Of a stretch of 64,000 nt of DNA, positions 1-64,000 are shown in pieces. Below the pieces are notes generated by a model. It was not told the origin of the DNA, did not search any database, and saw only the letters and a list, made by a program, of their open reading frames with translations. Numbering within the stretch: position 1 is the stretch's first letter; each line of letters begins with the position of its first letter. The stretch is from Eubacteriales bacterium (GTDB taxonomy: Bacteria; Bacillota; Clostridia; Oscillospirales; CAG-272): contig JAZNZC010000153.1 of the NCBI GenBank assembly GCA_045594745.1, positions 4,941-68,940 on the forward strand, read 5' to 3'. The position numbers were made by a program, and so were the translations under genes.

Positions 1-1
1 C

Positions 2-490
2 ATCACATCCCTTATGGGCGCTAAGTATTTCGTAGCAGACCTGATGAACAGTGCTGCCGCAGGACTCAACCTCTTCCTGCCTGCCATCATCTTCCTTGTT
101 GCTTGCGTGCTCGCGTTTGCAACCGGTACCTCTTGGGGAACCTTCGGTATCCTGATCCCGATCGTTACCTATATGTTCAACGCAGGCGATCCCATTCTTA
201 TCATCAGTATGTCCGCATGTCTTGCAGGCGCTGTTTGCGGTGACCACTGCTCGCCCATCTCGGATACGACCATTATGTCCTCAGCAGGTGCCGAGTGTAA
301 CCACCTCAACCACGTTTCTACGCAAATGCCTTATGCTATTACCGTGGCAGGTATATCCTTTGTGATGTTTATCCTTGCCGGATTCATTCAAAATGCGTGG
401 ATCTGTCTGCCCATCGGTGTTGTTCTCACGATCGCAACTCTCTTTGTTATCAAAAAGATTGTTGAAAAGAAAGAAGCAACAGCAAAATAA
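2..490 (+). CDS. NhaC-family Na+/H+ antiporter, C-terminal part (5' end lies outside the window)
   Basis: The frame is open from the window edge. Polytopic membrane sequence with ...CGDHCSPISDTTIMSS..., typical of NhaC-type antiporters. A hairpin terminator follows. Confidence 0.7.
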   Translation: MTSLMGAKYFVADLMNSAAAGLNLFLPAIIFLVACVLAFATGTSWGTFGILIPIVTYMFNAGDPILIISMSACLAGAVCGDHCSPISDTTIMSSAGAECNHLNHVSTQMPYAITVAGISFVMFILAGFIQNAWICLPIGVVLTIATLFVIKKIVEKKEATAK

Positions 491-502
491 ACCAAACAAA
501 AA

Positions 503-536
503 GCCCTGCGTGCTTATCACGCAGGGCATATTTTTT
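503..536. terminator. Rho-independent terminator between convergent genes
   Basis: GCCCTGCGTG-cttat-CACGCAGGGC stem-loop followed by a T-run (531-536). An A-rich left flank allows use from both strands. Confidence 0.7.
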
Positions 537-1251
537 AGACCATTTCTTCAATGTGATAGATGTAATCAAGTGAGCGGAGAGCCTCAATAATTTGGCTGTG
601 CGTTTTGTATTTTTTAAGCTCCTGACTGCTGATCGAGATCGAAATTGAATACACGCTGAGTCCCGAATGTTGATATGCGGTGTTCATTTCAATATCGTCG
701 ATCTTCATCCCAAGCTCGCGAATGGTGGTAACAAAGTTTTGAAGATATGCAATATTTTTAAGCTCCAAATGCACCTCAAAGTGGTTGGAGCGGTTTTTGA
801 AATAACGCTCCATACGTGGAAAGACCGAAAGGGTGCAAATGAAAGCAAAGTAAGAAACAAGGGTGACGGTATAGAATCCTGCTCCGATGCAAAGACCAAG
901 AACGGCACTCGCCCAAAGAGCAACAGATGTTGTCAAGCCCTTGATCTGGCTACGGGAGCTATACAAAATGGAATTGACGGTAATGATGGCAACAGAGACA
1001 ATGCTTGCCGCCGAAATGAGGTAAAGACCGCTTTCGGAACCGTTCAAAAGATACAGATCAAGCAGCATTGCAATGGTAGTTGCAAGCGAGACCACCATAA
1101 AGGTACGGAGTCCTGCCGCGTGACGCTTTGTTGAACGCTCAAAGCCGAGATAGGCAGAGAGTAAAAGCGAGAGGGCAATACGCAAAATGATGGAAAAGGC
1201 GTTGAGCTCGGTAGCCCAGGTACCAAGTAAATTTGCAATCGGATCGATCAT
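535..1251 (-). CDS. MgtC/SapB-family membrane protein
   Basis: 238-aa ORF. The N-terminal hydrophobic core (...LSAYLGFERSTKRHAAGLRTFMVVSLATT...) looks MgtC-like, followed by a soluble C-terminal domain. Confidence 0.75.
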   Translation of the reverse strand: MIDPIANLLGTWATELNAFSIILRIALSLLLSAYLGFERSTKRHAAGLRTFMVVSLATTIAMLLDLYLLNGSESGLYLISAASIVSVAIITVNSILYSSRSQIKGLTTSVALWASAVLGLCIGAGFYTVTLVSYFAFICTLSVFPRMERYFKNRSNHFEVHLELKNIAYLQNFVTTIRELGMKIDDIEMNTAYQHSGLSVYSISISISSQELKKYKTHSQIIEALRSLDYIYHIEEMV

Positions 1252-1263
1252 AACAATTCTCCT

Positions 1264-2718
1264 TTATTTTTTGTTGCTGTGAAGATGCCGCATCGAGGGA
1301 CGTGTAGCAGCATAATGTTCTTCGGCTGCCTCGTCAAAGGCTTCTTCATTTTCTTCGTTAAAAGCGGTAGCCGGGGGGATCTGCTCTTGAATCTTTTGGA
1401 TCCGTTCAATGAGCAATTCGACCTCTGTTTTGGGCTTGCCCGCAATGTCGACCTCTTCAACGGGGACGAGATCCTCAAGCTTGTTGGAGTACGCGCCCGA
1501 ATAATAAAGTGAAAGCTTTGCACACGCGGGGCCAACGATCTCATACAGAATGGCAGAAGCCAAAATAACGGTCTCGAGTGCGATTCCGATCTCACCGCCA
1601 AGGGCACGCGCACCCATAGCTGCTAAAGGAATGGCAACGCCTGCTTGCGGAATGAGCGCCAAGCCCAAGAGATTTCGCACGCGTTTTTCCTTTCCGGCAA
1701 GCATCGAGCCGAGAAACGCACCGGTGTATTTTCCAAGAATACGCACGCCAAAGTAGAGCAAACCGACTGCAATAAGTGGCATCGCACCGATCGAGCCGAC
1801 AGAGGAGAAGAGCGTATCCAAACGGAAATTAACGCTGGAACGTACAAAGAACAAAAGCAGAATGGGGGGGCTGAAATAGTTGAGCTGCTTGAATAGCTTA
1901 TCATCGCCCGAGATGTTGATGTAAACAGTACCCATCGACATGCAACCCAAGAGCGGAGAGATGTCAAACAACGCGCAAATGCCGCAGAAAGCAAACAAAA
2001 GTGCGATAGAAATGATCAAACGGTTGTCTGTCGAGCGTTTTTTCGGCATCAACAGCTTCATAAATAAGCCAAAGACGCCGCCAAGGACGAGAACGCCCAA
2101 ATTGGAGAGCAGAGGCATCAGCACGCTGTTTGCCGAAATGCTTTCACCAGAGCCGAGCGCGACCGCTACCGAGATGGCAATGCCGTACGCAAGAAGGGCG
2201 ACAATGTTATCAAGTGCTACCACTTGCAAGAGCGTGTTGACAAAGTCTCCTTTGGCACCTGTTTGACGAATGGTCATCATTGTTGAAGCAGGAGCAGTTG
2301 CAGCGGCAAGAGCCGACAATACAATGGAAAATCCAAGTTGCAAGCGCAGAATAAAATAGGAAAGAACAAAGATCACTATCGAAGCTATGCCTGCCTCAAA
2401 GAGGGTGATGAGAGCTACGCGCGGGCCATTCTTTTTTAGAATTGAGACTTTGAAAAATTCACCTGTTGTAAAGGAGATCAGAGCGAGCGCAATATCCGAA
2501 AGGAAATCCATTCCTTGCACTACGTCCGAGGGAATGAGGTCAAGGCAATAGGGACCAATGAGAATACCTGCTAAAATGTAGGCTGTTACGTTTGGTAGTC
2601 GCAAGAGCTTTGTCAGGCGCGTCATAGCGAACCCGAAAAAGAGCATACAGGCAATCGAAATGATCACCGTTGCAACCGGGGGCATCTCTGCTAACAATTC
2701 GTGCAATCTGTCCAGCAT
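1264..2718 (-). CDS. Cation:proton antiporter (Kef/CPA2-like Na+/H+ exchanger family)
   Basis: 484-aa polytopic membrane ORF with a charged C-terminal tail; resembles the Na_H_exchanger family. Confidence 0.7.
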   Translation of the reverse strand: MLDRLHELLAEMPPVATVIISIACMLFFGFAMTRLTKLLRLPNVTAYILAGILIGPYCLDLIPSDVVQGMDFLSDIALALISFTTGEFFKVSILKKNGPRVALITLFEAGIASIVIFVLSYFILRLQLGFSIVLSALAAATAPASTMMTIRQTGAKGDFVNTLLQVVALDNIVALLAYGIAISVAVALGSGESISANSVLMPLLSNLGVLVLGGVFGLFMKLLMPKKRSTDNRLIISIALLFAFCGICALFDISPLLGCMSMGTVYINISGDDKLFKQLNYFSPPILLLFFVRSSVNFRLDTLFSSVGSIGAMPLIAVGLLYFGVRILGKYTGAFLGSMLAGKEKRVRNLLGLALIPQAGVAIPLAAMGARALGGEIGIALETVILASAILYEIVGPACAKLSLYYSGAYSNKLEDLVPVEEVDIAGKPKTEVELLIERIQKIQEQIPPATAFNEENEEAFDEAAEEHYAATRPSMRHLHSNKK

Positions 2719-2788
2719 ATTCTGTCTCCTTTCTCTAAAATAGGGCTTATATTATATCATAATATGAAGAAAATGTCAAGATTTCCAC

Positions 2789-2817
2789 AAAAAAAGGCTG
2801 TCATGGCAGCCTTTTTA
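2789..2817 (-). terminator. Rho-independent terminator downstream of rpe
   Basis: AGGCTG-tcatgg-CAGCCT hairpin flanked by an A-run and a T-run. On the minus strand a T7 tract follows it. Confidence 0.65.
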
Positions 2818-2830
2818 TTGGTTTTCATCA

Positions 2831-3505
2831 TTATTTTTCTTGCCAAGGGTATTTCTCAGCGATCTTTTTCATACCTGTAATGACCTCGCGCGGCTTTTTT
2901 GCACCAAAGATGGAAGAGCCTGCAACAATGATATTCGCACCCGCCTCGGTAACAAGATGTACGTTCTCGGTCTTAATACCGCCGTCTACCTCAATGTCTA
3001 GCTTGAGTCCCATATTTTGCGCATAGCGTCGAACGGTGCGCACCTTTTCCAATGTCTCGGGAATGAGCGCCTGACCGCCAAAGCCGGGAACGACCGTCAT
3101 AATGAGCGCCATATCGATTTTGGGAAGATAAGGCAACAGACGCTCCACGGGAGTTGCAGGTGAGATCGCCAAACCGCAACGCATCTCGCGACGTTTGATG
3201 TCTGCAATGGTAGCGTCGATGTCTTGACAGGCTTCCAAATGAACAGTAATAATATCAGCACCGGCCCTTACAAAGTCGTCTATGTAACGAATGGGTTCGT
3301 TGATCATCAAGTGCACGTCAAAGATGAGATTGCTGTGAGGACGCAGAGCGGCAATAATGGGAGCACCAAAGCTGATGTTGGGTACAAAAGCACCGTCCAT
3401 TACGTCTAAATGAAGATAATTGGCACCGGCATCGGCCATCTGCTTGACTTCCGATTGCAAATTGGCGAAATCAGCCGCCAACAAAGAGGGCGCAATATAA
3501 ATCAT
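2831..3505 (-). CDS. rpe: Ribulose-phosphate 3-epimerase
   Basis: MIYIAPSLLAADFANL...HLDVMDGAFVPNISFG...DGGI matches the Rpe family. I start at the internal ATG at 3505 rather than the 251-aa ORF start, because the N-terminal extension has no family counterpart. Confidence 0.9.
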   Translation of the reverse strand: MIYIAPSLLAADFANLQSEVKQMADAGANYLHLDVMDGAFVPNISFGAPIIAALRPHSNLIFDVHLMINEPIRYIDDFVRAGADIITVHLEACQDIDATIADIKRREMRCGLAISPATPVERLLPYLPKIDMALIMTVVPGFGGQALIPETLEKVRTVRRYAQNMGLKLDIEVDGGIKTENVHLVTEAGANIIVAGSSIFGAKKPREVITGMKKIAEKYPWQEK

Positions 3506-3667
3506 AAACAATCCTTTCTTGCAAAGAATGCAGAATGCGTGTAGAATTTTGTCAAAACAGGGAAAGACAGCATAAAATACTACCAAGGATTCGTATCACG
3601 CGCGCGGATGGGAATGAGAAAATGCGGGATGTCTGAAGATTATCTTCCGCTGTTGCGGATACTTTCT

Positions 3668-4150
3668 TTACGCGCGAAAAAGGAGGCTGACGGCGTGTGC
3701 CGCAATGCCAAGTCCCTCTCCGGTAAAGCCGAGGTGTTCCTCGGTGGTGGCTTTGACGCTCACGGCATCAAGGGGAAGCTCCAGTGCAGCGGCAATGTTC
3801 TCTCGCATTTCTTGAATGTAGGGAGAAAGACGCGGTGCCTGTGCCACAACGGTCGCATCGATGTTGCCGATCTGCCATCCTTTTTCGCGTATCAGCTCTG
3901 CCGTACGGGAAAGCAGGATGCGGCTATCGATATTTTCGTACTGTGCATCGCTGTCGGGAAAGTGTTTTCCTATATCACCAAGAGCCAGGGCGCCAAGAAG
4001 GGAATCACAGATGGCATGCAGAAGCGCATCGGCATCCGAGTGCCCCAAGAGTCCTTTTTCAAAGGGGATCGTAACACCGCCCAAGATCAAGGCTCTTTCG
4101 GGGACAAGCCTGTGCACATCATAGCCGTGACCTATGCGAAAATTGTACAT
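3668..4150 (-). CDS. ispF: 2-C-methyl-D-erythritol 2,4-cyclodiphosphate synthase
   Basis: 160 aa with [12 protein letters not shown]...[12 protein letters not shown]...DIG, the IspF signature. Its start overlaps the ispD stop by 1 nt. Confidence 0.93.
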
Positions 4151-4899
4151 TATACTTGTTTTTTGGTGTTGCGATAATTGAGAACAGCCTCAGCAAAAGG
4201 AATATCCTCAACGGTCGTGATCTTGATGTTACCAATGCCGCACTCGATCAGATGTACGCGATAGCCAAGACCTTCGATCAGGGTAGCATCATCGGTTGCC
4301 TTGAGGTTGTTTTCCTCGGCACGGATCATAGCGGCCTTGTAAAGAGAGGTGTTGAACACCTGAGGCGTTTGCATCTCCCAAAGATCCTTGCGATCAATGG
4401 TTTCGGTCGTGTTGTGCAGAACAGTTGCGCGTTTAACGGTATCGGTTACCTTGTGAGCGGCACAAGCGGCCATCTGACGGTAAGCACTCAGACAAACCTT
4501 GGTGATCTGTGTGGGTGTAGTCAAACAACGTGCACCGTCGGCAATGGCAACGTATTTTACGTCATTACCAAGTCTTTCAATGCCGTTCTTGGCAGATTCC
4601 TGACGTGTCTCACCGCCGTTTACCAAATGTGTCATTTTGGTAATGCCGTATTTGTGCTTCAACTCACGAATTTTGCCAAAATCCTCGGGCTTAGCAACCA
4701 CAACGATCTCGCGGATGAGAGGGGACTTTTCGTATGCGATCAGAGTGTGTGCCAATACAGGAACACCGTTGATACGATAGAAAAGCTTATCGATGCTTCC
4801 CATACGCTTGGAACTACCTGCCGCCAGAATGACAGCCGAAGTGGCAGAATCGGGAAGATACTTGTGTACTGTTTCTACAATTTGTTGCAACTTGCTCAT
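4150..4899 (-). CDS. ispD: 2-C-methyl-D-erythritol 4-phosphate cytidylyltransferase
   Basis: [13 protein letters not shown]... nucleotidyltransferase motif, coupled to ispF. Start placed at MSKLQQ (the second Met of the ORF). Confidence 0.88.
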
Positions 4900-4942
4900 A
4901 GAGAAGTTCCGTCCTTTCAAACCAAATATATATTGAAAAGAA

Positions 4943-5404
4943 TCAAGCGTTTGATTCAGAGGCTTCGATTTGTGTGATCATATCCACACGGCGTCCGTGC
5001 TTGCCGCCCTCAAATTCGGCGTCGACAAATGCATCAACCAGCTCGAGTGCCATTCCCATACCGACTACGCGCTCGCCAAAGCAGAGAACGTTTGCATCGT
5101 TGTGCATACGCGTCAGGCGTGCACTAAAGGTATCGGAGCAAGCGGCGGCGCGGATGCCGCGGTGCTTGTTTGCGGCCATCGACATACCGATGCCCGTTCC
5201 GCAAATGAGGATACCGAGATCGGTGATACCGTCTTGAATATTTTTGCACAACTCATGTGCAATTTGGGGATAGTCACAGCTATCCGTTGAGTGTGTTCCC
5301 ACGTCAAGAACCTCATATCCGCGCTCCTCAAGGTGAGCGATCACGATCTTTTTGAGTCCAAAACCTGCGTGGTCACAGCCAACGGTGATCTTTTTATTAT
5401 TCAT
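4943..5404 (-). CDS. rpiB: Ribose-5-phosphate isomerase B
   Basis: MNNKKITVGCDHAGFGLK...GILICGTGIGMSMAANK is RpiB/LacAB family. The upstream 54 codons of the ORF look like a spurious extension. Confidence 0.9.
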   Translation of the reverse strand: MNNKKITVGCDHAGFGLKKIVIAHLEERGYEVLDVGTHSTDSCDYPQIAHELCKNIQDGITDLGILICGTGIGMSMAANKHRGIRAAACSDTFSARLTRMHNDANVLCFGERVVGMGMALELVDAFVDAEFEGGKHGRRVDMITQIEASESNA

Positions 5405-5420
5405 TTTGGTTGCCTCTTTT

Positions 5421-6125
5421 CTATATTCCTGTATCCACACCCATCCGCTCGGCGCGTTCGCGCTCGGCTTGGGAAAGGCGCAGATAAATGGGGGACAGCG
5501 TAATATCGGTGCAAAGCTCACCCGATGCATACATTCTTCTTGCCACCTGTGCCACGGAGTAGGCACTTTGATGGCGGTAACGCTCCGATGTCGGGATGAC
5601 AGCGTGTGTCAAAAGCGGCAGAGTAACATCATATCCGTCGCCGCACAAGCGAACGGGCTCTTCAAAAACAGAAAGTCTTTGGTCAAGCTCCGTGATCGCA
5701 ATCGCAGAGTCTGGCATCAATCTCTCAAGCACGCCATCTTTTGCGCGGAAGAGAGCGGTATAGACCTGCTGACGTCTTGCATTCATCACGGGGCAGATAA
5801 GACCGTCGTGATCGCAAAGATTGTAGGCCAGTGCTTCCAAAGTGGAAACACCCGCACAGGGCGTATCCTTGCCGAATGCCAAGCCCTTGACGGTTGCCGC
5901 ACCGATGCGAACGCCCGTAAAGGAGCCGGGACCTGCCGCCGCTGCAAACAGATCAATATCTGCGGGGGAAAGATCAAATTTATCGAGTAAAAATTCAACC
6001 ATTGGAAGAAGCGTTTGGCTGTGTGTGTTTCCGTTGTTCAGAGTAAGCTCACCCAAAAGATGCTCGTCCTCGCAAAGAGCGACTGACGCGACCTTCGCGG
6101 TGCTGTCAAGTGCTAAGATCTTCAA
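5421..6125 (-). CDS. tsaB: tRNA t6A37 biosynthesis protein TsaB
   Basis: MKILALDSTAKVASVAL...GPGSFTGVRIG is the YeaZ/TsaB family. It lies directly downstream of tsaE. Confidence 0.88.
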   Translation of the reverse strand: MKILALDSTAKVASVALCEDEHLLGELTLNNGNTHSQTLLPMVEFLLDKFDLSPADIDLFAAAAGPGSFTGVRIGAATVKGLAFGKDTPCAGVSTLEALAYNLCDHDGLICPVMNARRQQVYTALFRAKDGVLERLMPDSAIAITELDQRLSVFEEPVRLCGDGYDVTLPLLTHAVIPTSERYRHQSAYSVAQVARRMYASGELCTDITLSPIYLRLSQAERERAERMGVDTGI

Positions 6126-6593
6126 TTATGCACCCTCCTTAGAGAACGAAATGGTGATGCGGCGGTGATCTGTGTTTGTGGGATCATCCTTTTCAATGCT
6201 TACGCGAACGCAGTCATCGGGAATAAACTCCAAAATATTCTCGCTCCATTCAACAAGGCAAAAGCCGTCGCGCATCAGATAGTCGTCAAAGCCGATGGAG
6301 AGCAGATCATCCTCGCTCTCAATGCGGTACATATCAAAATGGAAAAGTGAGAATGGGCGTGCTCGGTACTCGTTTACCAAGGAAAAGGTAGGGGAGCGCA
6401 CGAGAGCGCCGGGAGCAACGACCGAAGCGAACCCACGTACAAATGCCGTTTTACCAACGCCAAGGTCGCCAAAAAGCGCAACAAAGCGGGGAAGAGTCGC
6501 ATCCTGCAAAAGAGAGGTTGCAAGCTCTGCACCGCATTGCTCGGTCTGTGCCGCGCAGGTGGTATAAACTGTGCTTTTGTTTTTCATATTCAT
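6126..6593 (-). CDS. tsaE: tRNA t6A37 biosynthesis ATPase TsaE
   Basis: GDLGVGKT Walker A and SPTFSLVNEY motif, typical of YjeE/TsaE. Confidence 0.88.
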   Translation of the reverse strand: MNMKNKSTVYTTCAAQTEQCGAELATSLLQDATLPRFVALFGDLGVGKTAFVRGFASVVAPGALVRSPTFSLVNEYRARPFSLFHFDMYRIESEDDLLSIGFDDYLMRDGFCLVEWSENILEFIPDDCVRVSIEKDDPTNTDHRRITISFSKEGA

Positions 6594-6633
6594 TCCTCGG
6601 TCAATACGCGTGTAGACATAACTCTTCGATTAT

Positions 6634-6661
6634 ATTATAACACGCTGTGTTTCTTTTGTAA
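6634..6661 (-). promoter_or_regulatory. Putative sigma-70-type promoter for tsaE-tsaB-rpiB
   Basis: Minus strand reads TTACAA-16 nt-(TGT)TATAAT, about 40 nt upstream of the tsaE start. Confidence 0.4.
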
Positions 6662-6693
6662 AGAGGTTTATTTCAAATTCTTACCTATAATAA

Positions 6694-6921
6694 TTATTTT
6701 TTCTCGTTTTTCTTGGCGTCACGCATGTCGGGAAGGCTTTGACGTGAGCCATCGGGATACTGAATGACGGTATTCTCCAAAATTCCCGTAAAGCTTGCGC
6801 GAAATTCGGCGATATATTCGGCACGCAGAGCCTTTTGCTCGGCGGCTTCTTCTTCACTCAGTCCTACTTCCTTGGACTTTTTTGCAAGCTCGTTGATGCG
6901 AGCGATCTTTTCTTTTTCCAT
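6694..6921 (-). CDS. DUF896/UPF0291-family small protein
   Basis: 75 aa. MEKEKIARINELAKKSKEVGLSEEEAAEQKALRAEYI matches the pattern of this small helical family. Confidence 0.75.
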   Translation of the reverse strand: MEKEKIARINELAKKSKEVGLSEEEAAEQKALRAEYIAEFRASFTGILENTVIQYPDGSRQSLPDMRDAKKNEKK

Positions 6922-6937
6922 AACAACAGTCTCCTTA

Positions 6938-7645
6938 TCAGATCATAAAAATCGTTCCAATGTCACACAAATCAGTATTGCAAAGAGATACTGTACCAAT
7001 GTCATAAACTTGGCAAAAACTTTTTATTCTATTGTAATCGGGATGCCGAGAGACATCTCCGCAGAAAAACACGCTTTTCATATTGTCGCGCGGAGCAAAG
7101 CTTGCACATCCGCCAATGAAGCCGTAATCATAACCCGAAAGCGTGATGTGTCCTTCTTGTATTTTCAAAACATCAATGCCATATTCTTTTGCACACGCGG
7201 CAATCGAAGCATCCGCTGTAATCAGTGCTTTTTCTCCGATGGGCAGAACCGAGCATTTGGTATATCCTTGGTTGACGTGGCAGAGTGTGAGATTCAACTT
7301 AAGCAATTCTCTTGCGACTGTTTTTGTGTTGCAAAAGAGATGCTTACCCAACGGCAGAGCATTGAGCAGAACATCACGGGGATATTCGCCTCCGTATTCT
7401 TTATCAATCAAACGAATGGGGGCACTGTAAGCCGCGGATATTTCTTCTAATTCTCGCGTGGCAATCTCATAATAACTTTTGGTACAAAGGATTGCATCAG
7501 GTGCAAAGAAGAGAAACATATCGGGGTGTGATGCTACGGGTTTTGGCAGATTTGGATGCGGCGGCAGGCGAAGCGTGCGATGACCGAATTTTTTAAGTGC
7601 CTCTTCGGCTTCACGAGGGAAAGAATGATTTGTTACAGCAAGCAT
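6938..7645 (-). CDS. Conserved hypothetical protein (function unknown)
   Basis: 235-aa ORF with host-like composition, tightly spaced with the DUF896 gene. I recognise no confident motif. Confidence 0.6.
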   Translation of the reverse strand: MLAVTNHSFPREAEEALKKFGHRTLRLPPHPNLPKPVASHPDMFLFFAPDAILCTKSYYEIATRELEEISAAYSAPIRLIDKEYGGEYPRDVLLNALPLGKHLFCNTKTVARELLKLNLTLCHVNQGYTKCSVLPIGEKALITADASIAACAKEYGIDVLKIQEGHITLSGYDYGFIGGCASFAPRDNMKSVFFCGDVSRHPDYNRIKSFCQVYDIGTVSLCNTDLCDIGTIFMI

Positions 7646-7654
7646 ATCAATCTC

Positions 7655-7687
7655 CTAAAATAAAGGGCAGACACGCCGTGTCTGCCT
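7655..7687 (-). terminator. Rho-independent terminator downstream of rpmB
   Basis: GGCAGACAC-gcc-GTGTCTGCC hairpin, followed by TTTATTTT on the minus strand. Confidence 0.75.
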
Positions 7688-7708
7688 TACTTTATTTGCA
7701 CATTCAGA

Positions 7709-7879
7709 TTAAGCCTTCTTCATGGTGCGCAGGCAACGAGAACAAACGTAGATTGCTTTGCTGCCTTCCAACTTTACTTTGCGAATGTTGGGCTTCCAAG
7801 TTCTGTTGGTTTTGCGATGAGAGTGAGAAACGTTTTGACCGAACACAACGCCCTTACTGCAGATACAACATTTTGCCAT
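7709..7879 (-). CDS. rpmB: 50S ribosomal protein L28
   Basis: Absent from the ORF track because it is under 60 aa. Manual translation gives MAKCCICSKGVVFGQNVSHSHRKTNRTWKPNIRKVKLEGSKAIYVCSRCLRTMKKA (56 aa). The SD TAAGGAGG lies 7 nt upstream. Confidence 0.92.
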   Translation of the reverse strand: MAKCCICSKGVVFGQNVSHSHRKTNRTWKPNIRKVKLEGSKAIYVCSRCLRTMKKA

Positions 7880-7954
7880 TTTAGCGACCTCCTTAAGACT
7901 TGCTCATGCCGAAAAAGGAACGGCATAGCTGATTCCATACTTCAAACGACAATT

Positions 7955-7983
7955 ATTATACCATACATTTTTCAAAAAAGCAA
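7955..7983 (-). promoter_or_regulatory. Putative promoter of rpmB
   Basis: Minus strand reads TTGCTT-17 nt-(TGG)TATAAT. Confidence 0.5.
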
Positions 7984-8027
7984 GAGTTTTTTTCGATTTT
8001 TTTATAATTTTTTTATCTTTTTTGCCA

Positions 8028-10130
8028 TTACAGGCAGATTTTTTTCAAAATTTCCTCGTCAATACCGTTTTTGATGGAAACGAAGCCATCGTGCACGGCA
8101 TTTTTGGAAAGCGAGAGGAAAATCCCGCCCGCGTGGTGAAGCGTATCCAAGGCGAAGTCCATCTGCTTTGTTTTCGGTATTTTTGCGCCCGGGCAAAGAA
8201 TAAGGGTTTGCGTTGTCAGGATAGCACGCGAGAGCGCCACAGCATCTTTTTGAGGTTCTGAGAAGAGGGAGACATTCGCTCCGCGGTCTTTCAAGAATGC
8301 GGCAAGCGCCATTGCATTGCTATCGGAGAGGGTGGAAACAATGACGATTTCGGGACGCTCGCAGGCGATGAGGTCTGTGCGTTCGGGAAGCTCAATATCT
8401 GCCTTTGGCAGACGCTTGTATGGGTGTACCTTGCCAATGCAACGCAGAGGGAGAACGTCCTCGGACTCGATCAAGATACACAAGGGGAGCTTATCACCGG
8501 CGGCTGCGGCACCATCCTTTATGACGCAAGTGTGTGTGTCGCTCATTTTGCGAATACCGTCGGTAATCGCTTCACCGACAAGAACACGTGAGGAAAGAAT
8601 CTTTCCCTCATTTGCAAACTTCGTTATTTGATGAAACATTTGTCGCAGGGCAGAAAAATCGGGAAGGCCGTCGGCATCAAGCGCGGGTGAAACAGCATAC
8701 ACAAGAGCGCCTGACTTAGTAAAGGTATTTGCCACTTTCTTTGCTTCCTGTGCCATTGTCCACACCGAGACGGATGGTGTATTTAAGCCTTTAACACCGC
8801 GAACGGATACGCGACCTGCTGTGGCAAGTCCAAGCTCTGTTTGCGCGCGATAAAGACCAAGAACAGCAGACATACATTTACCAACGGTTTTGGCATCACT
8901 CAGATCTTCAGGAAATTCCAAAGCAAGGGAGAGCACTTGATTGCTATACGGTACACCGCACGCGCAAAGCGATGCAGTGGGGGCAAGAATAGTCCAAAGT
9001 GCTGTCTTGTATGGAGCGTTTGCGGGAGCGGAAGATGCCGCCACGCAAGCGGTTGAATTGATGTCTACCACCTCGCCGATCTGCGCAGACATCTCGGGAG
9101 CGAGATAGGTGCACCTGCCACCACCGATTCCGCCAAAGAAAATCACGTCGGGCGACAGGGCAGATTCATCGCCAAGCTTTGCCGAAGTTGCTTTGTAACG
9201 GTTGAGCGTACGTAAAAAGTACGCATCGAGGGCAAATGTTGATTTTTTATCACGTGCAAAAACAAATTGGGGTTCTTTTTTGATCGATGCAAAGGGAAGT
9301 GCCAAAACACTGCCTTTTGCCAAAAGGTTGGCAACAATATTCCATTGATGCGGCGCGACACGCAGAATATAGCATCCGCTAAAGCCATCGCACAAAGTCG
9401 TTGCGGGAACGGAAACCCCAAAGGGAGAGAGTGCGGAGAGTTGAATGAGAACGCCATCCGTCATATCCAAGAGCTGGCGCAAAATACCGCCGTGTCCAAC
9501 GCATGAAACACCTTTTACATATTGCATCAACTCCTTGTCGCGCAAAAGAGCGGAAGTCTTGCGGCGGAATGTGCTAGGTGCATCACCGTCCACGGGAGAC
9601 ATCAAAATCAGTACATCTGCTTCGGCTATTTCTGTGCGGGCAAGCGGGAGCAGACGGAGCCGATAGGTAGAATTCGGAGCGGCAACACAAGAGGCATCGG
9701 GATAGGTGATGCCGTCACGGATATTTTCAACAGAAGGTAATAAATGTGTAGTTACAGTCTCGCCTTTTGCGCGGCGAATATATTCACTTGCCATGCTTGC
9801 TGCCTCGACAAGATTGCAAGGGCGCGAGAGGTTTGGATAGAGCTGCTTACGCTTTTTGAGCAGATCTGCATAGGTGCGAGCCACAAAAGCATCATTTGTC
9901 AAAAGCTCGGTCAAAACTGCAAAAGAGCCATCGCACTCTCGGGCGCTTATCAGCATATCCAACATTTTAAGCTCGTCAACAAAGGGATCGCGCTTGACTT
10001 GATTTTTATAATATGTTCCGCAGAATTTCAGCATTTCGGTAGACATAGAGAGAGAAAGCAGCTCGCGCAGCTTCTCGGCTTGCGGCATACCGATATTTGC
10101 AAAATTGCGAATGACGGAGTGATACGTCAT
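8028..10130 (-). CDS. Large conserved protein with weak AIR-synthase/PurL-like resemblance; function unknown
   Basis: 700 aa from MTYHSV, with SD AGGAGG inside the mtaB 3' end. Two segments resemble PurM/PurL-fold repeats (..GHGGILRQLLDMTDG.., ..GEAITDGIRKMS..) and there is a GATase-like tail. I cannot see the canonical PurL catalytic motifs. Confidence 0.5.
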   Translation of the reverse strand: MTYHSVIRNFANIGMPQAEKLRELLSLSMSTEMLKFCGTYYKNQVKRDPFVDELKMLDMLISARECDGSFAVLTELLTNDAFVARTYADLLKKRKQLYPNLSRPCNLVEAASMASEYIRRAKGETVTTHLLPSVENIRDGITYPDASCVAAPNSTYRLRLLPLARTEIAEADVLILMSPVDGDAPSTFRRKTSALLRDKELMQYVKGVSCVGHGGILRQLLDMTDGVLIQLSALSPFGVSVPATTLCDGFSGCYILRVAPHQWNIVANLLAKGSVLALPFASIKKEPQFVFARDKKSTFALDAYFLRTLNRYKATSAKLGDESALSPDVIFFGGIGGGRCTYLAPEMSAQIGEVVDINSTACVAASSAPANAPYKTALWTILAPTASLCACGVPYSNQVLSLALEFPEDLSDAKTVGKCMSAVLGLYRAQTELGLATAGRVSVRGVKGLNTPSVSVWTMAQEAKKVANTFTKSGALVYAVSPALDADGLPDFSALRQMFHQITKFANEGKILSSRVLVGEAITDGIRKMSDTHTCVIKDGAAAAGDKLPLCILIESEDVLPLRCIGKVHPYKRLPKADIELPERTDLIACERPEIVIVSTLSDSNAMALAAFLKDRGANVSLFSEPQKDAVALSRAILTTQTLILCPGAKIPKTKQMDFALDTLHHAGGIFLSLSKNAVHDGFVSIKNGIDEEILKKICL

Positions 10131-10131
10131 A

Positions 10132-11466
10132 TCATTTACCTCCTTGGTCAATGGTTTTGGGACAAAGCGTGCCCGTGCATTTTTTGCCGTCGTTGCCCGT
10201 GATGTAAACCGTGTGAAGCTGTGATTGTAGAGAATGAGGCGTGGGGCAGGTGACTTCCACAAAGGTGTCGGTGTGTCCCGTCATAATGCCATCTGCATAG
10301 GTTTCAAACAGTACATCCACGGCAGTGTTTGTGTAAGAATCCAAAATCTCTTTTTGGATCTCAGCTTGAACGGCGCTCAATTCGCGCACGCGCTGATGGC
10401 GGATCTCTTCCGGAACCCTTCCGGGCAGTGTTGCGGCAACAGTACCGCGTCTTTCGGAATATGGAAAGACGTGAATCATCAAAAACTTTGCTTTTTTTGC
10501 AAAATCAACAGTCAGCGCAAAGTCTTCCTCAGTTTCACCGGGAAAGCCGACGATAATGTCCGTGGTAAACTGAACACTCGGCATCGCCGCGCGCAGGCGT
10601 TCCATTCCGTCAAGCGCCATTTTGCGGTTATATTTGCGCTTCATCAAGGCAAGAATTTTATCCGATCCGCTTTGCATAGAAAGATGAAAATGCGGTGTCA
10701 GGGATTTCAGCCTTGAGATGCGATCAACAAAATCCTGCTTCATCAAAGAGGGATCAAGCGAGCCGAGACGCACGCGACCTATGTTTGGGATTGCATCTAC
10801 CTCTTCCAAAAGGTCTGCCAAACGGTAGCCGTTATCAAAATCACGTCCGTAAGATGCCGTTTCAATACCCGTTAAAACGACCTCGCGGCATCCACCCTCG
10901 GTAAATGCCCGAACTTCGGCAAGAATATCGGCAGGAGATTTGGAGCGCACCTTTCCACGCGCTTCGGGAATGATGCAATAGGTGCAACGGTTCTCGCAAC
11001 CGTCCTCAATTTTGATGTATGCGCGTGTGCGATCAAATTTTGCGATTTGCATCGTTTCAAATTTGTCAAGAGGCGAAAGGACAATTTCGGCAGATGCATT
11101 TTTGCATCCTTTTTCAAACAAGTTTTCAAGAGCCTCGATTACTTGCAGCTTGCGCCCGTTTCCACAAATGTAGTCAACTCCCGCAATTTTGGAGATCTTA
11201 TCGGAAAACACCTCTGCCATACATCCCGTAACGAGGATATATGCCGCAGGATTGGTCTTGATGACGCGACGGATCAGCTGGCGCGCCTTTCTGTCGGATT
11301 CTGCCGTTACAGTGCAGGTATTGATGATGTAAGCATCGGGGGCCTGTGTAAACGGAACGACCGAAAAGCCACGGGCAATGAGTCCCTCGGCGATAGCTTC
11401 CGATTCATATTGATTGACCTTACACCCGAGGGTGCAAATACCGACGGTTGCGGGAGAATGTGGCAT
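10132..11466 (-). CDS. mtaB: tRNA (N6-threonylcarbamoyladenosine) methylthiotransferase MtaB (MiaB-like radical SAM)
   Basis: Contains TLGCKVNQYESE (UPF0004 domain), the CxxxCxxC radical-SAM cluster (CENRCTYCIIP) and a TRAM-like C-terminus. Start placed at MPHSPAT with a GGAG SD. Confidence 0.85.
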   Translation of the reverse strand: MPHSPATVGICTLGCKVNQYESEAIAEGLIARGFSVVPFTQAPDAYIINTCTVTAESDRKARQLIRRVIKTNPAAYILVTGCMAEVFSDKISKIAGVDYICGNGRKLQVIEALENLFEKGCKNASAEIVLSPLDKFETMQIAKFDRTRAYIKIEDGCENRCTYCIIPEARGKVRSKSPADILAEVRAFTEGGCREVVLTGIETASYGRDFDNGYRLADLLEEVDAIPNIGRVRLGSLDPSLMKQDFVDRISRLKSLTPHFHLSMQSGSDKILALMKRKYNRKMALDGMERLRAAMPSVQFTTDIIVGFPGETEEDFALTVDFAKKAKFLMIHVFPYSERRGTVAATLPGRVPEEIRHQRVRELSAVQAEIQKEILDSYTNTAVDVLFETYADGIMTGHTDTFVEVTCPTPHSLQSQLHTVYITGNDGKKCTGTLCPKTIDQGGK

Positions 11467-11598
11467 AATAATCTCCATTCCGCCGCCACGCGGCGGCACA
11501 ATATAATGATGATGTTTGTATTATCATTATTTTAACACGCTTTTGGAGAAAAGTAAATAAAAAAACGCAAAAAATTACACTGAATTTGCATTTTAGAC

Positions 11599-11627
11599 TT
11601 GAAAAAAGCAAAAAAGAGTTGTATAAT
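11599..11627 (+). promoter_or_regulatory. Putative promoter of upp
   Basis: TTGAAA-17 nt-TATAAT. Confidence 0.55.
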
Positions 11628-11668
11628 GAGGTAGAAAAAGCAATATGCTTGCAAAAGGAGGCAGAACA

Positions 11669-12298
11669 ATGAGTGAATTATTTGTTATGGATCATCCCTT
11701 GATTACCCACAAGCTTTCCATTATGAGAAACAAAAAGACGGGTTCTAAGGATTTTCGTGAGTTACTTGACGAGATCGCAATGCTGATGGGCTATGAATTG
11801 ACGCGTGATCTTCCCACAGAGGATGTCACCATCGAAACTCCCATTACCAAAATGAAGGCAAAAATGATCTCCGGCAAAAAGCTGGCCATCGTACCCATCC
11901 TGCGTGCAGGTCTTGGAATGGTGGACGGTCTGCAACGCCTCATTCCCGTGGCTAAGGTAGGGCATATCGGTCTTTACCGTGATCCCGAAACGCACCTGCC
12001 TGTGGAATACTACTGCAAGCTGCCGCCTGACATTGATGAGAGAATCGTTATCCTTGTTGACCCTATGCTGGCAACGGGTGGCTCTGCTGTTGACGCTTTG
12101 ACAATGCTCAAGGCTCGCGGCTGTAAGCAGATCCGCTTTATGTGCCTGGTTGCCGCTCCCGAGGGTGTTCGCCAAGTACAAGCAAAGCATCCCGATGTCG
12201 ACATTTATGCCGCCGCTCTTGATGATTGTCTCAACGAGCACGCATACATCGTTCCCGGTTTGGGAGATGCAGGCGACCGTATTTTCGGCACACTGTAA
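11669..12298 (+). CDS. upp: Uracil phosphoribosyltransferase
   Basis: [18 protein letters not shown]...ILRAGLGM...DPMLATGGS is the Upp signature. Start placed at MSELF after the AAAGGAGG SD. Confidence 0.93.
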
Positions 12299-12352
12299 TC
12301 AAACTGAAAAGGAGTGTCGGGGAGCTGAACAAGCTCCCCACATTATGTACAG

Positions 12353-13312
12353 ATGAAAATCTTGGTTGTTGGACACAACGATGCGGGGCAGCGCTTGGAT
12401 AAGTTTTTATCCAAAGCCGTCAAAGGACTGCCGATGTCGTTGATGTACAAATATATCCGCACAAAAAAGATAAAGGTCAACCGCGCCCGCACCGAACAAA
12501 AGTATATGCTTTGCGAGGGAGACGAGATTCAACTCTTCATCAGAGACGAGTTTTTTGAATCTCCCGAGTCCGATCGCGGCGCACTTTTTCGCATTGTTCC
12601 CAAGCTCGATATTGTTTACGAGGATGAAAACATTATGCTCCTCAACAAACGCCCCGGCGTGCTTGTGCACGAGGATACTGCCGCCGCAGAGAACACGCTC
12701 ATTATGCACGTCAAAGCGTATCTTGCACAAAAAGGGGAGTATGATCCCGAGAGTGAGCAATCCTTCGCTCCTGCGCTTTGCAACCGTATCGACCGCAACA
12801 CGGGAGGTATCGTCATTGCCGCAAAAAACGCAGAGGCTTTGCGTGAAATGAATGAGAAGATCCGCAACGATGAGCTTCGCAAATGCTATATTTGTGCCGT
12901 CCACGGTGTTCCGCAAAAAGCGTCTGCTACGCTGACGGGCTATCTCAAAAAGAACAGTGCTGACAATACCGTGGATGTCATTGACACGCCGCGCGCAGGA
13001 TATAAAGAGATCATTACGAAATATCATATTCTCAAAGCGCGCAAGGATGCGGCACTGCTTGAGGTAGAACTTGTTACGGGCAGAACGCACCAAATTCGCG
13101 CACATCTTTCTCACATCGGTCATCCGCTGATGGGAGATGGCAAATACGGTGTCAACAAGGAAGATCGCGCCAAGGGATATAAATTCCAAGCGCTTTATGC
13201 TTATCGGTTGACCTTTCGCAAAACAGAGCGCGAAGGCGCGCTGAAGTATTTAGAAGGAAAGACCTTTTCTATCGATCAAAACGACGTTTGGTTTATCAAA
13301 GATTTCACTTAA
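12353..13312 (+). CDS. RluA-family pseudouridine synthase
   Basis: S4-like N-terminus, catalytic HRIDRNTGG-type motif (CNRIDRNTGGIV) and GRTHQIRAH motif. Confidence 0.85.
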   Translation: MKILVVGHNDAGQRLDKFLSKAVKGLPMSLMYKYIRTKKIKVNRARTEQKYMLCEGDEIQLFIRDEFFESPESDRGALFRIVPKLDIVYEDENIMLLNKRPGVLVHEDTAAAENTLIMHVKAYLAQKGEYDPESEQSFAPALCNRIDRNTGGIVIAAKNAEALREMNEKIRNDELRKCYICAVHGVPQKASATLTGYLKKNSADNTVDVIDTPRAGYKEIITKYHILKARKDAALLEVELVTGRTHQIRAHLSHIGHPLMGDGKYGVNKEDRAKGYKFQALYAYRLTFRKTEREGALKYLEGKTFSIDQNDVWFIKDFT

Positions 13313-13322
13313 GGAGGCGCCT

Positions 13323-14921
13323 ATGTGCGAGCGATATAAAAAAATAGCTTTGCCTGCAATGCTTTTGGGCGTGGCGCTGACGGCACTGACGCTGATCTTT
13401 CCAAAGATCGGTTTTTTGGAATGGATCACGCTCATTCCACTCTTTTTGGGAGCGTTCATTTATTGCGCTGATGAAAAGAGAAGCCTGTGGCGCATCTATT
13501 GGGGCGGATTCTTAACGATCTTTGTTTACTATTTTATCGTTTACCATTGGTTTTTAAGTCTCTATCCGCTTGATTTTGTGGGAATGGACAACGCATCCTC
13601 GGTGGTCGTTGTAGCAGCGGGATGGATCGGGCTTTCGGTTTTGCAGGCCATTCCGGGCGGATTGATCTTTCTTATTTTTAAGCTGTTAGAGCGTGGTGGC
13701 GTTTTTGATCGCACGCCTGCTTTGCGTCCCGTCGTTCTTTCGGCATTGTGGATCGTTTTTGAATGGTCCTCAACATTTGGTTGGACGGGTGTTCCGTGGG
13801 GCAGACTCTGCATCGGGCAAAGTGAATATCTGCCTGTTTTGCAATCTGCATCCTTGCTTGGTCCTTACTTTGTCAGTTTTTTGATCTTGATCGTCAACGG
13901 ACTGTTGGCGTATGCCATTCTCAATTATCAAACGCGGATAAAATCCACACTTTGCGTAAGTCTTGCCGCTGTTATTCTGCTTTCAAACATTCTTTTGGGA
14001 TATGGATTGATGCAAAAGAAGGATGAAGAACGCACAACGGTCAAGGTTGCCGCTATCCAAGGCAATGTCGATATGGACGCAAAAGGTGGTACTCTCAACG
14101 AGCTGCTGCGTGTTTATGGCGATATGACGCGAGAGGCTGCCAAAGATGGTGCCGAGATTATCGTTTGGCCCGAGAGCATATTCCCATATCGAATGAATCG
14201 CTATTCGGTTCTGGAAGAGTTTGTTTCGGATCTTGCTGCCGAGTGCGATGTTACGCTTATCGTTGGCGCGCTTTATGGCGGAGAGGACAAAAAAACCTAT
14301 AACACCTTATATATGGTCATGCCGGACGGCAAAATCTCGGATAATCTCTATCACAAACGCCATCTTGTGCCGTTTGGAGAGTATGTTCCAATGAGAGATC
14401 TGATTATGACGCTCATTCCGCCGCTTGCTGAACTGTCGGCTCTTGACGATGATATGAGCCCCGGAAGCGAGACCGCACTGTTTGTAACCGAATGGGGAAA
14501 GCTTGGTGGACTGATCTGCTTTGACTCCATCTATGAAGAATTGACACGCGCAAGCGCCAAGGATGGGGCAAACCTGATGATGCTCCCGAGTAACGACTCC
14601 TGGTGGTTCACAACATCGGTTGAGACCTATCAAAACGAAACACAAGCGATGCTACGCGCCATTGAAAGTGGACGCTATCTCGTTCGTGCGGGAAATACGG
14701 GCATTTCTTCCATCATTACCGAGCACGGCGAGCACAAGGCTTGGCTCGCACCCGAAACCAAGGGGATAGCTATCTCCGAGGTGGAGATGTGTACACACAC
14801 AACGCTCTACACCCGCATCGGCAATCTGTTTGTTTATTTGTGTATGGTGTTTGTTCTCATATTGTATCCTGTTGATTTTCTTATTAACAAGCATAGGAAA
14901 AAACTATCTAAACCGATTTAA
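13323..14921 (+). CDS. lnt: Apolipoprotein N-acyltransferase
   Basis: Multi-TM N-terminus plus a CN-hydrolase domain. E-K-C triad context: VWPESIF, YHKRHLVPFGEYVP, GGLICFDSIY. Confidence 0.85.
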   Translation: MCERYKKIALPAMLLGVALTALTLIFPKIGFLEWITLIPLFLGAFIYCADEKRSLWRIYWGGFLTIFVYYFIVYHWFLSLYPLDFVGMDNASSVVVVAAGWIGLSVLQAIPGGLIFLIFKLLERGGVFDRTPALRPVVLSALWIVFEWSSTFGWTGVPWGRLCIGQSEYLPVLQSASLLGPYFVSFLILIVNGLLAYAILNYQTRIKSTLCVSLAAVILLSNILLGYGLMQKKDEERTTVKVAAIQGNVDMDAKGGTLNELLRVYGDMTREAAKDGAEIIVWPESIFPYRMNRYSVLEEFVSDLAAECDVTLIVGALYGGEDKKTYNTLYMVMPDGKISDNLYHKRHLVPFGEYVPMRDLIMTLIPPLAELSALDDDMSPGSETALFVTEWGKLGGLICFDSIYEELTRASAKDGANLMMLPSNDSWWFTTSVETYQNETQAMLRAIESGRYLVRAGNTGISSIITEHGEHKAWLAPETKGIAISEVEMCTHTTLYTRIGNLFVYLCMVFVLILYPVDFLINKHRKKLSKPI

Positions 14922-14930
14922 GGAGTAAAA

Positions 14931-15350
14931 ATGGCTATTTGGCAACTGCACTTTCAACTGATTCCCATAGGTGGAACGCTTTATGACTTGGATGCCTTAT
15001 TGAGTGATGCGTCCATCTCCATTCTAACCGCTGAATTACCTGAAGCTGTGAGTTGGAGTGACGAGGATAAATTGTTTGGTGATTTGGATGCCACCTGTGT
15101 GGAAATTGCTTTTTATCATTCGATGATTGATGAAATTTCCGTTCGATTGGACATTAGAAGCTTATCAAAAAAGCAATTAGATGCTATCACTGGATTTGCA
15201 CTCTTTAACAACCTTAAAATTCTATACAACGAAAAAACAATAGACGCTACTGCAGATAATGTATGCACAATGATTCGCCAATCTGATGCACTTCGCTTTT
15301 TAGAGAATCCTCAACATTTTTTAACAGAATTATCTGAAACTAATAAGTAA
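14931..15350 (+). CDS. Hypothetical protein (AT-rich singleton)
   Basis: 139-aa ORF with a good SD (TAAGGAG). Visibly more AT-rich than its neighbours. No recognisable motif. Confidence 0.55.
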   Translation: MAIWQLHFQLIPIGGTLYDLDALLSDASISILTAELPEAVSWSDEDKLFGDLDATCVEIAFYHSMIDEISVRLDIRSLSKKQLDAITGFALFNNLKILYNEKTIDATADNVCTMIRQSDALRFLENPQHFLTELSETNK

Positions 15351-15363
15351 AAGGCTAAAAGGA

Positions 15364-15387
15364 GCCGCCTCGTTTTTGCGAGGCGGC
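15364..15387. terminator. Bidirectional hairpin terminator
   Basis: GCCGCCTCG-ttttt-CGAGGCGGC between convergent genes, with a T-rich 3' flank. Confidence 0.7.
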
Positions 15388-15395
15388 ATCTTTGA

Positions 15396-16400
15396 TTATT
15401 TTTTCGATTTTTCGTTTGCCAACGGGTTTTGTGCCATTGCTTTTTCAATGTCAGCATTGGAAACGTGCGTGTAGATCTGCGTAGTGTTGAGCTGTTCGTG
15501 ACCGAGAATTTCCTTGAGTACGCGAACGTCCACGTTGCCCGATTGATACATAAGTGTTGCGGCGGTGTGGCGGAGCTTATGTACCGAATAATGCTTTGAT
15601 TCAAGTCCTGCAAGCTTGAGGTACTTGTAAACCATTGCCTGCACGGTTTTAACGCTCATTCTTTGCTCCAAACGGCTCAAAAAGACCGCCTTTGTGCTAA
15701 CGTGTGCATATTTTTGACTCATGCGGGTGATGAGATAATCGGTCAGAGCCGCTTGGCAAGCATCGTTGAGGTAAATAACACGCTCCTTGCTTCCTTTACC
15801 CATAACACGTAGGGAAGTGAGGTCTGAGTCGATGTCCTTGATGTCAATGCCAACAAGCTCGGAAAGACGCATTCCGCAGTTGAGGAAGAGCGTGAGAATT
15901 GCATAGTCGCGCTTACGAAATTTCGATTCCTTATCGTTATCAACCGCCGCCAAAAGGCGCATCGATTCGTTGAGCGTGAGCACCTTGGGGAGCGTTTTTT
16001 GTGCCTTGGGAGAGTCAATGTCGGTGGTGGGATTGTATTCGAGATAGTGCCGCTTGTTTACCAAATATTTATATAGCGAGCGAATGGCAGAAAGCTTTCG
16101 CGCACGCGCGCACCATTTGTTTTCGCGGTCGTCGGTTACGTAGGCGAGATAGTCGTAAAGATCCTCGGCGCGAATCTTTCCAAGCGCTTCCAAACCAATG
16201 CTCTTGACGTCAATTTTGAAAAACTCCTCGGATTGGAAGGGAATATCATTTTCTCTTGCTATGAGATAGCGAAAAAAGGTGCGCAGATCCAGCAGATATT
16301 CATCCACCGTCTTTTGAGAGCACCCTTGAATGGTTCGCTTATACGATGCGTATTCTTGAATGAGGGAAGAAAATTCACTCTTTGAAATAATGTTTGCCAT
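15396..16400 (-). CDS. Tyrosine site-specific recombinase, XerC/XerD family
   Basis: 334 aa. SAM-like N-domain plus a catalytic C-domain with HKLRHTAAT...LGHEQLNTTQIYTHV (R-H-R-Y context). Confidence 0.8.
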   Translation of the reverse strand: MANIISKSEFSSLIQEYASYKRTIQGCSQKTVDEYLLDLRTFFRYLIARENDIPFQSEEFFKIDVKSIGLEALGKIRAEDLYDYLAYVTDDRENKWCARARKLSAIRSLYKYLVNKRHYLEYNPTTDIDSPKAQKTLPKVLTLNESMRLLAAVDNDKESKFRKRDYAILTLFLNCGMRLSELVGIDIKDIDSDLTSLRVMGKGSKERVIYLNDACQAALTDYLITRMSQKYAHVSTKAVFLSRLEQRMSVKTVQAMVYKYLKLAGLESKHYSVHKLRHTAATLMYQSGNVDVRVLKEILGHEQLNTTQIYTHVSNADIEKAMAQNPLANEKSKK

Positions 16401-16483
16401 ACCATTCCTCCGCGTTACTACCTTAATTATACAACATATATTGCTGTTTTAGTTGATAAATTGTAAATTTTTGCGATATATAG

Positions 16484-16512
16484 TTGCATTTGAGTGGAAA
16501 ATTCGCTATACT
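16484..16512 (+). promoter_or_regulatory. Putative promoter
   Basis: TTGCAT-17 nt-TATACT. Its position excludes the ORF-track start at 16494. Confidence 0.5.
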
Positions 16513-16541
16513 ATATGCAAATACACAAGCGAGGTGGTAAA

Positions 16542-17132
16542 GTGAAAGGCTTTTTCAAAAATCATTCCTACGATATGGTAACCATGCTGCTCAACCAAAT
16601 AGCCATCTCAATGTTTGGATTTACTTTGGTTCTGGCGGCAATGAAAATTGATAACGACACTCTGCGCAATGTTACGAGTATTCTTTCTATCCTGTTTTAT
16701 CTTGTACTTTTGTACATCAAGGCTTGGGACATTGGATTTAAGGATAAAGTATCGGTAGAGCAGGGGAAAAAGACTAACAATCCGTATCGCGGTGCGCTGA
16801 TATCTTTGTGCGCCAATTCCATCAACTTTTTGTTGGCAATCTTCGTTATGCTGCGTGCGCTGTTGCCAAACATTTCCATCATCGATTCTATCGGTGGTGT
16901 AGCACAGGCGATTTGTATGTTCGCACAGGGAATGTATGCAGGTATTCTTGTCAATACCGTGGGCGGTGCGCCTCTCAATTCTTATTGGTTTTCTTATTTC
17001 TTAACTCCGATCCCCGCTATTTTGATCAGTGGATTGGCGTATTATCTTGGCTTACACGACGTAAAGCACACGGGATTCTTCCATAAAAACCAGTATCCCG
17101 AAAGTGACCGCGAACCCAAGAGAAAGGACTAA
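16542..17132 (+). CDS. Hypothetical polytopic membrane protein
   Basis: About 5 predicted TM helices. GTG start after a GAGGTGG SD and downstream of the promoter. No family recognised. Confidence 0.6.
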   Translation: MKGFFKNHSYDMVTMLLNQIAISMFGFTLVLAAMKIDNDTLRNVTSILSILFYLVLLYIKAWDIGFKDKVSVEQGKKTNNPYRGALISLCANSINFLLAIFVMLRALLPNISIIDSIGGVAQAICMFAQGMYAGILVNTVGGAPLNSYWFSYFLTPIPAILISGLAYYLGLHDVKHTGFFHKNQYPESDREPKRKD

Positions 17133-17134
17133 CT

Positions 17135-17764
17135 ATGATTGAAAATCTGATTTTTGACCTTGACGGAACCATTGTCAATTCCTATCCGCTTTTCATTGAA
17201 TCTTTTATCGCCGCATGCAAGAAAAACGATATTGACGTACCCGAAGATCGCAATGCTGTTTATCGACTGCTCAAAATCACCGTTCCGGATGCGTATCGTA
17301 TTCTTGGCGGTGAAGAAAAGGTAGAATATGACCGCTTCTATGCAGATTACGTCGAAACCTATTCCAAAGATTACAGAAACCAACCGGGATTTGCACAAAC
17401 GATTGAACTCATCCAAAATGCCAAAAAAGCAGGGAAAAAGAACTATATTTATACCCACACAGGCCCCGTCGCAAAAGAGGTTTTGGCAAACATCGGCATT
17501 TTAGGCGATTTTGAATTCGTGTTAGATGCTTCCTATCCGTTCCCGATGAAGCCCGCGCCCGATGCTCTTCTGTTCTTGGCAGAGCACTGCGGACTCGACC
17601 CCAAAACTTGCCTGATGATTGGCGACCGCCCGATCGATGCCATTGCCGGAATGAATGCCGGAATGTACGGTTTTTTGTGGGATGAGGACGATCTTTATCC
17701 CGACGCAAAGGTTGATTATCGCTGCAAGGATATCACCGAGGTTGCTAAAATTGTTTGTATATAA
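17135..17764 (+). CDS. HAD-superfamily hydrolase (phosphoglycolate-phosphatase-like)
   Basis: Motif I FDLDGTIV and a distal GDRPIDAIAG (motif IV). Confidence 0.8.
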   Translation: MIENLIFDLDGTIVNSYPLFIESFIAACKKNDIDVPEDRNAVYRLLKITVPDAYRILGGEEKVEYDRFYADYVETYSKDYRNQPGFAQTIELIQNAKKAGKKNYIYTHTGPVAKEVLANIGILGDFEFVLDASYPFPMKPAPDALLFLAEHCGLDPKTCLMIGDRPIDAIAGMNAGMYGFLWDEDDLYPDAKVDYRCKDITEVAKIVCI

Positions 17765-17771
17765 ACAAAAA

Positions 17772-17801
17772 GGACAGAGACGAAAAATCTCTGTTCTTTT
17801 T
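17772..17801. terminator. Bidirectional terminator between the HAD gene and ychF
   Basis: GGACAGAGA-cgaaaaa-TCTCTGTTC with A-run and T-run flanks. Confidence 0.7.
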
Positions 17802-17810
17802 GATTTGCAA

Positions 17811-18905
17811 TTAAACGTTAAATCTGAAGAATACGATATCTCCATCCTGCATAATGTACTCCTTGCCTTCACTGCGGAGCACACCTGCATCCTTTGCGGC
17901 GTTCATCGAGCCGTGCTTTACAAGGTCGTCAAATGCAACGATTTCTGCACGAATAAATCCGCGCTCGATATCCGAGTGGATCTTTCCTGCTGCCTTGGGG
18001 GCCTTGGTTCCTTTGCGAATGGTCCAGGCGCGGCATTCATCGGGACCTGCGGTCAGGAAGCTGATAAGACCGAGCAGGGCATAACTTGCCTTAATGAGGC
18101 GATCCAGTCCGCTTTCCTCAATGCCGAGATCGGAGAGGAACATTTCCTTTTCTTCAGCGTCAAGCTGTGCGATCTCTGCTTCAATTTGACAACAAATGGG
18201 AATGATTTGCGAGTGCTCGCTTGCGGCGTACTCCTTGAGTGCGACGTATGCCTCATAGTCGTTGGGCTCGGATGCGGCGTAGTCCTCGTTGACGTTTGCA
18301 ACGTAAATGACGGGCTTGCGGGTGAGCAGGGGAGTGTCATACAGACAAGCTTCCTCATCGTCGGTCAGTTCCACGGTGCGCGCGCATTTACCGTCGGCAA
18401 GAGCTGCCATCAGCTTTTCAAATACGGCAAGCTCGGTAGCGTATTTCTTATCCGCCTTCATTGCTTTTTTGGTGCGGTCGATGCGACGCTCCAAAATTTC
18501 CATATCCGAGAAGATCAATTCAAGATTGATGGTCTCAAGGTCACGCATCGGGTTGATCTTGCCGTCAACGTGAATAATATTGTCATCCTCAAAGCAGCGT
18601 ACAACGTGCAAAATAGCGTCAACCTCACGGATATTGCCAAGGAATTGGTTACCAAGTCCTTCGCCTTTTGATGCGCCTTTAACAAGACCTGCAATGTCAA
18701 CAAATTCGATGACGGCAGGGGTGTACTTGTTGGGATGGTGCATATCTGCAAGGAAGTCAAGGCGTTTGTCGGGAACGGTCACCACACCCACGTTGGGTTC
18801 GATGGTGCAAAAAGGATAGTTTGCCGATTCTGCGCCTGCGTTTGTCAGCGCGTTGAAGAGCGTGCTCTTTCCCACGTTGGGAAGTCCCACGATACCAAGT
18901 TTCAT
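17811..18905 (-). CDS. ychF: Redox-regulated ATPase YchF
   Basis: [21 protein letters not shown]..., a TGS-like C-terminus and 364 aa length are all typical of YchF/OLA1. Confidence 0.95.
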
Positions 18906-18907
18906 TT
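18890..18907. repeat. Island junction direct repeat, copy 1 (att-like)
   Basis: CGATACCAAGTTTCATTT is identical to 34731-34748. It covers the ychF start codon and codons 1-5 on the minus strand. Confidence 0.85.
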
Positions 18908-18968
18908 TTATCTATTCTCCTTTAAAAGTCTTTATTTTTCAAGGGTTTTCGAGGGTACGGATAAGCGG

Positions 18969-18990
18969 TTACTCCACCATTACTCCACCA
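18969..18990. repeat. Tandem 11-bp repeat TTACTCCACCA x2 (candidate integrase arm-type sites)
   Basis: Seen directly. The core CTCCACCA recurs twice at the other island end (34570-34589) in the same orientation. Confidence 0.55.
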
Positions 18991-19045
18991 AACCGTACAC
19001 CATTAATGAGTTCTGCCGACAATCTTCACTTTTGAGGTACACCAT

Positions 19046-20260
19046 TTAAGTGAAAGCGTCTTCCCAAATCTCGTCGATTTCAGACGAATTTGCTCCCTCA
19101 AACTGTTTGATTGCGTTTGCCATAGAATCGTCCGTTACGTGAACGTATTTGTCCATCGTTGTCTGGATGCTTGCGTGACCGAGTAGCTTTTGCAGAACCT
19201 TGGGAGGCATCCCTCGTTCGATTGCTCTCGTTGCGTATGTATGACGAAGGACGTGCATCGAGAAATGCTTGATGCCTGCCTCGTCGCATAACTTGTAGAG
19301 ATGTGTGTCGTAGGAACTGTTTTTTGCCGGCGCTCCCGTCCTATAGTTTATAAACACAAGATCCCGCATCACGAGAGTGGATTTTTGTCCCGTATAACGA
19401 TCCATGTAGTCGAGCGTTTGTGACAGCATCTCCGATTCCTTTCTCTCTCCGATTTTTGAATGAACAATTTCAAGAATCGAATACGCTCGCTTTGTGAGAG
19501 GAATCGTTCGGTAGCTTTGCGGAGTTTTGGGCGGTCCTGCACGCCAAGAGCCTTGCTTGTGTCTGAACTCTAAGGTCTTGTTGACTGTAAGTGTTCGTTT
19601 CTTCCAATCAATCGCATCCCAGGTAAGACCAATCAATTCTCCCGTTCGCAAACCCGTTTCCAACAACAGCGCATACTGATAATAGTTATGAGAACGCTTT
19701 GCAACCTCCAAAAATTTTTCCTGTTCTTCAACCGTCAGAGCACGAATGTTGCTTGGATCACTAATGGGTATATTGACCTTTAACCCATCCATCGGATGCT
19801 TTGCAATCATATCGTTTAATCTTGCCGATTTGAACATAGCTCCCATTGTTGTGTAGGTTTGAAGAATGGTCGAACCCTTGTATGTATCATACATACTGTT
19901 CACAACCAGTTTGCAGTGAAGCTGTTTTACATCCGTTAACCGCAGATGTCCGATAATTGGCTTCATGTTTCGGATATATCGTTCGCGGTAGTTCCGAATT
20001 GTGTTCGGAGCTAAATCGCCAACGATCTTTGTAATCCAGAAATCAAACCATTCATCAACCGTTGTGTTAGACGGAAGGAACGCTTCCGAATGCTTGTCTG
20101 CATACCTTGCTTCTTCAAGCCAGTTTCTCGCTAATGGAAGTGCCGGAAAGCTTTTTTCGCACCGTTTTCCATATCGGTTTACAAATCTTGCGACGTATAA
20201 ACCATCTTTTCTTTGGCAGATGCCTTTGCCAATTTCTTTGCCTTTTAGATTTTTGCCCAA
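19046..20260 (-). CDS. int: Tyrosine integrase (phage-integrase family)
   Basis: 404 aa. The N-terminus resembles an arm-binding domain. The C-terminal catalytic region reads HVLRHTYATRAIE...LGHASIQTTMDKYVHV. Confidence 0.9.
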   Translation of the reverse strand: MGKNLKGKEIGKGICQRKDGLYVARFVNRYGKRCEKSFPALPLARNWLEEARYADKHSEAFLPSNTTVDEWFDFWITKIVGDLAPNTIRNYRERYIRNMKPIIGHLRLTDVKQLHCKLVVNSMYDTYKGSTILQTYTTMGAMFKSARLNDMIAKHPMDGLKVNIPISDPSNIRALTVEEQEKFLEVAKRSHNYYQYALLLETGLRTGELIGLTWDAIDWKKRTLTVNKTLEFRHKQGSWRAGPPKTPQSYRTIPLTKRAYSILEIVHSKIGERKESEMLSQTLDYMDRYTGQKSTLVMRDLVFINYRTGAPAKNSSYDTHLYKLCDEAGIKHFSMHVLRHTYATRAIERGMPPKVLQKLLGHASIQTTMDKYVHVTDDSMANAIKQFEGANSSEIDEIWEDAFT

Positions 20261-20346
20261 ATTGTACTCCTTTCTCTATCGAAAAAAGAGCCAATGCAAC
20301 AACTTATATTATATCACATTGGCATAGATTTTTCAATAGCTCTTGC

Positions 20347-20532
20347 CTAAATAATCAGCGTATTTTGAATAAAATCCTCGAACGCTTTCCGTTTGACGAG
20401 CTTCTTTGTGCCAACAAACAGAACAAACGTACAGTTTGGTTTTCGAAGCAACTGATCGATCTTGTTAATACCGATATTGCTGTACTCCGCAGCCTCTTTG
20501 ATAGTTAGCGCCGCTTTCAAGTGAATAGGCAC
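20347..20532 (-). CDS. xis: Excisionase/MerR-like HTH DNA-binding protein
   Basis: LTIKEAAEYSNIGINKIDQLLR is a helix-turn-helix of the excisionase (HTH_17) type. It lies upstream of int. The exact start is uncertain: a GTG at 20532, or an upstream non-ATG codon nearer the AGGAGG. Confidence 0.65.
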   Translation of the reverse strand: MPIHLKAALTIKEAAEYSNIGINKIDQLLRKPNCTFVLFVGTKKLVKRKAFEDFIQNTLII

Positions 20533-20568
20533 TTGGATATTGTTCTTCTCTATAATCTGCCTCCTTTC

Positions 20569-20751
20569 TTATAATTGATTAGGTGATGTTTGTGGTGGAG
20601 TATTTTGTTTGTCTGTCTCAAACTCATTCTGTATTGATAGAAAACTGTGCGCTTCACCTCCTTTCAAGTTTTCTATCACCTTACTCAGATCGAGCTTAAA
20701 ATCTGAGTCTGGAGAAAGGCAGGTTTGTTTGCCTTTCAACTGTAACCACAC
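20569..20751 (-). CDS. Hypothetical small protein (weak call)
   Basis: 60-aa GTG-initiated ORF whose stop abuts the SD of the xis-like gene. No motif recognised. Confidence 0.3.
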   Translation of the reverse strand: MWLQLKGKQTCLSPDSDFKLDLSKVIENLKGGEAHSFLSIQNEFETDKQNTPPQTSPNQL

Positions 20752-20929
20752 TTAAAACTCTCGATTTTTATACCTTTTTTCAAAAAAACTTAAATTTTTT
20801 TAATTAAACTTTTCCGTTTTTCAAAGGAGCTTTTAAGTGTCTTTACTAATACAGTGGGAATTTTGACGCAAAATCTCATCACGTTTCAAAAAATTTTTGA
20901 AAATTATTTTCGTTTCAAAAATTGCATAA

Positions 20930-20975
20930 GAAAAAGCCGTTATCGAAAGCGTTACGAAAACGCCTTGATAGCGGC
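20930..20975 (-). terminator. Rho-independent terminator (minus strand)
   Basis: GCCGTTATC...GATAGCGGC long hairpin (with inner AAGCGTT/AACGCC pairing), followed on the minus strand by TTTTTC. Confidence 0.6.
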
Positions 20976-20999
20976 TCTATCTATGCCTGCGCCAAAATG

Positions 21000-21052
21000 A
21001 AAAGTGTAAGCTAAAACTGGAAATCAACGTCCCAATCAAAGCTTACACTTTT
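21000..21052. terminator. Long-loop hairpin / bidirectional terminator-like element downstream of gajB
   Basis: 13-bp perfect stem AAAAGTGTAAGCT / AGCTTACACTTTT with a 27-nt loop. Confidence 0.45.
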
Positions 21053-21132
21053 TGACGATACTATTATAACATATTTACTTTAACTTGTCATCGGCTATTC
21101 TCCGCCTTTTTTTCGCCTTTTTTGTGACATGA

Positions 21133-22476
21133 TTAACTGGTCATTATTTTAGTAAAAAAATCTTTTATCGATGATTGATCATAAACCTTTTCGACTTCTT
21201 TGCAAATTAAAATGACAAGCTTTTCTTTTGATCTTGTCAAGGCAACATAAAGTGCGTTTTTTATTTTATTTTCCGCAGTTTTATCTAAAAAAAGATAGGG
21301 TGCTAATTCGCTCGTGAGTATGAAGAGGCATCGTTCCCCCTCTAATCCCTTTATGCTTTCAATTGAAGAAACCTCATGTTTTTTTGACGTAGTTGTTTGT
21401 TTAACTAACAGTGCATCCTTAACTTTTGCATATTGTTGCTTTGAAAGTGTTCCTGTATGTGTCTCCAAACGATTTATTATTTGTTTTTCGGGTTTGCCTT
21501 GATTATAGAGATCAATCATTCCCTTGGTGTAATTGTATGATCGAATTTCTCGAACTTGTACATCAGGCTCAATCTCACACAAAATAGTATAGATTTCGTA
21601 ATATAGTGTATCAAACCTTGATGGTCTTTCCAACACATTGCTATGTGTTTCGAACAGATCGTTCTTTTGATAAATGTATTTCAAATCAAATTGAGATGAT
21701 AACAGAGTGTCTATATCACAAGAACTCTCAAATATAACCTCTATACTACCGCCGGTTTTTTCAGAGGTTTGGCGTTCATTTTTGTGAATCAAGGAATTTG
21801 TGATTTTAAGATGTTTAGCTGGACAACGATGGCAAGTTGCATCATAAATAACCGATTGTGGTCTTGCATTGATTAATTCTCTAAAATAACCATACCCGCG
21901 AATATCTTGTTTTGGATCGCCTTTAAGTACTACCTCAATTCCTTCAGAATCAAGTTTTTCAAAAATTTCCTTCATATGTCCATCAATATCTTGAGCTTCA
22001 TCAACAAATATCGTTTGGCAATATGATTTGAAGGTTCCCAAAACAATGGATCTGTAATCCTTTTGAAGTTTTTTATCAGTACTCTTTTTCACTACAACCC
22101 ATTTAGCTTTTTCAGGTATCGCCTCTATATGAAGTACATTTCTTCTATCCAATTCTGCGAGTTTGTAATTTTTGAATTCTGGCTTATCGGGAAGTTCTAT
22201 AGTGGAAATTGAACCATAGTGTTTGTTGTAAATTACATAGTAGTAAGGGGATACAAATTCTTGGAACAAAAAGGAATGAATTGTACATACAATGATGTTT
22301 TCAGGAATCACGTCATAATGGGACAATAATTTATCCTTAATAGACTTTACTGCATTGTTAGTAAATGCAACACAAAATATTTTTTTATTTGAAGAATTTT
22401 GTTCGTGTTTTTCAATGATTTCTTTAGCAAGTCCTGTTGTTTTTCCTGCACCTGCCCCAGCAACATTAATTATCAT
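21133..22476 (-). CDS. gajB: Gabija GajB, UvrD/Rep-like SF1 helicase
   Basis: Walker A AGAGKTTG at the N-terminus, FVDEAQDI (motif II) and VALTRSKEKL (motif VI). The start overlaps the gajA 3' end by 11 nt. About 447 aa. Confidence 0.8.
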   Translation of the reverse strand: MIINVAGAGAGKTTGLAKEIIEKHEQNSSNKKIFCVAFTNNAVKSIKDKLLSHYDVIPENIIVCTIHSFLFQEFVSPYYYVIYNKHYGSISTIELPDKPEFKNYKLAELDRRNVLHIEAIPEKAKWVVVKKSTDKKLQKDYRSIVLGTFKSYCQTIFVDEAQDIDGHMKEIFEKLDSEGIEVVLKGDPKQDIRGYGYFRELINARPQSVIYDATCHRCPAKHLKITNSLIHKNERQTSEKTGGSIEVIFESSCDIDTLLSSQFDLKYIYQKNDLFETHSNVLERPSRFDTLYYEIYTILCEIEPDVQVREIRSYNYTKGMIDLYNQGKPEKQIINRLETHTGTLSKQQYAKVKDALLVKQTTTSKKHEVSSIESIKGLEGERCLFILTSELAPYLFLDKTAENKIKNALYVALTRSKEKLVILICKEVEKVYDQSSIKDFFTKIMTS

Positions 22477-24220
22477 CTTTTTTACCTGCCATAAAATCAA
22501 ATATCGCCTGTATATGTGCTGGCATCTGCAATCCAACTAAACTTCCATTAGCAATATCGTGGCTAATAGTAAGCATAACTTCTGCTTTTTGAGATTTCCA
22601 CTTGTCAGACAACTGGTCTTGTGTTAATCCTGTCCACCCAAATTGAGTTCCATATTTACTCTGCAATAAGGTATAATTGCTTCCAGTTTTTACAATTTCC
22701 GGTTCCAATGTGTAATTTTTTGTTGTTGTAACAAGAATTGATTGGCACGAATTATATTTCTCGTGATTCGCTTGTGCGGCGGGTTGATTATCATAATCTC
22801 TAACGATTCCTAAACGTTTGTGGCAATTACTGTTTGTTTTCTGCCATATTTCAATGATTTTTGTAAATCCTTTATGAAATGATAGAACATCAATATCACC
22901 GAGTGTGCTTTGAGAAGCTTGGTATGCCTTAATAAATAATTCTTCAGTTATACCTTCTACCAATATACAACGATGAGACAAGAACAATTTGTAGATATCG
23001 GTATTAGGATTTTTGGAAAGATAATTGCGTTCTTCATCATTAAGTTCTGTTGAAAGTGCATACGCTTCTCCTGCATCCAACACCACTACACTTTCCAAGG
23101 CGTGTTTATTTAAAAATTCTGTGCTATGGGAAGAAAAAATGAGCTGAACACTTTTGTTGTCTTTTGTCAAAGCATTAATAAAACTGCACATCAATCGAAT
23201 ATTATTGATGCACAAATGTGCTTCGGGCTCTTCCATAATCAAAACATTTATTACGGTATCACATTGTTTTTCTTTCCACGAATTTAACAACACGAGTAAT
23301 AATATTAAATTTCTATACCCCAATCCTTGTAATGACAAGCTTTCATCCGCGTACCCGAGTTTTACTCCATTTAAGATAGTTGACAACGGCGGCATATTGG
23401 GCAAAATGCTAATACTTGAAATAAAATCCTTTGCTCCAGGAATCGAACTATAATCCTGCCAATTGAGCACACTATCAACATCTCCGGCCTTTTTTACTTC
23501 GTCGAAAAAAGTTTGATATTGCTTTTCTATATGAACTAAATTTTCGTTGCTATATCGAGACTCTAATAGTTTTACAAGAGATTTATATCCAATCTTGCTG
23601 TTATCATATGAAAAACCATCTCTTTCTGCGGGGAGCATTGTATATTTAAAATATCTCAATACATCATATGCAACCTTCGCTTCTTTTTCAGGGACCACTA
23701 TTGAGTATGTGTACAAACTAATCGGTAGAAGATTACGCTTAACATCTGAAATATTTACAGATGAATCCGATAGAATCTCTTTTACAGATTCCAAAAGCTT
23801 AGACGGCATATCTACGGTAAAACGATATAATAGCCCATATTGAATATTGTTATTAGCTATTTTGAAAGCTATATCTTTTACATAATACAACTCATCCGTT
23901 TCAGGTGTAAAGTGAATTTCCACAGAAACAACAGGAATGCTTTTTATAAAATCATCTAACAAAAGGGAGCCTTCAACAATTTGATCTCGATGCGTTTCCA
24001 AATATTTAAAATACTCGTTTCTCGCTTTTGAATTGATGTCATCCCAGGTTAAATGTTTAGAAATCGTGTTATCCTCGGAGTAAAGTGGAAGAGACAATGC
24101 ACGCAATATATTGCTTTTACCACTATTGTTTTCTCCAATGAAAATAGTAGTTCCTTCAGATTCAAAAGATGTTCCCTCAATATTTCGATAATTTTTTATT
24201 GTGATTTCAGAAATCTTCAT
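22466..24220 (-). CDS. gajA: Gabija GajA, OLD-family ATPase-Toprim nuclease
   Basis: GENNSGKSN Walker A, LIMEEPEAHL Walker B/ABC-like, and a C-terminal Toprim (ILVEGITEE ... VRDYDN). About 584 aa from MKISEITIKNYRN with a GAGGG SD. Paired with a UvrD-like helicase. Confidence 0.8.
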   Translation of the reverse strand: MKISEITIKNYRNIEGTSFESEGTTIFIGENNSGKSNILRALSLPLYSEDNTISKHLTWDDINSKARNEYFKYLETHRDQIVEGSLLLDDFIKSIPVVSVEIHFTPETDELYYVKDIAFKIANNNIQYGLLYRFTVDMPSKLLESVKEILSDSSVNISDVKRNLLPISLYTYSIVVPEKEAKVAYDVLRYFKYTMLPAERDGFSYDNSKIGYKSLVKLLESRYSNENLVHIEKQYQTFFDEVKKAGDVDSVLNWQDYSSIPGAKDFISSISILPNMPPLSTILNGVKLGYADESLSLQGLGYRNLILLLVLLNSWKEKQCDTVINVLIMEEPEAHLCINNIRLMCSFINALTKDNKSVQLIFSSHSTEFLNKHALESVVVLDAGEAYALSTELNDEERNYLSKNPNTDIYKLFLSHRCILVEGITEELFIKAYQASQSTLGDIDVLSFHKGFTKIIEIWQKTNSNCHKRLGIVRDYDNQPAAQANHEKYNSCQSILVTTTKNYTLEPEIVKTGSNYTLLQSKYGTQFGWTGLTQDQLSDKWKSQKAEVMLTISHDIANGSLVGLQMPAHIQAIFDFMAGKKDDN

Positions 24221-24306
24221 AATTGCCCTCTGAGTTGTTATTCCAATTAGTCTGTTTTTTGCGGGAGAATATAATATTTTGTATTCTCCCACAAGTCAAT
24301 TGATTT

Positions 24307-27162
24307 TTACTCCGCGATTCCATCCGTATCAAAGATGTGATCCAGCTCGTCCGAAGTCATAGCGCGAAGCACTTTGTCGCGAACGACCATATCGGTCAGA
24401 TCCAATCTAGCGAACTTACTTCCGCTGGCATTGTTGTTCTTGTGAATCAACTGAATTCTGCCAATGCGGTTCTCATTTCTTGCATACTCTGCAAGAGCTT
24501 TTGCCTTGGGAAGATTATCCGCATACTGATTTCCGTGGGGCTCAAGAATGTCTACGACATACTCAGCATAAGGATCGCTACGCACTACCAAGAAATCTGG
24601 ATAGAATGCTTTCTTTTCTCCACCGATTTCATAAGGCAAGCAGAGCGCCCACGTGCCTCTTGAAGGATTACGTAACCAGCAAACAAAATCGTTTCTGCGT
24701 GCTTCCTCCTCTATAAGAGAGCTTTCCCACCCGTTCAGCTTGATTTTTGCGATTCCGGTTTCGGGAGATGCAAGCAGATGGTTATCGTATTCAGTTCCTT
24801 CGGGATCTTCACGAACACAAATATTTTCGGGAATCGCGAAAATCTGCTCGCTGATTACATCACTATCCGCCATAATATCGTGATATTTTTTCTTGCAGGA
24901 ATCCGACTTACTAACAATGGCGATACGATACTTTTTGCTGAACTCGTTCAGCTTTTTCTTCGCATATTCACCAAGCTTTGTCCTACAATCATCATCGTTG
25001 GCAAAGAGCACACAGTCAATTTTGTGAGCATTGGGATCGTCTTCATCGTAATACAAATATCCGTATTTGCTTGGGAAGCCATAGCGTCCAAGCTTGGCAT
25101 CTGCATCTCTTACACGCCTGTCAAGGTCGTTCTCAGACATCATAGTAAGATCGTCAAAGTAATTATCAACCAAAGCTTGTCCGAATGGATCAAATACCTG
25201 AATCGATAATTTGAATTCCAATACTTGTTTTGCGAGTTCCTCATATTTACCTGTGCGGTGAAGCTCATCAACGTATGCACGAATCAAACCGAGAACGTCA
25301 TCAATAACTTCATCACGCGCATTTTGGTAAATAAGGTTATGTGTAAGAAGATCAGCGAGGTCAAGAAGCGATTTGAGGTAATCATTGATGCGGTCATGAC
25401 GGATAAAATACGTTAAATAACCTTGTGCATTGATGAAATCAATGATCTCAACGCGATCAATATCCGTTTGAATTACAAGTTGCCTGCCGGGTGCGGGCGG
25501 TGTAAACAACGGAGTAGTCGGCGTGCTTGGCGCGGGGACGGTAACGGTCATCGGAGGATTATATTCCGGTGCATTGTTTTCTCCTACAGGAGCAGAATGA
25601 GTATGGGAAGGAACAGAAGGATTATCGCTTGTTGGTGCAGTGGTGACAGGTGTCACAGAGCTTGTATCGGCTGAAACGGGTGCATCAAACATGCTCGTTT
25701 GTCCGGGAACGCCAACCGGCTGGCGCGTGTTTCTCGGCGTGTGAACCGTCCAAGTAACGTAGGTAGGTTCTTCAAGCGATTCGCCGTTGATTTCCGTAGG
25801 AATATCTCCGCCCTCATTGCTTTGCAATTCTTCTACTACGTGCTTAACAGTTTCCTTGTTGAAGTAAGGCAAATAGAGCTTTACGTCGTTCAAAAACTCA
25901 TCGCGCTGTACGCGCATCTGCAAGGGCGTTCTAACCATTCTACCGAGCAACTGTGCGATATAGGTGGGATCATTGCGGACAGCAAAGGACATCATGGTCT
26001 CTGCTCTGGGGCAATCCCATCCCGTTGACAGTGCTTCCTTGAAGAAAACAACCTTGATCTTGTGATCGTCAGCAATTTCAGATGCCTTTATGTGCGGAAT
26101 TTTAAGACCGTTTAATTCAACAGTCGTATTTTCACCAAAACAATGAACAACCTCACCCGGCGCAAATCGTTTCCCGAGCTTTTCTTCGATTTTGGCAAGA
26201 ACGTCTTCAAGGTTGGTATCCGACAACGCAGCGCCGCTTCCTTTACGAACCTGAACTACGAAAACAGGATCAACGTTTGCATAGTGCTGCTCAGTCGTAT
26301 ACTGCTTCCATCTCAGACACTTTTTCTGCCATTCTTCCACGGCGGCTTCCAAAAGCACCATATCGTTATTCTTTTCGGGATCCTCGGGATAAGTGATCGC
26401 AATTCTATCCTTGAGAAGACCGGAGCTGCGAACGTCATCGGCAGTAATGACATACTTTTGGAGTCCTACGTTCGTTATATTGCCAACCAACGTGTTAAAT
26501 CTATCTGCTGTGGCACTGATACCGAGAATTACGGGCATTGAACGCATCGTGCGCTTAATACCGTTTTCCATATATTCATAGCCCTTGATAAAGCGCTGCA
26601 TAATGGTTGTGTCGGTACCTGCTTCTCGTTTGCTTTTTGCTCCACGGTGTGCCTCATCAATGATAAAATACAAGTGATCTGATTTGTTCTGAATCGTATT
26701 ATCGAGCGTTTCCCAAATCGTATACTGACGGGAATCGGAATGCTGACTCAGTTTGGCACTACGGCTGATTTTCTGTGTGTTAAGAAAATAAATATTGCCG
26801 TCCTCAAGCATTTCCATATCAAAGGAATCCTCGGAGATTGTAACACACTGACCGAAACGAAGTTTGCTCGTTTTTAGCTCAATCTTTGCCTTGGACTGCT
26901 CGTTCAATTCCGGAGAATCTGACAGCCAAACAAAGATAGCCTCGGGTTGCTCGGAATAAGTCGTTCCATCAGGCATCGTTGTGCCAAAGTAAATGTTCTC
27001 AATCAATGCTGCGGCAATAATGGTTTTACCGGCACCGGTGGGCGCTTGCAGAGAAACGACCTGAGTTTTATGCCTGCGCTGATATGTACCAAGAGCTTCC
27101 GCAATATCAAGACGCAACTCTTTTACGGCTTTTTCCTGAAAGGATATTAAATCTACCTTCAT
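24307..27162 (-). CDS. res: Type III restriction enzyme Res-like subunit (SF2 helicase plus C-terminal PD-(D/E)xK-like nuclease)
   Basis: APTGAGKT (motif I), IIDEAHRG (DEAH), STGWDCPRAE (motif VI), and C-terminal YPDFLVV...DILEPHG. 4-nt overlap with the upstream mod gene. Confidence 0.8.
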   Translation of the reverse strand: MKVDLISFQEKAVKELRLDIAEALGTYQRRHKTQVVSLQAPTGAGKTIIAAALIENIYFGTTMPDGTTYSEQPEAIFVWLSDSPELNEQSKAKIELKTSKLRFGQCVTISEDSFDMEMLEDGNIYFLNTQKISRSAKLSQHSDSRQYTIWETLDNTIQNKSDHLYFIIDEAHRGAKSKREAGTDTTIMQRFIKGYEYMENGIKRTMRSMPVILGISATADRFNTLVGNITNVGLQKYVITADDVRSSGLLKDRIAITYPEDPEKNNDMVLLEAAVEEWQKKCLRWKQYTTEQHYANVDPVFVVQVRKGSGAALSDTNLEDVLAKIEEKLGKRFAPGEVVHCFGENTTVELNGLKIPHIKASEIADDHKIKVVFFKEALSTGWDCPRAETMMSFAVRNDPTYIAQLLGRMVRTPLQMRVQRDEFLNDVKLYLPYFNKETVKHVVEELQSNEGGDIPTEINGESLEEPTYVTWTVHTPRNTRQPVGVPGQTSMFDAPVSADTSSVTPVTTAPTSDNPSVPSHTHSAPVGENNAPEYNPPMTVTVPAPSTPTTPLFTPPAPGRQLVIQTDIDRVEIIDFINAQGYLTYFIRHDRINDYLKSLLDLADLLTHNLIYQNARDEVIDDVLGLIRAYVDELHRTGKYEELAKQVLEFKLSIQVFDPFGQALVDNYFDDLTMMSENDLDRRVRDADAKLGRYGFPSKYGYLYYDEDDPNAHKIDCVLFANDDDCRTKLGEYAKKKLNEFSKKYRIAIVSKSDSCKKKYHDIMADSDVISEQIFAIPENICVREDPEGTEYDNHLLASPETGIAKIKLNGWESSLIEEEARRNDFVCWLRNPSRGTWALCLPYEIGGEKKAFYPDFLVVRSDPYAEYVVDILEPHGNQYADNLPKAKALAEYARNENRIGRIQLIHKNNNASGSKFARLDLTDMVVRDKVLRAMTSDELDHIFDTDGIAE

Positions 27163-29357
27163 CTGCTGTTCCTCCCTGCATTTATTCTAAAGTTATCGAG
27201 ATAATCTCGGTATAATTGATATGTTTTCTTACCTTCAAGAGCTTTTGTCATAGAAACAAATCCTGCCTCATAATCGGTAACAAGGTAAACAACCTCAATT
27301 TCGGGATGCTCGTCCAACTGATTCTTGAACTCTGCAAAAGCATTCTCGTTATTCAAAATTGCCATTTTGTTTTTAGGCAGAATGAGTATGTCAGGTATAT
27401 TTTTGTCAATCGTGGGACACTCACCGACTGCCCCCGCCTTCATCCACAAAGTAGATAACAGCTCTTTGAACTGCATACCAAGTGAAACCTTGGTTTTATC
27501 AAGAAATCCGAGTTTGAAGAAGACGGCATTTGCATGAAAGCCATCGGATCGTTTGATTTCGGCCAATTGGGGAAGTTTTTGTACTTCTTTTTTAATATAT
27601 ATTTTTTTTGAAGTGGGCTTTCCAGTCTTTTTAGAAACGATAGTATCCTCATCGTCTATTATATATTCTTCTTCGATAACACCATAATCGCCATCTAAGG
27701 GATTGCCGTTCACATCTTTGCCAAGAATACTGCAAACTGTCCGAGGCCATGTTACATATCGCGCTATACCCTTATTTTCCCATTCTTCGTCTCCTTGCTT
27801 AATACCACGTGCTTCAAATTCATTTTTTTCAGCTTCACTGATCTCATTGTTTGTTATCATTATACAACGACGTTTACCACCATCTTCCGCATTAAGAAGA
27901 TTAGTGGCGTGAAGTGTTGTACCCGAACCGGCAAAGAAATCAACAATCAAAGCATTGGGTTTGTTGGCGGTTGCATAATACAAACAATCTTTAACTGCAT
28001 ACAACGATTTTGGATAAGAAAATCTGTTTGGTGTAAGAATTGACTTTACAATGTTTGAGCCAAACCACTGAGCATCATGAGTGTGCTTGTTCCAATTCGT
28101 TGTTGGAGGGATTTCTTTGCTTTCATAATAAAATGCATTAACACTGCCATCATCGCAAATGTTTTTAATAAAGGCTTTTCCGGATTCAATGTCAGAAATT
28201 ATTCCTCCAGTTAGGTATGAGATAACATATTTCTGCGGTTTATTGGGAGTGTGTTTTCCAACTCTTATATATCCTTTATTTAAACGAGCGAGAAATTCTT
28301 CTTTCACGCATCCCCACATCATTTCCATCCCATTATCGCGAATTGGAAAAACTGCAGTACACCCAGCAGGAGCAACAACATCACACATTTTGTCCACTCC
28401 AAAAATAAGGGGATCTCCTACCGAATGGATCTTCTTTGTACTATCATCAACAAATACAGGATAGAACTGCTTTTTTGTTTTATTCCATGTGTTTGTTGGT
28501 CCAGATCTACGTAAAGTATCCCAAACCACTGGCGTATTTTGGCCTTCGCTTCCATCCAAAGCAATAGAAGCAGAACCTATTCTGACAAAGAACAAATATT
28601 CATCGGTTCGAGAAAACTCATATTTGCGTCCTGTACCTGCACGATTAATAACACTACTGACCATTTGAATATTTGCATATGAAAACATTTCTTCAAGCAA
28701 ACATCCAAGATGCAAATATTCTTTTTCATCAATTGTAACAATTAAAATAGAATCATAGGGGTTAAGCAAACGTTTGGCTATTTCTAACCGCTTTTGCATA
28801 AAAGATAACCATTTACTATGCTTATATTCATCATTTTCATCTACATATTTGTTATTATACTTCCAATCTGTTGCGCCAGAGTTATAAGGGGGATCTATAT
28901 AAATACAATCAACTTTACCCGCATAAAGATATTCGAGAAGCTGGAGCGCGTGATAATTATCCGCCTCAATAAGAGTATGCCACAGATCGCTATCGGGAGC
29001 ATTGCAAACACTATCCAACAGCTTGAGACAAGGATAGATTGCCTCGCCAAACTCGGCTGTAACAACCAGATCTTCAACGGGATATTCTATTGCTGTATTG
29101 CCGCTTTTCGGCATACACCAAGCCTTACCGTTCTCAATCTTTAATACCTTGAAGGTAGTGTTGACCGATCCAGACTTCAACGAAACGGTTGCCCCCTTCT
29201 TAACAGGAATGTCGTAAAGGGGAGTACATTCGGGCAAATGCTCCTCAAATACCAAACCGAATTTCTTCTGCTTGGCAAGCTTATTTGCCGCTTCCTGAAT
29301 CTGCGCACGAAGCTCGGGATTTTCTATTTTTGCAATCAATTCATTTAATGCTGCCAT
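27159..29357 (-). CDS. mod: Beta-class N6-adenine/N4-cytosine DNA methyltransferase, type III Mod-like
   Basis: IYIDPPYNSG (motif IV) precedes VDFFAGSGTT (motif I), which is the beta-class order typical of type III Mod. Translationally coupled to res. Confidence 0.85.
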   Translation of the reverse strand: MAALNELIAKIENPELRAQIQEAANKLAKQKKFGLVFEEHLPECTPLYDIPVKKGATVSLKSGSVNTTFKVLKIENGKAWCMPKSGNTAIEYPVEDLVVTAEFGEAIYPCLKLLDSVCNAPDSDLWHTLIEADNYHALQLLEYLYAGKVDCIYIDPPYNSGATDWKYNNKYVDENDEYKHSKWLSFMQKRLEIAKRLLNPYDSILIVTIDEKEYLHLGCLLEEMFSYANIQMVSSVINRAGTGRKYEFSRTDEYLFFVRIGSASIALDGSEGQNTPVVWDTLRRSGPTNTWNKTKKQFYPVFVDDSTKKIHSVGDPLIFGVDKMCDVVAPAGCTAVFPIRDNGMEMMWGCVKEEFLARLNKGYIRVGKHTPNKPQKYVISYLTGGIISDIESGKAFIKNICDDGSVNAFYYESKEIPPTTNWNKHTHDAQWFGSNIVKSILTPNRFSYPKSLYAVKDCLYYATANKPNALIVDFFAGSGTTLHATNLLNAEDGGKRRCIMITNNEISEAEKNEFEARGIKQGDEEWENKGIARYVTWPRTVCSILGKDVNGNPLDGDYGVIEEEYIIDDEDTIVSKKTGKPTSKKIYIKKEVQKLPQLAEIKRSDGFHANAVFFKLGFLDKTKVSLGMQFKELLSTLWMKAGAVGECPTIDKNIPDILILPKNKMAILNNENAFAEFKNQLDEHPEIEVVYLVTDYEAGFVSMTKALEGKKTYQLYRDYLDNFRINAGRNSR

Positions 29358-29652
29358 TTTTGTTTTCTCCGTTTCTCTTATCCACTAAAAATAGAAGCTG
29401 TTCGCCCAGAATATATCGAAGATCAATTTCAGTTATTTGATTTCGAGGTTTACTTACTGTTGTGGGCAACGAATTTACTTTCGCGTATATATCAGAATGA
29501 TTTCCATAATTTGATACAATTTGTCTGTTGGCAGAATCCATATCAAGCGGATTTTTCTGATACTCATTCCACGTATCCAATATATCTTTTTCCAACGGTG
29601 TAATCATCCGCTGACTTTTTAAAAATTCAATTAAAATACTTACTTTATCCAT
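29341..29652 (-). CDS. Hypothetical 103-aa protein, translationally linked to mod
   Basis: The ORF overlaps the mod start by 17 nt and lies 15 nt downstream of the ATPase gene. No motif recognised. Confidence 0.55.
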   Translation of the reverse strand: MDKVSILIEFLKSQRMITPLEKDILDTWNEYQKNPLDMDSANRQIVSNYGNHSDIYAKVNSLPTTVSKPRNQITEIDLRYILGEQLLFLVDKRNGENKNGSIK

Positions 29653-29667
29653 CTTATTTTCCCAAAC

Positions 29668-31053
29668 TCAAATCATTTTCTCATACTCAACCAGCGTTAC
29701 GTTACCCATTTCGGTTGTTTTGTCAATGCAGCCCTTGGTAAAGCCGGATTTGGCGAAGAGGTAGTAATGCACGTTCTTGTAGTGGAAGAGTTTGCTACGT
29801 TCAACGAGCAGATCGAGCACGCCGACGTCAACCTTTTCGTTTGTCCACTTGCACTCGCCAAAGAGGGCGGTGTTTTTATCGGCTTCGCCCATAATATCGA
29901 TCTCGGTCTGGGACTTAGATTTCGAATCGTTACCCCACCAACGTCCGAGAGAGGTAAACTCAATGGGACATTTGCCCGAGAGAAGCTGCTTCCAGAGATA
30001 CTGCTTGCAGATCTCCTCGAACACTCTGCCCATATACTCGGACAGATGCGGCTCGATGCGCTTATATGCGAGATCGGATGCGCCGCGCGCGATGATGGAA
30101 TTGTTTTCGGGCACGAAGCGATACCAGAAGCGGAACATATTATCCTCAACCGAATAGATCGACTTGCGGGATGCCTTTTCACCGTAGGGCGTTTCCTTTT
30201 GAACGATGCCGAGAGAGAGCAGATTTTTTAGATAGATAGAGCATACGTTGGTATCCTCGCCTACCTTGCTGGAAATCTCGGACATACGCGACGCACCCGT
30301 TGCAATAGCGGTGATGATCGCGTTATAGATCGCCGGCTCGCGCACCTCCTGCTTGAGCAGATTGGTCGTTTCCTCAAACAAGGGAGAGGTCGGGTTCAGA
30401 TAGGTATTCTTGATATTTTCCTCGATGCTGAGCTTATCGTCGATCTGCAAGAGGTATTGCGGAGTTCCGCCGACGATACCGTAAATGAGGGCTTTGTCCT
30501 CGCTGGAAGCGTTGGGGAAATAACGGCAGGTTTCCTCAAAATCGAAGGGGTTGATCTTCATCTGCGCCGTCTTTCTTCCGTAAAGAGGGGCTTTGTAGGA
30601 AAGCACGTAATCCTCCATAAAGGACATGGACGAGCCGCAAAGAATGAGCATCAGCTTGGAGGTATCCTTATATTTATCGATCAGAAGCTGGAGCGTGGAT
30701 GCAAGGCTCTTTGAGGAACGGGCAACGTAAGGATACTCGTCGATTGCAAGCACGATCCTCTCATTCTCAGCCATCTTGAAAACGTACTCCAAAGCCGCCT
30801 GGAATGAAGCGAAAGAGGTTTCAAGCGAGAACCCCGTACCGTATTCAAGTATGCTCTTTGAAAAGTTATCAAGATTTTGCTTGGCATTGCTCTCAACGCC
30901 CATAAAATATATCGCTTTTTTGTCACGAACAAACTCGTTGATCAGCGCCGTCTTACCGACACGGCGGCGACCGTAAATAACCGCAAATTCAAATTTATCC
31001 GAAGCGTACAGCCTATTCAAAGCCGTCAGCTCACGTTCTCTGCCAATAAACAT
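29668..31053 (-). CDS. ATP-binding protein: archaeal-type ATPase (ATPase_2-like) N-domain plus DUF234-type PD-(D/E)xK C-domain
   Basis: FIGRERELTALNRLY...VIYGRRRVGKTAL (Walker A), LAIDEYPY (Walker B), and C-terminal ...GRWWG...EIDIMGE...GECKW (D/ExK-like). Start placed at MFIGRE with an AGGAGG SD. Confidence 0.75.
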   Translation of the reverse strand: MFIGRERELTALNRLYASDKFEFAVIYGRRRVGKTALINEFVRDKKAIYFMGVESNAKQNLDNFSKSILEYGTGFSLETSFASFQAALEYVFKMAENERIVLAIDEYPYVARSSKSLASTLQLLIDKYKDTSKLMLILCGSSMSFMEDYVLSYKAPLYGRKTAQMKINPFDFEETCRYFPNASSEDKALIYGIVGGTPQYLLQIDDKLSIEENIKNTYLNPTSPLFEETTNLLKQEVREPAIYNAIITAIATGASRMSEISSKVGEDTNVCSIYLKNLLSLGIVQKETPYGEKASRKSIYSVEDNMFRFWYRFVPENNSIIARGASDLAYKRIEPHLSEYMGRVFEEICKQYLWKQLLSGKCPIEFTSLGRWWGNDSKSKSQTEIDIMGEADKNTALFGECKWTNEKVDVGVLDLLVERSKLFHYKNVHYYLFAKSGFTKGCIDKTTEMGNVTLVEYEKMI

Positions 31054-31153
31054 AAAAATATGCCTCCTTGTATCAGTTGACACTATTATAGCACACATTT
31101 TCAGTTTAGTCAAGTACGATTTGGTAAATTGTGATTATATATTTTTGAATTAC

Positions 31154-31200
31154 GGAACAATATTCGGAACATTGCACGTTTTCTGTTCCGCATATTGTTC
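31154..31200. promoter_or_regulatory. Imperfect 16-17-bp inverted repeat with GGAACA/TGTTCC half-sites (candidate operator)
   Basis: GGAACAATATTCGGAAC - 14 nt - GTTCCGCATATTGTTC (one mismatch), about 100 nt upstream of the ATPase operon in the divergent intergenic region. Confidence 0.4.
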
Positions 31201-31323
31201 TTTGGCACCGCTTATGAGAAAAAAGAAGACTGCCGGGAGCGCGCTCTGGTAGACGATATACCAAACTCATTTTTAACTATTTGTAAATAATGCGAAATTC
31301 AAGATAAATTCATCAAGCCACCC

Positions 31324-31351
31324 TTGTTTTTCCATACTGATATGGTATAAT
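31324..31351 (+). promoter_or_regulatory. Putative promoter of the solitary membrane-protein gene
   Basis: TTGTTT-16 nt-(TGG)TATAAT. Confidence 0.5.
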
Positions 31352-31372
31352 TAAGGTAATCTGTTAAAGAAG

Positions 31373-32218
31373 GTGATTTATGATTTGAAGAAAGTAAAAA
31401 AATCGATACAGGCAATTCTTATAACTTTTGTTGTAGGCGCTCTTGTTCCGAGAATTTTCAGTTTATCAGATTTTGGACTAGTCAATAAATTGGCTTGGAA
31501 AGGTCTGTTGGGAGCAGCTTTTGGAATTGCAACATTTCTTGTTGGCATTTTATATTCGTGCCATTTAATCTCTGGAAAAAGATCCGGAGGAAAAACACGA
31601 ATCGGAATATATATTTCTATCGTACTGATTCTATGTTGTGCTGCCCCAATGCTTGCACTTGTCGTTGCTACGATGTCTAAAATCGTTGCTGTAATTTTAG
31701 CCTTCGCAATGATGTGCGGCTTAACGTATTTGATTTGCAAGCTTATTAAATGGTTATCTAAAAAGAAACAACCCGAGGCTCGTTCTATAGGGAGCTCAGC
31801 TAAAAATCAAGAAACAAAATCACATGACAACACAAGTATAGAAAACAATATTCAAAACACGGTTGTTTCCGGTGATGTTAAATCAGAGATTATTGAATCT
31901 TGCACCATCGAAAAACCGACAATTACCGAACAATCGACCGGTGAATGTGAAGAAGTCACGGGGCTTCAACCAGCTGTAGCACATCTCGAAAACTTTGATG
32001 CTTGTTTTACCTTGTATGAGCTTGCAATGTATCACGATTTCGAATCTGGTTGTATGACGGTAACGAACGACGAGAATCCAGATTTGAAGTGGGTTAAAAT
32101 TTACAAGCCATGTTATGGCAACGGAAAGTTTTATGGATATGTAATGATGAACAATGCGCATCATTCGGTTAATGGTGAAATATTTTTTGCAAACAGACCA
32201 ATTTGGTATTTGGTATGA
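31373..32218 (+). CDS. Hypothetical membrane protein (about 4 TM helices plus a C-terminal soluble domain)
   Basis: 281-aa ORF, AT-rich, the only plus-strand gene in the island. The start is uncertain: GTG at 31373 abuts the SD, and TTG at 31385 is an alternative. Confidence 0.55.
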   Translation: MIYDLKKVKKSIQAILITFVVGALVPRIFSLSDFGLVNKLAWKGLLGAAFGIATFLVGILYSCHLISGKRSGGKTRIGIYISIVLILCCAAPMLALVVATMSKIVAVILAFAMMCGLTYLICKLIKWLSKKKQPEARSIGSSAKNQETKSHDNTSIENNIQNTVVSGDVKSEIIESCTIEKPTITEQSTGECEEVTGLQPAVAHLENFDACFTLYELAMYHDFESGCMTVTNDENPDLKWVKIYKPCYGNGKFYGYVMMNNAHHSVNGEIFFANRPIWYLV

Positions 32219-32250
32219 AGCAATAAATTACTTTCTGGATAATTTAAACG

Positions 32251-32296
32251 AAAATGGGTATGACACAAAGCGAACGCCGTGTGCCATTCCCATTTT
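32251..32296. terminator. Bidirectional terminator between convergent island genes
   Basis: AAAATGGG...CCCATTTT outer stem with inner ATGACAC/GTGTGCCAT pairing. Confidence 0.55.
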
Positions 32297-32298
32297 AT

Positions 32299-33465
32299 TT
32301 AGTTATTCAGCACTTCTTTTTCTACGAACGCAAACGAAATTTGTTTGATGATAGCATTGCTGCCTTCCATATACTTTTGCACGAACTTTGCCATCCAATC
32401 GTAACAGATGATTTCGCCAAGCACATCCGGATACAACGCTAACGCTTCCTTAAATCGTTTCAGTCTGGTAAGATCACAATCGAGAAGTGATAAAACGTGT
32501 TTCTTTCCTTCTTCTGAGGTGACCAAAGCATCGTAATCAAATCGACCACACCCAAAGGTGCGCTCCTCGTCATCAAACAACAGTTGCAAAAGCTCATCTT
32601 TCCAATTCGGTATAGTAAGGAATTTCAAAAATCGTGCACCATACTCATTTAACGGAACATAGTGAATGTAGAAAAACTGACTATCAAATCGATATTCCTT
32701 ACGGCTGATCTTCTTGGTTGATTCAATCGAGCCCATTGCGATCTCTGGTGAAACCCCGAAAATGATTGCCGAATGGATACGGTCAACGCTATACGCCGCA
32801 TTAGCCTCATAAATAAATTCAAGATTTATTCTCGCCTTCATCTCACCCTCGCCCGACCATTTCATCACGGAATCGCGTGTATTGAATACGCAATAACAAT
32901 CGTTACCGGCGAATAGCCCACCGACCATTCGTGTAAAATTCGTTTTGTTTGCCTCGCTGTCCTCTCCGCCGATCTGCTTGATTGCGCGACTTGTGAGAAA
33001 GAAAGGAGAGCCCGGGGCGATCAGGTATGCACGTCTGCCGATTTTGAGTTTGGGCAGATTATGCGGCAATACTTCGATCCCCGCGTCCATACAGACTGCC
33101 AGGGCTTCACCGACTCGGTGGTTTCGGTCAAGGTGTGATGCGTTCATCGGTAGGCTATAACCGTGAGTGATGCTTTCGTAATACTCACCCTCGCCAAGCC
33201 AAGTGAGTATGGGAAGCGCCCCTGCATAGAGGCGAATGGTTTTCGTTTTGCTTCTGCCGCAGAGATTGAATAGCTTCGGAAGCGATAACGTTTCGCCCGT
33301 CACGCTATTCTTCACCGTCAGCGGCGACAGCCCATCCTTTACCAGCTTGCGATACATACGCTTGTTGCCGAGAAGATGCAAGGATTTCACGGGATATTCA
33401 CCCGCAACGGATAATAGGCACATCAAACGATAGAGCTGACTGCCCGGTTTCATTGTTTTCATCAT
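32299..33465 (-). CDS. Hypothetical 388-aa protein (possible N-terminal winged-helix domain); function unknown
   Basis: Strong SD (AGGAGG, 8-nt spacer) and host-like composition. The N-terminus LYRLMCLLSVAGEYPVKSLHLLG looks wHTH-like. I recognise no catalytic motif. Confidence 0.6.
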   Translation of the reverse strand: MMKTMKPGSQLYRLMCLLSVAGEYPVKSLHLLGNKRMYRKLVKDGLSPLTVKNSVTGETLSLPKLFNLCGRSKTKTIRLYAGALPILTWLGEGEYYESITHGYSLPMNASHLDRNHRVGEALAVCMDAGIEVLPHNLPKLKIGRRAYLIAPGSPFFLTSRAIKQIGGEDSEANKTNFTRMVGGLFAGNDCYCVFNTRDSVMKWSGEGEMKARINLEFIYEANAAYSVDRIHSAIIFGVSPEIAMGSIESTKKISRKEYRFDSQFFYIHYVPLNEYGARFLKFLTIPNWKDELLQLLFDDEERTFGCGRFDYDALVTSEEGKKHVLSLLDCDLTRLKRFKEALALYPDVLGEIICYDWMAKFVQKYMEGSNAIIKQISFAFVEKEVLNN

Positions 33466-33653
33466 ATAGTTTTCCTCCTTATATGTAAGAATTTTTTAGA
33501 ATTGTGTCATCGGGAGAATTGCGACATGATGACTGCTCTCAATGTCGCAACGCTCCCACGAAAATCTCCCGAAAAGTCAGGTTTTATAAGGCTTTTTCGA
33601 GCTTTCGGGAGGTGTAAGAAATTTTTAGCGAAAATCGGTTGTTTTTACATCTG

Positions 33654-34358
33654 TCAGATTATGCTTTCAGGCGGATTTTCAAGCAGAAAAACGCCATTTT
33701 CGGGGAACGTAGGCTCTGCATTCTGCCACGTTTGAAAGTCCGATTTCGGTACAATATAGACCTCTGTGCGATCCTCGTCGCCTGCCGCAGTACAATAGAA
33801 ATGCTCGCAAACTCGAGGACTATCGTCAGGCAGAACGTACATCGCAACAGCATCGGTCGTCAGATTAATTTCGATGTTGTCATGATCGCGCCGCTGACGT
33901 TCCTTGAAATCCCGATTGTAAACGTGACGGTAGATCAGCACGCAATCACGGTAACGGACGATTGGCTTTCCTCGGAAGAACCGTTCAAGCGCGGGATAGA
34001 GGATTCCTCGTATGTAGTCCACAGAGCCTTTCTGCTTTTTAGGGAGCAGTGCGGGAATCTGCATACAGAACCAGCCGTCTTTCGTAAAACCGATTTTCAC
34101 AGGCACAACCTCAAGCATAGTGTCCTCAATCATTTGGAATGCGTTTGGTCTTCCGAAGTAGGCGGGCATCATACGGCAGATGAGTGTGGTACGCTCGGTT
34201 TTCTCATAGGCACGCAGAGCATACTCATAGGCGCGTTCAGCATTGTCGCTTGCAAATGCCTCCTCTGCCATAGCGAGCCAACTCAAAAACTCGGCATTTT
34301 GTTTCTTTGCTTTTCTAAGATGATCCATAAACGGATGTGTTGTTTTTGTTTGTTTCAT
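33654..34358 (-). CDS. RusA-like endodeoxyribonuclease-domain protein with an N-terminal helical extension
   Basis: The C-terminal half contains RQRRDHDNIEINLTTDAVAMYVLPDDSPRV. This parallels the RusA core as I recall it: [34 protein letters not shown] SD. Confidence 0.55.
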   Translation of the reverse strand: MKQTKTTHPFMDHLRKAKKQNAEFLSWLAMAEEAFASDNAERAYEYALRAYEKTERTTLICRMMPAYFGRPNAFQMIEDTMLEVVPVKIGFTKDGWFCMQIPALLPKKQKGSVDYIRGILYPALERFFRGKPIVRYRDCVLIYRHVYNRDFKERQRRDHDNIEINLTTDAVAMYVLPDDSPRVCEHFYCTAAGDEDRTEVYIVPKSDFQTWQNAEPTFPENGVFLLENPPESII

Positions 34359-34380
34359 AAATTTTCTCCTTTCTAAATCA

Positions 34381-34451
34381 AAAAATGGTAAAAGAAAAAG
34401 CGTGCATCAAAAGCAAAACACATAATGTGTTAAGCTCTGATACACGCTTTT
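34381..34451 (-). terminator. Long hairpin plus U-tract immediately upstream of the RusA-like gene SD (insulator terminator or leader attenuator)
   Basis: AAAAGCGTGCATCA ... TGATACACGCTTTT (one mismatch; inner AACACA/TGTGTT), followed on the minus strand by a T-rich run that reaches the SD. Confidence 0.45.
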
Positions 34452-34569
34452 AGCGTCTTATACAGATCTATTGAGTTTTGAGACAAGACTGTTTTTGTTG
34501 CATCGTTCCTTTTTCGGATGTTTTTTTCGGCACACCATTTTGCCGTGTTTTTAGGCGTTTTTTCGCCTG

Positions 34570-34589
34570 CTCCACCAAATCCTCCACCA
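34570..34589. repeat. CTCCACCA x2 (candidate arm-type sites, right end of island)
   Basis: GCTCCACCAAATCCTCCACCAAAACCG mirrors the left-end sequence TTACTCCACCATTACTCCACCAAACCG. Confidence 0.5.
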
Positions 34590-34677
34590 AAACCGCATTT
34601 ACTTGCATAAATTTTTATGGAGTTTTATGATCGAGTGGAATTTTTGAACGTCCGAAGATCCCTTGTGCCATAAGGCT

Positions 34678-34746
34678 TTATCGACTTTTATGGAGATATA
34701 TTTTAGTGCTGAAATTTGGTCGGTCATCACCGATACCAAGTTTCAT
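34678..34746 (-). pseudogene. Displaced ychF 5' remnant (MKLGI + 17 unrelated codons)
   Basis: ATG AAA CTT GGT ATC is identical to the ychF start. It then diverges and stops after 22 codons. It is preceded by its own SD and promoter. Confidence 0.7.
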
Positions 34747-34748
34747 TT
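34731..34748. repeat. Island junction direct repeat, copy 2 (att-like)
   Basis: CGATACCAAGTTTCATTT is identical to 18890-18907. Confidence 0.85.
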
Positions 34749-34780
34749 GTTTTGTGCTCCTTTGTCTTTTTATCCCATCT

Positions 34781-34809
34781 ATTATATCATAAAGAAAGAA
34801 GTTTTGCAA
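34781..34809 (-). promoter_or_regulatory. Orphaned native ychF promoter
   Basis: Minus strand reads TTGCAA-17 nt-TATAAT, followed by an AAAGGAGC SD and the remnant ATG. Confidence 0.65.
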
Positions 34810-34874
34810 TAGCCGCGCCGAAATTATTTCTTACTTTTGCAAAATTTGAGTGAGGAAAGAATGTTACAAAACTT

Positions 34875-34903
34875 TTGCCAAATCAAAAATTCTCGTTTAT
34901 AAT
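34875..34903 (+). promoter_or_regulatory. Putative upstream promoter (P1) facing the response-regulator operon
   Basis: TTGCCA-17 nt-TATAAT, about 290 nt upstream of the RR start codon. Confidence 0.45.
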
Positions 34904-35036
34904 TTGAATTTTAGAAAATGTTAATAACATTTAATGAATTTTGAACAAAAATCGGGCATGTTTTTCTATAAAATGACAAAAAACACGTTATTTTGCACAA
35001 AAAATATAAAAAATCAAAAAAATGTTCAAAAACCAT

Positions 35037-35065
35037 TTGCAATTTATTCGATTTTGTGTTATAAT
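35037..35065 (+). promoter_or_regulatory. Putative promoter (P2) of the response-regulator/htrA operon
   Basis: TTGCAA-17 nt-TATAAT with TGT immediately upstream of the -10. Confidence 0.55.
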
Positions 35066-35195
35066 GTTGTTACAAGAAAAAATCACATTAAATGAACAAA
35101 TTGTTTCAAAATTCATATTTTCGTCACGATATCACCCCATTTATATTTTATAATGTATGCGATGAATTGGACAGGCAAAAAGGAGAACAATATCT

Positions 35196-35888
35196 ATGAC
35201 CGATACAAAAATTCTGATTATTGATGATGATTCCAACGTAACCGAGGTGCTCAAATCCTATTTTGAAAACGAAGGCTACGATATTAAGATTGCGACCGAC
35301 GGTATGGAAGGTCTTAACTATTTTAAGATTTTCTCTCCCGACCTCGTGCTTTTGGACATTATGCTTCCCAAAAAGGACGGATGGCAGGTTTGCCGTGAGA
35401 TTCGCGAAATTTCTTCCAAGCCCATCATTATGGTTACTGCCAAGAGCGATGCCTTTGACACCGTTCTCGGTTTGGAGCTCGGTGCCGACGATTTCGTTAC
35501 CAAGCCCTTTGATATCAAGGTTCTCTCGGCTCGTGTTAAGGCAGTTCTGCGCCGCTGTCAGGCAAGCACTCGCCAGAGTGAAGAGGAAGTGATCAAATTT
35601 GAAAACATCGAGATCAGCCTGCAAAAGTATGAGCTTAAGCTCAACAACCGCTCGGTTGATATTCCGCCCAAGGAACTCGAGCTTTTGTATTTTTTGGCAT
35701 CCAACTACAACCGCGTTTTCACGCGTGACCAGCTCCTTGACAAGGTTTGGGGCTTTGACTACCTTGGTGACTCCCGCACAGTTGATGTCCACGTAAAGCG
35801 CCTGCGCGAAAAGCTTGAGGGGGTATCCGATAAATGGATACTCAAAACCGTTTGGGGCGTTGGCTACAAGTTCGAGCTTTTGAACTAA
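35196..35888 (+). CDS. OmpR/PhoB-family response regulator
   Basis: Receiver domain (IIDDD..., LLDIMLPKKDG, TAK) plus a winged-helix trans_reg_C domain (...TVDVHVKRLREKL...VWGVGYKF). Confidence 0.9.
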   Translation: MTDTKILIIDDDSNVTEVLKSYFENEGYDIKIATDGMEGLNYFKIFSPDLVLLDIMLPKKDGWQVCREIREISSKPIIMVTAKSDAFDTVLGLELGADDFVTKPFDIKVLSARVKAVLRRCQASTRQSEEEVIKFENIEISLQKYELKLNNRSVDIPPKELELLYFLASNYNRVFTRDQLLDKVWGFDYLGDSRTVDVHVKRLREKLEGVSDKWILKTVWGVGYKFELLN

Positions 35889-35923
35889 TCGATACTTATT
35901 GAATTTTGAAAAGGAGAAGCGAT

Positions 35924-37102
35924 ATGTCAGAAAAGCAAAACAATCAGCCCAAGCAAGATGCGGCTTCTGATCAGTCCTATTCCTTTTATTGGAACTATAA
36001 TGACCAACTCGCTCACGATCGCGAGGAAAAAGAAAAGCGCTCACGTCACGGCGTACTCGTTTACGTTACGGTCCTTGTTGCTGTATTCTTGCTCTCTTTT
36101 GCAATGCTTGCGGCAACGATCGTTTGGTATGGAGAAGGGGGCGGCATTCCGCCTGTAACTCCGCAAACGAACACGGGGGCAGTTGCAGAGGCGGTCAATC
36201 CCTCTGTTGTTCTTATCAGCGCTGCGTCTGCTTATTCTGCCGGCAACGGCACAGGCTTTTTCCTCAGTACTGACGGTTACATTGCAACAAACTATCACGT
36301 TATAGCTGCTGCAACAGCGATCAGAGTAACGCTCTACAACGGAGAAATGCTTGATGCGAAGCTTATCGGTTACCGCGCCGAGGATGATCTTGCCGTTATC
36401 AAGATCGATGGCAAGGGATATCCTGCTGTAACGATCGGAAACTCGGATGCACTTGCCGTTGGCGACATTGCGATCGCCATTGGCAACCCCGGTGGAGCCG
36501 AGGGCGGATGGACGACCACACAGGGCATTATTTCCGCTTTGAACCGCACGATCTCTATTGAAGAAACTGCTTATTTTAGTGAGATGAAGATGCTTCAAAC
36601 CGATGCACAGGTCAATCCCGGCAACTCCGGTGGACCTCTTTGCAACGCATCCGGCGAGGTGATTGGCGTTATCACACGCAAAATAAGTGACTACGAGGGC
36701 ATCGGTTATGCTATTCCCATCAACGAAGCGATCCTCACGCTGAATGCCATTATGGAAGGAAAACTCGATGGTTTTGTTTCGTCGGTTTCCAAATCCCGTC
36801 CTAAGGTTGGCATTACGGGTTCTGAAATTACCAAAGGCGAAAAATTCCAACTTGAGTTTGGCGGCGAAGAATATACCGCTCCTGTTCCCGGATTTTTTGT
36901 AACGGCGGTATCCCAAAGCACGGGTGCTTACGGCGTTGTTGAGGTGGGAGACATCATCTGCGCTGTTAATGGCAAGACGATTACCGATCTCGAAAGCTTC
37001 AAAACCGAGCTTTACAAATGCTATGTCGGTCAAAAGGTGACCTTTGACCTCTATCGAAAAAACGAAAAAATGACCGTTGAGATTACTCTTGGCGTCACGT
37101 AA
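35924..37102 (+). CDS. HtrA/DegP-family trypsin-like serine protease with PDZ domain
   Basis: N-terminal TM helix, catalytic context TNYHV / DLAVIK / GNSGGPL, and a C-terminal PDZ-like region. Start placed at MSEKQ after an AAAGGAGA SD. Confidence 0.85.
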   Translation: MSEKQNNQPKQDAASDQSYSFYWNYNDQLAHDREEKEKRSRHGVLVYVTVLVAVFLLSFAMLAATIVWYGEGGGIPPVTPQTNTGAVAEAVNPSVVLISAASAYSAGNGTGFFLSTDGYIATNYHVIAAATAIRVTLYNGEMLDAKLIGYRAEDDLAVIKIDGKGYPAVTIGNSDALAVGDIAIAIGNPGGAEGGWTTTQGIISALNRTISIEETAYFSEMKMLQTDAQVNPGNSGGPLCNASGEVIGVITRKISDYEGIGYAIPINEAILTLNAIMEGKLDGFVSSVSKSRPKVGITGSEITKGEKFQLEFGGEEYTAPVPGFFVTAVSQSTGAYGVVEVGDIICAVNGKTITDLESFKTELYKCYVGQKVTFDLYRKNEKMTVEITLGVT

Positions 37103-37157
37103 TATCAAAAAAGGGTGTGGAAATCGTATTTCTGCATTCTTTTTTTCTTCATAACTC

Positions 37158-37186
37158 TTGACGAAAGGTGTTTTTTTGTTTATAAT
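37158..37186 (+). promoter_or_regulatory. Putative promoter of proBA(C)
   Basis: TTGACG-17 nt-TATAAT. Confidence 0.55.
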
Positions 37187-37220
37187 GTAGAAAAGATTAC
37201 ACAGAGAGGATTACACAACA

Positions 37221-37997
37221 ATGAGAGTGGTAATTAAAATTGGTACATCAACGCTCGCGCACGCAAACGGACATCTCAACATTCGTCGTGTTGAGGAGCT
37301 GTGCAAGGTGATCAGTGACCTCAAAAACAGCGGATGCGAGATCATTCTTGTTTCATCCGGTGCTATCGGTATGGGAGTGGGTAAGCTATCGCTGAAAGAA
37401 AAGCCTCAAGACATTCCCACAAAGCAGGCAGCTGCCGCCGTGGGGCAATGCGAGTTGATGTATACCTATGACCGTTTGTTCCAGAAATATCACCACACCG
37501 TTGCGCAGATCCTTTTAACGGGCTCTGATTTCAAGCACGATGACCGGTATCATAACTTCCAAAATACGCTTAGCCGTCTTTTGGAGCTTGAGGTTCTGCC
37601 CATTATCAACGAAAACGACACCATTGCCACCGATGAGATCAAGGTAGGCGACAATGATACGCTTTCTGCCATGGTTGCCGCAAGCGTGGGGGCTGACCGC
37701 CTCGTTCTGCTATCGGATATTGACGGCCTTTATACCGCAGATCCGCATAAGTGCGCCAATGCGAAGCTGATCCACAATGTGGACGAGCTCACTCCCGAGA
37801 TTATGGCACTTGCAGGGGATGCAGGCTCGGCTCTCGGTACAGGCGGAATGAAAACCAAGCTCCACGCCGCCGAGCTTTGCCGAGACGCGGGATGCGAAAT
37901 GGTCATTCTCAACGGCGCAGAACCCAATCTCCTGTATGATCTTTTCGATGGGAAGAACGTTGGAACACGCTTTTTTTCAAAAGGAGAGAGAATATGA
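37221..37997 (+). CDS. proB: Glutamate 5-kinase (short form without PUA domain)
   Basis: VIKIGTSTL..., an amino-acid-kinase fold, and a 4-nt overlap with proA. Confidence 0.9.
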
Positions 37998-39250
37998 CAA
38001 CACTTGAAATATTGCAAGGTGCAAAAGCTGCCGCTCCCGCACTCGCTCTGCTTTCCACCCAAGAAAAAAATCAGGCTTTGCTCGCTATGGCAGATGCTCT
38101 TGAGGAGAATATGGAAGCCATTTTAGAGGCGAACAATGCTGACATAGAAAGCGCAAAAGATACGATGAATTCGGTTATGATCGACCGTTTGCGCCTCACT
38201 CCCGAGCGCATCAAAGGGATGGCACAAGGAATTCGTGAGGTTGTGGATCTTCCCGATCCCGTAGGCAAAATTACCGATAACTTCACCCGTCCCAACGGCA
38301 TCAAGGTCAGTAAAATGCGTGTACCGATGGGCGTGGTTGCCATTATTTACGAGAGCCGCCCCAACGTTACATCCGATGCGGCGGCATTGGCACTCAAGAG
38401 CGGAAACGTTTGTGTTCTGCGTGGCGGAAAAGAGGCTTACCGTTCTTCAACCGCCATCGTAAAAGCACTGAAAAAAGGACTTGCATTCCTCGGACTTCCC
38501 ACAACCTTTGTCAATATTCTCGAGGATACCACCCGAGCAGGTGCTAACGAATTGATGACCGCCACCGAGTACGTTGATCTGCTCATCCCACGCGGCGGTG
38601 CAGGACTTATTCGCGCTTGCGTGGAAAACGCCAAGGTGCCTTGCATCCAAACGGGCACGGGCATCTGCCACGTTTACGTGGATGCCGATGCCGATCTCGA
38701 TATGGCACTGAATATTATCGAAAACGCAAAAACCTCGCGTCCCTCTGTCTGCAATGCAGAAGAGGTCTGCCTTGTCAGTCGTAAGGTTGCAAAGGAATTT
38801 TTACCTCGCCTAAAGGAGCGCCTTGTCGATGCACGTATTCGTGACGGCAAAACACCCGTAGAGTTTCGCGTTGATGCCGAAGCGGGCGCAATTATCGAAG
38901 GAACACCTGCTACCGATGCAGACTTCGACACCGAATTTCTCAATTACATTCTCGCAATAAAGGTGGTAGAGGATGTTAAGGAAGCCGTAGAGCATATCGC
39001 GCTTCATTCAACACATCACAGTGATGCGATTATCACGAAGAATGAACATAACGCCGCGTACTTCACGGCGGCTGTGGATAGTTCCGCGGTTTACGTAAAC
39101 GCGTCAACGCGCTTTACCGATGGCGGTGAGTTTGGTCTCGGATGCGAGATCGGCATTTCCACCCAAAAGCTCCACGCAAGAGGTCCGATGGGCTTGGAAG
39201 AACTGACCACCTACAAATATGTCATCAACGGAAGCGGACAGATCCGCTGA
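37994..39250 (+). CDS. proA: Glutamate-5-semialdehyde dehydrogenase
   Basis: 418 aa of the aldehyde dehydrogenase family (..IYESRPNVT.., ..CNAEE..), located between proB and proC. Confidence 0.92.
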
Positions 39251-39266
39251 TGGGGAAGGATTCATT

Positions 39267-40073
39267 ATGAAAATAAAATTTGGTTTTATCGGTTGCGGTA
39301 ATATGGGCGGAGCTTTGGCACAAGCCGTTGCAAAGTCTGCAAATCCCACCGAGATCGCACTCTGTGATGCCAATATCGAAAGAGCCGCCGCACTTGCCGA
39401 ATCTCTTGGTTGTGGTGTTGCTCTCCTTGAACAGGTTGCACAGGATGCTGAATATATCTTTTTAGGTGTAAAACCCCAAGGCTTTGAGGGACTGTTTGCA
39501 GAAATTTCTCCTATTCTCAAAAACAGAAAAGACCGCTTTGTGCTTGTCAGTATGGCGGCAGGCGTCAGCATTGCGGCTGTGGAGAAGATGTGCGAAACAA
39601 AAGCACCTATCATTCGTATTATGCCCAACACGCCCGTTTCTGTTGGCGAGGGAATGATCCTCTATACCGCAAACGATGCCGTTACCGAAAAAGAAATCGA
39701 CACCTTTTTGCAGGCACTTGCAAAAGCGGGCAAGCTCGATGAGATTGCCGAGGATAAGATCGATGCCGCAAGTGCACTTTCGGGATGCGGCCCTGCATTC
39801 GTTTATCTCTTTGCCGAGGCTCTCGCCGATGGCGCAGTAGAATGTGGCCTCGCGCGCGACAAAGCAAATCTTTATGCCGCGCAAACGCTTTTGGGAGCGG
39901 CTGAACTGTTGCTCCAAAGCGGAAAGCATCCGGGTGAATTGAAGGATGCCGTATGCAGCCCCGGTGGTACGACCATCGCAGGCGTGCACGCACTTGAGGA
40001 AGGCTCGTTCCGTTCCACCGCAATGAGTGCCGTCACCGCGGCGTATGAAAAGACTTTGAAATTGAAGAAATAA
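39267..40073 (+). CDS. proC: Pyrroline-5-carboxylate reductase
   Basis: MKIKFGFIGCGNMGGALA Rossmann N-terminus and the SPGGTTIAG motif. Confidence 0.9.
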   Translation: MKIKFGFIGCGNMGGALAQAVAKSANPTEIALCDANIERAAALAESLGCGVALLEQVAQDAEYIFLGVKPQGFEGLFAEISPILKNRKDRFVLVSMAAGVSIAAVEKMCETKAPIIRIMPNTPVSVGEGMILYTANDAVTEKEIDTFLQALAKAGKLDEIAEDKIDAASALSGCGPAFVYLFAEALADGAVECGLARDKANLYAAQTLLGAAELLLQSGKHPGELKDAVCSPGGTTIAGVHALEEGSFRSTAMSAVTAAYEKTLKLKK

Positions 40074-40102
40074 AAATACTGCCACCGGGTAGTAGATGCA
40101 AA

Positions 40103-40161
40103 AAGCATCCGTTTACACATCGTTAGGTCTTTGAAGATGTGTTGACGGATGCTTCTTTTTT
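40103..40161 (+). terminator. Strong hairpin plus T-tract between proC and pnuC
   Basis: AAGCATCCGT-tt-ACACATC ... GATGTGT-tg-ACGGATGCTT followed by CTTTTTT, which runs directly into the pnuC SD (GGAGG). Confidence 0.65.
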
Positions 40162-40171
40162 GGAGGTGTTT

Positions 40172-40867
40172 ATGAAAAAACTGTTTTCTTATTTTTCAAA
40201 AGGGGAAATTGCATTATGGTGCTCTTCCGTGACTTTAATACTAATATCTTTTATTGCGTTCGATCGGGGAAATTATCTAACTTTATGTGCATCTCTTATT
40301 GGAGTAACATCCCTTATTTTTAATGCAAAAGGGAATCCGTTTGGGCAAGTGCTGATGATCGTTTTTAGTATTCTTTATGGGATTATTTCCTATACTTTCC
40401 GTTACTATGGCGAAATGATCACCTATCTTGGTATGACGATGCCGATGGCGGTTGTTGCTCTGATCGCTTGGCTAAAGCATCCTTTTCAAGGTAAAAAATC
40501 CGAGGTGGCAGTCAATCGAATTTCTAAAAAAGAACAGGTATTTATGTGGGAACTTACAACACTTGTTACCGTTGCTTTTTACTTTATTTTGGCTCATTTT
40601 CAAACCGCCAATCTCATACCGAGCACGATTTCGGTAACTACAAGCTTTATTGCGGTCTACTTAACGTTTCGCAGAACTCCTCATTTTGCGCTTGCTTACG
40701 CGGCAAATGATTTAGTTTTGATTCTTCTTTGGACTTTGGCGAGCATCGAGAACGTCCGCTACATTTCTGTTGTGGTATGCTTTGTTGCATTTGCAGTCAA
40801 CGATTTGTATTGTTATATAAGTTGGCGGAAGATGGAAAAAAGACAGCAGCTGCAACGAAATCAATAA
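40172..40867 (+). CDS. pnuC: Nicotinamide riboside transporter PnuC
   Basis: About 7 TM helices. ...LIGVTSLIFNAKGNPFGQ... and the W-rich C-terminal motif are typical of PnuC. Start placed at MKKLF after a GGAGG SD. Confidence 0.85.
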   Translation: MKKLFSYFSKGEIALWCSSVTLILISFIAFDRGNYLTLCASLIGVTSLIFNAKGNPFGQVLMIVFSILYGIISYTFRYYGEMITYLGMTMPMAVVALIAWLKHPFQGKKSEVAVNRISKKEQVFMWELTTLVTVAFYFILAHFQTANLIPSTISVTTSFIAVYLTFRRTPHFALAYAANDLVLILLWTLASIENVRYISVVVCFVAFAVNDLYCYISWRKMEKRQQLQRNQ

Positions 40868-40873
40868 CAAAAA

Positions 40874-40898
40874 ACGGAGAGGTGGCTCTCCGTTTTTT
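40874..40898. terminator. Bidirectional terminator
   Basis: ACGGAGAG-gtgg-CTCTCCGT with A-run and T-run flanks. Confidence 0.7.
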
Positions 40899-40904
40899 AG
40901 TGTA

Positions 40905-41696
40905 TTATAATGGAGTTTTTTCCAATAGCTTTGTCTCCATCTTTTCTACACTCTCTTGTGCATATTTTGCCAATTCTTTATTAGGATGATTTGTGTATTC
41001 CATAATAATCTTCAAATTTTCCTCTGATGGATAGTATAGCAAACACTCTATGGCAGTAAATGCGGTCTCTCTAACAATAACTTCCAATGAAGGCTTATAG
41101 TCCCCATCTTCTAACATGCCTACATCAGCTCTTGTTACATTTTTGTTCATTAAGTGAGCTGCCATAATTTCACCAAGCTCTTTTGGTGCCCATTTTCGAG
41201 CGATCATTATCGCTGTAAAAGGAAGAATATACACTTCTCTTCGATATTTCATTAACGCAACAAGTTCAGAAGATATTTTAGAGGATTTTAATTTTGAAAA
41301 AGCATTATCATATTTTAAATATATGTGAGCAGTTGATGGAGTTGACATGTAATAAGAAGACGCTCGAAAATGGTTATATAGGTCCATAATAATTCTATCC
41401 AACCCTTTGACTCTCGGTTTATCATAAAGAATACTTGAAACAAGAACCGCTCTACAAGATTCTGACTCAAATTGATGAATATATTTTAAAAGAATGGAAC
41501 TTACACCTGCAGGAGGATCTATCATTCTAATTTCCGCTAAATAATGATATTTATATGGATGGTCTGGAAATGATTCGTTGATCTCGTCGCACATCCGTTT
41601 TAGAACGTCTTTATCATTGCCATCCATTTTATATCCTCTTCCTTCTCGTTCATCAATTATTGCATTTGCTAAAAAACGTTTATAAATAACTGCCAT
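40905..41696 (-). CDS. Hypothetical protein (AT-rich, all-helical/repeat-like)
   Basis: 263-aa ORF 27 nt downstream of radA. Markedly more AT-rich than its neighbours. No motif recognised. Confidence 0.55.
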   Translation of the reverse strand: MAVIYKRFLANAIIDEREGRGYKMDGNDKDVLKRMCDEINESFPDHPYKYHYLAEIRMIDPPAGVSSILLKYIHQFESESCRAVLVSSILYDKPRVKGLDRIIMDLYNHFRASSYYMSTPSTAHIYLKYDNAFSKLKSSKISSELVALMKYRREVYILPFTAIMIARKWAPKELGEIMAAHLMNKNVTRADVGMLEDGDYKPSLEVIVRETAFTAIECLLYYPSEENLKIIMEYTNHPNKELAKYAQESVEKMETKLLEKTPL

Positions 41697-41723
41697 ATAT
41701 CCTCCCTTGGTTTATTGCTACTA

Positions 41724-43115
41724 TTACTCGCTCTCCTTCATCATATTCAGCACTTCATAAATGCCTCTTATGGGAATGATATTGATGCTCTCTGTTTCGA
41801 TTTTACGCTTCTCAATATTACGGTAGGGAACGATGGCATGCTTAAAGCCGAGGCGTTCCGCTTCCTTGATGCGTTGCTCCAAATTGGAGACGGAGCGACA
41901 TTCTCCTGCAAGTCCAAGCTCTCCAATGGCGATCAAGTCATCGGGGATGATGCGGTCTGTCATTGAGGAAATGAGTGCCATCGCAAGTGCTACGTCGGTG
42001 GCAGGCTCGTCCAAACGCATACCGCCTATGACGTTGAGATACACGTCGTTTTGATAGAATTTCAGTCCGAGTCTTTTCTCCAAAACCGCAATGATAAGGC
42101 ACATACGGTTGTAATCTATGCCGTTTGTGGTGCGACGCGGAGCAGGGAACGCAGTGGGGGTAACGAGTGCCTGAATTTCGGCAATGATGGGGCGCGTGCC
42201 CTCTATTGTGCAAACGGCACAGTTGCCCGAAATGTTCTTCGGTCTGCCCGCGAGCAGCATTTGCGAGGGGTTGTCCACCTCGATAAGACCTTTGTCGGTC
42301 ATCTCAAATACGCCAATTTCATTGGTGGAGCCGTAGCGGTTCTTGATGGCGCGGATGATGCGGTATGCTTGTTGGCGCTCGCCCTCAAAATAGAGCACGG
42401 CATCCACCATGTGTTCAAGCACCTTGGGGCCTGCAATACTGCCTTCCTTGTTGACGTGTCCGACCATAATGACCGAAATACCGTCACTCTTTGCTTTGTT
42501 GATAAAGGAAAGCGCGGTCTCCTTGACCTGCGTGGTACTACCGGGAGCAGAGTTGACCGATGCGGAATAGATGGTCTGTATCGAGTCGACGATGATAACG
42601 TCGGGCTTGATCTTGTCAACCTCTTTGAGAATGCTTTCAATATTGGATTCGGTCAGAATAAAGAGAGAATTGCCTTGCACGCCAAGCCGCTTTGCGCGGA
42701 GCTTGAGCTGACCGCCCGACTCCTCACCCGAAACGTATAAAACGCGGCGGCTCTCGCCAAGAGAATCGCAAATTTGCATCAGGAGTGTTGATTTTCCAAT
42801 GCCGGGCTCGCCCGAAAGAAGCACAACAGACCCATGAACAAGTCCGCCGCCGAGCACGCGGTCAAGCTCACCAAGTCCCGTTGTACGACGCATATAGTCG
42901 GGAATCTCCAAATCGGTAAAGCCAACTGCGTGGTTGTCGCCAAGAGATGGAATCATGCTTACGCGCTTGGGAGCATTTGCCACAGGAGCAATCTCTTGCA
43001 CATCCTCAACAAAGGCGTTCCAAGCGCCGCAAGAGGGGCATTTTCCAAGCCACTTGGCGCTCTTATATTCACATTCTGAGCAGATGTAAAACGTTTTCAG
43101 TCCTTTCATTTTCAC
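41724..43115 (-). CDS. radA: DNA repair protein RadA/Sms
   Basis: N-terminal zinc ribbon (CSECEYKSAKWLGKCPSCGAWN), Walker A GEPGIGKST, KNRYG motif and a Lon-like C-terminus. Confidence 0.95.
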   Translation of the reverse strand: MKMKGLKTFYICSECEYKSAKWLGKCPSCGAWNAFVEDVQEIAPVANAPKRVSMIPSLGDNHAVGFTDLEIPDYMRRTTGLGELDRVLGGGLVHGSVVLLSGEPGIGKSTLLMQICDSLGESRRVLYVSGEESGGQLKLRAKRLGVQGNSLFILTESNIESILKEVDKIKPDVIIVDSIQTIYSASVNSAPGSTTQVKETALSFINKAKSDGISVIMVGHVNKEGSIAGPKVLEHMVDAVLYFEGERQQAYRIIRAIKNRYGSTNEIGVFEMTDKGLIEVDNPSQMLLAGRPKNISGNCAVCTIEGTRPIIAEIQALVTPTAFPAPRRTTNGIDYNRMCLIIAVLEKRLGLKFYQNDVYLNVIGGMRLDEPATDVALAMALISSMTDRIIPDDLIAIGELGLAGECRSVSNLEQRIKEAERLGFKHAIVPYRNIEKRKIETESINIIPIRGIYEVLNMMKESE

Positions 43116-43180
43116 AATCAGGCCTTTCTTTTTTTACTTACCATCATTATACAGCATCCTCTCCCTTTTTGCAAGAGGTT

Positions 43181-43906
43181 TTATGCAATTCCACGCAAAA
43201 TTCCCATACAAAGGGTGAGGGCAAGCTGTTGGCGGTAACCTTCATCACCAAGGAGTGCCGCTTCTGCGGGACTTGAAAGAAATCCACATTCAACAAGAAC
43301 AGCAGGGCATTCCAAATGATGCAAGAGATAGATACTGCTGCCGCTCCGCTTTACGGGGCGATCGTTTTCGGGTTGCAGGAGTTCTTGTGTGGTCGAATGA
43401 ATGGTTTTCGCGAGTCCTAAGGAAGCATCATTGTTATCCGAATACCACACCTGCACACCCTCACAAGAGGGATGCGGATAGGTGTTCATGTGCAAACTAA
43501 TAAACACGGCATCGGATGAATCCTGTGCAATTTTGAGTCGTGCCGCCATGTCGAGCATCTTTTTACGTCCTTGAAAATCGACGTTTCTGTCATAAAGAAG
43601 TGTGTCTGTCTCACGTGTCAACACAACTTTCACACCGTTTGCTGTCAAAATATCACGCATCGCGAGCGCGAGCGCGAGGTTGAGGTCTTTTTCAAGGAGT
43701 CCATCTTTGCTTGATGCACCGCCGTCCTCGCCGCCGTGCCCTGCATCCAAAATGACGGTTTTAGGTGGGGAAGAATTCTCATTATTCAAAACATCCAATT
43801 CTTTTTTGGGACGTGTAGCCTCGGCAACACCGAACAAAATCGCAAACAGAATGCTCAAAAAGAGCAAAAATGCCAAAAAGCGACAAGAGAATACCTGCTT
43901 TTTCAA
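43181..43906 (-). CDS. cwlD: N-acetylmuramoyl-L-alanine amidase, CwlD-like
   Basis: Signal/TM N-terminus and the Amidase_3 core VILDAGHGGEDGGA...SLHMN...ECGFLS. Confidence 0.7.
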   Translation of the reverse strand: MKKQVFSCRFLAFLLFLSILFAILFGVAEATRPKKELDVLNNENSSPPKTVILDAGHGGEDGGASSKDGLLEKDLNLALALAMRDILTANGVKVVLTRETDTLLYDRNVDFQGRKKMLDMAARLKIAQDSSDAVFISLHMNTYPHPSCEGVQVWYSDNNDASLGLAKTIHSTTQELLQPENDRPVKRSGSSIYLLHHLECPAVLVECGFLSSPAEAALLGDEGYRQQLALTLCMGILRGIA

Positions 43907-43980
43907 ATCGATTTTTCTCCATTCATCAGAATTTGCACAGCAATTTATGCATAAAAATCAAAGAATATTCATTTTATCTG

Positions 43981-44008
43981 TTGACATTCTAAAAAAATAT
44001 TGTATAAT
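43981..44008 (+). promoter_or_regulatory. Putative promoter of the nusB operon
   Basis: TTGACA-16 nt-TATAAT. Confidence 0.5.
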
Positions 44009-44087
44009 AATATAAGATGGGTTATTATGTGGTATTGTGCCCTTTATGACAAGATGTGCCCCAAATGGGAGAAAGGAATTGCAAGCA

Positions 44088-44507
44088 ATGGCAGCAATTA
44101 CAAGAAAAGAAGCAAGAGCCGAGGTCTTTCACCTGCTTTTTGAGACCGAATTTCATACCGAGGTATCTCCTGAGGAGATCTATGCACTCTCTCGCGAGGA
44201 TCGCGAGTTCGTTGATGATGCATACATCCGCCGCGTATACTTCGGTGTCAGAGAACATCTTGACGAGATCGACGAAATCATGGCGCGTCACTCCAACGGT
44301 TGGAAGCCGAGTCGCATCACCCCCGTATCTCGCAGTGCCATTCGTCTGTGTATCTTTGAAATGAAATATATGGACGATATTCCTGCGGCGGTTTCTATCA
44401 ACGAGGCTATTGAGCTTGTCAAGACCTATGACGATCCCAAAATGCGTACCTTCGTCAACGGCGTTCTGCATGGCGCAAAGGTAGAATTGGAAGTGGCGGC
44501 AGAATAA
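44088..44507 (+). CDS. nusB: Transcription antitermination factor NusB
   Basis: TRKEARAEVFHLLFETEF ... NEAIELVK..., NusB family. Start placed at MAAITRKE. Confidence 0.88.
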   Translation: MAAITRKEARAEVFHLLFETEFHTEVSPEEIYALSREDREFVDDAYIRRVYFGVREHLDEIDEIMARHSNGWKPSRITPVSRSAIRLCIFEMKYMDDIPAAVSINEAIELVKTYDDPKMRTFVNGVLHGAKVELEVAAE

Positions 44508-45454
44508 TGACCGAATGCTTCATTGGCATCGATACCAGTAACTATACGACCTCGGCGGCGATCTGCACAAAAGATGGCGAGATCGTTGCCAATCTCAAAA
44601 TTCCGCTTCCTGTCAGGGCGGGCGAGTGTGGACTTCGTCAGAGTGATGCAGTTTTTGCACACGTTAAAAATCTGCCTGCCATTATGCAGAGTCTTAACAA
44701 AGAGCTCTCGGGAATGAAACCTCTTGCAATCGGCGTTTCTGCAACGCCAAGACCTGTTGAAGGCTCCTATATGCCGTGCTTTCTTTCGGGGATCGCTGCG
44801 GCAGAAAGCTTTGCGGCGGCGGTAGATATTCCGCTTTTGCGATTTTCACATCAAGAGGGACACATTATGGCGGCAACCTACTCGGCAAGAGCAATGCACC
44901 TGTTGGAGAGGGAACGGTTCGCAGCTTTTCACGTCTCAGGCGGAACGACCGAAGTTCTCCTTGCCACTCCGACCGCCCGTGGATTTGACATCGAGCTTTT
45001 CGCGGCGACTGCCGACATCAATGCAGGACAAGCCATCGACCGCATAGGCGTGATGCTTGGATTGCAATTTCCGTGCGGCAAAGAGCTCGAAAAGCTTGCC
45101 GAAAAGAATGATAAAAAGATTCCAAGGTCGCGCATATCCGTAAAGGACGGATACTGCAATCTTTCGGGGCTTGAAAATATGGCAACCAAGCTATTGCAAG
45201 AGAGTGGCGATGCTACTCTTGTTGCCGCGTTTACCCAACAGTTCATTGCAGAAACGCTCATTGCAATGACAAATGAGCTGGATGCACGCATCCCGTCGCT
45301 TCCGATCGTTTATGCGGGCGGCGTGATGAGCAACCGCTATCTGCAATCGCGCCTTGGCAAGAGGGAAAACACATATTTTGCTGAGCCGCAGTTTTCTGCG
45401 GATAATGCGGCAGGAATTGCTCTGCTTTGCCAAAAGCAGTTCCTCAAAATTTGA
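44507..45454 (+). CDS. Kae1/TsaD-family (ASKHA fold) protein, divergent paralogue
   Basis: IGIDTSNYTTS... N-terminus, an HQEGH metal-binding-like motif and an ADNAAGIA C-terminal motif. About 315 aa. It is not the canonical TsaD sequence pattern. Confidence 0.6.
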   Translation: MTECFIGIDTSNYTTSAAICTKDGEIVANLKIPLPVRAGECGLRQSDAVFAHVKNLPAIMQSLNKELSGMKPLAIGVSATPRPVEGSYMPCFLSGIAAAESFAAAVDIPLLRFSHQEGHIMAATYSARAMHLLERERFAAFHVSGGTTEVLLATPTARGFDIELFAATADINAGQAIDRIGVMLGLQFPCGKELEKLAEKNDKKIPRSRISVKDGYCNLSGLENMATKLLQESGDATLVAAFTQQFIAETLIAMTNELDARIPSLPIVYAGGVMSNRYLQSRLGKRENTYFAEPQFSADNAAGIALLCQKQFLKI

Positions 45455-45469
45455 CGAAAGGAGCGCACA

Positions 45470-46684
45470 ATGCAGCAGGAAAGACAAACGCTGTCGGTTA
45501 CACAACTGAATGAATATTTGAAAATGCTTCTCGATGGCGACCGTGTGCTTTCCAATGTGTTTGTGCGCGGTGAAATATCCAATTTTAAGCTCTATTTGTC
45601 GGGGCACGCTTATTTCACGCTCAAGGATGATGCAGGGCAACTCAAGTCTGTGATGTTCCGTTCCTACTTCTCGCGCCTGGTTTTTTTGCCCGAGGACGGT
45701 ATGCGTGTCATCGCCCATGGACGGGTTTCCGTGTATGAGAGCAGCGGACAGTATCAGCTTTATGTAGATGATCTTCAACCCGATGGCGCAGGTTCGCTTG
45801 CAATGCGCTTTGAACAGCTCAAACGCAAGCTCGCCGCCGAGGGATTGTTTGATGAATCCCGCAAGCGTCCGCTCCCGCCCATGCCGCGAAGAATTGGTGT
45901 TATCACATCTCCTTCAGGTGCGGCAGTGCATGATATCATCAACGTGCTTGGAAGACGGTTTCCTGCCGCTGAGATGATCCTTTACCCGAGCGAGGTGCAG
46001 GGAACACAAGCTCCCGCACAGCTCATTTCGGGCCTGGAGTTCTTCTCAATGACAGGGTTGGTTGATGTCATCATTCTCGGTCGCGGCGGTGGATCCGCCG
46101 AAGACCTTTGGGCCTTTAATGATGAATATTTGGCGCGTGCGGTCGCATCTTGTGCTGTTCCCGTTATTTCTGCCGTTGGGCACGAGAGCGACTTTACCAT
46201 TTGCGATTTTGTAGCAGACCGTCGCGCACCCACTCCCTCGGCGGCGGCAGAGATTGCCGTTCCCGATATGGGGGAGATTTTGCGTGGCTTTGCATCTGTC
46301 CGCGGAAAGATGCAGACATCGATGCAAAAGCTGATTTTGCAGGAGAGACGGATCTTGAACCAGATCGCGCAGTCGCGTGTATTCAGCCGTCCCGAACAAA
46401 TGCTGGATAACTTCCGTATGCGTTTGGATGAGCATGAAGCAGACTTGGATCGCGGAGTGGGGCAAGCGCTTTTGCAAAGAAAACAAACTGTCGCTTCGGT
46501 TGCCGGAAAATTGCAAGCGCTCAATCCCTTGTCTGTTTTGTCAAGAGGATATGCAACCATCAGCCGAGACGGCGCATCTATTACGAGTGTAAAACAAATC
46601 AACGATAACGACACGCTGGATATCCGAATGGCGGACGGTTCTGTTCGCGCCACGGTATCGCAACGAAAGGATATACAAAAATGA
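45470..46684 (+). CDS. xseA: Exodeoxyribonuclease VII large subunit
   Basis: OB-fold N-terminus (V.GEISNFK...SGH.YFTLKD), the catalytic region, and a 4-nt overlap with xseB. Confidence 0.93.
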   Translation: MQQERQTLSVTQLNEYLKMLLDGDRVLSNVFVRGEISNFKLYLSGHAYFTLKDDAGQLKSVMFRSYFSRLVFLPEDGMRVIAHGRVSVYESSGQYQLYVDDLQPDGAGSLAMRFEQLKRKLAAEGLFDESRKRPLPPMPRRIGVITSPSGAAVHDIINVLGRRFPAAEMILYPSEVQGTQAPAQLISGLEFFSMTGLVDVIILGRGGGSAEDLWAFNDEYLARAVASCAVPVISAVGHESDFTICDFVADRRAPTPSAAAEIAVPDMGEILRGFASVRGKMQTSMQKLILQERRILNQIAQSRVFSRPEQMLDNFRMRLDEHEADLDRGVGQALLQRKQTVASVAGKLQALNPLSVLSRGYATISRDGASITSVKQINDNDTLDIRMADGSVRATVSQRKDIQK

Positions 46685-46920
46685 CGAAAAAAACAGTAAC
46701 CTTTGAGGCGGCAATGGAACGCCTCGAGGAGATAACAAGACTTCTGGAGTCGGGCGCCGAAGGGCTTGACCAATCCCTCAAACTTTACGAAGAGGGTGTC
46801 TCGCTCATTCGTCTCTGCACTCAAAAATTGGAGTCTGCCGAGCAAAGCGTAAAGATTTTGCAGATGGGCGAAGAGGGGATAACCCTTGCCGATTTTGAAA
46901 GCAAAGGTGACAAGGCATGA
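46681..46920 (+). CDS. xseB: Exodeoxyribonuclease VII small subunit
   Basis: 79 aa. FEAAMERLEEITRLLESG...LDQSLKLYEEG is the XseB signature. Confidence 0.9.
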   Translation: MTKKTVTFEAAMERLEEITRLLESGAEGLDQSLKLYEEGVSLIRLCTQKLESAEQSVKILQMGEEGITLADFESKGDKA

Positions 46921-47807
46921 TAAGTGAGGCTTTGGAGCTTTTGATGCATCGTAACGCGGTTCTGACCGAGGATGCTTTACGTGGGTATTATACAGATGAT
47001 CCTGACTTAAAAATCCTGTTAGATGCTGAACGATACAGCCTTTTTGCAGGTGGCAAGCGTATCCGTCCAATGCTCACCATCGAGTTCTGCCGTTTGTTTG
47101 GCGGCGACGAGGCCGCGGCTCTGCCGTTTGCTTGCGCTGTGGAAATGATCCACACATATTCGCTCATTCACGACGATCTTCCTTGTATGGATGACGATGA
47201 TCTTCGTCGAGGTAAGCCTTGCAACCACAAGGTTTTTGGTGAGGGGATGGCTCTTCTCGCCGGAGATGCGCTTTTGACGGGGGCATTCGAGGCGGCGGCA
47301 ACAAATACAGAGGCGGGCCCAGAGATCTCCGCTATGGCTGTGGCATATCTTGCAGGCTGTGCCGGACGCTACGGTATGATCGGCGGTCAAGTTATGGACG
47401 TTGAGGGTGAGGGAAAAGAAATGGGGCTCGAATCCCTTCTCAAGCTTCACTCACTCAAAACAGGCGCATTGATCGGTGCATCCTGTGTGCTTGGCGCGCT
47501 CGCGGCAGGCGTGCGCTTTGATAACCCCGCAATGGCAGATGTTGTCACCTACTCCGAAAATATTGGTTTGGTTTTCCAGATCATTGATGATATTCTCGAT
47601 GCCACCGCCACCGAGGAACAGCTCGGCAAAAGCGTTGGTGGCGACAAAGAACGCAAAAAGAACACGTTTCTCAATTTCTATTCGGTGGAGGAAGCGCGTT
47701 TTTATGCGGAACAACTGACTCGCGAGGCTGTTGCAGCCATCAAAAAGTATCCCGACTCCGATGCACTTGCTTCATTGGCAGAGTGGCTTCTTGTACGTGA
47801 CAAATAA
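46917..47807 (+). CDS. ispA: Polyprenyl (farnesyl/geranylgeranyl) diphosphate synthase
   Basis: FARM LIHDDLPCMDDDDLRRG and SARM QIIDDILD motifs. Confidence 0.85.
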   Translation: MISEALELLMHRNAVLTEDALRGYYTDDPDLKILLDAERYSLFAGGKRIRPMLTIEFCRLFGGDEAAALPFACAVEMIHTYSLIHDDLPCMDDDDLRRGKPCNHKVFGEGMALLAGDALLTGAFEAAATNTEAGPEISAMAVAYLAGCAGRYGMIGGQVMDVEGEGKEMGLESLLKLHSLKTGALIGASCVLGALAAGVRFDNPAMADVVTYSENIGLVFQIIDDILDATATEEQLGKSVGGDKERKKNTFLNFYSVEEARFYAEQLTREAVAAIKKYPDSDALASLAEWLLVRDK

Positions 47808-47828
47808 AGAAAGAAAAGGAATAAGAAA

Positions 47829-48299
47829 ATGCAAGATTTGATTACGAACTACTACCTTATATCGGCTATGTCCGCGTGGCTCTTGGCGCAGTTCCTCAAA
47901 ATCTTTACCGGCTTTTTCAAGGAACAGAAGTTTTCCTTCAAAACATTGTTTTTTGGAACGGGTGGAATGCCCAGCTCGCACACGGCAACGGTTGCGGCTC
48001 TTTGCACCGCCTGTGCCATAGGAGAAGGCTTTGATTCGGCTATCTTTGCCATTTCAGTCGTGCTTGCTATCATCGTAATGATCGATGCTACGGGTGTTCG
48101 TCGCGAAACCGGAAAGCAGTCTCGTGCACTTAACATTATCATAGAGGAACTTTTCAAATCCGATGATAAAAATTTTGACACACGTTTTAAGGAGCTCATC
48201 GGTCATACTCCTTTGCAGGTCGTCTTTGGGTTTATTACAGGAATGGCTACCGCAATCGCACTTTCTTTCATTCCCGTATTCAACGTATCCATCTTATGA
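47829..48299 (+). CDS. Divergent PAP2-family membrane protein (DUF212)
   Basis: GGMPSSHTA ... DATGVRR motifs and about 4 TM helices. Confidence 0.75.
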   Translation: MQDLITNYYLISAMSAWLLAQFLKIFTGFFKEQKFSFKTLFFGTGGMPSSHTATVAALCTACAIGEGFDSAIFAISVVLAIIVMIDATGVRRETGKQSRALNIIIEELFKSDDKNFDTRFKELIGHTPLQVVFGFITGMATAIALSFIPVFNVSIL

Positions 48300-49084
48300 G
48301 AGCAGACCTTTTTTTGACCGAAAAAGGATATGCTCCCAGCCGTAAAAAAGCACAGATGTTGATTGACGAGGGAAAAGTATCTATCGACGGTCGCATTGTG
48401 CAAAAGGCGGCGCAGCAGATAGATGACGGAGAGCATACCGTCCTTGTGGCACTTAGCGATGAGGTGCGCTATGTCGGTCGCGGCGGTTTGAAGCTGGAAG
48501 CGGCACTTGATGCCTTTGACATTGATCCAAAAGGGAAAATCGCTCTCGATATCGGCGCATCCACGGGCGGATTTACCGATTGCCTTTTGCAACGCGGTGC
48601 CCAAAAGGTTTACGCTATTGATGCGGGTGTGGGACAACTCTCTGCAAGCTTGCTTACCAATCCCGCTGTCGTTTCCATAGAAAAGTTGAACGCACGAAAT
48701 CTTTCTCCCGAGCATATCGATAACACGCTTGCAGATTTGATCGTGATGGACGTTTCTTTTATTTCCGCAACCTATATTATCCCGCGTTTTCCCGCGCTGA
48801 TGGCAGAGGATGGCGAGGCCGTTTGCCTTGTCAAGCCGCAATTTGAGGTAGGGAGAGCGATGATCGGCAAAGGCGGTATCGTGCGCGACAGAGCCGCACA
48901 CGCCGATGCTATCAAACGGGTATGCACATCAGCCGAGAGCGTAGGACTTCGTCCGACTGCGCTCATTCCGTCACCTATCGAAGGCGGCGATGGCAACCGT
49001 GAATTTTTATTGCATCTTGTGCGTAAAGACGCACACGGTCAGGTGCTTTCGGATGAACAAATTTTTGAAGTAACAGCAAAGTAA
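48296..49084 (+). CDS. tlyA: TlyA-family rRNA (cytidine-2'-O)-methyltransferase
   Basis: S4 N-domain, GGLKLEAAL and DIGASTGGFTDCLLQRGA (FtsJ fold). Confidence 0.88.
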   Translation: MRADLFLTEKGYAPSRKKAQMLIDEGKVSIDGRIVQKAAQQIDDGEHTVLVALSDEVRYVGRGGLKLEAALDAFDIDPKGKIALDIGASTGGFTDCLLQRGAQKVYAIDAGVGQLSASLLTNPAVVSIEKLNARNLSPEHIDNTLADLIVMDVSFISATYIIPRFPALMAEDGEAVCLVKPQFEVGRAMIGKGGIVRDRAAHADAIKRVCTSAESVGLRPTALIPSPIEGGDGNREFLLHLVRKDAHGQVLSDEQIFEVTAK

Positions 49085-49105
49085 TAGCATGAGGAGGCGA
49101 TAACA

Positions 49106-49984
49106 GTGCTAAAAATTGCATTGATCACCAATTTTAATATTCCCGAAAAGGCGAATGCCGCCACGGTTGTGGCAGACCGCTTGCAGGGCAAGGATTGCCG
49201 CATTCTCGTTGCCGCTTTCAACAAAGAAAAGCTGATGCGCGTTGGTAAGCATCGCGACGAGTTTGTGTATATGCCACTGGAAGCTGTCTATTCCGAAGCC
49301 GATATCATCATCGTTTTGGGAGGTGACGGGACCATCCTTGAGGTGGCGCGTCGCGCGGCAAACCGCGGAACCCCCATTCTTGGTATCAATCTTGGCAGAC
49401 TCGGATATATGGCAGAGCTTGAAATGTCGGGACTTGACGGCCTTGATGAGCTCTTTACGGGGAACTATACGCTTGACCGTCGTTCAATGCTGCGTGTTGA
49501 ACTGTTTTCGGGCAATGAGCTTCGCTCCTTCTGTTATGCACTCAATGATGCCGTTATTTCAAACGGCTCGATTTCGCGCATTGTGGATTTAGAGCTTTTG
49601 CAGGGCGGCAAGCACGTAGCAAATTATCGTGCCGACGGCCTCATCATTGCAACTCCCACAGGTTCGACGGCTTATTCGATGTCGGCGGGCGGCGCTGTGG
49701 TCGATCCCGCTGTGCCTTGCTTCTGTGTCACGCCCATCTGTCCACACTCCTTTGGCGCACGTCCTTTGATATTCGCAGATAGTACAGTGCTCGAGGTTCG
49801 CAATACGTGCGCGAGAGAAAAGATGCTTTACTTGACCGTTGACGGTCGTATGAATTTTGAACTTTACCGTAACCAAACGGTTCGCATTACAAAATCCGAT
49901 CTCAAAACCAATCTCATCCGCCTGACGCCCAGCAGCTTTTACAGCAATTTACGCGCCAAGATGAGATCGAATCAGATCGACTAA
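49106..49984 (+). CDS. nadK: NAD kinase
   Basis: The GGDGT motif context GGDGTILEVAR ... GINLGRLGY... ; GTG start after a GAGGAGG SD. Confidence 0.9.
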   Translation: MLKIALITNFNIPEKANAATVVADRLQGKDCRILVAAFNKEKLMRVGKHRDEFVYMPLEAVYSEADIIIVLGGDGTILEVARRAANRGTPILGINLGRLGYMAELEMSGLDGLDELFTGNYTLDRRSMLRVELFSGNELRSFCYALNDAVISNGSISRIVDLELLQGGKHVANYRADGLIIATPTGSTAYSMSAGGAVVDPAVPCFCVTPICPHSFGARPLIFADSTVLEVRNTCAREKMLYLTVDGRMNFELYRNQTVRITKSDLKTNLIRLTPSSFYSNLRAKMRSNQID

Positions 49985-49994
49985 GGAGGACGAT

Positions 49995-50444
49995 ATGAAA
50001 AGACTTCGTCAGGAAAAAATGTTGGAGCTGATCTCCAAATATGAAATTGACACACAGGATGAACTGATCGATCGCTTGCGCGAGAGTGGCTTTGAGGTCA
50101 CACAGGCAACCGTCTCCCGCGATATCCGCGAACTTAAAATTTCCAAAATGACCACGGGCAGGGGTACATATCGTTATGTTCTTCCCAAGCAAACGGCAAC
50201 TACTTCCAATATGAAGTTTAATTCTGCGCTGATCGATGCACTTATCCATGTCGATTACGCCTGCAATATTGTTGTTCTCAAAACTCATGCAGGTCTTGCG
50301 AACGCAGTTGCTGTTGGTCTTGACTCGATGCACCTGGAAAATATTCTGGGTTGCGTTGCAGGAGACGATACCATTCTGCTTGTTTCGCGCAGCGAGGATG
50401 CCGCACACAAGATTGCAGAACGCTTCCGTGATATGATCAGATAA
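49995..50444 (+). CDS. argR: Arginine repressor
   Basis: 149 aa. Winged-helix N-terminus (QATVSRDIRELK) and GTIAGDDT-like C-terminus (GCVAGDDTILLV). Confidence 0.9.
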   Translation: MKRLRQEKMLELISKYEIDTQDELIDRLRESGFEVTQATVSRDIRELKISKMTTGRGTYRYVLPKQTATTSNMKFNSALIDALIHVDYACNIVVLKTHAGLANAVAVGLDSMHLENILGCVAGDDTILLVSRSEDAAHKIAERFRDMIR

Positions 50445-50453
50445 AAAGCAAAG

Positions 50454-52121
50454 ATGCTAACGTCACTACATATTGAAAACATAGCTGTCATTCGACGGGC
50501 TGATTTAGACCTTGAAAAGGGGTTCTCGGCTCTGACGGGTGAAACGGGAGCAGGTAAATCGATGATCGTTGATAGCATCAACCTGCTCCTTGGCAATCGA
50601 ACCTCGCGAGAGATCATTCGCTCGGGCGAGACGAGTGCCATGGTCAGTGCTGTTTTTGAGGAACTTTCAGATGTCGCCATCGAGCAAATCCGCGAGATGG
50701 GCTTTGACGTTGAGGATGCCTCTGTGATGCTTTCGCGTACCATCACGATCGACGGTCGCTCACAAACGCGCCTGAACGGTCGCATCATCACACAAGCGAT
50801 ACAAAAAGAGATCGCACGGTTGCTCATCAGTATCCAAGGGCAAGCGGATAGTCAAAATCTCTTGCAAAAGAGCCGTCACCGCGAGCTTCTTGATGCATAC
50901 GGCACTTCAAAAGATGCACTTGCCGACTACCGAACCGCCTTTGAAGAGCTGAAAGCGTGTCGCAAAGAGGTACAGGCACTCTCACAGGATAGTGCCGAAA
51001 AGCTGCGTCTTTCCGAAATGCTCAAATACCAAATTGAAGATATCGACGCTATGAAGCTCAAGGATGGGGAAGAGGAAACGCTCATGCGTGAGCGCGACCG
51101 CCTTGCAAATCTTGAACGCATCAACAAGCAAACAGCCACGATTTGCCGTCTTTTGCGAGACTCCGAAAAGGGAAATGCTTACGATGTTATCCGCCGTGCA
51201 GAAACCTTGTTGCAGTCGTTGAACGGTCTTGTCGATGATACCGACACACTCTCTTCGCGTCTCGCCTTTGCCGCATCCGAAATCGAGGATGTTGCCGAGA
51301 CGGTTCGTTCTTATATGGATGATGATCACGAGGATCCCACCGCGCGCATCGACCGCATTGAAGGTCGCCTTGAGGGAATCGCAAAACTCAAACGCAAATA
51401 CGGCGCCGATGTTGCGGCTGTCCTTGCTTTTCGTGCAGATGCCGCCGCGCGATTGGATGCTTTAGAAACCTCTGACGAGCGTCTGTCTGCTTTGCAAAAG
51501 CAGGTTGAAAAGCTCACTAAAATTGCCGAAAAGCACGCAACCGTTTTGAGACAGAAACGAAAAGAAGCCGCAAAAGAAATTGTTAAGCAAGTTACAGAGT
51601 CGCTCTCTTTCTTGGATATGCCCAAGGTTCGCTTTGAAATTGCTATCAATCCCACCGACCTTTGTGAACACGGCGGCGACGATATTGAATTTTTGATTGC
51701 GACCAACCCCGGCGAGCCGCTAATGCCGCTTTCTAAAATTGCTTCGGGCGGTGAGCTTTCCCGTATTATGCTCGCGCTTCGCTCGGTTCTCAACGATCAC
51801 GACGGCGTTGATACTGTCATTTTTGATGAGATCGATACCGGCGTGTCCGGAAAAACCTCGCGAAAGATCGGCATTAAGCTCAGAGAGACCGCCAAAACGG
51901 GAACACAGGTGCTCTGTGTTACGCACTCCGCGCAGATCGCGTCTCTTGCCGATAATCACTATCGCATTACCAAACACGAGCGCGATGGCAGAGCAGAAAC
52001 CGATGTTCTGCTTCTCGGCGATGACGAACGCGTAGACGAAATTGCGCGTATTCTAGGTAGCATTGAGCCTACCGCCGCACAGCGCAACGCCGCGCGCGAG
52101 ATGATAGAGGAATACAGATAA
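50454..52121 (+). CDS. recN: DNA repair protein RecN
   Basis: SMC-like protein with Walker A GETGAGKS, a coiled-coil middle, the signature SGGELSR and Walker B VIFDEIDTG. Confidence 0.95.
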   Translation: MLTSLHIENIAVIRRADLDLEKGFSALTGETGAGKSMIVDSINLLLGNRTSREIIRSGETSAMVSAVFEELSDVAIEQIREMGFDVEDASVMLSRTITIDGRSQTRLNGRIITQAIQKEIARLLISIQGQADSQNLLQKSRHRELLDAYGTSKDALADYRTAFEELKACRKEVQALSQDSAEKLRLSEMLKYQIEDIDAMKLKDGEEETLMRERDRLANLERINKQTATICRLLRDSEKGNAYDVIRRAETLLQSLNGLVDDTDTLSSRLAFAASEIEDVAETVRSYMDDDHEDPTARIDRIEGRLEGIAKLKRKYGADVAAVLAFRADAAARLDALETSDERLSALQKQVEKLTKIAEKHATVLRQKRKEAAKEIVKQVTESLSFLDMPKVRFEIAINPTDLCEHGGDDIEFLIATNPGEPLMPLSKIASGGELSRIMLALRSVLNDHDGVDTVIFDEIDTGVSGKTSRKIGIKLRETAKTGTQVLCVTHSAQIASLADNHYRITKHERDGRAETDVLLLGDDERVDEIARILGSIEPTAAQRNAAREMIEEYR

Positions 52122-52122
52122 T

Positions 52123-52596
52123 ATGCAAAAAACAAACGCGATGCGGCGCTTGGATGCCGCAAAAATTCCTTATGAGGTGCTCGAATACGAGGTTGACGAA
52201 AATGACCTTTCGGGTATGCACATTGCAGAGCAGCTTGGATTTCCGCCCGAGCAAATGTTCAAAACACTTGTGGCAAAAGGAGATAAAACAGGCCCCTTGG
52301 TCTTTTGTATCCCTGTTGCCGAGGAGATCGATCTGCGCCGCGCCGCAAGTATTACGGGAAACAAACGCATTGAAATGATCCACGTTAAGGATCTTTTGGC
52401 TCTTACAGGTTACATCCGCGGTGGCGTTTCACCCATCGGGATGAAAAAGACTTTTCCCACATACATTCACGAAAGTGCTCTGCAGTTTGAGCGTATCACG
52501 GTCAGCTCCGGTACGCGTGGTGCACAGCTTTTGCTCCCACGAGCCGAACTTTTGCAGTTTTTGTGTGCAAAAACTGCTGATCTTACCGCAAAATAA
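52123..52596 (+). CDS. ybaK: Cys-tRNA(Pro)/Cys-tRNA(Cys) deacylase YbaK
   Basis: 157 aa. ...MFKTLV...GYIRGGVSPIG... is the YbaK/EbsC family. Confidence 0.85.
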   Translation: MQKTNAMRRLDAAKIPYEVLEYEVDENDLSGMHIAEQLGFPPEQMFKTLVAKGDKTGPLVFCIPVAEEIDLRRAASITGNKRIEMIHVKDLLALTGYIRGGVSPIGMKKTFPTYIHESALQFERITVSSGTRGAQLLLPRAELLQFLCAKTADLTAK

Positions 52597-52608
52597 TCAT
52601 ATTTATAC

Positions 52609-52637
52609 TTGAAACCCAACCAATTTTGTTGTATAAT
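52609..52637 (+). promoter_or_regulatory. Putative promoter of argS
   Basis: TTGAAA-17 nt-TATAAT. Confidence 0.55.
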
Positions 52638-52670
52638 ATTACAGTTGACTAAAAATAGAAAGGATTTTCT

Positions 52671-54404
52671 ATGCAAACCATTAAATTACGTATTGCCGAA
52701 AAAATCGCATCTGCAGTTCTCGCAATCAATGCCGAGGCACAACTCAATGCACAAGACGTTGCCGCTATGCTCGAGTATCCGCCCGATAGCAATATGGGCG
52801 ATATTGCATTTCCTTGCTTCCGTTTGAGCAAGGCTCTGCGCCGCTCTCCTGTGCAGATCGCAACTGCTCTTACAGAGCTTTTGAATGACTCCGCAATAGA
52901 TACCGTTGAAGCCGTTAACGGATATCTGAATATTAAAATCAGCAACACCTATCTTGCAGAGAGTGTGCTTCCGGAAATCCTTGTTAAAAAAGAGAATTAC
53001 GGTGCACAAGATTTTGGAAAAGGGAAAACCGTTGTTTTGGATTATTCCTCTCCCAATCTTGCAAAGCCCTTCCATATAGGGCATCTTGGTACTACCGTAA
53101 TCGGCCATTCTATCAAGAAGCTCCACGAGTTTGCAGGCTACCGTTGTGTAGGTATCAACTATATTGGTGACTGGGGTACGCAGTTTGGCAAACTGATTGT
53201 TGCTTATAAGAAGTGGGGCAATAAAGAAGAAGTAGAAAACGGCGGTGTAGATGCGTTGGTAGATTTGTATGTACGCATTAACAATGCTATTTCCGGTAAC
53301 GAGGAAATGGGTATTGTTGCTGATCCCTCGCTTGCAGACGAAGCAAGAGCCGAATTCCACAAAATGGAGATGGGTGACGAAGAAAATCTTGCTCTTTGGC
53401 GCTGGCTCGTAAAACTCTCCATTAAAGCAAACGATAAGATTTATCAACAGCTTGGTATCACCTTTGATAGCTATAAGGGTGAAAGCAGTTACACCGAGGA
53501 TATGCCCGCTCAAATTGAAAAGCTCAGAGAGCAGGGATTGCTCAAAATCGATGACGGAGCATCTTTGGTTGATTTGAGCGAATACGGAATGCCGCCGTGC
53601 TTGATTTTGAAGCGCGATGGTTCTTCTTTGTATCCTACCCGTGATATCGCCGCTGCTTATGATAGAAAGCAATTATACGATTTTGATAAATGCATTTACG
53701 TTACGAGCACCCAACAAATTCTTCACTTTAAGCAGTGGTATAAGGTTGTTGAATTGATGGGCTATGATTGGTATGATAAACTCGTTCACGTTCCTTATGG
53801 TACTGTATCCATTAACGGAGCTAAATTGGCTACCAGAACAGGCAACGTTGTTCTTCTGAAAGACCTTTTTGAAGCGGCAGTTGAAAAAGTAAAAGGTATT
53901 ATGGAAGAAAAGAACCCCAATCTTGAAAATAAAGAAGAAGTGGCCGAAGCCATTGGCGTTGGTGCTATCGTCTTCTATTATCTTACCAATAATCGTATTA
54001 AGGACATCAACTTCAGCCTTGAGGAAGCGCTCAGTTTTGAAGGCAACACAGGTCCTTACGTGCAATATACCTACGCACGCGCTTGCTCGGTATTGAATCG
54101 TGCGGGTGAGGTCGCAGATGTTCCTGTTCAAATTACGACCGAAGAAGAAGCCGCACTCGTTAAAACGCTGTGCCGCTTTGGTGAGAGAGTTTGCTCGGCG
54201 ATCGCCGATTATGAACCCAGCTACATTACACGCTTCATTCTCGACGTTGCCGCGGAATTCACCCGCTTCTATCACAACTGCACCATTCTCGGTGCTGACG
54301 ATCCTGCCATGCGCGCTTCTCGCGTAAAGTTGACCGAGGCTACCAAGATCGTTCTCGGCAACGCCTTTGATCTGATCTGTTTGAAAAAGACAGAAAAGGT
54401 CTGA
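52671..54404 (+). CDS. argS: Arginine--tRNA ligase
   Basis: The class I HIGH region reads SSPNLAKPFHIGHL. Also has an Arg_tRNA_synt_N domain and a DALR anticodon-binding C-terminus. 577 aa. Confidence 0.95.
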   Translation: MQTIKLRIAEKIASAVLAINAEAQLNAQDVAAMLEYPPDSNMGDIAFPCFRLSKALRRSPVQIATALTELLNDSAIDTVEAVNGYLNIKISNTYLAESVLPEILVKKENYGAQDFGKGKTVVLDYSSPNLAKPFHIGHLGTTVIGHSIKKLHEFAGYRCVGINYIGDWGTQFGKLIVAYKKWGNKEEVENGGVDALVDLYVRINNAISGNEEMGIVADPSLADEARAEFHKMEMGDEENLALWRWLVKLSIKANDKIYQQLGITFDSYKGESSYTEDMPAQIEKLREQGLLKIDDGASLVDLSEYGMPPCLILKRDGSSLYPTRDIAAAYDRKQLYDFDKCIYVTSTQQILHFKQWYKVVELMGYDWYDKLVHVPYGTVSINGAKLATRTGNVVLLKDLFEAAVEKVKGIMEEKNPNLENKEEVAEAIGVGAIVFYYLTNNRIKDINFSLEEALSFEGNTGPYVQYTYARACSVLNRAGEVADVPVQITTEEEAALVKTLCRFGERVCSAIADYEPSYITRFILDVAAEFTRFYHNCTILGADDPAMRASRVKLTEATKIVLGNAFDLICLKKTEKV

Positions 54405-54453
54405 TCACTTTGTTTTCAATAATTATTTCTATATATCGAAAGGATGAATCATT

Positions 54454-55185
54454 ATGTCCGGACATAGCAAATGGGCGAATATCAAGCACAAAAAAGAAAA
54501 GACCGATGCCGCAAGAGGTAAGATCTTTACCAAGATCGGCAAAGAGATCACCATCGCAGTCAAAGAGGGAGGCGGTGAGCCTGCTTCCAACTCCAAGCTG
54601 CGCGACCTGATCCAAAAGGCAAAAGCAAACAACGTTCCCAACGATAACATTGAGCGTTGCATCAAAAAGGCGCTCGGCGGCGGCGGTGAGAACTATGAGG
54701 AGGTATCCTACGAGGGTTACGGTCCCGCAGGTGTTGCTGTTATCGTTACTGCTACTACCGATAACCGCAACCGCACCGCAGGCAACGTACGCGCTTACTT
54801 CTCCAAATACCACGGCAACATGGGGCAGACCGGTTGCGTAGGCTATCTGTTCACAGATGTTGGTGAGATCGTTAACAACAACGAGGATGGCGACGTTGAC
54901 GAGGATAAATTGATGGAGCAAGCACTTGAGGCAGGTGCGGCAGACTTCAAAGCAGAGGGAGATGTTTTTATCATCACCACCGAGCCCGACGATGTTTATA
55001 ACATTCAAGAAGACCTCAAAGCCGCAGGATATGAGATTCTCTCGGCAGAAAAAACCAAGCAGGCATCCACCTCTGTTACGCTTGAGAGCGAAGATGACAT
55101 CAAGTTTATGAATCTTCTCATCGATAAGCTTGAAGAAGATGATGACGTTATGGATGTTTATCACAACTGGGAAAACTGCGATTGA
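54454..55185 (+). CDS. yebC: YebC/PmpR-family DNA-binding transcriptional regulator
   Basis: MSGHSKWANIKHKKEKTDAARGKIFTK... is the diagnostic N-terminus. Confidence 0.93.
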   Translation: MSGHSKWANIKHKKEKTDAARGKIFTKIGKEITIAVKEGGGEPASNSKLRDLIQKAKANNVPNDNIERCIKKALGGGGENYEEVSYEGYGPAGVAVIVTATTDNRNRTAGNVRAYFSKYHGNMGQTGCVGYLFTDVGEIVNNNEDGDVDEDKLMEQALEAGAADFKAEGDVFIITTEPDDVYNIQEDLKAAGYEILSAEKTKQASTSVTLESEDDIKFMNLLIDKLEEDDDVMDVYHNWENCD

Positions 55186-55213
55186 TTTTTTTGAAAAAAG
55201 TTTCAAAAAACTA

Positions 55214-55242
55214 TTGACAAACACTTCTTTGTGTGGTATACT
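55214..55242 (+). promoter_or_regulatory. Promoter of T-box unit 1
   Basis: TTGACA-17 nt-TATACT. Confidence 0.6.
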
Positions 55243-55249
55243 ACACGTA

Positions 55250-55520
55250 ATTTAGTAAAGGCTATGACGAAGAAGGTCGAGTAAGGGAGTCCACAGAGAG
55301 TCGGATAAGGTGTGAACCGATGACAAAATTACTCAAGACCCATCACTTCCGAGCCGGATGTTCGAAAGATATTTTATTAAGTAGAATTTCCCGTGATTGC
55401 TGCGTCAAGGCATAGGAATTGTTTGATTCCAAGAGTGGCGACTGTGTCGCAATTTGAGTGGTACCGCGAGTGTATTTTCACACCCGTCTCAAAGTTTGAG
55501 ACGGGTGTTTTATATTTTTG
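55250..55520 (+). promoter_or_regulatory. T-box riboswitch leader 1 (putative Ile, AUC specifier)
   Basis: Stem I has a GA/K-turn (AUGAC...CGA), an AGAGAG bulge and a GGUGUGA distal loop. The specifier-loop 3' side reads CAUCA directly before the CUUC helix. The T-box sequence AATTTGAGTGGTACCGCG is at 55451-55468. The terminator CACCCGTCTC-aaagtt-GAGACGGGTG plus T-run is at 55481-55511. Confidence 0.85.
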
Positions 55521-55538
55521 TAAAAGGAGGAAACCAAA

Positions 55539-57806
55539 ATGTCTACTTCATCATCCAACACTTTGCAGGAGGTCGCTCTGCGAATTCGCGAAATGCGCGA
55601 GATCTTTGATTTCAGTGTTGAAACGATGGCAGAAAAGACCGAAGTATCGGTAGAGGAATATTGCAGATATGAAAGCGGAGAGTTGGATTTTCCGTTCACC
55701 TTCATTCACAAATGTGCTCTTGCTTTTGGAATTGGTATGACCGATTTGCTCGAAGGTCGCAGCGCACATCTTTCGTCTTACACGGTCACCCGACGTGGGC
55801 AAGGACAACAGACCGCAAAGGAGGAAGGCATTGAGATTTCTAACCTTGCTCCTATGTTCCGCAAAAAGCTGGCTGAGCCTTATTGGGTTCACTACGAATA
55901 TAATCCCGATCTGCAAAATCGTCCTATTCACCTCACAAAGCACTCAGGTCAAGAGTTCGATATGGTGCTCAAGGGCAAGCTCAAGGTACAGATCGGTGAG
56001 AATGTCGAATACCTTAGTGAGGGCGATAGCATCTATTACAACAGCTCCACACCCCACGGTATGATCGCGATTGACGGTGAGGATTGTCTCTTTGTTGCAG
56101 TTGTTATGTCCGGTGAGGATGAGAAAGAGGATGTTATCAGAGACACACTCATTCCTATGTGTGCACCGCAAAAAGAACTTGTATGCGATCACTTTATTTC
56201 CACGGTCGAGGACGAAAACGGACTTTTGCAATCCATCGACTTCCACAACGACGATCAATTCAACTTTGGATTTGACGTTGTTGATGCTATCGCGCAAAAG
56301 GATCCCGAAAAGCTTGCGATGATCCATATTGCAAACGATAAGACCGAGCGTCGCTTTACCTTTAATGATATGAAGCGCAAATCAGCGCAATGTGCCAACT
56401 ATTTCAAATCCTTAGGCATCAAAAAAGGTGACCGTGTTATGCTTGTTCTCAAGCGTCACTATCAATTCTGGTTTGCTATTATTGGTCTGCATAAGCTTGG
56501 TGCGATCGTCATTCCCGCAACCAATCAGCTGCAGGCACACGATTTTGAATATCGCTTTGAAGCAGCAGATATCAGTGCGATCATTTGTACAGCGGATGGT
56601 GATGTGGCGCATCAAGTCGATCTTGCACAAGAGAAGTGCCCAATGCTGAAAACAAAGGTGCTTGTCGGCGGCAAGCGCGAAGGATGGAAGGATTTTGACG
56701 AGGAATTTGAACTCTTTAGCGCACATTTCTATCGCACCGAAGAGACTCCTTGCGGCGACGATCTGATGCTGATGTTCTTCACATCCGGCACCACAGGATA
56801 TCCCAAGATCGCGGCGCACACCTATAAATATCCTCTTGGTCACTTTGTTACCGCAAAGCACTGGCACGGTGTTAGTGACGGCAGCCTGCACTTTACCATT
56901 TCCGAAACGGGATGGGGAAAGGCTCTGTGGGGCAAGCTCTACGGTCAATGGCTGTGTGAGGGTGCAGTCTTTACCTACGATTTCGACCGCTTTGATGCGT
57001 CGGAGATCCTTCCGATGTTTGCAAAATACAACATTACAACCTTCTGTGCACCTCCCACGATGCTCCGCATGATGATCAAGCAGGATATCTCCAAATACGA
57101 TCTTTCTTCCATCAAGCATATGACAACCGCAGGTGAGGCACTCAATCCCGAGGTTTACCGTCAGTTTGAAAAGGCTACGGGACTTCAGATCATGGAAGGC
57201 TTTGGTCAGACCGAATTGACGCTTACCATTGCTAACCTGATCGGCGGCACGCACAAGCTCGGCTCTATGGGTAAGCCCATTCCGCTTTACGATGTTGACA
57301 TCGTCGATCCCGACGGCAATCCTGTGGCAGATGGCGAGACGGGAGAGATCATCGTTCGCACCGATAAGAAAGTACCTTGCGGACTCTTTGCAGGCTACTA
57401 TCGAAACGAAGAAAAGCCCGCCGAGGTTTGGCACGACGGTATGTACCACACAGGAGATACTGCGTGGAGAGATGAGGACGGCTTCTATTGGTACGTTGGT
57501 CGCGTAGATGACGTTATCAAGTCCTCGGGCTATCGCATTGGTCCCTTTGAAATCGAAAGCGTTATTATGGAGCTGCCTTACGTCCTTGAATGTGGCGTTT
57601 CTGCCGCTCCCGATGAGGTCAGTGGTCAGGTCGTTAAGGCATCTATCGTCCTTACAAAGGGAACTGAACCTACTGAGGAACTCAAAAAAGAAATTCAAAA
57701 CTACGTTAAGGAGCATACGGCACCTTACAAATATCCGCGTATCGTTGTTTTCCGCGATGAGCTTCCCAAAACCATCAGCGGAAAGATCCAGCGCAACAAG
57801 CTTTGA
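55539..57806 (+). CDS. Fusion protein: XRE-type HTH + cupin + AMP-forming acyl-CoA synthetase (copy 1)
   Basis: N-terminal HTH (SVETMAEKTEVSVEEYCRYESGE), cupin (GQEFDMVLKGKL...GDSIYYNSSTPHGM), then an ANL-family enzyme (MFFTSGTTGYPK, YHTGD, SSGYRIGPFEIES, PKTISGKIQRNKL). 755 aa. AAAGGAGG SD. Confidence 0.85.
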   Translation: MSTSSSNTLQEVALRIREMREIFDFSVETMAEKTEVSVEEYCRYESGELDFPFTFIHKCALAFGIGMTDLLEGRSAHLSSYTVTRRGQGQQTAKEEGIEISNLAPMFRKKLAEPYWVHYEYNPDLQNRPIHLTKHSGQEFDMVLKGKLKVQIGENVEYLSEGDSIYYNSSTPHGMIAIDGEDCLFVAVVMSGEDEKEDVIRDTLIPMCAPQKELVCDHFISTVEDENGLLQSIDFHNDDQFNFGFDVVDAIAQKDPEKLAMIHIANDKTERRFTFNDMKRKSAQCANYFKSLGIKKGDRVMLVLKRHYQFWFAIIGLHKLGAIVIPATNQLQAHDFEYRFEAADISAIICTADGDVAHQVDLAQEKCPMLKTKVLVGGKREGWKDFDEEFELFSAHFYRTEETPCGDDLMLMFFTSGTTGYPKIAAHTYKYPLGHFVTAKHWHGVSDGSLHFTISETGWGKALWGKLYGQWLCEGAVFTYDFDRFDASEILPMFAKYNITTFCAPPTMLRMMIKQDISKYDLSSIKHMTTAGEALNPEVYRQFEKATGLQIMEGFGQTELTLTIANLIGGTHKLGSMGKPIPLYDVDIVDPDGNPVADGETGEIIVRTDKKVPCGLFAGYYRNEEKPAEVWHDGMYHTGDTAWRDEDGFYWYVGRVDDVIKSSGYRIGPFEIESVIMELPYVLECGVSAAPDEVSGQVVKASIVLTKGTEPTEELKKEIQNYVKEHTAPYKYPRIVVFRDELPKTISGKIQRNKL

Positions 57807-57849
57807 TAAAACATTCTTATAATAAATGTTGGAAAAATTATAAAAGCTC

Positions 57850-57878
57850 TTGACAAATAACCAAAAGTGTGATACAAT
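57850..57878 (+). promoter_or_regulatory. Promoter of T-box unit 2
   Basis: TTGACA-17 nt-(TGA)TACAAT. Confidence 0.6.
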
Positions 57879-57884
57879 CTTAAT

Positions 57885-58165
57885 AATTTAGAAAGGCACT
57901 GACGAAGAGGGTGCCGACAAAGCGGTCTTTGCAGAGAAATGGCGGACGGTGCGAGCCATAGACCTCGGTCGGTATTTGTAGCTTCCGAGCCGAAGGGAAG
58001 AACGAGCGAAAGCTCCATTAGACCCCTTCCGTGATTGCTGCGTCAACGCATAGGAGCTGTCAGGCTCCAAGAGTGGCGACTATGTCGCAATTTGAGTGGT
58101 ACCGCGGGTGTTATTGCACTCGTCTCAAGGTTATTTTCACTTTGGGACGAGTGCATTTCTTGTTC
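57885..58165 (+). promoter_or_regulatory. T-box riboswitch leader 2 (putative Val, GUA specifier)
   Basis: Same architecture as leader 1, with compensatory changes in stem III. The specifier-loop 3' side reads UUUGUAG before CUUC. The T-box AATTTGAGTGGTACCGCG is at 58089-58106. The terminator GCACTCGTC...GACGAGTGC is at 58116-58154, followed by a T-rich tract. Confidence 0.85.
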
Positions 58166-58191
58166 CCGAGTAAGAAACGGAGAGAGAAAGA

Positions 58192-60480
58192 ATGAAACAA
58201 ATGAGCGGATTGGATTTCAAGATCCAGGAAATGGCCGAGCGTATTCGTGAGTTGCGTGAGATCACGCGATATACTCCCGAGGAGATGGCGGCAAAGACCG
58301 ACGTAACAACCGAAGAATACCTTGCGTGTGAGAACGGTCAGAGCGACCTTAACTTTGCGTTTATCTACCGTTGTGCACTGGCTTTTGGCGTAAACGTCAC
58401 CGATATTATCGACGGTGTCAGCCCCAAGCTCAAGTCTTACACGGTCACGCGCAACGGCGCGGGACAGCGTATCGAGCAAGCGCACGGAATGACCTACTTC
58501 AATCTGGCGTATGCGTTCCAAAACCGTATTGCAGAGCCTTTGTACGTTCGCAGTGAGTACAACGAAGAAGCACAACACAAGGATATTGAATTGACCACCC
58601 ACGCGGGACAAGAGATCGATATCGTTATTTCGGGTAGTCTGATGGTTCAGGTCGGCTCTCACAAGGAGATCCTGCGTGCAGGTGACAGCATCTACTACGA
58701 TAGTAGCGCGCCTCACGGTATGATCGCCGTTGACGGTCAGGATTGCGAGTTTTATGCAATCGTTCTCAATCCCACGGGCGAACCTATCCCCGAGTTGACT
58801 CCCGCAAAGCTTGTCAAGGGAACAGCTATTCCAACAAAGGATACCAAGGAGCGCATCTATCAAAAGTTCATCGACGTTGTCGAGAACGAAAACGGTACTC
58901 CTACATCCATTCAATTCAAAAATACCGAGAACTTCAATTTTGCATTCGATCTTGTCGATGCACTTGCCGATAAAGAGCCGCAAAAGCTTGCAATGCTCCA
59001 TATTTCGCAAGATAAGACCGAGCGCAGATTTACTTTTAAGGATATCAAAAAAGCATCGGCACAATGTGCTAACTATTTCAAGTCACTTGGCATCAAAAAA
59101 GGCGACCGCGTTATGCTCGTTCTCAAGCGTCATTATCAGTTCTGGTTTGCGATGCTTGGTCTGAATAAGCTCGGTGCCATTGCTATTCCTGCTCCCAATC
59201 AGCTCCAGGAGCACGACTTTGAATATCGCTTCAAGGCAGCAGGGATCAGCACGATCCTTTGTACCTCGGACGGAGATACCGCACATCAAATTGAGCTTGC
59301 TGCTGCGACTTGTCCTGAGCTCAAGAACTTCTTGATCGTAAACGGTAAGCGCAAGGGCTGGAGAAGCTTCGATGAAGAATATCCGCTTTACAGCTCTCAT
59401 TACAACCGTGGCGAGGATGCTCCCGGCGGCAATGATCTGATGCTGATGTTCTTTACATCGGGAACAACGGGATACCCCAAGATAGCGGCGCACAATTATA
59501 AATATGCACTCGGACATTTCCACACCGCAAAATATTGGCACAACGCCGATCCCAACGGATTGCACTTTACTATTTCGGATACGGGCTGGGCAAAGGCAAT
59601 GTGGGGCAAGCTCTACGGCCAATGGCTGTGCGAAGCCGCAACCTTTGTTTACGATTTCGACCGCTTTGATGCATCTGAGATCCTGCCCATGTTTGCAAAA
59701 TACAACATCACGACCTTCTGCGCACCTCCCACGATGCTGCGTATGATGATCAAGCAGGATATCTCCAAATACGATCTTTCCTCGGTCAAGCATATGACAA
59801 CCGCAGGCGAGGCGCTTAACCCCGAGGTTTATCGTCAGTTTGAAAAGGCAACCGGACTCCAAATTCTTGAGGGCTTTGGCCAAACTGAGAGCACAATGAT
59901 CATTGGTAATCTTATAGGTGCTTCGCATAAGATCGGTTCGATGGGTAAGCCCGCACCGATCTACGATGTAGAGCTCGTCGATGTCGACGGAAATCCCGTA
60001 GCAGTTGGTGAAAGTGGTGAGATCGTTGTCAACGTCAAAAACGGAGCACCTTGCGGACTCTTTACCGGTTACTACCGCGACGAAGAAAAGACCGCCGAGG
60101 TTTGGCACGATGGCTACTATCACACCGGCGACGTTGCTTGGCGTGATGAGGACGGCTTCTATTGGTACGTCGGACGCGCTGATGACGTTATCAAATCTTC
60201 GGGTTACCGCATCGGTCCTTTTGAGATCGAAAGCGTTATTATGGAACTGCCTTACGTTCTTGAGTGCGGTGTTTCTGCCGCTCCCGACGAAGTCAGAGGA
60301 CAGATCGTAAAGGCTTCTATCGTTCTTACAAAGGGAACCGAGCCAACCGAAGAACTCAAAAAAGAAATTCAGAATTACGTTAAGGAGCACACAGCTCCCT
60401 ATAAATACCCCAGACTTGTGGTATTCCGTGATGAACTTCCCAAAACCACAAGTGGAAAAATTCAGAGGAACAAATTATGA
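58192..60480 (+). CDS. Fusion protein: XRE-type HTH + cupin + AMP-forming acyl-CoA synthetase (copy 2)
   Basis: 762-aa paralogue of 55539-57806 with the same three-domain order. The C-terminal two thirds are very similar at both protein and DNA level. Confidence 0.85.
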   Translation: MKQMSGLDFKIQEMAERIRELREITRYTPEEMAAKTDVTTEEYLACENGQSDLNFAFIYRCALAFGVNVTDIIDGVSPKLKSYTVTRNGAGQRIEQAHGMTYFNLAYAFQNRIAEPLYVRSEYNEEAQHKDIELTTHAGQEIDIVISGSLMVQVGSHKEILRAGDSIYYDSSAPHGMIAVDGQDCEFYAIVLNPTGEPIPELTPAKLVKGTAIPTKDTKERIYQKFIDVVENENGTPTSIQFKNTENFNFAFDLVDALADKEPQKLAMLHISQDKTERRFTFKDIKKASAQCANYFKSLGIKKGDRVMLVLKRHYQFWFAMLGLNKLGAIAIPAPNQLQEHDFEYRFKAAGISTILCTSDGDTAHQIELAAATCPELKNFLIVNGKRKGWRSFDEEYPLYSSHYNRGEDAPGGNDLMLMFFTSGTTGYPKIAAHNYKYALGHFHTAKYWHNADPNGLHFTISDTGWAKAMWGKLYGQWLCEAATFVYDFDRFDASEILPMFAKYNITTFCAPPTMLRMMIKQDISKYDLSSVKHMTTAGEALNPEVYRQFEKATGLQILEGFGQTESTMIIGNLIGASHKIGSMGKPAPIYDVELVDVDGNPVAVGESGEIVVNVKNGAPCGLFTGYYRDEEKTAEVWHDGYYHTGDVAWRDEDGFYWYVGRADDVIKSSGYRIGPFEIESVIMELPYVLECGVSAAPDEVRGQIVKASIVLTKGTEPTEELKKEIQNYVKEHTAPYKYPRLVVFRDELPKTTSGKIQRNKL

Positions 60481-61139
60481 TGAACAAACGCGTTTTGTTG
60501 CTGTGCGGACATTACGGTAGCGGCAAAACCAACATCGCCGTCAATCTGGCACAAGCGATCAAGAGGGAATACTCAACGGTGACTCTTGCCGACCTTGACA
60601 TCGTCAATCCTTATTTTCGTTCTAAGGACAGTGCTATTGAACTGGAAGAGGCGGGGATTCGACTCATTTGCTCCAATTATGCAAACAGTAACGTTGATAT
60701 TCCCGCGCTTCCGTCAGATCTCTACGCACTCACCGATGACCGCCGTATGAAAGCCATCATCGATGTGGGCGGCGACGATCGCGGTGCATTGGTTCTTGGC
60801 AGACTTGCTCCCGCAATTCTGTCAGAAAACGATTATGAGATGCTGATGGTGATCAACTGCTACCGACCGCTCACAAGAGATGCCGCATCCACGCTTGAGG
60901 TGATGCGCGAGATCGAGTATGCCGGCGGTATTCGCTTTACGGCATTGGTCAACAACTCCAATCTCGGAGCAGAGACCACCGCAGAGGATGTACTCGCATC
61001 GATGCGCTATGCCGATGAAGTGGCGGCTATGTCCAACCTGCCCGTCGTTATGACAACAGCAGACGAAAGATTGCAGAGTGAATTACAGGATAAGATTCCA
61101 AATCTTTTCCCACTCAAGCTGCAAAAAAAGATACAATAA
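60477..61139 (+). CDS. P-loop NTPase (MinD/ParA/CooC-like, deviant Walker A)
   Basis: LLLCGHYGSGKTNIAVNLA at the N-terminus. ATGA overlap with the upstream ligase gene. 220 aa. Confidence 0.6.
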   Translation: MMNKRVLLLCGHYGSGKTNIAVNLAQAIKREYSTVTLADLDIVNPYFRSKDSAIELEEAGIRLICSNYANSNVDIPALPSDLYALTDDRRMKAIIDVGGDDRGALVLGRLAPAILSENDYEMLMVINCYRPLTRDAASTLEVMREIEYAGGIRFTALVNNSNLGAETTAEDVLASMRYADEVAAMSNLPVVMTTADERLQSELQDKIPNLFPLKLQKKIQ

Positions 61140-61176
61140 TGGTTTACAAATCCTACTAAAAAGGAGTTACATAAAA

Positions 61177-61383
61177 ATGGCAAAATTAACGTTTTTGACC
61201 GATAATTGCAAGGGCTGCGGTCTGTGTGTGGACGCTTGCCCCAAAAAGGTGCTTCGTTTGGCACCCGATAAGATCAACAAAAAAGGACATCACCCCGTAG
61301 AGGCAGAAAACCCCGATGCTTGCATTGGCTGTGCATTCTGCGCTACGATGTGTCCCGATTGCATTATTACTGTTGAGAGGTGA
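61177..61383 (+). CDS. 4Fe-4S ferredoxin-type protein (delta subunit of 2-oxoacid:ferredoxin oxidoreductase)
   Basis: Two CxxCxxCxxxCP motifs (CKGCGLCVDACP, CIGCAFCATMCP). 68 aa from MAKLTF with an AAGGAG SD. Confidence 0.85.
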   Translation: MAKLTFLTDNCKGCGLCVDACPKKVLRLAPDKINKKGHHPVEAENPDACIGCAFCATMCPDCIITVER

Positions 61384-61388
61384 TCAAA

Positions 61389-62456
61389 ATGGCAGATAAA
61401 GTATTGATGAAAGGCAACGAAGCCATTGCCGAGGCCGCAATTCACGCAGGCTGCAGACATTATTTTGGCTATCCCATCACCCCTCAAACCGAGATCGCGG
61501 CTTATATGGCAAAAAAGATGCCCAAGATCGGCGGCACTTTTCTGCAAGCTGAAAGTGAGATCGCGGCGATCAATATGGTCTACGGTGTGGCATCCGCAGG
61601 ACACCGCGTTATGACCTCTTCCTCAAGCCCCGGAATCGCACTCAAGAGCGAAGGCCTTTCTTACCTCGCAGGCTCGGATCTGCCGTCTTTGGTCGTTAAC
61701 GTTCAACGCGGTGGTCCCGGACTTGGCGGTATTCAGCCCAGCCAATCTGACTATTTCCAAGCAACCAAGGCAGGCGGTCACGGCGACTTCCGTATGATCG
61801 TTCTCGCTCCCGCATCCGTTCAGGAGATGGCAGAGCTCACCGTCAAGGGCTTTGAACTTGCCGATACATACCGCATGACCGCTATGATCCTTGCCGACGG
61901 TACGATGGGGCAGATGATGGAGCCTGTGGCACTTGACGACCTTGTTGTCAAGCCTGCACCTGCAAAGCCTTGGGCGACTACCGGCACCAAGATGCAACGC
62001 GCTCACAATATTACTAATTCGCTCTCTCTCGTTCCCGAAGAGCTCGAAAAGCTGAATTTCGCTCGCTATGAGCGTTACCGCACCATTGAGGAAAACGAGG
62101 TCATGTACGAGGAATATATGATGGACGATGCAGAGATCTGTATTGCCGCTTTCGGTATTGCCGCACGTGTTTCCAAAAACGCGATCAATGAGGCGAGAAA
62201 AGCGGGCATTAAGGTTGGTATGATCCGTCCCATCACGCTCTGGCCCTTCCCGAAGGAAGTATTCCGTCGCGCCGCAGATAAGGTCAACAGCTTTATTTCT
62301 GTTGAGCTTTCTATGGGGCAGATGATCGAGGACGTTCGCCTTGCAACCGAATGCAAAAAGCCTGTAATGCTTTGCAATCGTGCAGGCGGTATGATCCCGT
62401 CTCCCGATCAAGTACTCGAAGCAATTAAGAACGCCGCGAAAGGAGGAGAGAACTAA
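61389..62456 (+). CDS. vorB: 2-oxoacid:ferredoxin oxidoreductase alpha subunit (VorB-like, 3-methyl-2-oxobutanoate type)
   Basis: MADKVLMKGNEAIAEAAIHAGCRHYFGYPITPQTEI is the typical N-terminus of the VOR/KOR alpha subunit. Substrate assignment comes from context only. Confidence 0.8.
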   Translation: MADKVLMKGNEAIAEAAIHAGCRHYFGYPITPQTEIAAYMAKKMPKIGGTFLQAESEIAAINMVYGVASAGHRVMTSSSSPGIALKSEGLSYLAGSDLPSLVVNVQRGGPGLGGIQPSQSDYFQATKAGGHGDFRMIVLAPASVQEMAELTVKGFELADTYRMTAMILADGTMGQMMEPVALDDLVVKPAPAKPWATTGTKMQRAHNITNSLSLVPEELEKLNFARYERYRTIEENEVMYEEYMMDDAEICIAAFGIAARVSKNAINEARKAGIKVGMIRPITLWPFPKEVFRRAADKVNSFISVELSMGQMIEDVRLATECKKPVMLCNRAGGMIPSPDQVLEAIKNAAKGGEN

Positions 62457-63214
62457 TGGTTGTATTTAAGAAACCCCACGCTCTGACCGATGCACCCTTC
62501 CATTATTGCCCCGGTTGCACCCACGGTATCATTCACCGTTTGGTAGCCGAGGTCATTGACGAGCTCGGCATTGAGGGCAGAACCATCGGTATTGCTCCCG
62601 TTGGTTGCTCGGTTATGGCTTATAACTACTTTAACTGTGATATGATCGAGGCCGCACACGGTCGCGCACCTGCTGTTGCTACCGGTGTTAAGCGCGCCAA
62701 CCCCGAGGAACATATCGTTTTCACCTACCAAGGCGACGGTGACCTCGCATCTATCGGCATGGCAGAAACCGTTCACGCCGCCGCAAGAAACGAAAATATC
62801 ACCATTATCTTTATTAACAATGCAATTTACGGTATGACCGGCGGTCAGATGGCGCCCACATCGCTTCCCGGACAGGTTACACAGACCTCTCCTTACGGTC
62901 GCGACACCAACCACTGCGGGTTCCCGATTCGTGTATGCGAAATGCTCTCCGAGCTTGAGGGCCCCGAATATCTCGCCCGTGTTACCGTTAATAACGTAAA
63001 GAATGTAAATAACGCTAAAAAAGCGATCAAAAAGGCATTCCAAAATCAGATCGATGGCAAAGGCTTCTCTTTGGTCGAAGTACTTTCCACCTGTCCTACC
63101 AACTGGGGTATGACTCCTCAGAAGGCTCTGCAATGGATCGATGAGAAAATGATCCCTTATTATCCGCTTGGCGTTTATAAGGATAGAAGTGGGGAGGAGG
63201 AATCGGCAAAATGA
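62456..63214 (+). CDS. 2-oxoacid:ferredoxin oxidoreductase beta subunit (TPP-binding)
   Basis: HYCPGCTHG..., GDGD... and IFINNAIYGMTGGQ TPP-binding motifs. Start/stop overlaps the alpha subunit gene. Confidence 0.88.
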   Translation: MVVFKKPHALTDAPFHYCPGCTHGIIHRLVAEVIDELGIEGRTIGIAPVGCSVMAYNYFNCDMIEAAHGRAPAVATGVKRANPEEHIVFTYQGDGDLASIGMAETVHAAARNENITIIFINNAIYGMTGGQMAPTSLPGQVTQTSPYGRDTNHCGFPIRVCEMLSELEGPEYLARVTVNNVKNVNNAKKAIKKAFQNQIDGKGFSLVEVLSTCPTNWGMTPQKALQWIDEKMIPYYPLGVYKDRSGEEESAK

Positions 63215-63744
63215 GTACAAAGCAAATGCTGTTTTCCGGCTTTGGCGGACAGGGAATTCTGTTTGCCGGTAAATTTATCGCTTACAAAGGACTGATGGAG
63301 GAAAAGCAAGTCAGTTGGCTTCCGTCCTACGGTCCCGAAATGCGCGGTGGTACTGCAAGTTGTAGCGTCATCGTCAGCGACGAGCCTGTTGGCTCCCCCA
63401 TTGTATCCAACCCCGATATCCTGATCGCTATGAACCTGCCGTCTCTTGATAAATTCGAGTCGACTGTTGTTCCCGGCGGAATGATTTTTGCTGACTCCAC
63501 TCTTATCGAGCGCAAGGTTGAACGCGATGATGTTAAGGTGTTCTACATTCCCGCGACACAACTCGCAAGCGACAATGGCACGCCCACACTCGCAAACATG
63601 ATCATCGTTGGTAAGGTGCTCAAGGAAATTGGCGACTACAACGAAGAAAACATCACCGCTGCACTTAAAAAAGTTATTTCTGCAAAGCGCGCGGATATGC
63701 TTGATATCAACCTTGGCGCTATGCGTCTTGGTGCCCAAAACTAA
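63211..63744 (+). CDS. 2-oxoacid:ferredoxin oxidoreductase gamma subunit
   Basis: [14 protein letters not shown]...YGPEMRGG is the gamma (POR/KOR) subunit family. 4-nt overlap with the beta subunit gene. Confidence 0.88.
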
Positions 63745-63769
63745 TTCAAAATACAGAAAGGGTAGTACT

Positions 63770-64000
63770 ATGTTGAATATTTCCATTACAAAATGTGATG
63801 CTCCCAAGGCAAAGCCGGATGCTTCTACCCTGGGCTTTGGTAAAATTTTTACCGACCATATGTTCATTGTTGACTATTCTCACGAAAAGGGTTGGTACAA
63901 TGCGCGCATCGTTCCGTTTGCAAACATTTCTCTCCATCCCGCATCCACCGTTCTGCATTACGGCTCTGAGATTTTCGAGGGTCTGAAGGCTTATCGCCGC
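63770..64000 (+). CDS. ilvE: Branched-chain amino acid aminotransferase (N-terminal part; continues beyond the window)
   Basis: Not in the ORF track because it has no stop in the window. Manual translation gives MLNISITKCDAPKAKPDASTLGFGKIFTDHMFIVDY...HYGSEIFEGLKAYR, a class IV BCAT signature. Confidence 0.85.
   Translation, partial: MLNISITKCDAPKAKPDASTLGFGKIFTDHMFIVDYSHEKGWYNARIVPFANISLHPASTVLHYGSEIFEGLKAYRR

Follow-up and report, generated by a model that had tools for sequence, protein, structure and literature searches.

The locus lies in a 64-kb stretch of DNA (the window; all coordinates are positions in it) from an uncultured gut Clostridia bacterium, in which an intact ychF gene is separated from its native promoter by an island of mostly co-oriented genes bounded by two copies of an 18-bp repeat. 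Its features are as follows.

17811-18905, minus strand: ychF, intact, 364 aa (Pfam YchF-GTPase_C 5.3e-39 and MMR_HSR1 4.8e-24).
18890-18907, no strand assigned: attL core, left copy of the 18-bp direct repeat, AAATGAAACTTGGTATCG on the minus strand.
18908-18945, minus strand: island-supplied ychF leader CCCTTGAAAAATAAAGACTTTTAAAGGAGAATAGATAA with a Shine-Dalgarno sequence, a motif that family members from other hosts also have at their int-proximal end.
18908-21130, minus strand: left recombination module, conserved, comprising the leader, arm sites, int and xis plus some 600 bp without annotation, delimited by homology with relatives L086-L089 and L102.
18972-18990, minus strand: left-arm repeats, arm-type and tandem, TGGTGGAG twice (minus strand) with an 11-nt period, 72-83 nt upstream of the core.
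19046-20260, minus strand: 404-aa tyrosine integrase, its gene reading towards ychF (Pfam Phage_integrase 5.6e-30 and Phage_int_SAM_3).
20281-20336, minus strand: predicted int promoter TTGAAA-17-TATAAT with TG extension (20336..20308; match 11/12) and overlapping hairpin.
20347-20532, minus strand: Xis (excisionase), 61 aa (Pfam Tn916-Xis 6e-30).
21133-24292, minus strand: Gabija, with gajB at 21133-22536 (probable start about 22476; PADLOC GajB 1.5e-130) and gajA at 22466-24292 (probable start about 24220; PADLOC GajA 1.7e-197).
24307-29357, minus strand: type III restriction-modification (R-M), res 24307-27162 and mod 27159-29357 (Pfam ResIII and N6_N4_Mtase; PADLOC MTase_III 4.4e-138, REase_III 1.1e-8).
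29668-31113, minus strand: ATPase_2 and DUF234 protein (Pfam), PDC-S27 candidate defence gene (PADLOC PDC-S27 2.9e-65).
31373-32218, plus strand: 281-aa predicted membrane protein, conserved in L102 and L103.
32299-33465, minus strand: 388-aa conserved protein of the right module, with 149 homologues.
33654-34358, minus strand: DUF6100 protein (Pfam 2e-22), first gene downstream of attR, in the same position in L102 and L103.
34570-34589, minus strand: right-arm repeats, arm-type and tandem, TGGTGGAG twice (minus strand), 142-161 nt from the core.
34678-34746, minus strand: remnant ORF of 22 codons and a stop (MKLGIGDDRPNFSTKIYLHKSR), in which the ychF start and the next four codons run into island DNA.
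34731-34748, no strand assigned: attR core, right copy of the 18-bp direct repeat, where right-end homology with L102 and L103 starts exactly.
34749-34809, minus strand: displaced native ychF promoter TTGCAA-17-TATAAT with TG (34809..34781), leader and Shine-Dalgarno AAAGGAG, contiguous with ychF in L006, L007, L008, L055 and L057.
35196-35888, plus strand: host response regulator (Pfam Response_reg and Trans_reg_C), divergent from the native ychF promoter and the synteny anchor for empty sites.

The repeat CGATACCAAGTTTCATTT occurs exactly twice in the 64 kb, perfect in both copies and at the two places given in the original prediction (18890-18907 and 34731-34748); no third copy with two or fewer mismatches is present in the window, and a shuffled-sequence control matched the 18-mer in 0 of 100 shuffles, none being expected by chance. 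Read on the minus strand, the left copy is AA-ATG-AAA-CTT-GGT-ATC-G: two leader nucleotides, the start codon of ychF, four more codons and a single base. It thus takes in the first 16 nt of ychF. The prediction had described the repeat as the start codon plus codons 1-5, which stands for the start codon but has to be trimmed to four further codons and one base. The promoter and Shine-Dalgarno sequence that had been described (TTGCAA-17-TATAAT with TG, and AAAGGAG) do stand ahead of the right copy on the minus strand, and the reading frame then diverges, stopping after the 22 codons originally read there; the remnant peptide is not conserved, and its counterpart in L004 ends after 8 codons. With one repeat copy counted, the element spans 18908-34748 (15,841 bp), and its GC content (0.406) is below that of the flanks (0.475-0.478). 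The window as a whole yielded no tRNA gene.

Five relatives show what the site looks like without the island. These are MAGs labelled Eubacteriales (L006, L007, L008, L055 and L057) whose YchF is 96-98% identical to that of the window, although at about 85% nucleotide identity they represent related species and not the window's own. Each carries a single core, the promoter and leader found to the right of 34748 running straight into GTGGGACTTCCC of ychF, with the response regulator (94-97% identical) about 450 bp from ychF, and the window with its island deleted aligns to each as one collinear block over the junction at 81-87% nucleotide identity. The empty site that the original prediction had asked for, with one repeat copy and the native promoter joined directly to ychF, is thus present in all five, while the finding it had named as contrary, island-free genomes with both copies and the remnant, is seen in none of them. 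Precise excision from an ancestrally occupied locus would leave exactly this arrangement, so that the empty relatives could in principle have lost the island by deletion between the repeats. That is a very remote prospect, given that the site is occupied in just 4 of 80 species representatives, that the occupied sites differ in cargo and integrase subtype, that the island lies 7 GC points under its flanks, and that the same ends stand beside unrelated host leaders. Were that the case, losing the island by excision would involve the same site-specific mechanism.

The window island is one of a large family of elements, not described before, that all use the ychF start site. Wherever a contig extends far enough, an integrase 62-99% identical is found immediately upstream of ychF (L001, L002, L003, L005, L010, L023, L032, L033, L087-L089 and L104-L109). 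Three different host leaders adjoin one and the same island right end, and homology begins at exactly 34746/34748 (L102, L103). The sister island L102, 11.5 kb long, has a repeat pair of its own; L103 shows this right end in a different host background, and L004, from yet another host, carries an attR whose core is the same. Site-specific integration into the 5' end of ychF, as first proposed, is therefore supported both by the empty sites and by the recurrence of the same ends elsewhere. Of the 80 species representatives, 24 have the attB core without mismatch, and some family contigs show a tandem-like junction.

Pfam and PADLOC matches bear out the predicted gene order, with a tyrosine integrase and an Xis-like gene next to ychF followed by defence cargo. 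Homology of the left module with L086-L089 and L102 (87-98%) ends at window 21129-21134; the PDC-S27 gene marks the start of the right module, within a block 93% identical to L102. The element is modular, with a left recombination module to about 21130, a right module from about 29679 holding PDC-S27, the 281-aa and 388-aa genes and DUF6100, and between them an exchangeable cargo bay that here comprises Gabija and type III R-M. Gabija has a GC content of 0.336 and is absent from sister island L102. Cargo differs between near-identical recombination modules, and across the family it includes Cas9, a reverse transcriptase, type I R-M, a Rep and FtsK pair or a conjugation module. The 281-aa gene, the sole island gene on the opposite strand, has no match in Pfam, PHROG, NCBIfam or PADLOC. 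Similarly, none of the 149 homologues of the 388-aa protein has a Pfam domain, and its AlphaFold model (pLDDT 86.5, pTM 0.89) has no structural match in PDB or BFVD.

The island has no recognisable conjugation or phage genes; a relaxase, an oriT and a coupling protein were likewise not identified in it. A prophage remnant or PICI-like phage satellite, comparable to the pneumococcal neighbour of ychF and not a conjugation-related island, would share the int-beside-ychF layout of the pneumococcal satellite prophage (PMC6375853, PMC10383233), and relative L002 does have a D5_N/DUF5906 primase of a kind common in satellites. Such an origin is nonetheless highly improbable: among the integrase and the unannotated island ORFs scanned, PHROGs matched the integrase only, the closest integrase in 50,697 phage records is just 32% identical, a viral-contig scan gave a chance hit only, and relatives at the same site bear either a VirD4/TrbL/PrgI conjugation module or a Rep and FtsK mobilisation pair. 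Somewhat less improbable, although still quite unlikely, is a decayed, immobile remnant in which the repeat is the fossil of an old integration and int and xis are non-functional. Neither an excised circle nor an attP junction was found for the window element and transfer genes were not recognised in it, as such decay would predict, but the repeat copies are perfect and the full-length Int retains every catalytic residue (R205, K245, H336, R339, H362 and Y372 align with the catalytic positions of Tn1549 Int). Further, one of the clusters among its 6339 homologues at E<=1e-20 comprises 214 members, 99% identical to it beside differing cargo, and sister islands in different hosts are 89-95% identical, which implies recent movement.

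The reading we favour, at a probability of about 0.88, is that 18908-34748 is a site-specific integrative element with its attB at the ychF start, which has displaced the native promoter, carries modular cargo and probably leaves ychF to read-through from int. An integrase related to the Tn1549/Tn916 type, together with a Tn916-type Xis, would recombine attP with a chromosomal attB consisting of the ychF start and first codons (ATGAAACTTGGTATCG, encoding MKLGI just before the P-loop). Because attP would bear the same 18 bp, integration would restore an intact ychF. Arm-type repeats of the same orientation and core motif lie in both arms; tandem repeats of differing sequence occupy the left-arm position in relatives, while the right-arm layout, which here includes a diverged third site about 208-218 nt from the core, is kept across five elements. 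The centre of a conserved inverted repeat, TGAAA-N26-TTTCA, falls just beyond the 18-bp identity, so that the crossover, whose exact position cannot be placed, may be mismatch-tolerant as in Tn916. Transfer, we infer, probably relies on other elements, possibly conjugative ones sharing the ychF site, and current excision activity is likewise deduced. Given that relaxase, oriT and coupling protein were none of them identified, mobility beyond integration and excision is conjecture.

The sequence upstream of ychF is now the element-borne leader with its Shine-Dalgarno motif, conserved at the island end across family members, in keeping with the original suggestion that the island supplies a replacement upstream region. 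The native promoter and leader are shifted 15.8 kb and face the distal end, towards DUF6100 and the 388-aa gene, so that the promoter now points into the island; long-range read-through from it might in principle also reach ychF. Transcription of ychF from island DNA or by read-through from int, the two routes first envisaged, is plausible, and consensus scans make read-through from the int promoter the likeliest source after integration, because that promoter, close to the consensus, is kept in 11 family members and because no terminator or stable structure was found in the int-ychF spacer. The 12-bp hairpin with a U-run (about 20290-20323; fold z = -3.0) that overlaps the int promoter looks like a terminator for xis. 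Alternatively, ychF might be driven by a small promoter at the island end, TTGAAA-17-GAGAAT (18942..18914, minus strand), yielding a leaderless or nearly leaderless transcript. The match is weak (9/12 in the scan), and the TTGAAA box is kept at the island end in most family members, but its spacing to a GAGAAT-like box varies from 6 to 18 nt, so the two boxes do not form a conserved promoter. Transcription starting 7 nt past GAGAAT would also leave the conserved Shine-Dalgarno sequence out of the mRNA, and CTTGAAAATAAAGGAGA occurs in the native ychF leaders of island-free L011-L014, well downstream of the promoters there. This local match could contribute, but is unlikely to replace read-through from int as the main source.

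Several known systems resemble the element in part. Tn916 and Tn1549 integrate at numerous AT-rich positions and vary in their coupling sequences, whereas the window family is strictly site-specific and the window element has no conjugation module. The resemblance lies in the recombination machinery: Xis falls in the Tn916 family (Pfam 6e-30), arm-type repeats lie near both ends, and Tn1549 Int (6EN0) is the closest solved integrase, albeit with modest similarity (E 2e-20). SpyCIM1 of Streptococcus pyogenes is a small integrase-bearing island in the 5' end of mutL that parts mutL from its promoter, and its growth-phase-dependent excision switches gene expression. Each island thus occupies the 5' end of a housekeeping gene and parts the gene from its promoter; the excision dynamics are a feature of SpyCIM1. 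Pipolins are defence-carrying integrative elements that are reported to use ychF as a non-tRNA site in Actinomycetota (PMC11551731), but they have large serine recombinases and piPolB and belong to another phylum, and the position of their att is not comparable with that of the window.

Surveys of Firmicutes ICEs and IMEs (streptococcal, Faecalibacterium) describe tandem arrays at a single att, integrase-only 'MGEs' without conjugation genes, and targets that are mostly the 3' ends of tRNA or ribosomal-protein genes, with protein-gene 5' ends rare (ebfC); the main text of neither mentions ychF as a target (PMC5357655; PMC12084326). The window family shares with them site-specific tyrosine integrases, tandem arrays at one att site and integrase-only elements; the window element has no recognised relaxase or coupling protein. 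Closest in position is the defective or satellite prophage of S. pneumoniae (PPH005 site; PhiBM6001.4), which lies between dnaN and ychF with int beside ychF, is flanked by short direct repeats, excises as a circle and, once integrated, alters the arrangement of the ychF promoter and reduces ychF expression (PMC6375853; PMC8637289; PMC10383233). Like the window island it bears an integrase immediately upstream of ychF, but its att is intergenic (14-26 bp, CCCTTTTTGTGTTA) and not in the ychF start codon, its host is Streptococcus and not a member of the Clostridia, and it is phage-related, whereas the best phage-record match of the window integrase is 32% identical. The view that such an att site is uncommon is fair for the exact ychF site, but 5'-end protein-gene att sites (PMC5357655) and a ychF-adjacent integrated element (PMC6375853) had already been described; the pneumococcal satellite prophage just upstream of ychF is a precedent for an element that modulates this gene (PMC6375853). 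The ychF start is, in short, a new integration specificity for elements of a known kind.

The 15.84-kb segment that begins in the first codons of ychF is a site-specific integrative element, as judged from its repeats, its end-proximal integrase, the empty sites of relatives and the sharing of its ends with other hosts. The window contains exactly two copies of the 18-bp direct repeat CGATACCAAGTTTCATTT, which the original prediction set at both borders: 18890-18907 (attL core) and 34731-34748 (attR core). A third does not appear even with up to two mismatches, and none of 100 shuffles gave any match. Read on the minus strand, the left copy is AA-ATG-AAA-CTT-GGT-ATC-G, the opening of the 364-aa ORF 17811..18905, which has MMR_HSR1 and YchF-GTPase_C domains. 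The right copy had been described as following a near-consensus promoter and starting a remnant of ychF, and this was borne out: upstream on the minus strand lie TTGCAA-17-TATAAT with a TG extension (34809..34781) and an AAAGGAG Shine-Dalgarno, and the copy itself begins a dead-end ORF of 22 codons, MKLGIGDDRPNFSTKIYLHKSR followed by a stop. The GC content is 0.406 in the island and 0.475-0.478 in the flanks, no tRNA gene is present in the 64-kb window, and the integrase gene (19046..20260) ends 140 bp from attL. The junctions expected upon excision are as follows.

Expected junctions of the window element
attP (joined ends of the element): ...GGAGAATAGATAAAAATGAAACTTGGTATCGGTGATGACCGACC...
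attB (restored chromosomal site): ...GGAGCACAAAACAAATGAAACTTGGTATCGTGGGACTTCCC...

Chromosomes lacking the island support insertion. A search with YchF as query, restricted to one genome per species and followed by tblastn on the returned loci, recovered five close relatives (L006, L007, L008, L055 and L057; MAGs labelled Eubacteriales, YchF 96-98% identical), in all of which ychF is preceded, at a distance of about 450 bp, by a response-regulator gene, and nothing intervenes. The counterpart of that gene in the window is found right of the island, at 35196..35888 (Response_reg, Trans_reg_C). Likewise, the upstream sequence of the five, tattgcaaaa...tatgaTATAAT...ggataaaaagacaaaggagcacaaaacaaATGAAACTTGGTATCG, matches the window right of 34748, and ggataaaaagacaaaggagcacaaaacaaATGAAACTTGGTATCG there leads directly into GTGGGACTTCCC, which in the window stands left of 18890. 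Once the island is deleted, the window and each relative align as one block over the junction at 81-87% identity, the empty sites being those of sister species and not of the window's own. Island-free relatives that nonetheless kept both repeat copies would speak against insertion; a second core copy is present in none of the five (0/5), and the objection therefore does not apply. More widely, the ychF site is occupied in 4 of 80 species representatives, and the 16-nt core is exact in 24 of the 80.

Several other candidates for mobile DNA were considered and rejected. Eight loci have a wide gap between the response regulator and ychF, the smallest being that of L052. At the other seven (L017, L020, L024, L028, L030, L031 and L037, with gaps of 1.4-7.5 kb) the large ORFs tested turned out to be common host genes (LRR protein, clostripain, oxidoreductase, MBOAT, mannitol dehydrogenase, lipase). 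A tyrosine recombinase at 15396..16400 (minus strand), 1.4 kb beyond ychF, is a host Xer-like protein, kept at 76-94% identity in the island-free L006, L009 and L055. Finally, the low-GC stretch at 40-42 kb is no island: its genes are those for an NMN transporter and a RadA-like ATPase, and an amidase gene lies just past it.

Every island gene but one is carried on the ychF strand, in the following arrangement.

Genes of the island
19046..20260, ychF strand: tyrosine integrase (Phage_integrase 5.6e-30, SAM_3)
20347..20532, ychF strand: Xis, adjoining int (Tn916-Xis 6e-30, PF09035)
ychF strand: gajB and gajA, Gabija (PADLOC GajB 1.5e-130, GajA 1.7e-197)
ychF strand: type III res and mod (MTase_III 4.4e-138, REase_III 1.1e-8, Pfam ResIII 2.7e-14)
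between mod and the ATPase_2/DUF234 gene, ychF strand: 103-aa ORF
ychF strand: ATPase_2/DUF234 protein (PDC-S27 match 2.9e-65)
opposite strand: 281-aa membrane protein
32299-33465, minus strand: 388-aa protein without family assignment
33654-34358, minus strand: DUF6100 protein

Two defence systems are complete in their defining genes. Gabija is represented by adjoining gajA (ATPase with TOPRIM) and gajB (UvrD-like helicase), with Pfam matches to AAA_15 and UvrD-helicase and a weak one to OLD-like_TOPRIM (E 0.0033, below the Pfam cutoff); type III restriction-modification is represented by adjoining mod (N6_N4 methyltransferase) and res (ResIII helicase-nuclease), whose genes overlap by 4 nt. 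The interval of about 600 bp between xis and gajB holds no recognisable gene. Among the less familiar proteins, the 388-aa protein has 149 homologues, none with a Pfam domain, and a confident AlphaFold model (pLDDT 86.5, pTM 0.89) for which Foldseek returned no significant match in PDB or BFVD; its gene again adjoins those for DUF6100 and the 281-aa protein in the related islands L102 and L103. Residues 153-163 of DUF6100, ERQRRDHDNIE, resemble the RRRDLDN motif of the RusA resolvase. A RusA-like identity was nevertheless rejected and is kept as a lead only: the likeness is an 11-residue RRDxDN match (BLASTP E 0.043) to an approximate RusA query, and neither Pfam nor the PDB sequence search supported it. 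Exact-sequence look-ups of the window YchF and DUF6100 proteins gave no match on record.

The recombination module itself appears to be of the Tn916/Tn1549 type. The integrase aligns with Tn1549 Int (6EN0, E 2e-20), placing R205, K245, H336, R339, H362 and Y372 at the catalytic positions, the R-K-H-R-H-Y set of tyrosine recombinases, and a Tn916-family excisionase lies beside int. Two tandem TGGTGGAG repeats stand 72-83 nt upstream of the attL core and another pair 142-161 nt in from the attR end, with one orientation shared by all four; relatives have tandem repeats of other sequence at the same positions (for example ATGGTACAGTA, ATGGCGTAAAA and TGGGTGTAAAA). This pattern is the one that arm-type sites read by a variable N-terminal domain would show. 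Alignment of five elements gave a fixed layout for the right arm.

Right-arm layout (nucleotides from the start of the core)
1-18: core
35-39: invariant TTTCA, inverted partner of TGAAA at 4-8
57-76: ATAAAAGTCnATAAAnCC box
about 158-180: tandem repeats
about 208-218: third repeat

The inverted repeat TGAAA-N26-TTTCA (window 34710-34745, minus strand) is invariant in all five of these different attP right arms, and its centre falls 3-4 nt past the end of the 18-bp identity. Since that centre is outside the identity, the Int half-sites, and perhaps the crossover, could be off-centre relative to the repeat; sequence alone puts the crossover within or adjoining the 18 bp and no more finely. Core polymorphisms were discarded as crossover markers, as the same island occurs with different core variants in different hosts, possibly inherited from earlier hosts.

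The window element belongs to a large family with a single address. Homologues of its integrase number 6339 at E<=1e-20, and each one on a long enough contig immediately precedes ychF, giving the order xis-int-ychF irrespective of the downstream host genes (L001, L002, L003, L005, L010, L023, L032, L033, L087-L089 and L104-L109); every informative member occupies either the ychF start or a tandem junction that has this core. Cargo is diverse. L002 carries type II-A Cas9, AbiH and a D5_N/DUF5906 primase; its CRISPR-Cas locus (L002:562-5226; Cas9, a 79-aa ORF and Csn2) looks complete. L004, of about 8.4 kb and with its own attR, carries STM3845 with RVT_1, Fic and FtsK_SpoIIIE, and L104 carries Viral_Rep with FtsK_SpoIIIE, RVT_1 and PvuRts1I/SRA.

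A metagenome scan for the core and right-arm pattern found a further element (L095:608-7584; also L094, L096, L099 and L100), mostly in contigs labelled human gut metagenome, that encodes DUF6017/HTH_36, DUF3801, a VirD4-type coupling protein, TrbL_2 and PrgI. By this gene content it is a conjugative element; native ychF leaders adjoin it in L091, L094, L095, L096 and L101, and, using the same ychF-start site, it is a possible helper for the small islands. The same pattern in viral contigs gave a single match, within a 949-aa ORF, that was dismissed as chance. Four contigs join the left arm of one element, through the core, to the right end of another.

Left arm-core-right arm junctions
L098:5988
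L099, core at 768 (ychF orientation)
L100:6182
L110:1691

An int gene precedes the left arm in L098, L099 (partial) and L110, that of L099 appearing frameshifted. The arm repeats differ between the two sides in L100 and L110, which indicates distinct elements arrayed in tandem at the ychF site; L098 and L099 may represent either tandems or circular junctions. None of the four derives from the window element, and excision of the window copy was not observed.

Comparison of members shows both movement and exchange. The sister island L102 (GCA_054275115.1), 11.5 kb long and bounded by a repeat pair of its own, occupies this locus in a related host. It is 93% identical to the window over the right module (34748 to 29679) and 90% over the left (21129 to 17976), with a different type III restriction-modification system between the modules (L102:13786-18002) and without Gabija. 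In L103 the same right end stands beside an unrelated host leader, homology beginning at 34746. Ends shared on different host sequence at the same nucleotide, in L102 and L103 and also in L004, indicate that the element has moved between hosts. Further, in L086-L089, whose integrase is 99% identical, homology with the window breaks off at 21129-21134; the upstream genes beside the left module of L086 and L088, where the right end was not recovered, are type I restriction-modification specificity subunits. The element is therefore modular, an exchangeable cargo bay between two conserved ends, with cargo swapped at fixed boundaries, window 21130 and 29679.

Insertion leaves the ychF coding sequence unaltered and replaces what precedes it, the island end providing CCCTTGAAAAATAAAGACTTTTAAAGGAGAATAGATAAAAATG, whose CTTGAAA...AAGGAGA core is kept at the int-proximal end in most family members. 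Native ychF leaders of the island-free L011-L014 carry CTTGAAAATAAAGGAGA, the same motif as the island leader, about 40 nt upstream of ychF, so that the attP-side leader looks derived from, or a mimic of, the host leader. A local promoter at 18942..18914 could in principle serve ychF, and it matches the consensus at 9 of 12 positions; the spacing from TTGAAA to the GAGAAT-like box, however, ranges from 6 to 18 nt across the family, which makes a conserved promoter here unlikely. The promoter between xis and int, TTGAAA-17-TGnTATAAT, matches at 11 of 12 positions and is kept in 11 of 11 members examined, and the 140-nt int-ychF spacer contains neither a terminator-like site nor a stable fold (z = 0.12). 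For these reasons we infer that ychF mRNA most likely arises by read-through from the int promoter. The spacer between xis and int (20281-20336, minus strand), its sequence kept in 11 family members, also folds into a 12-bp hairpin with a U-run behind it (z = -3.0), resembling a terminator that would serve xis. Because the 5' half of this hairpin includes the -10 box of the int promoter, RNA started there would not contain the terminator. In its observations the original prediction is thus confirmed, and its interpretation as integration is supported; the route of ychF transcription is still one that we infer.

The native ychF promoter, for its part, is displaced and now reads into the right arm towards DUF6100, with no minus-strand terminator detected along that stretch. 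A bolder and, in our judgement, rather improbable reading is that the family is more than a passenger and swaps the promoter of ychF: the int promoter and element-borne leader would drive this universally conserved stress ATPase during integration, the strong native promoter would be captured for the DUF6100 and 388-aa genes, and excision would restore native control. If so, the state of the element would be tied to the translational stress physiology of its host, much as for pneumococcal ychF, but across many gut Clostridia. Mobile-element switches on a host gene, in which reversible excision alters its expression, are exemplified by pneumococcal ychF and mutL of S. pyogenes; in the window element it is the displacement of the promoter that is shown. 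That displacement affects a conserved stress and translation factor, and whether a mobile element here rewires its host is open to experimental test.

Regarding class, no Pfam, NCBIfam or PHROG match to type IV secretion genes (VirB4, coupling protein) or a relaxase was found in the window island, which on these scans does not qualify as an integrative conjugative element (ICE), in contrast to its ychF-site relative with VirD4, TrbL_2 and PrgI. Integrative mobilizable elements (IMEs) combine an integrase with their own relaxase and/or oriT. The relatives L004 and L104 carry FtsK_SpoIIIE with or without Viral_Rep; in the window island no relaxase was recognised, three conserved ORFs (DUF6100, 388-aa, 281-aa) being without functional assignment. 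Nor does it resemble a prophage or phage satellite in having structural, packaging or replication genes of phage: a PHROGs scan of the integrase and unannotated ORFs matched only the integrase to a family, and its top match in a set of 50,697 phage records shows 32% identity. Tn916 and Tn1549 show low target specificity and variable coupling sequences, whereas all informative members of this integrase family are on the ychF core.

The ychF start codon is thus a precise and conserved docking site for a large integrase family. Counting thousands of homologues in metagenomes, this family moves defence systems (Gabija, type I and type III restriction-modification, Cas9, reverse transcriptases, PDC-S27) among uncultured gut Clostridia. 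Such islands are otherwise difficult to spot in MAGs, and the boundaries, the arm-site layout and the cargo bay offer a direct means of marking them out. Literature searches turned up no tyrosine-integrase element or family described as targeting the ychF start codon; what is new is the integration specificity and the large family, the kind of element being already known and the mechanism not new. Firmicutes ICEs and IMEs with tyrosine integrases regenerate the end of their target gene, 5' ends of protein genes being rare targets (ebfC; PMC5357655). Integrase-only 'MGEs' and tandem arrays, which the tandem junctions of the ychF family resemble, are described for Faecalibacterium in a paper whose main text does not mention ychF (PMC12084326). 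In S. pneumoniae, a defective or satellite prophage lies between dnaN and ychF with int beside ychF, using a 14-26-bp intergenic att, excising as a circle and lowering ychF expression when integrated (PMC6375853, PMC8637289, PMC10383233), and in Actinomycetota pipolins with large serine recombinases use ychF (PMC11551731). That three unrelated recombinase systems, those of the ychF family, the pneumococcal satellite prophage and the pipolins, target ychF suggests that this locus is a favoured insertion point.

What the first reader, a model, noticed from the sequence alone, without database searches (positions are those of the whole stretch)
29341..31053. An ATPase-DUF234 (NTPase plus PD-(D/E)xK) gene and a 103-aa unknown are packed in line with mod-res: a possible four-gene or stand-alone defence module
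The ATPase, the 103-aa gene, mod and res are all on the minus strand, with a 15-nt gap, a 17-nt overlap and a 4-nt overlap respectively. That implies one transcript. The first protein combines an STAND/archaeal-type ATPase (GRRRVGKT; IDEYPY) with a C-terminal nuclease-like module (EIDI...GECKW). An NTP-driven sensor fused to a nuclease recurs in anti-phage systems. The 103-aa partner has no recognisable motif and is much more AT-rich than the ATPase gene, which suggests mosaic assembly. The pair may modulate the R-M system or may be an independent, uncharacterised defence unit. I cannot tell from sequence alone whether this family already belongs to a named system.
Basis: partly seen in the sequence, partly recalled or inferred. 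Interest (0 to 1): 0.6.

Follow-up and report, generated by a model that had tools for sequence, protein, structure and literature searches.

The report
Unknown small gene leading restriction operons
The two genes are not a pair. The ATPase-nuclease is a catalogued but untested single-gene defence candidate (PADLOC PDC-S27), while the 103-aa gene belongs to an undescribed family of small helical proteins that sits directly in front of the methylase gene of Type III and Type I restriction-modification operons in gut bacteria.

Summary
In detail: genes, spacings, motifs and the GC contrast are all as described.

**ATPase_2+DUF234 gene (29668-31053).** It matches PADLOC candidate PDC-S27 (E 2.5e-65). 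This is a published, unvalidated single-gene ATPase + PD-(D/E)xK candidate. It travels as a self-contained cassette with its own strong promoter. Homology to five other contexts covers only the gene plus about 80 nt upstream.

**103-aa gene.** It belongs with mod-res, not with the ATPase.
- The family has 641 clusters, no name, no Pfam match and no PDB match.
- In 104 loci forming 19 clusters at 90% identity, it sits immediately 5' of a methyltransferase gene. That gene is usually Type III mod, and Type I hsdM in two clusters.
- The overlap is 8-17 nt. The protein's tail encodes mod's ribosome-binding site and ATG.
- Apparent orphans carry mod remnants.
- The ATPase is its neighbour in one lineage only.
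- It is facultative: only 3 of 32 related mod loci have it.
- AlphaFold gives a confident five-helix model (pLDDT 89.6) with no fold match.

**Setting.** Everything lies in a 15.8-kb integrase-bearing island in the 5' end of ychF, which also carries Gabija.

**Function.** The role of the 103-aa protein is unknown. My best guess is a regulator or modulator of the restriction-modification system.

The parts
31085..31113 (-). Sigma-70-like promoter TTGACT-17-TATAAT (with TG extension) for the ATPase. It is probably also the only promoter feeding p103-mod-res in this window.
   Evidence: 11 of 12 matches, the best minus-strand site in 20800-31500. AGGAGG 8 nt before the ATG at 31053; this upstream stretch is conserved along with the ATPase in unrelated contexts.
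29668..31053 (-). ATPase_2 (AAA+-like) + wHTH + DUF234 (PD-(D/E)xK) protein of 461 aa. It matches PADLOC candidate PDC-S27. Walker A lies at 30949-30972, Walker B at 30727-30744, and the nuclease motifs at 29893-29904 and 29845-29859.
   Evidence: searches (Pfam; PDC-S27, 2.5e-65, residues 2-410 of the protein; motif coordinates; PDB 2qen and 2fna match the ATPase domain only), PMC3424549 (DUF234 classed as PD-(D/E)xK).
29341..29652 (-). p103: a 103-aa, all-helical protein of an unnamed family. It is translationally coupled to mod through a 17-nt overlap, and its C-terminal tail encodes mod's ribosome-binding site and ATG.
   Evidence: family. (AF2 pLDDT 89.6, five helices). (no fold, PDB or Pfam match). 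(synteny and overlap).
27159..29357 (-). Type III R-M methyltransferase (Mod), 732 aa.
   Evidence: N6_N4_Mtase, 2.2e-20. (PADLOC MTase_III, 4.4e-138).
24307..27162 (-). Type III R-M restriction subunit (Res), 951 aa, overlapping mod by 4 nt.
   Evidence: ResIII, 2.7e-14. (REase_III, 1.1e-08). (weak C-terminal match to a restriction endonuclease family).
21133..24292 (-). Gabija system (GajA then GajB) directly downstream of res. It is context for the finding, not part of the p103 unit.
   Evidence: GajA 1.7e-197, GajB 1.5e-130. (promoter-like site at 24299-24271).
19046..20260 (-). Tyrosine integrase of the island.
   Evidence: (phrog_1 integrase, 9.6e-76).
18890..18907 (.). Left copy of the 18-bp direct repeat CGATACCAAGTTTCATTT, a putative att site. 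It overlaps the first codons of ychF.
34731..34748 (.). Right copy of the 18-bp direct repeat. It marks the island's right end.
   Evidence: In one search, high-identity homology to L002 and L001 (92-97%) starts at 34748/34746, while the flank beyond is only 72-75% identical.

Best explanation
The finding covers two separate units that happen to abut inside a 15.8-kb integrative defence island. The island spans 18908-34730, has att repeats in the 5' end of ychF, and carries an integrase, Gabija, a Type III R-M system and PDC-S27.

**Unit 1: the ATPase_2-wHTH-DUF234 gene.** It is a self-contained single-gene cassette with its own promoter and a member of PADLOC candidate family PDC-S27. By inference from its intact Walker A/B and D...ExK motifs, it is an NTP-dependent nuclease acting on nucleic acid. 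Anti-phage activity has never been shown.

**Unit 2: a three-gene operon, p103-mod-res.** p103 is a facultative accessory protein of about 100 aa, all-helical and cytoplasmic. Its gene is translationally coupled to the methyltransferase gene of Type III R-M operons and, less often, Type I.
- Shown: the linkage, the coupling, purifying selection, the facultative distribution, and the lack of detectable relatives.
- Inferred: p103 modulates the R-M system rather than forming part of its catalytic core. It may tune expression or establishment, like the C-protein and RptR controllers, or it may bind and modulate the methyltransferase-containing complex.

**Link between the units in this window.** The p103-mod-res module carries no promoter of its own. 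It is most likely transcribed by read-through from the ATPase promoter. That link is transcriptional and does not make the ATPase part of a conserved functional module.
For: **ATPase.**
- Pfam and PADLOC matches.
- Published description of PDC-S27 as a single-gene ATPase + PD-(D/E)xK candidate (PMC12988326).
- Nucleotide homology between the window and five other contexts covers only window ~31130-29690, which is the gene plus its promoter.
- Two contexts are solitary among housekeeping genes.

**p103.**
- I analysed 104 loci falling into 19 clusters at 90% identity.
- The downstream gene is Type III mod-res in 11 clusters, hsdM in 2, and flavodoxin-like + Type I in 1.
- All checked 'orphans' (L024, L050/53, L077/78, L011) carry mod remnants.
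- The overlap is always 8, 11, 14 or 17 nt. The tail 'KE.E..NG' encodes the ribosome-binding site and the AATGG start of mod.
- In L157 p103 is internal to a helicase-DUF4391-p103-mod array, yet still directly 5' of mod.
- Upstream genes are highly variable: HTH_3, HTH_26, Bro-N, Ymh, GmrSD, pPIWI, AlbA_2, PDC-S01, PDC-S27.
- Type I-linked p103s are interspersed among Type III-linked ones on an NJ tree.
- pN/pS is 0.09-0.33 with an intact R-M system, against 0.67-1.86 in the orphans L077/78.
- Only 3 of 32 related mod loci in IMG/VR have p103.

**Island.** 18-bp direct repeats, integrase, and GC 0.41 against 0.48 in the flanks.
Against: - No direct evidence exists for any biochemical activity of p103 or of the ATPase.
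- In L003/L004 another ATPase-nuclease, PDC-S01, precedes p103-hsdM.
- p103 is often preceded by an overlapping HTH gene, which weakens the idea that p103 itself is the DNA-binding controller.
- In the L006 group p103 is not adjacent to hsdM.
- The locus sample is redundant and dominated by gut Clostridia metagenomes.
Confidence: 0.72

Rival explanations
1. p103 is a transcriptional controller of the R-M operon, an analogue of C proteins or RptR with a new or highly derived fold. It would bind an operator and limit or time expression of mod and res.
For: - Its position at or near the 5' end of R-M operons of two types resembles RptR, a 79-aa four-helix repressor leading Type I operons (PMC12255303). 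It also resembles a C-family gene reported upstream of a Type I hsd locus (PMC12707154).
- It is small, all-helical and facultative.
- hhalign gives a weak similarity to the NarL LuxR-type HTH: score 20.5 against 8-12 for controls, probability only 10%.
- One family member hits DUF2089-HTH at E 0.0065.
Against: - No HTH family matches at a significant level.
- No PDB fold or sequence match was found. Whether RptR entry 9R2Z is in those libraries was not checked.
- p103 is usually not the first gene. It abuts upstream genes with gaps of 0-15 nt and is often preceded by a bona fide HTH gene.
- In L157 it is internal to the operon.
- pI is 4.3-6.6.
- No shared operator-like motif was seen upstream.
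Confidence: 0.3
2. p103 is a protein partner of the methyltransferase-containing complex (Mod2 or M2S). It would act as a stoichiometric, translationally coupled modulator that, for example, delays or gates restriction or guards the complex against phage anti-restriction proteins.
For: - The stop/start overlap with the methyltransferase gene is conserved in every intact locus. The gene stays directly 5' of mod even when other R-M genes lie upstream.
- Selection is relaxed once mod is lost.
- Polar surface-type motifs are conserved: LEKDILDTWNE and LPTT.
Against: - The same family serves two unrelated methyltransferase families, N6_N4_Mtase and N6_Mtase/HsdM, with no co-segregation on the tree.
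- Close Mod relatives work without it.
- No interaction could be modelled with the tools available.
Confidence: 0.3
3. ATPase-p103-mod-res is one functional four-gene system, or the PDC-S27 ATPase is an R-M-coupled effector.
For: - In the window the genes are tightly packed, there is one strong promoter, and no terminator intervenes.
- ATPase orthologues lie directly 5' of R-M operons in 5 of 8 contexts.
- A second ATPase-nuclease family, PDC-S01, precedes p103-hsdM in L003/4.
Against: - ATPase-p103 adjacency is confined to one lineage and is interrupted by a 114-aa gene in L015.
- There are GC and homology breakpoints at the junction.
- The ATPase occurs alone among housekeeping genes.
- The R-M types next to it are all different, which fits a cargo hotspot beside a conserved gene in TnpV/relaxase/integrase elements.
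Confidence: 0.12
4. p103 is an anti-restriction or DNA-mimic type inhibitor (Ocr/ArdA-like) or a toxin/antitoxin component carried by the mobile element.
For: It is small, helical and mildly acidic in most members, and it lies on mobile islands.
Against: - Net charge is about -1 in the window protein and pI ranges up to 6.6, which is not mimic-like.
- It is encoded in cis with the R-M system it would inhibit.
- It is absent from phage and plasmid collections.
- It has no consistent partner gene apart from the methyltransferase.
Confidence: 0.05

Closest known systems
PADLOC PDC-S27 (single-gene phage defence candidate; Pfam ATPase_2 + DUF234, COG1672)
   Same: The window ATPase matches the PDC-S27 model over almost its whole length (E 2.5e-65). 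It has the ATPase + PD-(D/E)xK architecture described for the candidate and lies in a defence island.
   Different: Nothing distinguishes it from the family. The family itself has no experimental validation. Here it probably also supplies the promoter for the downstream R-M operon.
Type III restriction-modification systems (EcoP15I/EcoP1I type, mod-res)
   Same: mod (N6_N4_Mtase; PADLOC MTase_III 4e-138) is followed by res (ResIII helicase), with a 4-nt overlap.
   Different: A conserved third gene, p103, is translationally coupled to the 5' end of mod. A 2025 review describes Type III systems as two-gene systems with no dedicated accessory protein (PMC12707154).
RptR (79-aa four-helix repressor leading Type I R-M/DarTG islands in Gammaproteobacteria; PDB 9R2Z)
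   Same: It is a small all-helical protein encoded at the 5' end of R-M operons. It has a strong genetic association with R-M and, when described, had no close PDB homologue.
   Different: There is no detectable sequence or fold similarity. p103 is longer (five helices), is found in Bacillota and is mainly Type III-linked. It is usually not the first gene, its start-region overlap is with the methyltransferase gene, and DNA binding is untested.
Controller (C) proteins of Type II R-M systems
   Same: They are small facultative regulators encoded in R-M operons, and their genes often overlap the downstream gene.
   Different: C proteins are Xre-type HTH proteins placed before the restriction gene. 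p103 has no HTH match and precedes the methyltransferase gene. In many loci a separate Xre/CapH-like HTH gene precedes p103.
PDC-S01 (AAA_14 + DUF4143 ATPase-nuclease)
   Same: It has the same ATPase + PD-(D/E)xK logic as PDC-S27. In L003/L004 it occupies the same position upstream of p103-hsdM.
   Different: It is a different family. The window ATPase hits it only weakly (1e-14, against 2.5e-65 for S27).

Membership tests
PADLOC PDC-S27 | Match to the PDC-S27 profile over most of the protein | tested here: met
   PDLC04984, E 2.5e-65, protein residues 2-410 against profile positions 4-419 of 474. A second model gives 4.9e-40.
PADLOC PDC-S27 | ATPase domain fused to a PD-(D/E)xK nuclease domain, with catalytic motifs intact | tested here: met
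   (ATPase_2 7.8e-31; DUF234 5.8e-28). (Walker A, Walker B, and D...ExK motifs). PMC3424549 classes DUF234 as PD-(D/E)xK.
PADLOC PDC-S27 | Single-gene autonomy | tested here: met
   only the gene plus about 80 nt of promoter is shared between contexts; solitary copies among housekeeping genes.
PADLOC PDC-S27 | Anti-phage activity | not testable with these tools
   The literature states that validation is pending (PMC12988326).
Type III R-M system | Mod methyltransferase of the N6_N4 (beta-class) type, followed by a Res gene with an SF2 helicase domain, co-oriented and overlapping | tested here: met
Type III R-M system | Endonuclease motif in the Res C-terminus | tested here: inconclusive
   Only a weak match was found: NF046055 restriction endonuclease, E 1.1e-4, residues 811-900.
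Controller (C) protein | Xre-type helix-turn-helix domain | tested here: not met
   No HTH family matched the window protein. Among 29 members scanned down to E=5, only isolated sub-threshold hits appeared. hhalign against Xre-type test sequences scored at control level.
Controller (C) protein | Gene placed immediately before the restriction endonuclease gene | tested here: not met
   p103 precedes the methyltransferase gene in all intact loci.
RptR family | Sequence or structural homology to RptR (PDB 9R2Z) | tested here: not met
   No PDB chain matched by profile at E<0.07 or by Foldseek at E<0.4. Whether 9R2Z is in these copies was not verified.
RptR family | Binds palindromic repeats in its own promoter and represses it | not testable with these tools
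   No shared motif was seen by eye in the upstream regions. p103 is often not promoter-proximal.
DNA-mimic anti-restriction proteins (Ocr/ArdA) | Strongly acidic surface; encoded by phages or plasmids | tested here: not met
   pI 4.3-6.6, and 6.6 for the window-type protein. No hit in phage or plasmid collections.
Gabija (context) | GajA (ATPase + TOPRIM) followed by GajB (UvrD-like helicase) | tested here: met
   (1.7e-197 and 1.5e-130).

The most novel reading that the evidence does not exclude
p103 founds a new class of restriction-modification accessory protein. It would be a fold-novel, methyltransferase-coupled factor shared by Type III and Type I systems that controls when or whether the complex restricts. 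Possible roles include establishment timing, self-protection, or guarding against phage anti-restriction proteins. Some Type III systems would then be three-component.
Probability: 0.35. Interest if true: 0.7.

Novelty: new variant of a known kind. Interest (0 to 1): 0.5.

Why it matters
Type III R-M systems are treated as two-gene systems. How they and Type I systems avoid killing a new host, or are tuned afterwards, is only partly understood. Here a conserved third gene is hard-wired to the methyltransferase start codon in hundreds of gut-bacterial lineages, and it moves between R-M types. That makes it a concrete, testable candidate for a missing regulatory or modulatory layer.

The result also clarifies annotation. 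The ATPase-DUF234 gene should be called PDC-S27 and treated as independent. Its frequent position just upstream of swapped R-M cargo marks a defence hotspot in clostridial mobilisable elements.

Tried and rejected
- **Four-gene module.** Rejected on comparative synteny.
- **p103 as a general 'defence-operon leader'.** This was first suggested by loci where it precedes OLD-like, AAA_15 or HTH+NERD genes. I rejected it because those loci carry remnants of mod or of mod-res deletions.
- **p103 as an obligatory R-M subunit.** Rejected because close Mod relatives lack it.
- **p103 fused to other domains.** No fusions were found among the best 150 of 240 representative clusters.
- **hhalign against hand-typed HTH sequences.** Only a 10%-probability match to the NarL C-terminus. 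I treat it as a lead, not a result.
- **Operator search.** An eye search for a shared operator upstream of p103 found nothing.
- **p103 in plasmid and phage collections.** No match.
- **ATPase in IMG/VR.** No relative found.
- **Literature search for a small gene upstream of Type III mod.** Nothing relevant.
- **Payne et al. preprint on embedded defences.** Its text does not mention PDC-S27 by name.


Full report
**1. The observation**

The minus strand carries, in order:
- an ORF whose best start is the ATG at 31053 (461 aa, ending at 29668);
- a 103-aa ORF (29652-29341);
- a 732-aa ORF (29357-27159);
- a 951-aa ORF (27162-24307).

The spacings are a 15-nt gap, a 17-nt overlap and a 4-nt overlap. 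GC content is 0.488 for the ATPase gene, 0.327 for the 103-aa gene, 0.387 for mod and 0.452 for res (profile).

The ATPase is preceded by the best sigma-70-like site of the region: TTGACT-17-TATAAT with a TG extension at 31113-31085, followed by AGGAGG. No promoter-like site lies in the 3' part of the ATPase gene. No terminator-like site lies between the ATPase and mod. One transcript is therefore plausible, but it is inferred.

**2. Identity of the known genes**

| Gene | Evidence |
|---|---|
| ATPase | Pfam ATPase_2 (7.8e-31) plus DUF234 (5.8e-28); PADLOC PDC-S27 (2.5e-65, nearly full length) |
| mod | N6_N4_Mtase; PADLOC MTase_III 4.4e-138 |
| res | ResIII helicase domain |
| Downstream pair | Gabija: GajA 1.7e-197, GajB 1.5e-130 |

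- DUF234 is classified as a PD-(D/E)xK nuclease family (PMC3424549).
- PDC-S27 is described as a single-gene candidate with an ATPase fused to a PD-(D/E)xK domain. It is abundant in archaea, bacteria and rumen genomes, and it has not been validated experimentally (PMC12988326; PMC13356809).
- The only solved relatives cover the ATPase domain (2qen, 2fna).

**3. The setting is a mobile defence island**

- An 18-bp perfect direct repeat, CGATACCAAGTTTCATTT, lies at 18890-18907 and 34731-34748.
- The left copy contains the first codons of ychF (MKLGI).
- A tyrosine integrase lies next to it at 19046-20260.
- The enclosed 15.8 kb has GC 0.406, against 0.475 and 0.478 in the flanks.
- In the closest public genomes (Clostridia MAGs from goat and water-deer colon, L002 and L001), island DNA is 92-97% identical. 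High identity starts exactly at the right repeat, while the flank is 72-75% identical.

**4. The 103-aa gene (p103) is a real, unnamed protein family**

- A word-indexed search found 68 clusters down to 47% identity, all about 100 aa.
- An exhaustive profile search found 240 clusters at 50% identity. The best 150 listed are at most 173 aa and show no fusions to other domains.
- A broader profile search found 641 clusters at 90% identity. None of the 120 listed has a name or a Pfam domain.
- Invariant or near-invariant residues form two motifs, (T/S)xLEKDILDTWNE and LPTT, plus D77, Y80, L82 and Q85.
- AlphaFold2 gives a confident model (pLDDT 89.6, pTM 0.81) of five helices.
- Nothing significant was found in Pfam, NCBIfam, PHROGs or PADLOC, in PDB sequences, or by Foldseek against PDB and BFVD (best E 0.4).
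- The family is absent from the plasmid and phage collections.
- It occurs mostly in gut Clostridia, with single cases in Adlercreutzia and in a MAG labelled Odoribacter.

**5. p103 goes with the methyltransferase gene, not with the ATPase**

I collected 104 loci, called ORFs, clustered the neighbours and annotated representatives.

Downstream genes across the 19 p103 clusters at 90% identity:

| Downstream of p103 | Clusters |
|---|---|
| Type III mod followed by res | 11 |
| Type I hsdM (L003/4, L028) | 2 |
| Flavodoxin-like gene followed by a Type I hsdR-S-M set (L006) | 1 |
| Apparent orphans or other genes | remainder (5) |

Each of the checked 'orphan' loci carries a mod remnant:
- L024/29 keep mod residues 1-55 joined to the last 28 residues of res.
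- L050/53 keep mod residues 19-98.
- L077/78 and L011 keep the first codons of mod.

The stop/start overlap is 8, 11, 14 or 17 nt. The variable C-terminal tail of p103 (KE.E...NG) encodes mod's Shine-Dalgarno sequence and its AATGG start.

In L157 p103 is internal to a decayed SNF2-helicase / DUF4391 / p103 / mod array. It is still directly 5' of mod.

Upstream genes are very variable. They include a CapH-like HTH_3 protein (15 loci), HTH_26, a Bro-N/PDC-S13-like protein, Hypoth_Ymh, GmrSD/HEC-05-like, pPIWI_RE, AlbA_2, HNH, PDC-S01 and PDC-S27. The DUF234 ATPase is upstream only in the window lineage and its sister lineage. In the sister lineage (L015) a 114-aa gene is inserted exactly at the junction.

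**6. Evolutionary behaviour of p103**

- On an NJ tree, the Type I-linked p103s are interspersed among the Type III-linked ones. The hsdM-linked L004 is sister to the window type. The gene has therefore moved between R-M types several times.
- pN/pS is 0.09-0.33 between loci with an intact R-M system. It rises to 0.67-1.86 for the orphans L077/78. This suggests that the function depends on the R-M system.
- p103 is facultative. Of 32 IMG/VR loci encoding relatives of the 528-aa Mod, including several with the same MANKLELTWYGKDEPI N-terminus and up to 88% identity, only 3 have p103.
- The HTH_3-p103-mod-res cassette occurs in two different mobile backbones. One is phage-satellite-like.

**7. 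What p103 may do**

Shown:
- linkage and translational coupling to methyltransferase genes of two R-M types;
- facultative distribution;
- purifying selection;
- a soluble all-helical fold with no detectable relatives.

Inferred: p103 modulates the R-M system rather than being part of the catalytic core.

Two mechanisms are about equally likely.
- **A controller of expression.** The closest analogues by position are RptR (PMC12255303) and C proteins (PMC12707154). Against this, p103 has no HTH match, is often preceded by a true HTH gene whose stop overlaps its start, can be internal to the operon, and shows no shared operator. A weak hhalign alignment to the NarL LuxR-type HTH (probability 10%) is only a lead.
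- **A protein partner of the methyltransferase-containing complex.** This is favoured by the invariant coupling. It is weakened by the use of two unrelated methyltransferase families and by the lack of co-segregation on the tree.

A DNA-mimic or anti-restriction role is unlikely. pI is 4.3-6.6, the gene is encoded in cis with the R-M system, and it is absent from phages and plasmids.

**8. The ATPase is an independent cassette, often beside R-M cargo**

The ATPase has more than 8000 homologue clusters. All 120 listed are at least 81% identical. Nucleotide homology between the window and five other contexts covers only about 31130-29690, which is the gene plus its promoter.

The eight contexts seen:
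- the window type (p103 plus Type III);
- integrase-HTH_17-TnpV-ATPase-Type I;
- relaxase...ATPase-two small genes-Type I;
- ATPase-Type IIG/I-like methylase-S-GmrSD;
- a primase/resolvase element without R-M;
- two solitary copies among sugar-metabolism or housekeeping genes.

In 5 of 8 contexts the ATPase is the co-oriented 5' neighbour of an R-M operon, but of a different type each time. I read this as a cargo hotspot next to a conserved gene of mobilisable elements. A functional ATPase/R-M partnership cannot be excluded (confidence about 0.12).

In the window, the p103-mod-res module's homology to L015 begins only about 10 nt before the p103 ATG. The module therefore brings no promoter and probably depends on the ATPase promoter. 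This is a transcriptional link and need not be a functional one.

**9. Verdict**

This is a defence context with mosaic assembly and a known candidate ATPase. There is no conserved ATPase-p103 pair and no four-gene system.
- The ATPase is already known as a candidate (PDC-S27).
- The new element is p103, an undescribed accessory gene coupled to the methyltransferase gene. It makes this a three-gene variant of Type III (and Type I) R-M operons.
- Interest is moderate (0.5). The synteny evidence is strong and the protein has no known relatives, but the function is unknown and the system class is familiar.

Noticed in passing
window 18890-18907 and 34731-34748: There is a perfect 18-bp direct repeat 15.8 kb apart. 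The left copy overlaps the start codon region of ychF. The repeats bound a low-GC island (0.41 against 0.48 in the flanks) that carries a tyrosine integrase at 19046-20260. I read this as an integrative island inserted in the 5' end of ychF.
   Followed up: partly
window 21133-24292: A complete Gabija pair, GajA and GajB, lies directly downstream of res on the same strand. It has its own promoter-like site at 24299-24271.
   Followed up: partly
window 32299-34358 (and L001, L002, L015): A DUF6100 protein (234 aa) and a 388-aa protein with no family match travel with the island in all close relatives. They may be island backbone genes. Their function is unknown.
   Followed up: no
window 31373-32218 (+ strand): A 281-aa gene with a hydrophobic N-terminal half (read by eye as membrane-spanning) and no family match sits between the ATPase promoter and the 388-aa gene. 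In L002 and L015 this slot holds a different 375-aa gene on the other strand. It is a small variable slot inside the island.
   Followed up: no
L015 7641-7985 and 13283-15296: In a sister island a 114-aa gene, with what looks like a transmembrane segment and a coiled coil, is inserted exactly between the ATPase and p103. Gabija is replaced by a Hypoth_Ymh/PD-Lambda-3_B-like gene plus a SpbK-like TIR gene. This is cargo swapping at fixed junctions.
   Followed up: partly
L162-L166 (4543-9517): An HTH_3 (152 aa, CapH-like)-p103-mod-res cassette followed by KwaB lies in a phage-satellite-like element with a capsid gene, DUF3987 primase and HTH_17. The same cassette also occurs next to a serine recombinase. 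The four genes move as a unit.
   Followed up: partly
L157 2666-5862: p103 lies inside a decayed SNF2-helicase / 179-aa / DUF4391 / p103 / truncated-mod array flanked by sugar-metabolism genes. Its protein is recorded on many contigs (74; indexed in 100 collection blocks). The R-M locus looks pseudogenised, yet p103 is still intact.
   Followed up: partly
L107-L111, L116-L122 (ATPase orthologue loci): DUF234 ATPase orthologues are unusually conserved: at least 81% identical across all 120 listed clusters. They repeatedly follow HTH_17 and TnpV genes in integrase- or relaxase-bearing elements, with different R-M cargo immediately downstream. One Type I operon has a TIR gene embedded between hsdR and hsdM.
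   Followed up: partly
L022-L026, L043-L047 (1263-6810): A pPIWI_RE module (Z-domain STAND-like protein plus pPIWI_RE Argonaute-like protein) sits immediately upstream of p103-mod-res in one lineage.
   Followed up: no
window 34750-35150: A very AT-rich stretch (GC 0.23-0.29) lies between the right att repeat and the response-regulator gene at 35196.
   Followed up: no

Follow-up and report, generated by a model that had tools for sequence, protein, structure and literature searches.

A conserved T-box-controlled operon of Oscillospirales with a probable role in assimilating branched short-chain fatty acids into isoleucine and valine

T-box leaders turn genes on when their cognate tRNA is uncharged, and the ilv-leu operon of Bacillus subtilis carries a Leu T-box of this kind. 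Known T-boxes (Rfam RF00230) govern aminoacyl-tRNA synthetases, transporters, and the acetolactate pathway. In rumen anaerobes, reductive carboxylation is documented to lead from 2-methylbutyrate to isoleucine and from isobutyrate to valine, at least as summarized in PMC2812497, which cites Robinson & Allison 1969, and in PMC7356843, and the reductive carboxylation of 2-methylbutyrate has been proposed as a source of isoleucine in M. ruminantium (PMC2812497). Acids of this type are activated by MacsMa of Methanosarcina acetivorans (PDB 3ETC), which favors 2-methylbutyrate and completes the full reaction with it while adenylating C3-C8 acids (PMC10455477), and by MbcS of Staphylococcus aureus, which acts selectively on 2-methylbutyrate and isobutyrate (PMC10026030). 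Here we analyze a 64,000-nt stretch of DNA (the window) in which T-box leaders precede genes for acid-activating ligases and a 2-oxoacid oxidoreductase (OFOR); we found no published description of such an operon. Its features are as follows.

55214-64000, + strand: the locus as a whole, in the order promoter, T-box, ligase 1, promoter, T-box, ligase 2, P-loop NTPase, OFOR delta/alpha/beta/gamma, start of ilvE
55214-55242, + strand: promoter P1 (TTGACA, 17 nt, TATACT, with a TG extended -10)
55255-55518, + strand: T-box leader 1, Ile-specific (specifier AUC at 55342-55344, then A; T-box sequence at 55451-55468; terminator at 55480-55508 plus U-tract)
55539-57806, + strand: ligase 1, 755 aa
57850-57878, + strand: promoter P2 (TTGACA, 17 nt, TACAAT, with TG)
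57890-58165, + strand: T-box leader 2, Val-specific (specifier GUA at 57978-57980, then G; T-box sequence at 58089-58106)
58192-60480, + strand: ligase 2, 762 aa
60477-61139, + strand: P-loop NTPase of an unnamed SIMIBI-class family, 220 aa
61177-61383, + strand: OFOR delta, 68 aa, 2x[4Fe-4S] ferredoxin-like
61389-62456, + strand: OFOR alpha, 355 aa, VorB-type
62456-63214, + strand: OFOR beta, 252 aa, TPP-binding
63211-63744, + strand: OFOR gamma, 177 aa
63770-64000, + strand: ilvE (branched-chain aminotransferase, type II), N-terminal 76 codons only, the rest lying beyond the window end

The elements, their order, and their common strand agree with a preliminary description of this DNA, as do the small gaps and overlaps it reported: the ATG of the P-loop gene overlaps the ligase-2 stop (ATGA), the OFOR alpha/beta and beta/gamma genes overlap by 1 and 4 nt, and others nearly abut. 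One amendment to that description is that each T-box has its own promoter. P1, of the sigma-A type, matches the consensus at 11 of 12 bases and has a counterpart upstream of the Ile T-box at almost every orthologous locus; P2, also sigma-A-type, is kept upstream of the Val T-box in orthologous loci. A terminator was looked for between the ligase-1 stop and P2, and none was found in that interval.

Both leaders match RF00230 over its full length (55255-55494, 86.1 bits, E = 1.6e-18, model positions 1-219 of 219; 57890-58130, 69.4 bits, E = 3.1e-14). Because these scores fall just under the Rfam gathering score of 93, routine annotation misses both T-boxes, and a default Rfam scan of the whole window reported no T-box match; orthologous leaders in related loci exceed the threshold (96-105 bits). 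Like the leaders of aminoacyl-tRNA synthetase and branched-chain amino acid operons, those described here contain all canonical elements and are built for control by transcription termination, with the Stem I K-turn, the AGAGA and GGUG motifs, a AAUUUGAGUGGUACCGCG box conserved in both at the T-box positions listed above, and a strong terminator hairpin that shares one arm with the antiterminator (5' in the terminator, 3' in the antiterminator). The terminators fold with z = -4.1 in leader 1 and z = -5.7 in leader 2, where the hairpin (58115-58155) is followed by a weaker U-tract. Across 126 leaders, compensatory changes occur at 33 of the 50 consensus pairs, and canonical pairs occupy 95% of cells. 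The T-boxes of the preliminary description are thus real, and the arrangement, found in dozens of species with a covarying leader structure, is far beyond chance.

The amino acids sensed had been left unnamed. At the specifier position of the Rfam alignment, leader 1 has AUC, an isoleucine codon, and leader 2 has GUA, a valine codon. We compared 80 related loci from uncultured Oscillospirales of rumen and gut, in which AUC was parsed in 64 of 70 orthologous ligase-1 leaders (automated parsing failed for the remainder, although AUC is visible by eye) and a valine codon in 51 of 57 ligase-2 leaders (GUA in 46, GUC in 5). The two ligases form reciprocally monophyletic clades, and the codon follows the clade, with 64 AUC and 0 Val codons for ligase 1 and 39 GUA, 4 GUC, and 0 Ile codons for ligase 2; no leader in the 80 loci carries the specifier of the other clade. 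This pairing has held in ≈120 orthologous leaders even as the Val class switches synonymously between GUA and GUC. The base 3' of the specifier is a purine in both window leaders (A and G) and often C after AUC in orthologs, and the UGGU bulge would suit an A73 discriminator. Relatives also have a third T-box unit adjoining the operon, Leu-specific and overlooked in the preliminary description. The locus therefore differs from known T-box operons both in what is regulated, acid-activating ligases and an OFOR, and in having two amino-acid-specific switches in series (three in relatives).

The two ligases each contain Pfam AMP-binding and AMP-binding_C domains (E = 1e-62 to 1e-66; 2.6e-66 for AMP-binding in ligase 1). 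Their earlier assignment as AMP-forming ligases stands for these domains, but they are not simple ligases, since each protein joins three modules, a fusion that had gone unnoticed. Ligase 1 comprises a helix-turn-helix (HTH, residues ~8-78), a cupin (~79-195), and an AMP-forming acyl-CoA synthetase (~241-755); Cupin_2 scores above its cut-off, and the weak HTH_19 match lies under it (22.1 versus 30.2). Ligase 2 has the same modules by Pfam. The N-terminal 200 residues match entire stand-alone HTH-cupin proteins at 33-43% identity. Regulators of the PuuR type are stand-alone XRE-HTH plus cupin proteins of ~185 aa, whereas here the HTH-cupin unit is fused to an acyl-CoA ligase; BirA, an adenylating enzyme fused to a repressor, offers a parallel as an adenylate-forming enzyme with an N-terminal HTH. 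The module differs between the two ligase clades and is probably a paralog-specific sensor or regulator.

Ligases 1 and 2 are 70% identical, and their ligase domains are ~52% identical throughout to MacsMa (ligase 1, E = 4.7e-184, 51.6%). A single residue of the ligase domain separates the clades, Gly460 in ligase 1 (Ile clade) versus Ala467 in ligase 2 (Val clade), aligned with Acs Val310, which we take to be an acyl-pocket residue, as reportedly found by Ingram-Smith et al. 2006. MacsMa has Gly at this position, as does ligase 1, and ligase 2 differs from it. The substitution fits a roomier pocket for a C5 acid in the Ile clade and a tighter one for a C4 acid in the Val clade. Both ligases also share with MacsMa a Gly in place of Acs Trp414, an equivalence confirmed in PMC10455477, and retain its alternative pocket Trp. 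The archaeal MacsMa lacks the HTH-cupin module (the match begins at query residue 237) and has no T-box. MbcS (NF047394) is the best NCBIfam model for both ligases, but at 435 and 434 bits they miss its equivalog cut-off of 850 widely and are not members, which counts against the assimilation of branched acids proposed below. MbcS also lacks the HTH-cupin fusion, and T-box control is absent from its description (PMC10026030). Judged by these closest characterized relatives, which activate 2-methylbutyrate and/or isobutyrate, the preliminary assignment to branched acids appears sound: ligase 1 is a predicted 2-methylbutyrate-CoA ligase and ligase 2 a predicted isobutyrate-CoA ligase, the same pair of acids as for MbcS.

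The demonstrated role of MbcS in supplying primers for branched-chain fatty acids (PMC10026030), together with the incorporation of branched short-chain fatty acids into membrane lipids by rumen bacteria (PMC7709123), suggests an alternative in which the 2-methylbutyryl-CoA and isobutyryl-CoA made by the ligases mostly serve to prime FabH, and VOR and IlvE balance pools or run oxidatively. The acyl-CoA products could indeed serve lipid and amino-acid fates alike. We nevertheless regard a primarily lipid role as unlikely, as genes for lipid supply would not be expected to answer to the charging of tRNA-Ile and tRNA-Val, the Ile or Val specifier follows the ligase clade, and the ligases are coupled transcriptionally and translationally to VOR and the aminotransferase, not to fab genes.

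The delta/alpha/beta/gamma organization of the OFOR, with its TPP and [4Fe-4S] motifs, resembles that of archaeal and anaerobe VOR and of anabolic OFORs of methanogens. Delta matches Fer4 families, with two CxxCxxCxxxCP motifs and an upstream RBS. Alpha contains POR_N and PFOR_II, passes the NCBIfam model NF005507 'VorB' (542 bits, cut-off 399), and matches the alpha subunit of a 2-keto acid:ferredoxin oxidoreductase (PDB 1YD7, E = 2e-60), whereas beta (TPP_enzyme_C, 1.9e-22) falls under the cut-off of each OFOR beta model that it matches, and gamma matches Pfam POR (4.4e-34). A full-length ilvE ortholog from a related locus, 93% identical over the stretch in the window, passes two aminotransferase equivalog models (NF009897, 476 > 307; TIGR01123, 402 > 250). 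These matches bear out the VOR-type oxidoreductase and branched-chain aminotransferase named previously. Counting against branched-acid assimilation, the VOR-named model is of the 'subfamily' type and is passed by alpha only, with beta, gamma, and delta under all specific cut-offs.

2-Oxobutyrate formed from propionate is a known anaerobic entry to isoleucine via IlvBCD, and the Ile-gated ligase could instead take propionate, with the OFOR making 2-oxobutyrate; or the OFOR might synthesize 2-oxoglutarate or pyruvate. The substrate range of an OFOR is not readable from sequence, beta, gamma, and delta match 2-oxoglutarate/2-oxoacid OFOR models best (all under cut-off), and the C3-C8 range adenylated by MacsMa includes propionate. 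Such substrates are very unlikely, however, given that alpha passes VorB, that IlvE is co-transcribed, and that no ilvBCD or ilvA genes were found within the flanks of the loci. Moreover, the smaller Gly in the Ile clade and larger Ala in the Val clade imply a larger substrate for the Ile clade, the reverse of propionate versus isobutyrate, and MacsMa, which also has Gly, completes its full reaction with 2-methylbutyrate (PMC10455477).

Unlike known VOR, the OFOR described here is bacterial (Oscillospirales), is co-transcribed with ligases and an aminotransferase, and always lies behind a dedicated P-loop NTPase gene, which is present in 53 of 53 loci with delta and adjacent to it in 50. The encoded protein is a member of an unnamed SIMIBI family preceding vorD, with an invariant Walker A (GHYGSGKT) and marginal matches to MinD/ParA/ArsA/Mrp (Pfam CbiA 24.5, under the cut-off of 25.4). 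Its AF2 model (pLDDT 87.5) retrieves SRP GTPases, ATPase-type HypB (5AUQ), and MipZ in Foldseek (probability 1.0, TM 0.5-0.6, 14-21% identity). It shares the P-loop fold with the SIMIBI maturation NTPases (HypB, CooC, Mrp/ApbC, MinD/ParA), has a Walker A region like that of MinD/ArsA/Mrp, and likewise has its gene beside those of a metalloenzyme, its possible client. It differs from MinD in a His for the signature Lys, and from NifH and Mrp in that the family has no conserved Cys and thus no NifH-like or Mrp-like cluster site. Its probable role is in assembling or maturing VOR specifically.

AMP-forming ligases operate towards the thioester. The best-supported reading of the operon, to which we assign a probability of roughly 0.75, is assimilation of exogenous branched short-chain fatty acids into isoleucine and valine, induced when the corresponding tRNAs are uncharged; the T-box codons, ligase homology, VorB and IlvE models, and cluster conservation all support this route, which the preliminary description had proposed. 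We infer tRNA-dependent antitermination and induction on starvation as follows. In leader 1, uncharged tRNA-Ile(GAU) would pair with both the AUC specifier and the UGGU bulge, stabilizing the antiterminator so that ligase 1 is transcribed. Uncharged tRNA-Val(UAC) would act likewise at GUA in leader 2 to open ligase 2 together with the genes behind it, those for the P-loop NTPase, four-subunit VOR, and IlvE. Ligase 1 would convert 2-methylbutyrate, and ligase 2 isobutyrate, to the CoA thioester (ATP to AMP + PPi). VOR, presumably acting as a synthase that consumes reduced ferredoxin and CO2, would then carboxylate the thioesters to 2-oxo-3-methylvalerate and 2-oxoisovalerate, which IlvE would transaminate to isoleucine and valine, respectively. 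Substrate choice would therefore lie in the two paralogous ligases, each with its own riboswitch, and carboxylase and aminotransferase would be common to both.

The wiring poses a puzzle for assimilation and counts against it: VOR and ilvE lie downstream of the Val T-box only, a point the preliminary description had missed, so isoleucine starvation alone should turn on ligase 1 and leave the shared enzymes uninduced. The difficulty eases if leader 2 is leaky, as its weak U-tract might allow, or if other VOR and ilvE copies exist elsewhere. VOR is reversible and runs oxidatively in many peptide fermenters, such as Pyrococcus (PMC3942289), and the operon could accordingly be read as catabolic, with IlvE and VOR degrading isoleucine and valine through acyl-CoAs to branched acids. 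This we consider extremely improbable: T-boxes activate genes under amino-acid scarcity, and AMP-forming ligases, when run towards release of the acid, conserve no energy. Fermenters rely instead on ADP-forming ACS or Ptb/Buk (PMC3942289), none of which occurs in the cluster.

The cluster singled out in the preliminary description is a conserved unit, with P-loop and VOR genes adjoining one or both ligases in 46 of the 48 loci long enough to judge and the complete set present in 38; in the other 2, the Ile-T-box ligase is solitary, which counts against assimilation. If assimilation of branched acids is indeed its function, the operon would account, at the level of genes, for an observation made in rumen physiology 60 years ago.

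The operon under study spans positions 55214-64000 and is, as the preliminary description had it, a single array on the forward strand, with two T-box-led ligase genes followed by those for a P-loop protein, a four-subunit 2-oxoacid:ferredoxin oxidoreductase (OFOR; VOR after its VorB-type naming) and a branched-chain aminotransferase.

Features of the operon
55214-55242, + strand, promoter P1, near-consensus (TTGACA, 17 nt, TATACT, with TG)
55255-55494, + strand, leader 1, 240 nt, T-box (Rfam RF00230)
55539-57806, + strand, ligase 1 ORF, 755 aa
57850-57878, + strand, promoter P2, near-consensus
57890-58130, + strand, leader 2, T-box (Rfam RF00230)
58192-60480, + strand, ligase 2 ORF, 762 aa
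60477-61139, + strand, P-loop gene, 220 aa; its ATG overlaps the stop codon of ligase 2
61177-61383, + strand, OFOR delta
61389-62456, + strand, OFOR alpha; 1-nt overlap with beta
62456-63214, + strand, OFOR beta; 4-nt overlap with gamma
63211-63744, + strand, OFOR gamma
63770 to window end, + strand, ilvE, first 76 codons only

This arrangement recurs among 80 related loci whose ligases are 70-96% identical. Among the 48 loci long enough to judge, 38 hold both ligases, the P-loop gene, VOR, and ilvE, 8 are reduced versions in which the ligase or ligases are still linked with P-loop-VOR, and in 2 the Ile-T-box ligase stands alone. Where a single ligase is present (n = 5; L030, L031, L046, L068, and L080), the P-loop-VOR genes directly follow it, and an Ile T-box lies 5' of the ligase in the last four of these; no T-box was detected in the ≈920 nt available upstream of the ligase in L030. 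The hosts are, without exception, uncultured MAGs of Oscillospirales type (Acutalibacteraceae, Ruminococcaceae, Oscillospiraceae, and Christensenellaceae) from the rumen, hindgut, or faeces of ruminants, horse, and human, where branched acids, CO2, and reductant are abundant. An exact-match database look-up with ligase 1 returned no identical protein, and proteins identical to the P-loop protein (P0003) are found only on short contigs from metagenomes, which break off ahead of ilvE or inside it; the region 3' of ilvE was read from two related loci, L002 and L014. Neither the window nor any of the 80 flanking regions contains canonical ilvI/H/C/D/A or leuB/C/D genes, although the flanks extend only ≈10 kb to each side and therefore say nothing of the remaining genomes. 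The 64-kb window contains no tRNA genes.

Several neighbors of these loci are recorded here in their own right. Upstream of the operon, at 50454-55185, are an SMC_N/AAA_23 ATPase, a YbaK-type tRNA-editing domain protein, argS, and yebC, which are unrelated to it, though two are tRNA-linked. At L058:12278-13717, a lone Ile-T-box ligase locus, the next gene encodes a protein with a metallo-beta-lactamase fold and an ACT domain, a type of domain that often binds amino acids. A 6S RNA and a Gut-1 sRNA are also present in sequence flanking related loci (L013:8809-8997; L014:298-370).

At Rfam gathering thresholds, a scan of the entire 64-kb window returns zero RNA elements; the T-boxes surface only with E-value thresholds, because both leaders score just under the curated gathering score of 93 bits for RF00230. 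With E-value thresholds, the two T-boxes claimed at the outset both match the full 219-position model, leader 1 with 86.1 bits (E = 1.6e-18) and leader 2 with 69.4 bits (E = 3.1e-14), and orthologous leaders from other species reach 96-105 bits, above the gathering score. Both leaders have the features of Stem I (a K-turn base, AGAGA and GGUG distal motifs, and a specifier loop with codon and purine) and the T-box sequence AAUUUGAGUGGUACCGCG with its UGGN bulge, and in both the 3' arm of the antiterminator is the 5' arm of the terminator. The terminator stems of leaders 1 and 2 are 13 and 17 bp long, with fold z-scores of -4.1 and -5.7. Alignment of 126 distinct orthologous leaders yields 50 consensus base pairs, of which 33 show compensatory double substitutions; canonical pairs fill 95% of the cells, and covariation includes the basal helix GAAG/CUUC and the Stem I pairs. 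On this comparative evidence, the two T-boxes are real, with antitermination by uncharged tRNA as their predicted mode of action. The Rfam gathering cut-off thus lets such T-box leaders escape routine annotation.

Aligned to the Rfam model, the specifier is AUC in leader 1 (55342-55344, followed by A) and GUA in leader 2 (57978-57980, followed by G), which predicts an Ile gate for ligase 1 and a Val gate for ligase 2. In both leaders, the codon sits directly 5' of the basal CUUC helix, a geometry that we take to be that of glyQS Stem I. We located the T-boxes of the related loci with an nhmmer profile and parsed their codons by rule, finding AUC (Ile) in 64 of 70 ligase-1 leaders and, among 57 ligase-2 leaders, GUA in 46 and GUC in 5 (both Val). 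The leaders left unparsed were parser failures and show the same codons by eye. The ligases themselves fall into two reciprocally monophyletic clades (80 and 55 sequences), no member of which carries the codon of the opposite clade. Synonymous switching between GUA and GUC would be the expected outcome of selection on amino-acid identity.

Both ligases match AMP-binding (224.5 and 209.5 bits for ligases 1 and 2; Pfam cut-off 29.9) and AMP-binding_C (75 and 76 bits; cut-off 24.5) and have the C-terminal catalytic Lys motif ...PKTISGKIQR, by which we assign them to the AMP-forming acyl-CoA synthetases of the ANL superfamily. The best NCBIfam model is that of MbcS (NF047394), the Staphylococcus aureus synthetase selective for 2-methylbutyrate and isobutyrate; the scores of 435.5 and 433.9 bits are far under its equivalog cut-off of 850, which places the ligases outside MbcS. 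Among solved structures, the nearest is 3ETC (E = 4.7e-184, ≈52% identity), that of MacsMa from Methanosarcina acetivorans, an enzyme that prefers 2-methylbutyrate as its substrate, and the hallmark of Macs enzymes is the replacement of Trp414 of Acs by Gly together with an alternative pocket Trp, Trp259 in MacsMa (PMC10455477). When the pockets of Escherichia coli Acs, MacsMa, and ligases 1 and 2 are aligned, both Macs features prove to be shared: the W414 position is Gly in MacsMa, Gly556 in ligase 1, and Gly563 in ligase 2, and the alternative Trp is kept in both ligases as the Trp of AK(H/Y)W. At the position of Acs V310, presumably an acetate-pocket residue and reportedly described as such by Ingram-Smith et al. 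in 2006, MacsMa has G278, ligase 1 G460, and ligase 2 A467.

This last position is also the only one in the ligase domain that separates the clades. Of ten discriminating residues, defined as those that reach 85% conservation inside each clade and differ between the two, nine lie in the N-terminal module and the tenth is Gly460 versus Ala467. The Ile-gated clade thus has its Gly in common with the 2-methylbutyrate enzyme MacsMa, and the Val-clade residue, one methyl larger, fits a substrate one carbon smaller, predicted to be isobutyrate. Gly versus Ala would be a simple predicted specificity switch. A route from propionate to 2-oxobutyrate, which we also considered, is at odds with the direction of this pocket difference. 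Over their C-terminal halves (56985-57806 versus 59650-60480), the two ligases are 94-98% identical as proteins. Recent gene conversion is ruled out as the source of this likeness by the codons, which are identical at only 52-70% of the same-residue positions, and we attribute it to strong purifying selection.

The preliminary description recognized the acyl-CoA ligase domains and missed what is fused to them. Residues 1-200 of both ligases (55539-56140 and 58192-58800) appear to be an XRE-type HTH joined to a Cupin_2 domain; Cupin_2 scores 43.0 and 42.9 bits in ligases 1 and 2 (Pfam cut-off 27.2), and HTH_19 33.8 bits in ligase 2 and a sub-threshold 22.1 in ligase 1 (cut-off 30.2). In a search of 1.84 billion representative proteins with the module by itself, it matches fused proteins of ≈760 aa and many stand-alone proteins of ≈185 aa, the latter at 33-43% identity. 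The module thus resembles an entire small transcription factor that has been attached to an enzyme, with putative DNA binding. Within clades, the module is 62-71% identical as against 72-75% for the ligase domain (catalytic N-domain), and between clades 47-53% as against 67-87%; these figures and the nine discriminating residues point to a module function specific to each paralog. The cupin triad His135/Glu139/His173 is at least 97% conserved, and a PDB sequence search with the HTH-cupin region gave no match. Among orthologous promoters, we found no convincing conserved palindrome as an operator for the HTH, only UP-element-like A/T-tract motifs 5' of the -35. One such A/T-tract palindrome, TTTTTTTGAAAAAAGTTTCAAAAAA, lies at 55186-55212, directly 5' of the P1 -35, with similar tracts before many orthologous promoters, and could act either as an UP element or, for the fused HTH, as an operator. 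With ligase relatives encoded in at least 596 species genomes, the HTH-cupin-ligase fusion is an uncharacterized and very widespread protein type.

The oxidoreductase had been described as VOR-type, a name backed by its alpha subunit, which exceeds the cut-off of the VorB model NF005507 (542.5 bits versus 399; a "subfamily" model named by annotation). Beta, gamma, and delta show the expected Pfam domains and cluster motifs, and all score under the cut-offs of the specific models (133 versus 364 for beta, 106 versus 235 for gamma, and delta likewise). Since only alpha passes a VOR-named model, "VOR" is an annotation-level name, and we infer its substrates, branched 2-oxoacids or acyl-CoAs, from genomic context. 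The assignment of the last gene as a branched-chain aminotransferase is borne out by the full-length IlvE orthologue in L002, which passes two BCAT equivalog models (476, cut-off 307; 402, cut-off 250); the window itself has 76 residues.

The P-loop protein has an invariant Walker A, GHYGSGKT, and more than 8000 close homologs, all unnamed or called "MinD/ParA family." In contrast to MinD/ParA, however, the signature Lys of the deviant Walker A is replaced by an invariant His, and Pfam and profile searches give marginal matches confined to Walker A (CbiA, PF01656, 24.5 bits versus a cut-off of 25.4). We discarded a single-sequence AF2 model (pLDDT 52) and used an alignment-based one (pLDDT 87.5), for which Foldseek gives a probability of 1.0 to the SRP GTPases Ffh/FtsY, ATPase-type HypB, and MipZ, at TM scores of only 0.5-0.6. 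By its Walker A and modeled fold, we class the protein as a SIMIBI NTPase. Each of the 53 delta-containing loci also has the P-loop gene, which is adjacent to delta in 50. The family has no conserved Cys, which rules out a NifH-like role as an ATP-driven electron donor; by analogy to HypB and CooC, our best guess is a dedicated VOR assembly or maturation factor. This VOR-linked SIMIBI NTPase, too, is an uncharacterized and, by its homolog count, very widespread protein type.

T-boxes induce their genes while the tRNA is uncharged, and the chemistry of AMP-forming ligases runs towards the thioester. Taken together, these properties indicate assimilation, and the operon's sequence points to a predicted conversion of branched acids into Ile and Val, in which the ligases would turn acid into acyl-CoA, VOR would combine acyl-CoA with CO2 and reduced ferredoxin to give the 2-oxoacid, and IlvE would convert this to Ile or Val. 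A catabolic direction goes against both the T-box logic and the ligase chemistry, and a role for the ligases in supplying lipid primers leaves the tRNA gating and the coupling to VOR and IlvE unexplained. The assimilatory series of steps is the classical rumen pathway as set out in two earlier papers (PMC2812497, PMC7356843). In the two-ligase form, VOR and ilvE stand behind the Val switch only, so Ile limitation alone should leave them closed unless leader 2 is leaky; leader 2 has the weaker U-tract, and no terminator lies between ligase 1 and P2.

Related loci also contain, in 21 cases, a third T-box whose specifier is a Leu codon (CUC or CUG), as at L031:5473-9628, L002:9788-11481, and L014:19496-21166, beyond the point at which the window ends. 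It precedes a divergent LeuA-like gene of 460 aa that falls under all NCBIfam LeuA cut-offs and, in loci of the L031 type, is followed by an 825-aa fusion of a xylose-isomerase-like TIM barrel with an AMP-binding ligase. The LeuA-like gene adjoins the operon in ≈35 loci, without leuBCD beside it. This Leu unit may be the isovalerate/Leu arm of the same system.

A further, less likely reading, at a probability of roughly 0.3, is that this locus supplies the genetic basis so far missing for reductive carboxylation of branched acids to branched-chain amino acids in gut and rumen Firmicutes, with an undescribed per-ligase riboswitch design, trigger-enzyme ligases, and a P-loop OFOR factor. On this reading, each substrate-specific ligase would have its own tRNA-sensing riboswitch (Ile and Val, with the Leu unit in relatives) and would share the carboxylase and aminotransferase downstream. 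The ligases would be "trigger enzymes" whose HTH-cupin senses the end product or acid and either feedback-controls the enzyme or binds DNA, and the P-loop NTPase would be devoted to an anabolic OFOR, as a new factor for its assembly or coupling.

The components, namely T-boxes, Macs-type ligases, VOR, and branched-acid physiology, are already known. Since the 1960s it has been recognized that fibre-degrading bacteria of the rumen require "isoacids" or gain from them, and these are in commercial use as a cattle feed. At the enzyme level, the reaction from branched short-chain fatty acids to branched-chain amino acids was "not proven yet" according to a 2020 paper on a rumen bacterium (PMC7709123). 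The view that the composition of the operon is not a standard unit stands: within a limited literature reach, we found no published description of the operon, of its wiring with one riboswitch per amino acid, of a ligase fused to HTH-cupin, or of the NTPase linked to VOR, and a survey of RNA regulons (PMC3766115) does not mention the operon genes. The two ligase clades, VOR with its P-loop partner, and IlvE offer marker genes that could predict which gut and rumen taxa consume branched acids. A CO2-fixing, ferredoxin-dependent route to amino acids would link the protein fermentation of one guild to the anabolism of another, and acid-scavenging enzymes would join the synthetases, transporters, and genes of classical biosynthesis in the known T-box regulon.
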